A stretch of 63,332 nt of DNA, filler included, from Octopus bimaculoides (Eukaryota), in the NCBI RefSeq assembly GCF_001194135.2. It is 7 parts of 7 records of this genome, joined end to end, with 100 filler letters (N's around TTAATTAATTAA, not from the genome) between each part and the next. Parts side by side here need not be neighbours in the genome. Positions count along the whole stretch, not along the records: positions 24,802 to 46,957 come from NC_069006.1; positions 47,058 to 50,922 come from NW_026425248.1; positions 51,023 to 57,185 come from NC_069002.1; 4 more parts are not named here. The stretch is one strand, 5' to 3'. Below the pieces are notes generated by a model. That model did no database searches. It was not told the DNA's origin and worked only from the letters and a program-made list of their open reading frames with translations. The translations under genes were made by a program, and so were the position numbers. This document shows, in pieces, positions 1 to 63,332 of this stretch (the first letter of the stretch is position 1; each line of letters starts with the position of its first letter).

Positions 1-27309: not shown

Positions 27310-27381
27310 AGTAAAAGAGGGTCCACCCAAATAAGATAGGAATCGAAGGGGCTTATCGGTGAAAAACGGTTGAGAACCACT
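27310..27381. mobile_element. hAT-like MITE end fragments (also 25380-25455, 47270-47690 as two tandem copies, 60361-60510)
   Basis: Terminal GGTTGAGAACCACTG and GGGGTCC motifs resembling Charlie/hAT-type termini. Confidence 0.5.
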
Positions 27382-27798
27382 GAGTTAGACAAACAGACAG
27401 ACACACAAGTTTGTTACAGTGTTTAAATGCAGAGCGTATTAAAAAGGCTAACATGAAAACTTCATGGATTAGGTTTATTCAAACAGAGCTGGGCCTTGAT
27501 CTATCTAAGTCTACTCCACTACAACCAGCAACAAGAACAGGAACTTCACATAATTAACATACTCGTATTAATTATTACAAGTTTTAAGTGCTGTGGGTAT
27601 AATGTGACATTCTGTAAACGATCACCAACCACAAACAACCACACCAGCCACCCACATACACACAATGTGTAAGTGTGTCAATGAGAGGTTTCTACATTGT
27701 AGCCTGACCTACAAAGATTAGCAGCCAAGTCTCCATCAAATCATGTCCTACTCTTCTAAAAAAATAAAATGATCTATGAGATTAATGCAGTCCTAGAT

Positions 27799-28660
27799 AA
27801 AGTATATGAATCTTGTTAACTTTCTTTCAAATTTTTTTTCACTGGATTATTTTTCAAAAAATATATTTCTGATATAGATTTTGCCTGTTGATGACGAAAA
27901 TCGAAAATCACATTCAGTTTTTCTCTGCATCCAATTGGAAGCTTCCAATCTAATGAAAATATAAAATATTTCAAGTAGACACAAGAAATTTAACAAGATC
28001 CAAGTATATCTGGTGGTAAATATAGACAGTACAGCCATAGTTAGAATAGCTTTAATCATAGGGTTACTCAGCTAGGACTATCCTGGGGCGATACACTGTG
28101 TGTGTACGCATGCATGTGTGTGTGCATACATATGTGTGACCATATTTAAAGAATAATGTAGTCGTAGACAAAATATATGAATCTTGTTAAATTTCTTTCA
28201 ACCATTTGACGTATTTCAAATTTTCACCAGATTTTTTTTCCAAAAAATTGTCCTGATATAGTTTTGCCTGCAGATGATGAAAAATTGCATTCCATTTTTT
28301 GTCTGGAAATTAACAATAAAAAAGTTTCAAGCATTTAAACTTGTGTAATTTTAGCCAATTGGAAGCCTGAAGCCTGATGAGAATTTGAAATATTTCAAGT
28401 AGTCACAAGAAATTTAACAAGATCCAACTATATCTAGAGGAAAATATAAACAGGATGGCCACAGTTGGAATAGCTTTAATTATAGGTCTGCTCAGCTAGG
28501 GCTGTCCTGGGGCTGTACAATGTGTGTGGGTGGAGGATCATTGTAAATGTAATAAAATAATGCTGTCCTAAAGCAAATCTGGGAGGAAATATAGGTAGGG
28601 TGGCCACAGTTGGAAAGCACTAACTATAGATCTGCTCTGCTGGGGCAATCTTGGCACGAA
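27799..28660. repeat. Old ~370-bp tandem duplication plus partial third unit
   Basis: TATATGAATCTTGTTAA.TTTCTTTCAA near 27803 and 28175; AAATTTAACAAGATCCAA.TATATCT in both. Confidence 0.75.
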
Positions 28661-28839
28661 ATGGTATGTGTATGTGTGTGGCTATTATATGTGTGTATAT
28701 GTGTAATTTTGATTACACACACACACATATGCACACACTCACACATTTACATACAAACATGTACTTGTGTATGTGCTACGTGTTAACAGTATTTCTGTGT
28801 TCATGTGACTGTCACATCCATGTACAAGCATATAATAGA

Positions 28840-28886
<47 letters not shown>

Positions 28887-29097
28887 GCACATGGGAAAAA
28901 GTATTGTTGCATATATTAATGTAAATGGTTGTTGCTGCAACACACAAAAAAACTGGTATCAACATTGTATTTGGGTTTCTCAGATAAAGATTTACTATTA
29001 CAACACTTACTACACACCACCACACTACTACTACTACTACTACTACTACTATTACATGCCCCCCCCCCAACACACACACACAACAGGACTCACACTC

Positions 29098-29134
<37 letters not shown>

Positions 29135-29592
29135 AACCAAATACTGGACAAAAACGAACCAAAATATGTAAAAAAAAACATCTCCCCCTCCTACCTAAAA
29201 TCTTCAGTAAATTAAAAGAATGGATAGAGGTGGGGGATAGATGGGGGTGGAGGAAGCAGAGAGGAGTGGGTGGAGTGAAGCAGTAAAGGGGGGTGTCTAC
29301 CATTGATAAGTCTTAAATTTGTTTTGTTATTGTGGGTTTTTTTTGCTTTCTTAAATTAGATATTGAATTTTACCACTTTAAATGCTTTTAAACTTTTAGC
29401 TTTTACTTGTTTTAGTCATTGGACAGCGGCCATTCTGGGGGCCTCAACTTGAAGGGTTTTCAGTCAAACAAATTGACGCCAGTACTAATTTTTTTTTACT
29501 TTATAAGTATGGTACTTGTTCTCCTTGTCTCTTCTGCCGAACTATTGACTTATGCATACACACACACATATATGCATGCACATACACACATA

Positions 29593-29630
<38 letters not shown>

Positions 29631-29796
29631 TTTTATATATATATATCTATATACATATATTTTATATATGTATATCTATATATATTTTATATATATATCT
29701 ATATATATTTTATACATATTTTATATATATATATATATATACATACATATATTTTATATATATATCTATATATATTTTATATATATATATCTATTT

Positions 29797-29840
<44 letters not shown>

Positions 29841-29843
<3 letters not shown>

Positions 29844-30000
29844 GAGAAATTACGAAAAAAACAACAGACGAAGACAGGTGGTGTAAACAACAAAAGGATG
29901 TATTAGTTTAACGCTCGGGAATAGAGAAAGTCTTTGACGTTTCGAGCTACGCTCTTCAACTGAAAGGAACAAAGAAAGAAATAAGGAGAGAAACAAGGAC
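29841..30000 (-). mobile_element. ~160-bp TA-anchored element with minimal hammerhead-like motif (copy 1); others 36212-36310 (-), 37190-37272 (-), 52845-53001 (+)
   Basis: Four homologous copies; the three with a visible terminus each end at a (TA)n tract; motif CTTT-CWGTKGAA-GAGC(n3-4)GCTC-GAAA-CGT(C/T)-AAAG. Confidence 0.7.
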
Positions 30001-30116
30001 AAAAAAAATATATATATAAATGTAGTGGTCAGCGATCTATCATGGCGATATATATCTCCAAGTGAAAGCATAATCTGTGGCCTCTGCCAGAAGTGTAGCC
30101 AGCTCACTTATTCGTA

Positions 30117-30640
30117 TCTTTACTTCATTGGACACTAAAAACCTTGCTTGCAAAGACATGTTGAGGCAAGTGAATTTGAAATCGAAATCAAACCAAATTC
30201 GATGACTGGCACCCATGCCAACTTCTCCTTCATTGGACACTAAACTCTGCTTCCAAAGACCTGTTGGGGCAAGTGAAATCGAAATCGAACCATATTTGAT
30301 GACTGGCACATGTGCCAGTGGAGCACTAACAGCACTGTCCAAGCGTGATCATTGCCAGAGCAGCTGTCTGGCTTCCGTGCTAGTGGCCCATAAATAGCAT
30401 CATTTGAGCATGATCGTTACCAGCGTCACTTTACTGGCACTTTTGCCAGTGGCACGTTAGGAAATCATTCGAGCGAGGTAATTGCCAGTGCCGCTGGACT
30501 GGCCCCTGTGCAGGTGGCACGTAAAAAACACCATTTTGAACGTGGTCGTTGCCAGTACCGTGTGACTGGTCCTCATGCCGGTGGCATGTAAAAGTACCCA
30601 CTACACTCTCAGAGTGGTTGGTGTTAGAATGTTGTTTTCC
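30117..30640 (+). mobile_element. RTE-type 3'-end repeat family with (GAT)n tail; related pieces 35205-35560 (-), 42620-42785 (+), 43638-43780 (+), 44230-44520 (-), 44575-44660 (-), 44975-45110 (-)
   Basis: Shared GGTGGCACGTAAAAGCACC internal repeats, CCACTACACTCT.GAGTGGTTGGCGTTAGGAAGGGCATCCAGC and CCCATGCTAGCATGGAAAGC..ACGTTAAACGATGATGATG end. Short-repeat tails are typical of RTE. Confidence 0.7.
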
Positions 30641-30759
30641 ACGTACCACTGGCACAAGTGCCAGTAAGGCGGTGCTTTTTACATGCCACCGGCACAGGGG
30701 CCAGTCAGCTGCCCTGGTGACAATCACACTGAGATGGTGCTCTTAGCGCTCCTTCTTTT

Positions 30760-31455
30760 CTTTTATTTGTTTTAGTCAATAGACTGTGGCCATACTGGAG
30801 CACCGCCTTTAATTGAACAAATTGTCCCCCAGGCCTCATTCTTTGTAAGCCTAGTACTTATTCTATCAGTCACTTTTGTTGAACCGCTAAGTTTACGGGG
30901 ACATAAACACACCAACATCGGTTGTCCAGCTATGGCGCAGGGTCAAACACAGACATACAAACCTATACATACATGTGTGTGTGTGTGTGTGTGTCTTTGT
31001 GCCTGTGTTTGTCCTCCACCGCTACTTGACAATCCAGGTTAGTTTGTTTACATCCCTTGTAACTCAGCATTCCAGCAAAGGAGACTAATAGAAAAAATAC
31101 TAGAGGTGGTTTGTTTATGTCACTTATAACTTAGCATTCTGGCAAAGGAGACCAATAGAATAAAATACCAGAGTTGGTTTGTTTATGTCCCTTATAACTT
31201 AGCAGTCTGGCAAAGGAGTCCAATAGAATAAAGTACCAGAGTTGGTTTGTTTATGTCCCTTATAACTTAGCATTCTGGCAAAGGAGACCAATAGAATAAA
31301 GTACCAGAGTTGGTTTGTTTATGTTCCTTATAACGCAATAGAATAAAGTACCAGGCTTTAAAAAAAAGTGCTGAGGTCAATTCATTCAACTAAATGTTCT
31401 TCAATGTGGTGCTCCAGTATGGCCCCTAGTTTAATGATTGAAACAAGTAAAATAT
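30760..31455. mobile_element. Two family A second halves back to back (30760-30960 minus; 30990-31455 plus with internal 68-bp tandem array)
   Basis: Both contain the GGTGCTCCAG..TGGCC and GATAGAATAAGTAC motifs, in opposite orientations. Confidence 0.8.
31036..31355 (+). repeat. 68-bp tandem array derived from the SINE family A interior
   Basis: Units start at 31105, 31173, 31241 and 31309, plus a diverged first unit. Confidence 0.92.
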
Positions 31456-32103
31456 ATAAGATTTAAAAAAATGACAATAAAGTTAAATCTTAAAAAAAAA
31501 AAAAAACGCATGGTAAGAAAGAAAAGATTTTATCGTTAATTATTCTGCCATAGTTAACAACTTCAGGTGTCAACTTCCCTTAAAAACAACCTCTACAATC
31601 GACCCCCCCCCCCATCAGTATTGTCATGGGAGACAAGGCCAGAGGTGAAGAGGTTAAAGTTTTGTTTTGGAAGATGTTTCTTGGTCATCCATCTTTTTAA
31701 ACAATAAGTAAACATTCTCTCCAACTACCACTTAACATCATTACACACCTGCCTGCTGTGTCAATGACACACCTTGACATTAACAACCAGACATAAACAG
31801 GCAACAGGTAAGTACACACAAACACACATACACCCATGCACGCAAACACACACACACATACTCATTAACAGGTGCAGGCATGCGTGCATGTTTGCACACA
31901 CATCAACAGGTACACACACACAATAGATAGACACAAACACATCAACAGGTACACACACTCACACATACAAAATAGATAGACACAAACACATCAACAAGCA
32001 TACACACACATGCAAACAGGCAAATATACACACATCAACAGACACACACACACACTCACACACAGATACAGATCAACAAGAACACACAGAAATCAACAGG
32101 CAG

Positions 32104-32138
<35 letters not shown>

Positions 32139-33034
32139 CAAATCAACAGACACACACAATAACATTTGTCAAAAGTATTTTAAAATATTAACCATCAACA
32201 ACAACAACAAAAGCAAGGAAGAAGACAACAAAGAGAACAAAGAGAACAACTGGGGTTCTTTTAGGTGAGGCTTTTTACTACCTTGACACCTGAGCCATCA
32301 CCAACCATCACCACTACCTCTACCATTATCCATCAGCACTACACAACCACCACCACCACCACCACCACTACCACTGCCATCATCCACCATCAACACCACT
32401 ACCTCTACCATTATCCATTACCACCACACAACCACCAAACACAAACACCGCCAGCCACTTTTGCCACTGCCATCATTCAAGCCAGTGTCATTCAGATGTC
32501 ACACAGAAGACAATGGCAAGTCAGCTTGTTCAGACTCCAGTGGAGAAGAAGAAGAAATACCTGCTGACTAAAGAAAGGTGTGGCAAGGAAGACATATAAA
32601 CTCTGTAGTAATCTGAAGTAAATTAATTTGTGAGAGAGAGAGAGAGAGAGAGAGGGGGGAGGAGAGCAGAGAGGGTAGAAAAGAAAGGTGGTTAGGAAAC
32701 AAAGAGAGGGGGAGAAGACCCATAAACTCTAGTTATCTAAAGTAGTAATCTGTGGCAGAGACAGAGACAGAGAAAGAAGAACAGAGAGTATAAGAGAGAG
32801 GAGGAGAGGAAAAAGGCAAGAATTGAATGTGAGGGAGAGGAGGGCAAAGGGCCAAAAGGGGCTACAAGCAAAATGAAAAGATCCTTATTTTTATTAAACA
32901 AACTGTTCCTCTTTTTACTTGTTTCAACAATCTAAAGTTTATGGTATTGTTCAGCTCCCAGGTCAGTCCTAATCTTTCAATCAAAGGCATTTCAAATGTG
33001 ACTATCTAGTTTTTTAATCTTCAGTGAACTGGAT

Positions 33035-33550
33035 GCAGGTGGGACTTTGTAGTGAGAAGCTTGCTTCCCAACCACAGGGTTCCAGGTTCAGTCCCACTAT
33101 GTGGTACTTTGGGCAAGTGTCGTCTACTATAGCTTCAGGCTAACCAAAGCTTTGTGAGTAGATTTGGTAGCTGGAAACTGAAGGAAGCCCATCGTGTGTA
33201 TACACACACAAACACATAGACACAGGCATGGATGAGTGGTAAGGAGCTTTCTTCTCAACCACATGGTTTTGGGTTCATTCCCACTGCGTGGCACTTTGGG
33301 CAAATGTCTTCCACTATAGGCTTGGCAACAATGTTAAAACTTAAGTAAATAAGTTATTTTTTTATTAAATATAACAAGTCCAGGAACTCTTTGATACCAC
33401 CTCATATATACAAGAAGCTTGCTTTGCAACCAAATGGTTTCAGGTTCAGTCCCACTGCATGGCACTACAAGTAGATGTCTTCTTTTACTAAAGCCTCAGG
33501 TTGTCCAAAGCCTTCAGAATGAAAATGAGACAGAAACTGTGTTGAAGCCT
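33035..33550 (+). mobile_element. Three consecutive decayed family A heads
   Basis: GGTTCAGTCCCACT-like B-box segments near 33085, 33272 and 33443. Confidence 0.8.
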
Positions 33551-33551
33551 A

Positions 33552-33609
<58 letters not shown>

Positions 33610-34124
33610 NNNNNNNNNNNNNNNNNNNNNNNNNNNNNNNNNNNNNNNNNNNNNNNNNNNNNNNNNNNNNNNNNNNNNNNNNNNNNNNNNNNNNNNNNNN
33701 NNNNNNNNNNNNNNNNNNNNNNNNNNNNNNNNNNNNNNNNNNNNNNNNNNNNNNNNNNNNNNNNNNNNNNNNNNNNNNNNNNNNNNNNNNNNNNNNNNNN
33801 NNNNNNNNNNNNNNNNNNNNNNNNNNNNNNNNNNNNNNNNNNNNNNNNNNNNNNNNNNNNNNNNNNNNNNNNNNNNNNNNNNNNNNNNNNNNNNNNNNNN
33901 NNNNNNNNNNNNNNNNNNNNNNNNNNNNNNNNNNNNNNNNNNNNNNNNNNNNNNNNNNNNNNNNNNNNNNNNNNNNNNNNNNNNNNNNNNNNNNNNNNNN
34001 NNNNNNNNNNNNNNNNNNNNNNNGTAAGCATCTATGTGTATGACTGTTTATGCTTGTTCTCCACTGCCGTTTAATAACCATTTTCTCTTTGTTTATGCCC
34101 CCTATTCATAGTGTATTGGTTTGG

Positions 34125-34280
34125 GAAAAGAGACAGATAGAATAAGTACCAGACTGCAAAAAAAAAAATAATAACAATACTAATAAAATAAGTCCTGGGG
34201 GCAATTTGTTCAAGTAAAACTCTTGAAGATTATGCTCCAGCATGGTTGCGGTTCAGTGATTGAAACAAGTGAAAGATAAA
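34125..34280 (+). mobile_element. SINE family A second-half fragment
   Basis: GAGACAGATAGAATAAGTACC...GCTCCAGCATGG...TGAAACAAGT. Confidence 0.75.
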
Positions 34281-35561
34281 AAGCAAAAGACAAAGAATCA
34301 AGATGAAAGCACAGAATGCTACCCCACCCCCTCCACCACAAACACACACACCAAAAAGAAAAAAAAAAAAAATTATGATAATGATGGTGATGGTGGAGGT
34401 GGTGTTTGTTCCTCAGTGAGTAGCTCAGGCGCTCCCTTGTCACTGTTGTTGTAATAAATTAGCTGAAAGGAAACAAGTAACCAATAAAGCTATTTATTCA
34501 CCAAACACCATGCAAAACAAGGAAAAATGGATAAATAAATAGAGACAAATGCTTGATAATTAAGAAAACCAAAACCAAAAAAAAAAAAAGAAAAACTAGA
34601 AAAATGAGAAAAAAAAATTTTGTTTTTTTCAAATTGGTTAAGTCTAGTGTGAAAATATATATAATAATTGTTATTTTTTTCTTAGCAATAATTATGGTAA
34701 TTAACGAGAGTGGTGAAAATATATGAAACTGTGGGAGTGTTGGGTTTTGAAAATTTTTGTGTACTTAGTGTAATGATCCAGTGCAATGTGTAGCTGGTTC
34801 TAATACAGCCGCACTCATTGTATGTATGTGTGTGTATATATGCATGTATATATGTATGAAAGGACATGGCTCAGTGGTTAGAGCATCAGGCTCACAATTA
34901 TGAAGTTATGAGTTTGATTCCTGGACTGGGCTATGTGTTGTGTTCTTGAGCAAGACACTTTATTTAATGATTGCTCCAGTTCATTCACCGGTAGAAGGGA
35001 GTTACAACATCACAGGTGCCAAGCTGTATTGGCCCCTTTGACTGAACCCGGGACCATGTGGTTGGTAAGCAAGCTACTTACCACATAGCCACTCCTGCGC
35101 CTATAAGATGATTCATGAGGAATCCTAAATAAGTACAAACTTTTATGGCCATTTCAAGAAGATATAGGTTGATATGGGCGAGCTAAGTCCAACCATGATC
35201 ATCATCATCATCGTTTAATGTCCGCTTTCCATGCTAGCATGGGTTAGACGATTTGACTGTGGACTGGTAAACCAGATGACTACACCAGGCTCCAATCTGA
35301 TTTGGCAGAGTTTCTACAGCTGGATGCCCTTCCTAACGCCAACCACTCAAAGAGTGTAGTGGGTGCTTTTACATGCCACCAGCACGAAGGCCAGTCAAGA
35401 GGTACTGGCAACAGCCATGCTTGAAATGGTGTATTTTACGTGCCACCTGCACAGGAACCAGTCCAGCGGTACTGGCAACGAATTCGGTCAAATGTCTTTT
35501 CATGTGCCAGGAGGGCGACGTTGGTAACGATCACGCTCAAATGGTGCTATTTACGTGCATA

Positions 35562-35782
35562 CTTTTCTCATCCAAGTTAAGGGATTCAAAGAGTTGTTAA
35601 AATTTTAAGAGATATGAGAGGTTTGAGAATTTTTCAAAAACGAATGTACCTTCACCTGTAACTATAATTTTAATTATATCATTTGCATGAAGAGTATGGT
35701 TTGTTTCTGAAAAATTCTCAAACCTCTCATATCCCTTAAAATTTTAACAACTCTTTGAACCCCTTAACTCTGATGAGAGTGG
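35562..35782. mobile_element. MITE with ~75-bp terminal inverted repeats, probable TA TSD (Tc1/mariner type)
   Basis: CTCATCCAAGTTAAGGGATTCAAAGAGTTGTTAAAATTTTAAG... is mirrored at 35700-35778; TA at 35560-61 and 35783-84; it truncates the adjacent RTE-type repeat. Confidence 0.8.
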
Positions 35783-35814
35783 TATAGATAACTGTTAAGG
35801 TTGGAGTTAGCTCG

Positions 35815-36115
35815 CCCATTGGATTGCACCTAGAAAGTTCCCCCTCTGAGGCACAAGTCCAGGTAAGGTCGTTAATGGAACACCAGCAGTTGCCCATGCA
35901 TACCAGCCTCCCCACCCAGTTCCACTGATGTTATCCAAGGCAAAGGCAAAAGCTGATACTGTTTGGCACCAGTGATGATGTTGCAACTCATTTCTACAGC
36001 TGAGTGAATTGGAGCAACGTGAAATGAAGTGTCTTGCTCAAGAACACAGCCCATCTGCGAATTGAACTCACAACCTCAGGATTGCGAGTCTGATGCTCTA
36101 ACCACTGAGCCATGC
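35815..36115 (-). mobile_element. tRNA-headed CORE-like SINE (family C); related copies 11765-12000 (-), 23530-23790 (+), 34862-35040 (+)
   Basis: GCATGGCTCAGTGGTTAGAGCA A-box, GAGTTCAATTC B-box, GTTCTTGAGCAAGACACTTCATTTCACGTTGCTCC segment resembling the CORE domain as recalled. Confidence 0.75.
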
Positions 36116-36116
36116 A

Positions 36117-36212
<96 letters not shown>

Positions 36213-37273
36213 GGGAGAATATACAAATAATAACAACAGACGAGGACAGGTGGTGTAAATAACAAAAGGATATATTAGTATGACGCTCGGGAATACGGAA
36301 AGTCTTTGACNNNNNNNNNNNNNNNNNNNNNNNNNNNNNNNNNNNNNNNNNNNNNNNNNNNNNNNNNNNNNNNNNNNNNNNNNNNNNNNNNNNNNNNNNN
36401 NNNNNNNNNNNNNNNNNNNNNNNNNNNNNNNNNNNNNNNNNNNNNNNNNNNNNNNNNNNNNNNNNNNNNNNNNNNNNNNNNNNNNNNNNNNNNNNNNNNN
36501 NNNNNNNNNNNNNNNNNNNNNNNNNNNNNNNNNNNNNNNNNNNNNNNNNNNNNNNNNNNNNNNNNNNNNNNNNNNNNNNNNNNNNNNNNNNNNNNNNNNN
36601 NNNNNNNNNNNNNNNNNNNNNNNNNNNNNNNNNNNNNNNNNNNNNNNNNNNNNNNNNNNNNNNNNNNNNNNNNNNNNNNNNNNNNNNNNNNNNNNNNNNN
36701 NNNNNNNNNNNNNNNNNNNNNNNNNNNNNNNNNNNNNNNNNNNNNNNNNNNNNNNNNNNNNNNNNNNNNNNNNNNNNNNNNNNNNNNNNNNNNNNNNNNN
36801 NNNNNNNNNNNNNNNNNNNNNNNNNNNNNNNNNNNNNNNNNNNNNNNNNNNNNNNNNNNNNNNNNNNNNNNNNNNNNNNNNNNNNNNNNNNNNNNNNNNN
36901 NNNNNNNNNNNNNNNNNNNNNNNNNNNNNNNNNNNNNNNNNNNNNNNNNNNNNNNNNNNNNNNNNNNNNNNNNNNNNNNNNNNNNNNNNNNNNNNNNNNN
37001 NNNNNNNNNNNNNNNNNNNNNNNNNNNNNNNNNNNNNNNNNNNNNNNNNNNNNNNNNNNNNNNNNNNNNNNNNNNNNNNNNNNNNNNNNNNNNNNNNNNN
37101 NNNNNNNNNNNNNNNNNNNNNNNNNNNNNNNNNNNNNNNNNNNNNNNNNNNNNNNNNNNNNNNNNNNNNNNNNNNNNNNNNNNNNNNNNTTTAACGCTTG
37201 GGAATAGAGAAAGTCTTTAACGTTTCAAGTCCACGCTCTTCAACTGAAAGAAATAAGGAGAAAAACAAGGAGG

Positions 37274-37466
37274 TGTTTGTCCCCCCACCATCGCTTGACA
37301 ACCGATGCTGGTGTGTTTACGTCCCCGTAACTTCGAGGTTCGACAAAAAAGAGACCGATAGAATAAGTACTAGGCTTACAAAGATTAAGTCCTGGGGTTG
37401 ATTTGCTCGACTAAAGGTGGTGCTCCAGCATGGCCACAGTCAAATGACTGAAACAAGTAAAAGAGT
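37274..37466 (+). mobile_element. SINE family A second half
   Basis: Near-identical to 22670-22860. Confidence 0.85.
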
Positions 37467-37809
37467 ATACCCCGGTATCATACACAATATATGTACAGGA
37501 AAAAGATTGTAAGCTGGATGTGAAAAATCACATCTAAATTAATTAAGAATTTCAAAAAAAATTTATTGAAAGCTTCCCATGCTTTTGGGCTAACCCTACA
37601 ATAATTCATCTATGTGTTTGTCCTTTTTTCTTGTTTCTTGAATGGTTGGGCATGTGATTTGAGGGAAATTTGGCTCCAATTTTTAGCAGGTCGATCGACA
37701 CACAGAGTCTGTTGGCTCAATTCAGTGGACTGTAGGAGAATCTGGCAGCTAACTTGGCAATATAACTGAAGTTTGTTATATACAGCAGACAGATAGGAAT
37801 TTTGTATAC

Positions 37810-37867
<58 letters not shown>

Positions 37868-40327
37868 ACAAACACACACACTCAGTCACTAACACACACA
37901 TACACAGAGAGCAGTGAATGGGGTTAACAGGAACTGCTAATCAGATAATCAGCACAATGTAAAGGAGGGGGGAGGTAAAGGTAGGGAGGAGGGGGNNNNN
38001 NNNNNNNNNNNNNNNNNNNNNNNNNNNNNNNNNNNNNNNNNNNNNNNNNNNNNNNNNNNNNNNNNNNNNNNNNNNNNNNNNNNNNNNNNNNNNNNNNNNN
38101 NNNNNNNNNNNNNNNNNNNNNNNNNNNNNNNNNNNNNNNNNNNNNNNNNNNNNNNNNNNNNNNNNNNNNNNNNNNNNNNNNNNNNNNNNNNNNNNNNNNN
38201 NNNNNNNNNNNNNNNNNNNNNNNNNNNNNNNNNNNNNNNNNNNNNNNNNNNNNNNNNNNNNNNNNNNNNNNNNNNNNNNNNNNNNNNNNNNNNNNNNNNN
38301 NNNNNNNNNNNNNNNNNNNNNNNNNNNNNNNNNNNNNNNNNNNNNNNNNNNNNNNNNNNNNNNNNNNNNNNNNNNNNNNNNNNNNNNNNNNNNNNNNNNN
38401 NNNNNNNNNNNNNNNNNNNNNNNNNNNNNNNNNNNNNNNNNNNNNNNNNNNNNNNNNNNNNNNNNNNNNNNNNNNNNNNNNNNNNNNNNNNNNNNNNNNN
38501 NNNNNNNNNNNNNNNNNNNNNNNNNNNNNNNNNNNNNNNNNNNNNNNNNNNNNNNNNNNNNNNNNNNNNNNNNNNNNNNNNNNNNNNNNNNNNNNNNNNN
38601 NNNNNNNNNNNNNNNNNNNNNNNNNNNNNNNNNNNNNNNNNNNNNNNNNNNNNNNNNNNNNNNNNNNNNNNNNNNNNNNNNNNNNNNNNNNNNNNNNNNN
38701 NNNNNNNNNNNNNNNNNNNNNNNNNNNNNNNNNNNNNNNNNNNNNNNNNNNNNNNNNNNNNNNNNNNNNNNNNNNNNNNNNNNNNNNNNNNNNNNNNNNN
38801 NNNNNNNNNNNNNNNNNNNNNNNNNNNNNNNNNNNNNNNNNNNNNNNNNNNNNNNNNNNNNNNNNNNNNNNNNNNNNNNNNNNNNNNNNNNNNNNNNNNN
38901 NNNNNNNNNNNNNNNNNNNNNNNNNNNATATATATATATATATACATATATATATCATGGACACTCCTGTCATTAGATGACATATGAGGGTTTGGCAATT
39001 TCTTGCTGAACCATCACACAGATGATTTGTTTAAAGTGATCATATGTTTGTGTAGACACAAGCTCACTCTCTCCATCAATTCGACATTACCTGTACAGGT
39101 GCCACATCTCAGGTGCCAAAATGATCGCAGAGCAATGTGAATTGAAGTGCTTTGCTCAAGGATATAACACAACAGAGGCGTAGGAGTGGCTGTTATTTAT
39201 AAAGTCACATCACAAGGCACTAACAACACCAACCATTTTAGACTACACATAGCACTAACATCATCAGTTATAGACCACACAACACCGATAATTCATAAAG
39301 TCACACAACACACACACATCACCAGTTACTATAAACCACACAAGACTAGATTGTCATAATCCATGCCACAAGATGTTCACACCCCAAGTTTTTACAGACC
39401 ACACATCATCATAAAGTACACACAACACCAGTTATTTATAAAGCAATACAAAATGCACACACACACACACATACACACATACAGAACACCACTTACTATA
39501 ACTCAAAAGACTAGCTATTTGTAATCCATACAAGATAACCCACACCACAAGATTAATCCACACCAGAAGATCAATCTACACAAGATAACCCATACCACAA
39601 GATTGTAACTCACACCCAAGATTTTACAGATCACACAACACCGTCTATTTATAGATCCACACCATAAAATACACAAGCAAACTAACTACTTGAGTAATTT
39701 CCGAACAAACTAAGCTGACTGAACAGGAGAAGAAAGGAAAAGTTACTTTACGTGCAAGATGGCACATGTTCTCAAATTAATTATCAAAACCTATAAATAA
39801 TGGTCAATCTTAATCGTTACATTTCACTTCTTTCTTTTCTTTTGTTTTTTTGTTTTTTGTTGCTATATTTGGATTTTTTGTTTCTTTTGTATGTTTGTTT
39901 TGAACTCAACGAATATAGGACAACAACAGTAACAACAAAAAATAAATTAAAAAGCCAAAAACAATGTATTATAAAGAACACAAAAAGATGGCCCTATAAT
40001 AATTATATGTTTAACCCATTAGTGTTTAAACTGGCTATATCTGGCCCAAATATTCTACATGTTTTATATTTGAACTAGCCATATCTAGCCCCTCACACCT
40101 AACCTACAGAGACATTCTAAAAATAAATAATCACATCATTGAAACCTCAAAGCTATGAGATAATGCGTGATTAATTCAAAACAATTTGAGTGAAAAAGCA
40201 TTACATTTAACAGAGTAATCTCTCCATCAATTCGACATTACCTGTACAGGTGCCACATGTCAGGTGACAAAATGATCGCAAAGCAATGTGAAATGAAGTG
40301 CTTTGCTCAAGGATATTACACAACATA

Positions 40328-40493
40328 GGGCGTAGGAGTGGCTGTGTGGTGAGTAGCTTGCTTACGAACCACATGGTTCCGGGTTCAGTCCCACTATGCG
40401 GCACCTTGGGCAAGTGTCTTCTACTATAGCCTCGGGCCAAACAAAGCCTTGTGAGTGGATTTGGTAGACAGAAACTGAAAGAAGCCTGTCGTA

Positions 40494-40528
<35 letters not shown>

Positions 40529-40930
40529 NNNNNNNNNNNNNNNNNNNNNNNNNNNNNNNNNNNNNNNNNNNNNNNNNNNNNNNNNNNNNNNNNNNNNNNN
40601 NNNNNNNNNNNNNNNNNNNNNNNNNNNNNNNNNNNNNNNNNNNNNNNNNNNNNNNNNNNNNNNNNNNNNNNNNNNNNNNNNNNNNNNNNNNNNNNNNNNN
40701 NTATATGTCTGTGTGTGTATATGTTTGTGTGTCTGTGCTTGTCCCCACCAACATCGCCTGACAACCGATGCTGGTGTGTTTACGTCCCCGTAACTTAGCG
40801 GTTCGGCAAAAGAGACCGACAGAATAAGTACTAGGCTTACAAAGAATAAGTCCTGGGGTCGATTTGCTCGACTAAAGGCGGTGCTCCAGCATGGCCACAG
40901 TCTCAAATGACTGAAACAAGTAAAAGAGTA
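40328..40930 (+). mobile_element. SINE family A, full-length, N gap inside its internal microsatellite
   Basis: Head 40328-40492, gap 40529-40701, tail to GTAAAAGAGTAA. Confidence 0.9.
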
Positions 40931-41257
40931 ACGCTCAGAGTTAAATATCTTTGAAGGGTTATTGTTAATATTATAAATATAATTAACTCTTTAGCATCCA
41001 CTGCAAATAATTCTCGACACTTGAAATATCAACCAAGCACACAGGGCTACAAAACTGACAGAATTTGAAAGCTTGAATGAGTTCTGAGGCTTCCCTATGC
41101 TTAATCAACATTATTGCATAGCAGACAATGACAATATCAGGCAGCCGTTGGACAATTAGTAAGATGAAGTATTGGTCAACCAAAGACATCTGCCTAAGGT
41201 GCTATGCAGAGGAACTGAACCTGAAACTACACATCATTGTCAAAGGAACATACAGTC

Positions 41258-41655
41258 ACAGGAGTGGCTGTGTGGTAAGGAGCTTGCATACCAACCACAT
41301 GGTTCCAGGTTCAGTGCCACTGCATGGCATCTTCGGCAAGTGTCTTCTACTATAGCTGCAGGCTGACCAAAGCCTTTTGTGTGGATCTGGTAGACGGAAA
41401 CTGAAAGAAGCCCGTCATGTGTGTGCGTGTGTGTGTGTGTGTGTGTGTCTGTGTTTGTCGCCCACCAAACATCACTTGACAACCAATGCTGGTGTGTTTA
41501 TGTCCCTGTAACTTAGCAGTTCAGCAAAAGGGATGGACAGAATAAGTGCTAGGCTCACAAAGAATGAATCCTGGGGTCAATTTATTTAACTAAATGTGGT
41601 GCTCCAGCATGGCCACAGTCAAATATGACTGAAACAAATCAAAAAGTAAAAGAGT
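41258..41655 (+). mobile_element. SINE family A, full-length diverged copy
   Basis: Homology to family A; many CpG sites read TpG/CpA. Confidence 0.85.
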
Positions 41656-41792
41656 ATATTGACCAAACTTGGCCACGCCTGAATTTATATTATCAAGAGT
41701 ATGATGCCATGGAAGAAGTCCTCGTGCCAGTGGCACTGAATGAGAAACAATGCTGGCACCACGTGTGTGTGTATATATTTGTGTCTATATAT

Positions 41793-41989
41793 TCTTGTTT
41801 CAGTCATTTGACTGCGGCCATGCTGGAGTACCACCTTGAAGGACTTTTATCGAACAAATTAACCCCAGAACTTATTCTTTGTAAGCCTTATTTTATTGGT
41901 CTCTTTTGCCGAACCACTATGTTACGAGGACATAAGCACACCAACAGCAGTTGTCAAGCGGTGATGGGAGTACAAACACAGACACAAAT

Positions 41990-42000
<11 letters not shown>
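41793..42000 (-). mobile_element. SINE family A second half
   Basis: Homology on the minus strand. Confidence 0.8.
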
Positions 42001-42041
<41 letters not shown>

Positions 42042-42795
42042 CTTGTGATAGCAGGGGGCGGCATATCAGATTTCCTTTCATTATTTTACTTTTCTTTTCT
42101 CATAAGCAATATGTTAAACAGTAGTGAAAATAAACACATAAAAAAAACATTGATGTTATTATAACTATTATTACTATTATTACATAACAAATTTTCTTTT
42201 TTTTCCTTTTGATCTTACCTGTTTATAGCTTGTGACTAGCTGGGAGTTTTATACAGACACACTTCAAATGGACAGGTCAAAAACTGCTGGTTGTAATAAT
42301 CCCAAGAAGCAAATGGAGGCATTTCACTTTACTGCAAAATATTAAAATAATATGGAAATAACATGAGAAAACAGTCAATAAATACTTGGGAAAAATTGAT
42401 GAATTTCAAAAGTTAAGTACATCTGCCTATTTGTGAAGGTAATAATTGCAAACATCATCGTTGTCACTCATCGTCATTTTTAAAATTTTGTATTTTTCCA
42501 TGGTGGCACGAGTCTGATGAGATCTTGTGGTGACGTATTCTCTATCCAGAGGCCCTCTCTGATGTTGATCCCAACTTATATGTTTCTATGTGAGGTATTT
42601 TTTAACTTGTGTCTTTGCACATCAAACAGAGTGGTTGGTATTAGGATGGGCATCCAGCAGTAGAAACCAAGCCAAAACAGGCTGGATACTGGTGTGGTTC
42701 TCTGGCTTACTAGTTCCAGTCAAACCATCTAACACCCATGCCAGCATAGAAAACAGACACTAAATGACAATGATGATGACGATGATATATATATA

Positions 42796-42832
<37 letters not shown>

Positions 42833-44661
42833 NNNNNNNNNNNNNNNNNNNNNNNNNNNNNNNNNNNNNNNNNNNNNNNNNNNNNNNNNNNNNNNNNNNN
42901 NNNNNNNNNNNNNNNNNNNNNNNNNNNNNNNNNNNNNNNNNNNNNNNNNNNNNNNNNNNNNNNNNNNNNNNNNNNNNNNNNNNNNNNNNNNNNNNNNNNN
43001 NNNNNNNNNNNNNNNNNNNNNNNNNNNNNNNNNNNNNNNNNNNNNNNNNNNNNNNNNNNNNNNNNNNNNNNNNNNNNNNNNNNNNNNNNNNNNNNNNNNN
43101 NNNNNNNNNNNNNNNNNNNNNNNNNNNNNNNNNNNNNNNNNNNNNNNNNNNNNNNNNNNNNNNNNNNNNNNNNNNNNNNNNNNNNNNNNNNNNNNNNNNN
43201 NNNNNNNNNNNNNNNNNNNNNNNNNNNNNNNNNNNNNNNNNNNNNNNNNNNNNNNNNNNNNNNNNNNNNNNNNNNNNNNNNNNNNNNNNNNNNNNNNNNN
43301 NNNNNNNNNNNNNNNNNNNNNNNNNNNNNNNNNNNNNNNNNNNNNNNNNNNNNNNNNNNNNNNNNNNNNNNNNNNNNNNNNNNNNNNNNNNNNNNNNNNN
43401 NNNNNNNNNNNNNNNNNNNNNNNNNNNNNNNNNNNNNNNNNNNNNNNNNNNNNNNNNNNNNNNNNNNNNNNNNNNNNNNNNNNNNNNNNNNNNNNNNNNN
43501 NNNNNNNNNNNNNNNNNNNNNNNNNNNNNNNNNNNNNNNNNNNNNNNNNNNNNNNNNNNNNNNNNNNNNNNNNNNNNNNNNNNNNNNNNNNNNNNNNNNN
43601 NNNNNNNNNNNNNNNNNNNNNNNNNNNNNNNNNNNNGGCGTTAGGAAGGGCATCCAGCTGTAGAAACTCTGCCAAATTAGATTGGAGCCTGGTGTAGCCA
43701 TCTGGTTGCACCAGTCCTCAGTCAAATCGTCCAACCCATGCTAGCATGGAAAGCAGACGTTAAACGATGATGATGATGATGATATATATACACACACATA
43801 CAAATAGAAAAGTACATATATACAATCATATGCATACACACACACACACACATACACACACACACGTACACACACACACGTACACACACACATGTACACA
43901 CACGTACACACAATTGTTAAATGAAGCTTTATTCCTCACTCCCACACAAACAAACACACAGATGTCTTTCAAAACCACAATAAAACATTTATGCAGTGTG
44001 AATTGAAGTTTTAATATAGTGCATGATAACGAAGACAGGCTCATTATCATACATTTATATTCCAGGACCACGAAGCACTATTTGCTGCCAACATAATTCT
44101 TTATTGTTACTCCAAGCATGGTGGAAGGTTCTGGCATGGAAAAGTAGAGAGTAATTATTATTCAACATGTTATTGTTGGCATTGTTGCTTAAGCTGGTGT
44201 TTCTTGTTTCTCACAGACAGAATCAGTGACACCATCATCATCATCATCATCATCATCTAATGTCTGTTGTCCATGCAGGCATGGGTTGGACAGTTTGACC
44301 AGGGCTGGTGAGCTGAAGGGAGCACCAGACTCTAGTCTAATTTGGCATGGCTTTTCTATGGCTGGATGATGCCCTTCCTAACATGCCAACCACTCCAAGA
44401 GTGTAACGGGTGCTTCTATGTGTCACCAGCATCGGCCACATTGCTTCCATGAGGCTGAATGCTAGAATGGTGCTTTTTACATGGCACCAGCACAGGTGCC
44501 AGTCACAGGTGCCACCAGCATCAGCCACAACTACAAAAATAATGAGGCAGACAAATTGTCATCATCATCATCAGCATCATCATTGTTTTAACATCTACTT
44601 TTCCATGCTTGCATGGGCCAGACAGAGTTTTATTGAGGTAGATTTTCTATGGTTGGATGGT

Positions 44662-44970
44662 GAAGGCACGTGGCTTAGTGGTTAGGGCATTTGGCTCACG
44701 ATTGTAAGGTCGTGAGTTCAATTCCCGGCGATGCATTGGGTCCTTGAGCAAGATACTTTATTTCACGTTGCTCCAATCCACTCAGCTGGCAAACACGAGT
44801 AGTACCTGTATTTCAAAGGGCCTGTCTTGTCATGCTGAGTCTCCCTGAGAACTACGTTAGGGGTACACATGTCTGTGGATTACTCAGTCACTTGCACATA
44901 CATTTCATGAGCAAGCTGTTCCGTTGATCGTATCAGCTGGGACCCTTATCGTTGTAACCGACAGAGTGCT
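44662..44970 (+). mobile_element. SINE with tRNA head, CORE-like segment and family B-type 3' half
   Basis: TGGCTTAGTGGTTAG head, CCTTGAGCAAGATACTTTATTTCACGTTGCTCC segment, then CTGAGAACTACGTTAGGGGTACAC...CTGTTCCGTTGATCG shared with family B. Related tails on minus at 7825-7985 and 38957-39172. Confidence 0.75.
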
Positions 44971-45285
44971 CCTTTATGGTTGGATGCCCTTCCTGTCACC
45001 ACCCCTCATCTATTTCCAAACAAGGTAATATTGCCCCATTGCCAGATATGTTTACCTCGAATATTGATTTCAAATTTTTGCACAAGGCCAGCAGTTTAAG
45101 GAAGGGGGCCAAGTCAGTTACATCGACCCCCCAGTGCTCAACTAGAACTCAATATATTGCAAAGAGGGTGGGTGCATCAAGGTCTCCTTGCTTTATTCCA
45201 TTTTCCACAGCAAAAGATTCAGAGAGCCTACCACCAAAATTAACTCTAGCTTTCATATTTTGATGCAAAGCCCTGACCATGTTTA

Positions 45286-45330
<45 letters not shown>

Positions 45331-45339
45331 TACATACTC

Positions 45340-45745
45340 TTTTTACTCTTTTACTTGTTTCAGTCATTTGACTGCGGCCATGCTGGAGCACCGCCTTTAG
45401 TCGAGCAAATCGACCCCAGGATTTATTCTTTGGAAGTCTAGTACTTATTCTGTCATTCTCTTTTGCCGAACTGCTAAGTTACGGGGACGTAAACACACCA
45501 GCATTGGTTGTCAAGCGATGTTGGGGGGACAAACACAGACACGCAAACATATACACACACATACATACATATACATACATATATACGACGGGCTTCTTTC
45601 AGTTTCCGTCTACCAAATCCACTCACAAGGCTTTGGTCGGCCCGAGGCTATAGTGAAAGACACTTGCCCAAGGTGCCACGCAGTGGGACTGAACCCGGAA
45701 CCATGTGGTTGCTAAGCAAGCTTCTTACCACACAGCTACGCCTGC
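45340..45745 (-). mobile_element. SINE family A, full-length copy
   Basis: Homology on the minus strand, with internal (TA)/(CA) tract. Confidence 0.9.
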
Positions 45746-46796
45746 ACCTATATATATATGTATGTACACACTTATTCATCTCAGATGTACCTGGATCCCA
45801 CCTGAACCAGATAGGAAAAGAGGAAGGTTTTTTGGCACTAGGGCTGACCATTAATCCCATTCTGGTAACATAATACCAAAAATAAGAAGATGGCATAGGT
45901 AAACTCCTTTTTTTTTTTATTGCTGCCAGAAACAGATTTATGAAAGAGTTAATAAAATGTCGAAGGGAGTGGAAAGAAATATTAGTGTTGAAAAGGTTAA
46001 ATATGCCATTCACTGCTCCCACCACTATCATCATCACCACAATCATCATCAACATCACCGCCATTGATATTACCATCATCATCATCACAACAACCACCAC
46101 CACAGCTACATCCTATACTGCTAACAATGTCATAAAAATCCCTTCACCACTACCACCAGTACTACCACTTTCACTACGCCCATTACAACCACCACCACCA
46201 CAACTACTACCTGTACTGCTAACATTATCATCAACATTCCTTTATCATCACCACCACCACCACTAACATTATCGTCTCATCTCCTCCGAAACAAATCAAT
46301 GAAAAAAACTAAAACAAAAGCATAAAAAATCCCAAAATTTAAAACAAGTAAAAACAATACAACTTTGAGAGGATTTTTTTTTTATCAAGGAAGTGCCAAA
46401 ATGCCCTAACCTTTAACAACATCAACTATAGGTGAATCTTCAGAAATGTTCCCTAATGCCAAAATTGAAAACATTTTCCCAAAATCACTGTCATTGTTTA
46501 GTAGCCAAATGATAAGTCAAGTGACAGGAATTTCACAACACAATTTCTCTCTCTCTCTCTCTCCCTCATATAATAATAGTATAGCAACAGTATTTTATGA
46601 GGAACTGTAATGGTAATGGTGGTAGTAAGGAAGGGAATACACATGCACACGTATGCTAACATATGCATGTGCAAATACATACATACAAAATAGATATGGC
46701 AGACATGCAAACACTTACACATTTCTAGGCAGAAACACACACACGAACATGTCAGTCAACACCATACACTTTCACCAGAATATAGACGATAGATAT

Positions 46797-46828
<32 letters not shown>

Positions 46829-47227
46829 CACACAACAAACAGCATAGTGACATTTGGAGAAACACAGATGAGTGGAAAACCCAACCAACACCACAAACCA
46901 AAAGACCAAACCAATATAAATACACAAAGAACATACGTAAGCATATAAGCATATATANNNNNNNNNNNNNNNNNNNNNNNNNNNNNNNNNNNNNNNNNNN
47001 NTTAATTAATTAANNNNNNNNNNNNNNNNNNNNNNNNNNNNNNNNNNNNNNNNNNNNATATATAGATATAGATATAGATATACATATGTACATATATATA
47101 TATACATATATATATATTCCTTTATTCCTTTACTTGTTTCAGTCATTTATATACACATATATATTGAAGCCTGTTGTTTATGTCATTATACCCCAGGAGT
47201 TCGATAAAAGAAATAATAGCCTGCCAG

Positions 47228-47265
<38 letters not shown>

Positions 47266-49615
47266 TGCTTTAGATGTATGAATTGATATGTATTGCAAGA
47301 AATAGCTAGGTTCCTTTCTCTACCATTTTACAGAGTTCAACCTACACCAGTGAATGAGTGAAAATCAAAAATAGGAATTTTGAAAGAAGTTTCTATAAAA
47401 CTTAGTTTTTAAAATCATCGAATGGCTATGGGGGTCCACCAGAATAAAATTACGATCAAAGGGGGTGCATAGATAAAGAAAAATAGCTGAGAACCCCTAC
47501 TTTAGATGTATGTATTGGTATGTATTGCAAGAGAGCGTTTAACCTACAAAAGTTAATGTGTGAATTAAAAAAATAGGAATTTTGAAAGAATTTTCTATAA
47601 AACAAGTTTTTAAACATCAAATGGTTAAGACGGGGTCCAGTTATCAAATGGGTCCATAGATAAAAAAAAAATGGTTGAGAAGCCCTTAACTAAACCCCAG
47701 CATGGTCGTAGTCCAATGATTGACATCAGTAATAGGCTTAATAAAGAAACAAACAGAAAACCTCAGAATCATTTATTCTTAAATTTCTGAAAAACACGTT
47801 TAGCCTCATCGTCGTTTTTTCCCCCCTTTTTTGTTGGATATTCATTCCTTTCAGCTTTCAGTCAATCTTTGGAATTTTTAGACCAATTCTTTTCATTCTC
47901 TTACGATCCAGTGCCCTCATCAAGCTTTGCTTCTAACAAAATCACATGAATTTTTATCTTTCTTCTACTTGTCTTTTCTTTTTTTAAAAAAGAAATATAT
48001 GCCTAAATGATATATAATTGTGTTAAATCGATTTTATTTTCATCAGTAAATATTTCCAATATTTGTTGCACAATCTAAATATATACAATAATATGGCTTG
48101 TTTTTTTTATTTATTCACATACGTACATACTCATATACTCACATACATGCATGCATATATACTTCCATATATAGACGCATCCCTTTCAAACATACTCATG
48201 TACATACCTACATCGATACATAAATACATAAATATATATATACATAAATATATATNNNNNNNNNNNNNNNNNNNNNNNNNNNNNNNNNNNNNNNNNNNNN
48301 NNNNNNNNNNNNNNNNNNNNNNNNNNNNNNNNNNNNNNNNNNNNNNNNNNNNNNNNNNNNNNNNNNNNNNNNNNNNNNNNNNNNNNNNNNNNNNNNNNNN
48401 NNNNNNNNNNNNNNNNNNNNNNNNNNNNNNNNNNNNNNNNNNNNNNNNNNNNNNNNNNNNNNNNNNNNNNNNNNNNNNNNNNNNNNNNNNNNNNNNNNNN
48501 NNNNNNNNNNNNNNNNNNNNNNNNNNNNNNNNNNNNNNNNNNNNNNNNNNNNNNNNNNNNNNNNNNNNNNNNNNNNNNNNNNNNNNNNNNNNNNNNNNNN
48601 NNNNNNNNNNNNNNNNNNNNNNNNNNNNNNNNNNNNNNNNNNNNNNNNNNNNNNNNNNNNNNNNNNNNNNNNNNNNNNNNNNNNNNNNNNNNNNNNNNNN
48701 NNNNNNNNNNNNNNNNNNNNNNNNNNNNNNNNNNNNNNNNNNNNNNNNNNNNNNNNNNNNNNNNNNNNNATATATATATATATATATATATAGGTGTGTG
48801 TCTGTGTTCGTGCTTATTTCTAGCAACGTAGGTGTTTTTTTAACACCCTAGTCACATTTAGTGAAAGTTATAATTCTCCTTTTTGGTGAAGCATTTTAAC
48901 CTGCTGGCTATATTCATTTTCTGTATGTATGTATGTATATATATATGTATGTATGTATATATATATATGTATGTATGTGTGTGTGTAGGGACAGAGAGAG
49001 AGAGAGAAAGAGAGAGAGAGCGGCGTGGGTGAGGCTAAATCTTGAGAAATTATATATTAACAACACTGCATTGTGTCTGTCTCTCTCTCAATTTCTATTA
49101 TCTCTTTCTCTCTTTATAAATACTCACATCCACACAGACTCACAGGTATATATGAATGTATATATGGATATATATATAACGTCCTATACCCAGATGTGCA
49201 TCTATATATATATGTAGATGTAGGTATGTACATACATGTACGTATATATGCATATACTCATATATTATTTGTATTACATATACATATATATATATATATG
49301 AATGTATATAAACGTATATATATATATGTATGTATGTTTATATGTCTCTCTCTCTTTCTATCTCCCTCTCCCTCTCACCAATTCTCTTTCTGTTGTCCAC
49401 GCCATTTTCTTCCCTCTCATAGACTCAGTATTGTCGACGTATTATTTGTCACGTGACACGACTTTCAGTCTGCCAAACAAATACCTTGAAGAATATAAGC
49501 AATAAATGAATTTAAAAAATACAAAAATACAAAAAAAAAAACACGTACACACACACACATACATAGACACATACACAGAAGTGTGTATATATATAGACGT
49601 ACGTATATATATCTA

Positions 49616-49647
<32 letters not shown>

Positions 49648-51024
49648 ACCATACATGCATACATACATACATACATATATATACACACACATACATATAT
49701 ATGCATACATATATANNNNNNNNNNNNNNNNNNNNNNNNNNNNNNNNNNNNNNNNNNNNNNNNNNNNNNNNNNNNNNNNNNNNNNNNNNNNNNNNNNNNN
49801 NNNNNNNNNNNNNNNNNNNNNNNNNNNNNNNNNNNNNNNNNNNNNNNNNNNNNNNNNNNNNNNNNNNNNNNNNNNNNNNNNNNNNNNNNNNNNNNNNNNN
49901 NNNNNNNNNNNNNNNNNNNNNNNNNNNNNNNNNNNNNNNNNNNNNNNNNNNNNNNNNNNNNNNNNNNNNNNNNNNNNNNNNNNNNNNNNNNNNNNNNNNN
50001 NNNNNNNNNNNNNNNNNNNNNNNNNNNNNNNNNNNNNNNNNNNNNNNNNNNNNNNNNNNNNNNNNNNNNNNNNNNNNNNNNNNNNNNNNNNNNNNNNNNN
50101 NNNNTATACATATACATATATATATATATTTATATATATTTATATGTCTGTGTGTGTGTGTGTGCGTGTGTATGTATACACATACATATGTGTGCGTTAG
50201 TATATGAGCTAAAAATACCGTCTACATCGACTACACATTCCAACGTCATGCATAGCTATTTCTCCACGGAGTTCCATGTGAGCAAAAGCAATTTTAAGGA
50301 GGAAGTTTCGTTGGATCGTTAAAAATATAAATCAATGAATTTAAAAAATGGGATGTGCAGCAATGTGCATAATATCATTGGCTGAATGTAATTTTGCTGC
50401 ACAATAACGTACAGCTATGCAGTAAGAGGAGTAGCTGCTTGCTTCACTATAGCTCTTTCTTTAAGCGACCAATCAGAATTGTGGAAGGGCGGCAAATGTT
50501 GAAAGAGTCATTTGGTTGGCTTGTTGGTTGGTTGGTTGGATTGCGTATTTTGTTCGTTCCGTTCTTGAAGATAATTATGATGATGATGATATATATGGCA
50601 GCGGTTGTGGGGGGGTTTGGGGTATTGCTGGTGGTCAACTAATAGACGTTGCTTGGTCGTGTAATGAGGTTTAACGGAGGATAAATTATTATCCAAGATA
50701 ATCAGCGCATACAGTGTGTGTGTCTGTGTGTGTCTTGGGATCTGGACAGAATTGACCCAGGCCAAGTATAACCTGATCACACGCGCCTGTGTGTACGTGG
50801 ATGTGTATGCATATATATCTATATATATAGATATATCTATTTATATATATATATCTATATATATATGTATGGTTATCTATCTATCTATATATCTATCTAT
50901 CTATCTATCTATCTATATATATNNNNNNNNNNNNNNNNNNNNNNNNNNNNNNNNNNNNNNNNNNNNTTAATTAATTAANNNNNNNNNNNNNNNNNNNNNN
51001 NNNNNNNNNNNNNNNNNNNNNNCC

Positions 51025-51123
51025 CAACGCCCGGATGTCTACGTGAATAGCAAGCGTGAGGTGTTTAATCCTTGCCCGCATGAAAGGAAGTACATCCTAT
51101 CTTACTTGCGAATCCCATCATGA
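51025..51123 (+). mobile_element. Penelope-like element, GIY-YIG ORF C-terminus (QRPDVYVNSKREVFNPCPHERKYILSYLRIPS*)
   Basis: NS+xExFxxCxHxxKxxL resembles the conserved C-terminal tail of Penelope-like ORFs as recalled; upstream sequence is lost at the scaffold join. Confidence 0.6.
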
Positions 51124-51633
51124 CTGCAAACACAGGTCCCCTGCTTTGAACCACGGCCCTCGATCCTCTGCCAACGACCTTCCACCAATGCCCCCGGGCC
51201 CGGCAAATATAGTCTGACCAAAGCACACACCAATTCACTACTCCTGCAAGAAAATTGTTCTCCGACACAGACCCAGAGCCCCCCCCCCACACACACACAC
51301 ACATTATGCATTAAATTCCGCAAAACAACAAAAAAGAAAAATCCACAACTTTATCCTTTACAGAAAGAAAACAGATTAACGAACACCCCTATATATACCG
51401 ACATTCTGAGATAAAATTATGCATATAACAAAACTCTGCATATCACACACCCCATCTCCACATGAGCGTCACATTAATAATACAAATTTTCATTTCAAGA
51501 TATATCCAACCAAGGGCAATAACTCCTAACCTAATTCCCTTGCCTTTTGTTCGTTTCGCCACCTCTTTCACAGCGACCACTGACTGGTTAGGCTAGTCCA
51601 CCACCGACAATAGAGACCAAGCGCCATATTCCC

Positions 51634-51742
51634 ATCCATATCAGCTAACTCCGATGAGCGTAAAGTTATATAGTCGGATTGTACGTAACAGTCCATTGTC
51701 TTCTTTGCGCGAAACCGATTGGTAAAATCAGCCGTGATGGAT
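51634..51742 (+). ncRNA. Type I hammerhead-ribozyme-like motif (U4C core variant)
   Basis: CCGATGA 51651-57; stem II GCGTAAAG 51658-65 / CTTTGCGC 51703-10 with nested GGATTGT/ACAGTCC hairpin; GAAA 51711-14; stem III ACC-gatt-GGT; GUA site at 51722-24; distal stem I pairs (GCT/AGC, ATCA/TGAT, ATCC/GGAT). Confidence 0.7.
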
Positions 51743-51765
51743 ATTTAATACTATACTTTTCGGAT

Positions 51766-51806
<41 letters not shown>

Positions 51807-52637
51807 TAACTCAAAAGCCGCCCTGTCGATTGGCTTTCAAGCCAGCACCTGTAGAGGGGTCTTCATTAGGCTTTGGGACCAACAATGATNNNNNNNNNNN
51901 NNNNNNNNNNNNNNNNNNNNNNNNNNNNNNNNNNNNNNNNNNNNNNNNNNNNNNNNNNNNNNNNNNNNNNNNNNNNNNNNNNNNNNNNNNNNNNNNNNNN
52001 NNNNNNNNNNNNNNNNNNNNNNNNNNNNNNNNNNNNNNNNNNNNNNNNNNNNNNNNNNNNNNNNNNNNNNCTCTCTCTCTCTCTCTCTCTCTCTCCCTCT
52101 CTCCCTCTCTCTCTATTTCTGTTGATAGTTTTCAACCATCACCAGTACCACCACCATCGCCACATCAACTGCTAAACATACACCATTCAGACTTCTGACG
52201 CTACCACCATCAACACCTTTGACTTTACCGCGTTTCTCTCCACCTCCATCATCAATGCCTTTCGCATTGGTTTCTCGCATTGTCATCCTTGACCACCACC
52301 ACCATCACCACCATCACCACCGCCACCTCCGCATCCATCACAACTGCATTTCATACTATAACTATCGTCCCATTACCACCACAAAAAGGCTAAATGCTTG
52401 TGTTCTTTCAGTATGTTATTCAGCATGTTACCTCAGTGTTCAGTTCCTCTTTTTCTCACATACCCACTCTTTTTCTCTCTTTCTCTCTGTCTCATTATTA
52501 CTCCCACTGCCACCATCAACGCTAATAATTTTATTGAAAATATCATCAACTTTCCCTAAATGTCCTGGTCTCTATTTCTCTCTTTTTCTTTCTTTCACTC
52601 TCTCTCTCTCTCTCTCTCTCTCTTTCTATCTCTCTCT

Positions 52638-52702
<65 letters not shown>

Positions 52703-52998
52703 CTCTCCATCTCTATGCCTAATATTCCTCTCATCCCATCATGAGGAACAGTAGGACTGTCATTGAATAGTGAAAGAGGGGTGTCTAAGTGTGACACACT
52801 GACACACAGACATTAGTCTTCACATTTATGGCTAGCCACTACACATTCTTTATTTTCTCTCCTTGTCTCTTTCTGTATTCTATTCTGTGGAAGAGCGTAG
52901 GCTCGAAACGTTAAAGACTTTTTCACTTCCCGAGCGTTAAACTACATCTGTTTGTTGGCTACACCACTTGTGTTCATCTTTTGTTTTTTGTGAATTAT

Positions 52999-53042
<44 letters not shown>

Positions 53043-53129
53043 CAAAATAAGCAACACGGATTTCCGCGATGGGTAAATAGTCTCCATTTTATATTTTCAA
53101 TTTCACGCATGGGCATTGTTATTGATTTT

Positions 53130-53790
53130 GTCGGCTATAGAGTATAGTAGGGTCACTGTCTGTGAGAAAAACAACACCATGACGCAATTCAGTCTCCCAG
53201 AAATTTGGGAAACGACATGCTGTACTGCTTCGCATTCGCACCAAAAGCTCCAATACGAACATTTCAGAGTTTTTGAGTGTTAGTTTGAAGACAGTGCAAT
53301 CTGAGGACGTGTAACGAGAGTGATAAAAATCAAAAACCCAGTCAACATCACGGTGTTTAGACTGAACACTAGTAATAGCTATGTTATGCCTCTGTTCATC
53401 GTTCCACGCGGGCTCACACTCAACACAAAGCCCTACATCAAGTATGTGGAAGGGATAGTGCTGCCCTCGGCTGTTGAAAGAACCTATGTCTGGCAACAGG
53501 TCTCTGCACCATACCACACAGGCAGGAGAACCCAGTCATGGCTGTCAGACAATTTCTGCGACATCATCATCCCTAACATCTGGTCACGTAAATCACCACA
53601 CTGCAACCACCTTGATTATTATGTGTGGGGCGGAGTTGAGCGATAGACCAACAAAACTCCTTATGACACCAAAGATGAACTGAAGCCAAGGATTATGGTA
53701 GCATTCACCAACTTAAAGATGGAGACCGCTCAGAAGAATTGCAAGCGATTTCGAAGTCGTCTGGAGGCAGTGATAGAACCCAATGGCGAT
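53130..53790 (+). mobile_element. Decayed IS630-Tc1-mariner transposase (DDD/E domain C-terminal half)
   Basis: YVWQQVSAPYH...WSRKSPHCNHLDYYVWG...RFRSRLEAVIEPNGDFI matches the QQDxAPxH and WPxxSPDxNPxDYxVW motifs, with catalytic aspartates mutated and an in-frame stop. Confidence 0.9.
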
Positions 53791-53851
53791 TTTATTCGAT
53801 GAGATTACTCTTTAGTATTTCAAGATATTTTTATATAATTTTGGTAAATAT

Positions 53852-54128
53852 TTGCAGCGTAAAAGGTGTTTATAAGCCATTTAAGAAACACACAAAAACC
53901 GTTAGATTCACTTCAACATTTAAATTTAATTTGCAAAGATATTTTCGTCACTTTGAGACCGCGAACTGTTCACCGACAAAATTCCGTGTAGCACTCAGTT
54001 TTATCAGTGAACAGGTCGCGGTCTCAAAGCGACGAAAATATCTCGGCTAATTGAATTTAAATGTTGTAGTGAATCTAATGGTTTTTGTGTGTTTCTTAAA
54101 TGACTTATAAACACCTTTTATGCTGCAA
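53852..54128. mobile_element. Near-palindromic MITE-like element (~130-bp arms)
   Basis: TTGCAGCGTAAAAGGTGTTTATAAG...GAGACCGCGAACTGTTCAC is mirrored by GTGAACAGGTCGCGGTCTC...CTTATAAACACCTTTTATGCTGCAA around a short spacer. Confidence 0.85.
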
Positions 54129-54276
54129 TTGTTTTCGTTCCAGCACACGATCTCGGATCAGGTCGCTTGCTATGCAAGTACATCTCCGTAATTTGTTAAA
54201 TATATATGTTTAAATATTTCAGTGTTATTTGCGTTTTTGAGTAATTTAGATGACAATATATTCTCCGCACCCAATA

Positions 54277-54341
<65 letters not shown>

Positions 54342-54639
54342 ACATGCACATACACACACGCATATATACATTTGTGTATGTGTGTGCGTTCTATGTATGT
54401 ATACAATATATCATATACATACTTTTCATTATTTTATGCGTTTCAGCCCATAGTCTGTAACCATGCTGCGGCACCACCACTATTATCAGTTCTTTTACTA
54501 GCCATTCTCTTGTGTTTAGCTTTTGGTCAATTTGCTGTTTCATATAGCTAACCACTTTGGAGTTTAGGTCTTAATTATTTTTGTTGCGGTATGGTAGACC
54601 AAACTGGCTGATAGCTGAAGATTTGAGATTTTCCTGCAT

Positions 54640-55095
54640 TAGCTAGTTTGACTGTCTGTGTAACTTGTGGCTTATCTGAGAGAGCTACCATAAATAGCAG
54701 CCACCTGCAAGTGTCTCTGAAGCACTCCACTCCCTATTACAAACTGCCTGAAGAGGGCTCCATTGGCTGCCACAACCTGGCTTCTGTCTTTTAAGTAGTC
54801 ATGTAACCATTCTCCCAGTTTTCTGACTCGGCGGGTCTTTGTGACATATCAACGCCGGCAAAATCGATTACATATCACATCCACGTTTGAGCGATTTATT
54901 AGTTGTTTCAAACACCCAGTCATGAAGCTGTGTAGAGTAGCTTCTTCATAAGCGGAAGCCATGCTAGAGGTCAGGGAGAAATCATTATCTGCTGGGAACG
55001 TAATCATCTACTTCCTCAGCATGCTTTCCGAGATTTTGCTGATATGTGAAATTAGAGAGACAGGCCTATAATTTTTGGTGTCCGCTTTTCTACGT
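54640..55095 (-). mobile_element. Decayed CR1/L2-group LINE reverse transcriptase fragment
   Basis: Minus translation NYRPVSLISHISKISES ... LGEWLHDYLKDRSQVVAANG ... GSGV, with frameshifts. Confidence 0.85.
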
Positions 55096-56467
55096 CATTT
55101 CAGGATATATTACACCTTATTTTAACTTCTTTTATTCACATGAATTTCAGAATAAATAACTGTTTGTAATGCGGAGTACGGATGCAAAAGCCTGCGTATA
55201 ATTTTTGCATACTGAAATTAATATTAGATAAAGAAGCTTACGAAACGGCGGTAAGCTGACGAAAATATAAATCTATCTCCACCTCTCACACGTCCTTACT
55301 TTATATCCATGCCAAAACGAGTATGCGCGCGAGTGCAGTCTGTGCATATATATATATATATATATANNNNNNNNNNNNNNNNNNNNNNNNNNNNNNNNNN
55401 NNNNNNNNNNNNNNNNNNNNNNNNNNNNNNNNNNNNNNNNNNNNNNNNNNNNNNNNNNNNNNNNNNNNNNNNNNNNNNNNNNNNNNNNNNNNNNNNNNNN
55501 NNNNNNNNNNNNNNNNNNNNNNNNNNNNNNNNNNNNNNNNNNNNNNNNNNNNNNNNNNNNNNNNNNNTGACGAGCAAAGACTCAGAAACATGTCTCGGGA
55601 TGCAGGCTTAGCTAAATGGAGGTGCTTGTCTCCCTTTTGTAAACATAAGAACACAGGAAATGTGCCAAGGCCGACAGGAAGCGGTGCTGCTTCCTAGGGC
55701 TAAATAGCAGTAGTATTATTCCCTTCATGGGACTGTCACTTTAAGTTGACAGCATACAACTACTTCATATATATATACATATATATACGCTGCGGGGGGT
55801 TTAAGGAGTTTGATTCCCATTCACATGGTTCTAGATGCATTTGCATGGTGTGCAACCTTCGAAGACAGTTTTCTACTAAAGCCTCATTCCGACCAAAACC
55901 TTCGGAGTAGATATTTCAGATGAAACCGAAAAAGTCTGTTGTACATAGGTACGCGCACGTGTGTTTATGTGTTTGTGTATGTATGTGTGTACGTGTTTAT
56001 CTTTGTCATTGAATGTTAGATAGTAACAATGTGTATCTAAATTTGTGCATCTAATTTCAGTAAGTTCTCTCAAGAATGGACACAAAGGTAAAAAGAAGTG
56101 AATGAAGATTGGAAAAAATGTCTAAAGAAAGAAAATAAAATCTCCGTAATAATTCGAAGATATATTTGAGAAACATACAAAGGTTATTGCAGAAAAACCA
56201 CATGGCATACCGAATGTTATATTAAATTAAATTATCAACTATATTTATGAAGGAAAAAAATATTAAATTGGTTCTCTAGAAACTTCTTAGCTAGCTGGAG
56301 GTAAATGTATTTATGAGTCTAAAAATGTTCATATTAGACAATTTTCCATATACATAATTTCATCTAATTTAATTTTAATACATATATGTACACTAACATG
56401 CAGAAAAATAGTAAATTAATAAACCTCTGATTCAAATGTAATATGTGTAGAAGCTAAACACTACTAC

Positions 56468-56508
<41 letters not shown>

Positions 56509-56664
56509 ATAATAATAATAATAATAATAATAATGCTGTTACTAATTTATACATGAACAAGATTTATAAGTAAATGGAGGGTTTCGAAGATGTTCCAATG
56601 TTAAAAACAATCAAAAATGTGTCAGAACGGTTTTTCTTGATCAGCATTTCGCAAACTTCGCAAA

Positions 56665-57185
56665 TTTATTCTTGTGATTCAAGAGATTTAGATTAAGAGT
56701 TAATAGTGACGCAAATAATACCAGCGTCAGTCTAAAAGCGAAAGCTGGAGTATAAACTTATCCATTGCCAGTTATATTTCAACTGTTTACCGTCTGCCAG
56801 TTATATTTCAACTGTTTATAGTCTGCCAGTTATATTTCAACTGTTTACCTTGTGATTTATTCTTGTGATTCAAGAGATTTAGATTAAGAGTTAATAGTGA
56901 CGCAAATAACACCAGCGTCAGTCTAAAAGCGAAAGCTGGAGTATAAACTTATCCATTGCCAGTTATATTTCAACTGTTTACCGTCTGCCAGTTATATTTC
57001 AACTGTTTATCGTCTGCCAGTTATATTTCAACTGTTTACCTTCTGTCAGTTATATTTCAACTGTTTACCGTCTGCCAGTTATATTTCAACTGTTTACCGT
57101 CTGCCAGTTATATTTCAACTGTTTAACTTCCGCCAGTTATATTTCAATTGTTTACCTTCTGCCAGTTATATTTCAATTGTTTACC
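56665..57185. repeat. 191-bp tandem duplication carrying an expanding 29-bp minisatellite
   Basis: TTTATTCTTGTGATTCAAG at 56665 and 56856; TGCCAGTTATATTTCAACTGTTTACCGTC units, 3 in copy 1 and at least 8 in copy 2, running into the join. Confidence 0.92.
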
Positions 57186-57309
57186 NNNNNNNNNNNNNNN
57201 NNNNNNNNNNNNNNNNNNNNNNNNNNNNNTTAATTAATTAANNNNNNNNNNNNNNNNNNNNNNNNNNNNNNNNNNNNNNNNNNNNTGTACTTAAGAGCCA
57301 CCATGCATC

Positions 57310-57510
57310 TCACTGTCTAGTGAGAATGAAATCAATCTGGCTAGCAGAGTCACCTGATTGATAGGTTATCAAGTGGCCAGCTGGCTTCCTGAAATTGGTG
57401 TTGCAGATCAATAGTTTATTTGCATCGCAGAACTGCAGGAGCCTAGTTCCCTCTTCATTTCTGGTACTGACTCCATGGTTCCCATGTACACCATGGAAGA
57501 TACCAGGTTG
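57310..57510 (-). mobile_element. RTE-clade LINE AP-endonuclease fragment
   Basis: HGVHGNHGVSTRNEEGTRLLQFCDANKLLICNTNFRKPAGHLITYQSGDSASQIDFILTR. Confidence 0.9.
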
Positions 57511-57954
57511 CTGTTCGACATCATCATCATCGTTNNNNNNNNNNNNNNNNNNNNNNNNNNNNNNNNNNNNNNNNNNNNNNNNNNNNNNNNNNNNNNNNNN
57601 NNNNNNNNNNNNNNNNNNNNNNNNNNNNNNNNNNACCACAGCACATACCCAAGGCACACAGAGCTGCGATCGGTAGTGAAGTGAGAGCACGCTATAAAAA
57701 TAAAACTACTGAACAATAATAATAATACTGCTTTGGCTGTTACTACTACTACTCATACACCTACTAATACAAAAACTACTACTGCTGGCACTGTTACGAC
57801 CACTACTACTATTAATACTACAATACATACTAATAGTACAACTACTAGTACTACTACTACTGCTACTACTACTATTACTACTACTACTACTACTACTACT
57901 AGTGCTACTACTAATACAACTACTAGTACTTCTACTACTATTACTACTATTTCT

Positions 57955-58330
57955 ACGAAACAATGCGGCCTTCTGCCCTCAGTCATTATGTGTAATACCG
58001 TCCCGTTTTGGAGACTGATGTGCTCCGGGATTCCTTTGAAGCCTTCGAGCCTGATCTGGAGAAGTATCTCCAGATCCACCTGGCCAATCTTCCCTGGCAG
58101 CCTTTGTCACCTTTATGGGACGGTACCTGACCGTTGCTCGATTATGCATCCCAGAAACCACCACATGCTGGTTTAGTAAGAGGTCATTCAGTGCTTCATA
58201 GCGCGGGCTTCTGACTTAAAATGGTGCCGTATTGTATGCCCGTCGCTGTGTACTAGACATGATCCCTGACACATCTCAGTGCAGCTTCAATATCTGCTTG
58301 TGCTATTATTGCTGGTTTCTTTGTCTCTTC
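57955..58330 (-). mobile_element. Decayed non-LTR ORF1 (gag-like) fragment, tentative
   Basis: Broken frames DIEAALRCVRDHV*Y..GIQYGT, VRYRPIKVTK and GIPEHISLQNGTVLHIMTEGRRPHCF, the last resembling the lead-in to a CCHC knuckle. Confidence 0.4.
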
Positions 58331-59315
58331 TGAGATACATCTGAAATTAAACGATTTTTTTCTCCACTGCTTCAGTTGCCTCTTTTGGTATGGTTAAGTT
58401 GGCTCAGGTTTGCTCTTGCTTGATGAGCTTCTAGGCTTGGGCCAACATTTCCTCTTTGCTTGTGAAGTCTTGTTTGGCTGCTGCTGCAGCTGTGAACGTT
58501 TTCTGGTTGATGTTATTGTTGTTGTTGTTGATAATATTGGTGTTGTTGTTCTTGTTGGTGTTGGTTTTATTGCAATCGTTATTGTTGTTGCTACTGCTGC
58601 TGTTGCTGTTTGTTGTGGTGATGGGGTTGTAGCCACTTGTTTGTCTCCACCATCACTGCTACCACTGCTGCCTTCAATTTCTTCACCACTGCTATCGTTG
58701 GTTCTGCTGCCGCCGTCAGTGTTGCTATCACTGCGACTGCTGCTGGTATTGTTGTCGTTTTTGTTACTGTTACTACCTATCGTAGCGTCGCAGCCTTTGC
58801 TGTCTCCACCGACACTCCTGCTGTTTTTGTTGTAAATAATTTCATAAGCTTCGCGAGCTTTCATATTGCTTAGACTACTAGTGTTGCTGTTGTTGTTGTT
58901 TATGTTGTCGCTGAGATTGAATGACATAAAAGGGAAAAGTTTTCTTTTGTGGGAGGGCTTGTGAGAGAGATAGCTTACCCCCTCAGTGCTTCCATGGTTG
59001 CTGATACCGATGATAATAGTGATGATGACGATGCCATCTTGTGTGTTTCTGTTTTTTTTTGTTTTTTTTGTTTTTTTTAATAGAATATGGAGCGTTAAGT
59101 AAATAAATACTGCCTGTTACGAGGCAGAAATAGCCACCGATAGCCTATCAGCAGCTTCTTCATGTTCTTATTGTCAGCTTATAGGAACAATGAATAACAT
59201 TTGTACAGACAAGGTGAAAAAAACATAGTTTAAAGCGTAACTTACGAAGCGTGGTCGAAAGAAAGTCTTAGGTATCCCGCAGCGAATAATAATAAATAAA
59301 ATAATAATAATAATA

Positions 59316-59347
<32 letters not shown>

Positions 59348-59349
59348 GC

Positions 59350-59845
59350 ACCAGACAGTGGCTCTCATGGCTTCTAATCTTTACTGATTGGAAGTGTTAT
59401 CATACATTGTTTCGTCTTGGTATAAAAGATGGGCTACAGCGAATATTCTTCTCAGTACCACAGATTTGCTTGTCACTTGTTTGACCTTAACCAGTTGAGT
59501 ATGTCCCTTGGTGGCTGACGATATGTGCATCTCTGGAAACATGGGTGTTTCGTTCAACATCCTTTGGAAACATGAGTGTTTCGTTCAACATCCTTAAACA
59601 ACCCTTATTCAGGGACCTTTTGAGCGGGATGGGCTACTCGACCTGAAGAAAATTCTACCTGGACCCCCACCTGCAAGGTCATGCCCTATTTATCTTGATA
59701 AGAAACCACAACATCGCGCACATATGGTTGTGATGCATGTGCCTGGTGTTTTCGTATCAGACGGATAGTCATGATGGGTATACTGGGCTTCGTATATTTT
59801 ATCCCAGTGTCGCTTTGATGACATGCACTGCTCTCTCACTCAATA
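59350..59845. mobile_element. ~500-bp non-coding element flanked on both sides by (AAT)n/(AAC)n
   Basis: Complex sequence bounded by (TAA)n at 59285-59348 and (AAC/AAT)n at 59843-59910; internal 30-bp duplication GGAAACATG.GTGTTTCGTTCAACATCCTT. Confidence 0.55.
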
Positions 59846-59910
59846 ACAACAACAACAACAACAACAATAATAATAATAATAATAATAATAACAATAACAA
59901 TAATAATAAT

Positions 59911-60071
59911 TATTATTTTATGTTTGACTTTTGTTTTGCATTTGTACAAGTTGGATCCAAGTCTCACCCAGAGACCTCAAGAGACAACAAGTTAGAAGTT
60001 CATGTAGGTGTTATGCCTAGGGTACCATATATTTGGATTTGTACAGTTTTGTTCAAGTAAATGTTTAAGAA
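59911..60071 (-). mobile_element. R4/Dong-type LINE 3' UTR, second copy
   Basis: Diverged reverse complement of 63055-63210; cut by the scaffold join. Confidence 0.7.
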
Positions 60072-60171
60072 NNNNNNNNNNNNNNNNNNNNNNNNNNNNN
60101 NNNNNNNNNNNNNNNTTAATTAATTAANNNNNNNNNNNNNNNNNNNNNNNNNNNNNNNNNNNNNNNNNNNN

Positions 60172-60360
60172 ATATATATATATATATATATATATATACG
60201 ACGGGCTTCTTTCAGTTTACGTCTGACAAATCCACTCACAAGGTTTTGGTCAGCCTGAGGCTATAATAGAAGACACTAGCCCAAGGTACCACGCAGCGGG
60301 ACTGAAGTCGGAACCCTGTGGTTGGGAAGCAAGCTTCTTACCACACAGCCACGCCTGCAC
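60172..60360 (-). mobile_element. SINE family A head half, cut by scaffold join at the TA tract
   Basis: Homology on the minus strand. Confidence 0.85.
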
Positions 60361-61353
60361 CTAAGGTTGTTAACCTTTTTACTCGGAAGGACGCCTTTTA
60401 TATTTAAATGATTTTTTTTTCCCACGAACGCTAAGCTTTTGTAAGGTCTGTCTATGAAGTCAGTACTACTTTTGTAGATTCCCAAAGGACTACGGACCCC
60501 AGTTTGTGAACTGCCGTTCTGCTTGATCAAAAAGTATTGCAGAATACCCCGACTCAACTGCTTTCCCAGACGCATACCGTACACCATGCGCACTTAATAG
60601 ACACAAGCCACGACAGAGGCTGACAAAACACAGAAGCTGTGAAGCTCCAAACAAGAAGCGATGGTAAGGCTCTTTACAAAACGACATCCTGTCGTCTGCT
60701 TTACTCAAACCCAGGCCCCGAGAGATTGCTGGTCCGACCGACAAACGTTGCTATGTAAAAATAATCGTGTCCCCAGGATTAAGTTACTCGTGTCACCGTA
60801 AGAATATCACAACTACTTTTACTGCTACTACTACTACTGCTAATTATTATTATAATAACAATAACAATAGTTATGATAATGATAAATAACTTAGATAAGA
60901 CTGTTCATTATAAAATGAAATAATGAGGCATCTCATAATAACATTAATTACAGCAACTTGTTCGCTCTATCTTTTATATTTTCCTTTCTCTAATCGTCCT
61001 CTTTTCCCATTTCCGCCTCCTGTTCTTTGCGTGTGGGTTGTGTACGTGTGTACGTTAGTGTGTGTGTTTGTGTGTGTGCGCGCCCGCGCGTGTGTACTAA
61101 TGTAGGGGTCGTTAAGTAAAAAAAACTTAACCACAGTTTTTTTTATTATTGGAAGTACTGAATGCTTGGTGTAGAGCTAAATTGTTATAATAAAACGGCA
61201 AAGGGATTCGCTGAAACTTCCAGGTTGTAACTCTTTCCGGATTTCTTCAAACAATGAAGTATCTATCTACCTATCTACCTATCTATCTATTTATCTATTT
61301 ATCTATCTATCTGCTTGTCTGTCTGTCTGTCTGCCTGTCTGTATGTATATATG

Positions 61354-61386
<33 letters not shown>

Positions 61387-61889
61387 ATTTGTATATCTAT
61401 ACGCACACACATTTCAGTCTATTTTTTCTTCACGTCTTGCTGCTGTTTCTATCGTTGTTCCCCCTCCTCCTACCCTTCTCCTTCCTCCTATCCGTCTCCA
61501 TCCTTCTCCTCCTCCTCCTTCTCCTCCTCCATATAATCTCTCTACCTTCTCTGTTTTTATCTGCTCTTCTTACTAGATTTCATCTTCCTGTGGTTTCTAA
61601 CAACCTCTACGTTCCTTCCTTCCTTCCTTCCTTCCTACCTTCCTTCCTTTCTACTTCTTACGCTCCCCCTCCCCCCTCATCCCATCTCTCAACAGTACGG
61701 TTATTACGCCACATATATCTCTTCCTCTCAAGTTTCTGAAGATCAGTAAGCTATACTTCAAAATATATCCTTGATGCAGTAAGCATAAAACACACAATCC
61801 CGTCTTTAACCATCAAGTATTTCACTTCTAATGTTTACTTCCACCAAGTACAATTCCTACCACCAACTCTCCCCCTCTCTCTCTCTCTT

Positions 61890-61920
<31 letters not shown>

Positions 61921-62278
61921 TTCTCTCTCTCTCTATCTTTATATATATATATATATATATATTTCGTTTTTGGACTCTCCCCAGACACAACAGTATATAT
62001 ATATATATATATATATGTTTTTAATTTATATTAGCCCTTGTGGCCAATAAAACAAGAATTTATTATTTATTATTAATATAGAAAGGACTGAGGTAACTCC
62101 TCCTGAAGATATAGAGTCAAAATTAAAAGAAGAGTGACTTTCTATATTAACCAAAATGAAGTAGATTGACAAATTTATNNNNNNNNNNNNNNNNNNNNNN
62201 NNNNNNNNNNNNNNNNNNNNNNTTAATTAATTAANNNNNNNNNNNNNNNNNNNNNNNNNNNNNNNNNNNNNNNNNNNN

Positions 62279-63216
62279 ATACTCAGCAACAAAACAGGCA
62301 AATGGATATTTAAGTGAATTCCAAATACAAGAAATTCCAGGATGAGACGTACTAGAAGCAAGCACAGAATGTTTTATCATAGCAGCCCAAGATCAATGTC
62401 CAACTACAAGAAACTACCAGTCCAACATATCAAAAACGGCCTTAGCCCAACATGTGTATGTCAACAACAAAATGAAACCATTGATCATGTTGTCCCCATG
62501 TACAGTCTTCTTGCGCCTACAGAGTATCTCAACAGACATGATAGAGCAGCATCATATATTCACTGGTTAATTTGCCAAAACATGGACCTGCCCCATGATA
62601 AAAACCGGTGGGAACACAAACCACCTCTAATACATGAAAATGATCACATTGAACTCCTATGGAACATCACCATTCAAAGTGAGAGAAAGATAGATGCGAA
62701 TAGGCCAGGCATTATATTGAAAGACTTCAGATAAAAATCCTGCCTCCTCATTTATGACTGTCCCAATCGAAATAAATATATCAGTGAAGACCTAACAAAC
62801 ACTGAGCTATTATAAAGATCTTGAGATAGAAATTGGGCAAATTTTGAATCTCAAGACTAAAACAATACCTGTTGTTATAGGTGACTTAGAAATAATAGCA
62901 AAAGGGGTGATTCCTACCTTGCTCAGATACCAGGAAACTCCAAAGTGGCAGAAATTCAAAAGAGGGTTTTAATGGGAACTGCCCGTTAAATAACGTAACA
63001 TACTGTCTATGTAATTTCAAATCATAAAACTAACTCATAATTTCCTTCTTTCCTTAAATATTCTCTAGAACAATAATATGTGCAAAACCAAATATATGGT
63101 AACCTACGTATAACAGAAACATGAATCTCTAACTTGTAATCTCTTGAGATCTCTGGGGTAGATTTGGAACCTGTCTGTACAAAAACAAAGCAAAAGTTAA
63201 ACAGATAATAATAATG

Positions 63217-63253
<37 letters not shown>

Positions 63254-63273
63254 TAATAATAATAATAATAATG

Positions 63274-63326
<53 letters not shown>

Positions 63327-63332
63327 TAATAA
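62279..63332 (+). mobile_element. R4/Dong-clade non-LTR retrotransposon 3' end (CCHC finger plus restriction-like endonuclease) ending in (TAA)n
   Basis: CQQQNETIDHV...EYLNRHD.AASYIHW.IC...LLWNITIQSERKIDANRPGII...KDLEIEI...KTIPVVIG; decayed ORF ends about 63014; (TAA)n from about 63205. Confidence 0.92.

What the first reader, a model, noticed from the sequence alone, without database searches (positions are those of the whole stretch)
29841..53001. Dispersed ~160-bp TA-anchored element with a minimal hammerhead-like motif and a shared non-canonical core
Seen in three readable copies (29931-29966 minus, 37214-37251 minus, 52883-52917 plus): stem I (T)CTTT/AAAG(A), core C(A/T)GT(T/G)GA plus an extra A, stem II GAGC/GCTC (decayed in the 37.2-kb copy), GAAA, a loopless palindromic stem III ACGT, and a GUC/GUU site. 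Established: minimal type I hammerheads with palindromic stem III occur in Penelope-related and retrozyme-type repeats and are thought to cleave as dimers. All three copies have U instead of A at core position 6, which suggests a family-level variant rather than random decay. It could be a non-autonomous ribozyme-bearing retroelement, or a dead family that still amplified.
Basis: partly seen in the sequence, partly recalled or inferred. Interest (0 to 1): 0.75.

Follow-up and report, generated by a model that had tools for sequence, protein, structure and literature searches.

The report
Retrotransposon hammerhead with frozen A6U core
These repeats are the broken-off tail ends of a very abundant Penelope-type jumping gene whose small hammerhead RNA motif has carried U instead of the usual core A through its whole series of subfamilies, so it is likely a weakened self-cutter that the element keeps but seems not to need for copying; cutting is untested.

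Summary
The motif is real in all three copies, and a fourth, gap-cut copy lies at 36213-36310. It is not a stand-alone 160-bp element. The copies are 5'-truncated 3' ends (pLTRs) of a Neptune-type Penelope-like retrotransposon: longer copies run upstream into a GIY-YIG endonuclease and reverse transcriptase, and tandem copies run on into the next ORF. The genome holds at least 9,157 copies. Core position 6 is U in 7,115 exact pattern matches, A in 55 and G in 19; in a sample chosen without regard to the hammerhead, 85 of 87 have U6 and none A6. Across 14 hand-sorted subfamilies (about 6% to 0.4% diverged) only 1 of 30 core and stem columns changes, while position 7, loop II and position 17 change. 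Sister lineages and relatives in other animals keep A6, so U6 is derived. Copies were made from RNA uncut at the site. Best reading: an attenuated, probably protein-assisted ribozyme (0.5); rival: a non-cutting structural signal (0.3). The scan noted A6U before in Penelope elements of other genomes (unchecked notes). New variant of a known kind.

The parts
29842..30048 (-). 5'-truncated 3' end (pLTR) of the Penelope-like element, subfamily with A4 and U6; followed by (TA)n
   Evidence: 89.9% to the long copy L406; sequence
29931..29966 (-). minimal hammerhead motif: stem I 29966-29963/29935-29932, core C3 at 29962, U6 at 29959, stem II 29954-29944, G12 at 29943, C17 at 29936 (predicted cut 29936/29935)
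36213..36310 (-). fourth copy, youngest subfamily; begins at an assembly gap at G16.2-U16.1-C17, so the core is not readable; followed by a TA run
   Evidence: 93.2% to L292
37190..37272 (-). third copy, 5'-truncated, 3' part lost in an assembly gap
37214..37251 (-). hammerhead motif with A4, U6 (37243) and decayed stem II; U17 at 37219
52833..53000 (+). 5'-truncated 3' end of the element, middle-aged subfamily (G7, U17); followed by (TA)n; lies at G000:C22:21230786 region
   Evidence: 90.4% to L003
52881..52917 (+). hammerhead motif: C3 at 52885, U6 at 52888, stem II 52893-52904, G12 at 52905, U17 at 52912 (predicted cut 52912/52913); one private mismatch in stem I
52929..52946 (+). conserved motif about 16 nt 3' of the predicted cut, shared with the sister lineage; function unknown (promoter or protein-binding site are guesses)

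Best explanation
The repeats are the 5'-truncated 3' ends of a Neptune-type Penelope-like retrotransposon whose hammerhead has carried A6U since one ancestral master element, and the motif is likely a weakened but still maintained ribozyme that would cut only slowly and with the help of the element's protein. Shown: the link to an RT plus C-terminal GIY-YIG ORF, the fixed 3' end at (TA)n about 90-95 nt past the predicted cut, variable 5' truncation, tandem pLTR-5'UTR-ORF junctions that begin with a TA-rich run, U6 in all subfamilies, and templates uncut at the site. Inferred from known PLE biology: the endonuclease nicks (TA)n, reverse transcription is primed there and starts inside the RNA at the pLTR end, and usually stops after about 200 nt. 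Inferred from evolution: the fold is still under selection. Predicted by folding: U6 loses the normal A6 contacts and also lets G5-U6-(U7) pair with A14-A15.1-C15.2, an off state that keeps the RNA whole while it serves as template; residual dimer cleavage would trim read-through or tandem precursors.
For: Element identity: upstream walk of 1 kb and more reaches GIY-YIG and RT frames; the RT piece finds 108 homologues, best 56% identity, E 1.6e-76, of which 4 tested carry RVT_1 and/or GIY-YIG; the endonuclease piece is 46% identical over 140 aa to one of them; the CxxxxCxxC linker resembles the Neptune rows of PMC8557442's supplement; tandem junctions. U6 fixed: 7,115 U, 55 A, 19 G; 85 of 87 U, 2 C, 0 A in the hammerhead-independent sample; the 9 alignable A6 copies fall into several subfamilies. 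Constraint: 1 of 30 core and stem columns changes along 14 subfamilies against 20 of 49 downstream columns (Fisher p 1.6e-4; 22 of 68 with the conserved motif included, p 1.4e-3), and the changes fall on N7, loop II and H17; H17 is C 33, U 29, A 25, G 0 of 87, as the NUH rule asks (PMC11014351); C3, G5, G8, G12, A13, A14 stay. The one core change (U4A) was later undone by a short deletion between near-direct repeats that also lengthened stem I. Stem II shows an A-U to G-C swap in the sister lineage. Off state: mean probability of G5-C15.2 0.80 in 30 natural U6 copies against 0.23 in 15 natural A6 copies. Precedent: a natural A6C hammerhead cuts slowly but detectably (PMC3088659); the PAc hammerhead cuts only with protein and is not needed for insertion in vitro (PMC11167929).
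Against: No cleavage was measured. In a full mutational scan of another hammerhead all changes in the CUGA region gave low activity except the C3-G8 swap (PMC9901934), and minimal PLE hammerheads are already slow (PMC4209133), so U6 may abolish cutting. A subfamily with two core changes (A4 and U6) still amplified (488 exact matches), and a sister subfamily has G17 (L252, L272). Within the U6 lineage the stems never vary, so there is no covariation to show that the constraint acts on RNA rather than on DNA (for example a promoter). The subfamilies were sorted by hand, partly on hammerhead columns, many copies were fetched by hammerhead patterns, and the comparison columns are pyrimidine-rich and may mutate faster, so the p values are generous. 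87 of 94 copies read through the cut site and 5' ends are not clearly enriched there, so cutting leaves no clear footprint. The active dimer is predicted 7.3 kcal/mol less stable than two monomers, hardly different from A6 copies (6.7). No intact ORF was found.
Confidence: 0.5

Rival explanations
1. Same element, but the hammerhead no longer cuts at all; the sequence is kept as a non-catalytic signal (binding site for the element's RT or a host factor, or part of the pLTR promoter).
For: U6 and, for a time, A4 were tolerated in amplifying masters; CUGA mutants have low activity; templates are uncut; catalytic mutants of the PAc hammerhead do not affect insertion in vitro; a second conserved motif without known ribozyme role lies just downstream.
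Against: The free positions are those that are free in a working hammerhead (N7, loop II, H17 without G in 87 of 87); G8 and G12 never change at subfamily level; U4 came back.
Confidence: 0.3
2. Dead relic: U6 killed the ribozyme in one master, the motif is now neutral, and its apparent stability reflects the short time and few substitutions along the master lineage.
For: The trunk has few changes in all (31 in 49 downstream columns); no compensatory change within the lineage; cutting is dispensable in vitro; Naiad elements thrive without a canonical hammerhead (PMC8557442).
Against: 1 of 30 against 20 of 49 columns changed; 8 changes fell on the 6 free columns inside the motif while the 30 around them changed at one column only.
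Confidence: 0.12
3. A6U is a fully active natural variant, compensated by the extra A, the short loop II or a distal contact.
For: U6 has been kept through every subfamily without reversion at master level.
Against: Low activity of position-6 variants in print; predicted off-state pairing; most templates uncut.
Confidence: 0.05
4. A non-autonomous short retroelement or retrozyme that spreads as circles.
For: Most copies are short and ORF-less; some loci hold two or three motifs 200-800 nt apart.
Against: 5' ends are scattered, not fixed; long copies are collinear with an RT/GIY-YIG ORF; the tandem loci have variable spacing and junctions; no head-to-tail joint at the cut in RNA reads.
Confidence: 0.03

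Closest known systems
Minimal type I hammerheads (min-HHR) in pLTRs of metazoan Penelope-like elements (Cervera and De la Pena 2014, PMC4209133)
   Same: [quoted passage not shown]
   Different: Core position 6 is U in the whole lineage (the core variant that paper reports in the parts read is U3-A8); stem II is only 4 bp; one subfamily also had A4.
Neptune clade of endonuclease-bearing PLEs (as summarised in Craig et al. 2021, PMC8557442)
   Same: Single ORF with RT then Cys-rich linker then C-terminal GIY-YIG; partial tandems, an inverted 5'-truncated copy (L027), microsatellite targeting.
   Different: Hammerhead is non-canonical and would be missed by a CUGANGA descriptor; about 0.8-1 kb low-complexity 3' UTR; clade placement rests on motifs, no RT tree was built.
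Poseidon element PAc of Anolis (Frangieh et al. 2024, PMC11167929)
   Same: Reverse transcription starts downstream of the hammerhead; uncut RNA is the template; AT-rich targets; no RNA-seq ends at the cut.
   Different: PAc has a working, protein-assisted motif overlapping the ORF start; here the ORF starts about 600 nt downstream and the core is altered.
Natural A6C hammerhead of phage Bcep176 (Perreault et al. 2011, PMC3088659)
   Same: Natural change at core position 6, slow but detectable cleavage.
   Different: A single phage sequence with C, not a retrotransposon lineage of thousands of copies with U.
Metazoan non-LTR retrozymes (Li et al. 2026 preprint 10.64898/2026.07.22.740005)
   Same: Type I hammerhead, PLE-related.
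   Different: Retrozymes are non-coding fixed-length tandem units; this is the end of a coding element.

Membership tests
Penelope-like element, EN+ (Neptune type) | RT of the PLE type upstream of the repeat, same strand | tested here: met
   L050/L076 frames with YIDD; homologues with RVT_1; the decayed fragments themselves give no Pfam or PDB hit
Penelope-like element, EN+ (Neptune type) | C-terminal GIY-YIG endonuclease preceded by a CX2-5CxxC linker | tested here: met
Penelope-like element, EN+ (Neptune type) | Partial tandem (pLTR before the next ORF) and inverted 5' copies | tested here: met
   L077, L227, L406 and others; inverted pair in L027
Penelope-like element, EN+ (Neptune type) | Placement in the Neptune clade by RT phylogeny | not tested
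Penelope-like element, EN+ (Neptune type) | Intact ORF in a current master copy | tested here: inconclusive
   all ORF pieces seen are broken; young-type ends join ORF starts in L391 and L406; long young copies end in assembly gaps
Minimal type I hammerhead of PLEs | Stems I and II, extra A, G10.1-C11.1, GAAA, palindromic 15.1-16.1, NUH triplet | tested here: met
Minimal type I hammerhead of PLEs | Canonical CUGANGA core | tested here: not met
   U6 in 85 of 87; so it is filed as a variant of the motif, not as a canonical member
Minimal type I hammerhead of PLEs | Self-cleavage after H17, as a dimer | not testable with these tools
   RNA-seq lays were uninformative
Non-LTR retrozyme | Non-coding unit of fixed length in head-to-tail tandems | tested here: not met
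Naiad or Hydra PLE | N-terminal endonuclease (Naiad); endonuclease without CCHH (Hydra) | tested here: not met
   endonuclease is C-terminal and keeps the Cys and His residues of the Neptune rows

The most novel reading that the evidence does not exclude
A6U is a selected brake: Penelope elements have repeatedly tuned their hammerhead down by a change that both weakens the core and locks the monomer in an off hairpin, so that the RNA stays whole for reverse transcription and is cut only when the element's own protein refolds it, or the ribozyme fold has been turned into a non-cutting signal. This lineage gives a ladder of natural variants (U6; A4 plus U6; U4 regained; A, U or C at 17) plus an A6 sister lineage in the same genome with which to test what PLE hammerheads are for.
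Probability: 0.3. Interest if true: 0.7.

Novelty: new variant of a known kind. Interest (0 to 1): 0.45.

Why it matters
The function of hammerheads in Penelope-like elements is open: they are nearly universal in these elements, yet slow in vitro and dispensable for insertion in the one reconstituted system. Here a lineage of more than 9,000 copies kept amplifying up to near-identical young copies with a core letter that should cripple cutting, while the rest of the motif stayed fixed. That either shows that very weak cutting is enough and perhaps favoured, or that the fold has a second job. It also means that searches for CUGANGA undercount these motifs: in this genome the U6 matches (7,115 plus 488) outnumber the A6 matches of a looser pattern (3,204).

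Tried and rejected
Rfam scan: no hammerhead model hit. Pfam and PDB on decayed ORF pieces: nothing useful; identity came from homologues instead. Folding of the element end is no more stable than shuffles (z -0.65 to 1.44, 6 sequences). RNA reads of three runs from one study cover the young element from both directions (1,978-2,832 reads laid per run) with no pile-up of ends at the predicted cut and no joint there; the A6 sister lineage shows none either, so this test cannot tell cutting from no cutting. No indexed holder was on record as RNA. 5' ends at the cut: among 38 distinct places in the first 100 of 402 overlapping rows (37 readable, counted by hand), 9 begin at +1 to +4 against 4 at the A-run just upstream; too weak to claim, and TA microhomology explains the 7 that begin in loop II. 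Among the 30 ORF-start loci, 8 pLTRs span the cut and 1 (L242) may begin at it. An alternative pairing of the stem II 3' arm with the downstream conserved motif was dropped because the motif does not covary when stem II changes in the sister lineage. A hidden A6 master subfamily is unlikely: 55 A6 matches are near the roughly 1% T-to-A background, though their excess over G6 (19) leaves room for a few relics of an A6 ancestor in the oldest subfamily. Retrozyme, Naiad and Hydra readings were rejected (see membership tests). Lunse et al. 2017 on small PLE hammerhead variants could not be opened.
Full report
Observation. A fourth copy, cut by a gap just before the cleavage triplet, lies at 36213-36310 minus. 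The window is a pack of stretches, so only the first three copies share a stretch. Hammerhead numbering follows the convention used in PMC4209133; the roles of G8 and G12 as the catalytic guanosines are established knowledge, echoed.

What the repeat is. A search of the own genome (G000, 2.34 Gb) scored 40 of 757 candidates, all 88-92% identical apart from the self match. Their 3' ends coincide and run into TA repeats; their 5' ends differ. Ten of the 30 fetched loci share further upstream sequence, two of them for 1 kb. A second step reached frames for a GIY-YIG endonuclease preceded by a CxxxxCxxC linker and, in L050/L076, a reverse transcriptase with YIDD. These pieces are decayed and give no Pfam or PDB hit themselves, but the RT piece finds 108 longer homologues, best 56% identical; 4 of 4 tested carry RVT_1, GIY-YIG or both, one is 46% identical over 140 residues to the endonuclease piece of L047, and another is matched from residue 6 to 888 by pieces across the loci. 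The linker and endonuclease resemble the Neptune rows in the supplement of PMC8557442; no tree was built. In L077 and other loci the repeat end continues through a TA-rich junction and about 600 nt of 5' UTR into the next ORF start, the partial tandem typical of these elements; L027 holds an inverted pair. Ends of the younger subfamilies show the same junction, and L391 and L406 continue into ORF starts. No intact ORF was seen; long young copies end in gaps. A 19-letter motif outside the hammerhead has 9,157 exact matches, a lower bound; about twice that number is my inference from the divergence. The host looks like an octopus (recalled from its repeats; the scan's notes say the same; not tested).

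Position 6. With the rest of a 25-26-letter pattern fixed, position 6 is U in 7,115 places, A in 55 and G in 19; C was not counted genome-wide. In 94 copies picked by the downstream motif on contig C1, the hammerhead is readable in 87: U6 85, C6 2, A6 0; position 7 is U 58, C 13, G 13, A 3; position 17 is C 33, U 29, A 25, G 0; 67 of 74 readable 3' ends are followed by a TA-type run. The 9 A6 copies that could be aligned are nearest to five different subfamilies, and the T-to-A background in older copies is about 1%, so they are mostly single-copy changes. A sister lineage in the same genome keeps A6 (3,204 matches to a looser pattern; 30 loci read), and all 18 hammerhead-like hits in 80 related metagenome loci have A6 under a descriptor that left the position free (most loci come from one assembly, and some hits belong to other families). 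U6 is therefore derived.

Evolution of the motif. I sorted 148 of 163 aligned copies by hand into 14 subfamilies that form a ladder from about 6% to 0.4% divergence (9 A6-selected copies set aside, 6 unassigned). Along it 1 of 30 core and stem columns changes, against 20 of 49 downstream columns (Fisher p 1.6e-4; p 1.4e-3 with the conserved motif counted in), and 3 of the 6 free columns change 8 times. The sorting used some hammerhead columns, many copies came from hammerhead patterns, and the comparison region is pyrimidine-rich, so these p values are generous; the independent sample gives the same majority letters. The one core change is U4A, a real subfamily (488 exact matches) to which two window copies belong; in the later subfamilies a deletion of about 12 nt between near-direct repeats brought U4 back and extended stem I to 5 pairs, and the youngest has GUC. 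The same deletion also appears in scattered older copies, so its fixation may be chance. Across both lineages 90.5% of cells in stems I and II pair and stem II has an A-U to G-C swap in 3 rows, but several columns were fixed by the search pattern and the rows are related. Against strict constraint: the sister lineage's youngest members have C4 and a weak stem I, and one of its subfamilies has G17.

Does it cut? Not shown. 87 of 94 copies carry sequence on both sides of the site (median 5' end roughly 110 nt upstream), and 8 of the ORF-leading pLTRs span it, so templates were uncut. 5' ends just after the site are at most weakly enriched. RNA reads cover the element from both directions without ends or joints at the site, and show no other letter at positions 4 or 6 above 3%; the A6 control behaves alike. 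Folding predicts that U6 closes the core on itself: G5-C15.2 pairs with mean probability 0.80 in 30 U6 copies and 0.95 in 20 A4-U6 copies against 0.23 in 15 natural A6 copies, while the active dimer is unfavourable in all groups.

Mechanism. Shown steps: coding element, fixed 3' end at TA runs, 5' truncation, inheritance of U6 from active masters, uncut templates. Inferred: nicking of (TA)n by the endonuclease and internal start of reverse transcription, by analogy with PAc. Predicted: U6 as a brake, with slow protein-assisted cutting of precursors. I put this at 0.5, a non-cutting signal at 0.3, a neutral relic at 0.12, full activity at 0.05 and a retrozyme at 0.03. That the repeat is a Penelope-like pLTR end with lineage-wide U6 is near certain.

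Literature seen. PMC4209133: parts 1-2 of 4 of the text and a term search of its supplement PDF, where figures are not readable. PMC11167929: parts 1-2 of 4. PMC8557442: passages and a term search of the supplement. PMC3088659, PMC9901934, PMC6765202, PMC11014351, PMC6962438: passages. Preprint 10.64898/2026.07.22.740005: part 1 of 5. Lunse et al. 2017 (PMC5785218): nothing but its citation; it and its supplements may already list position-6 variants. Seven searches found no paper reporting A6U in a Penelope hammerhead. The scan's own unchecked notes report A6U or A6C in Penelope families of other genomes; none matches this sequence or this place.

Verdict. A real, well-supported variant of a known motif in a known kind of element, with an unusually clean natural series for testing what these hammerheads do. 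Interest 0.45.

Noticed in passing
L250-L279 (G000:C1), e.g. L254:1436-1628: A second, TA-anchored pLTR lineage in the same genome keeps A6; its youngest, near-identical copies have C4, stem II GGGC/GCCC and a weak stem I, and one subfamily (L252, L272, L007) has G at position 17. No ORF was linked to it in the loci held.
   Followed up: partly
window 52929-52946 +; also 29902-29919 -, 36273-36291 -: A motif about 16-25 nt 3' of the predicted cut is conserved in both lineages although its surroundings differ; it does not covary with stem II. Promoter or protein-binding site are untested guesses.
   Followed up: partly
   Followed up: no
L310, L329, L336, L337, L343, L346, L347 and others: Related elements in marine metagenome contigs carry minimal hammerheads with C4 (12 of 18 hits), so U4C is common in this clade.
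   Followed up: partly
window 35556-35788: A long imperfect inverted repeat (about 230 bp hairpin, arms about 60-90 bp), likely a miniature DNA transposon; it gives only below-threshold microRNA matches in Rfam.
   Followed up: no
window 7821-8215, 17264-17940, 22465-22868, 24802-25266, 26489-27318, 33034-33539, 40329-42004, 45579-45771 and others: Several other dispersed repeat families of 100-300 bp with many copies in the window (self-comparison); not examined.
   Followed up: no
L255/L256 (G000:C1:8745390-8745573): Two identical short copies of a sister-lineage end 156 bp apart in direct tandem, separated by a TA run; a local duplication rather than a retrozyme unit on present evidence.
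   Followed up: no
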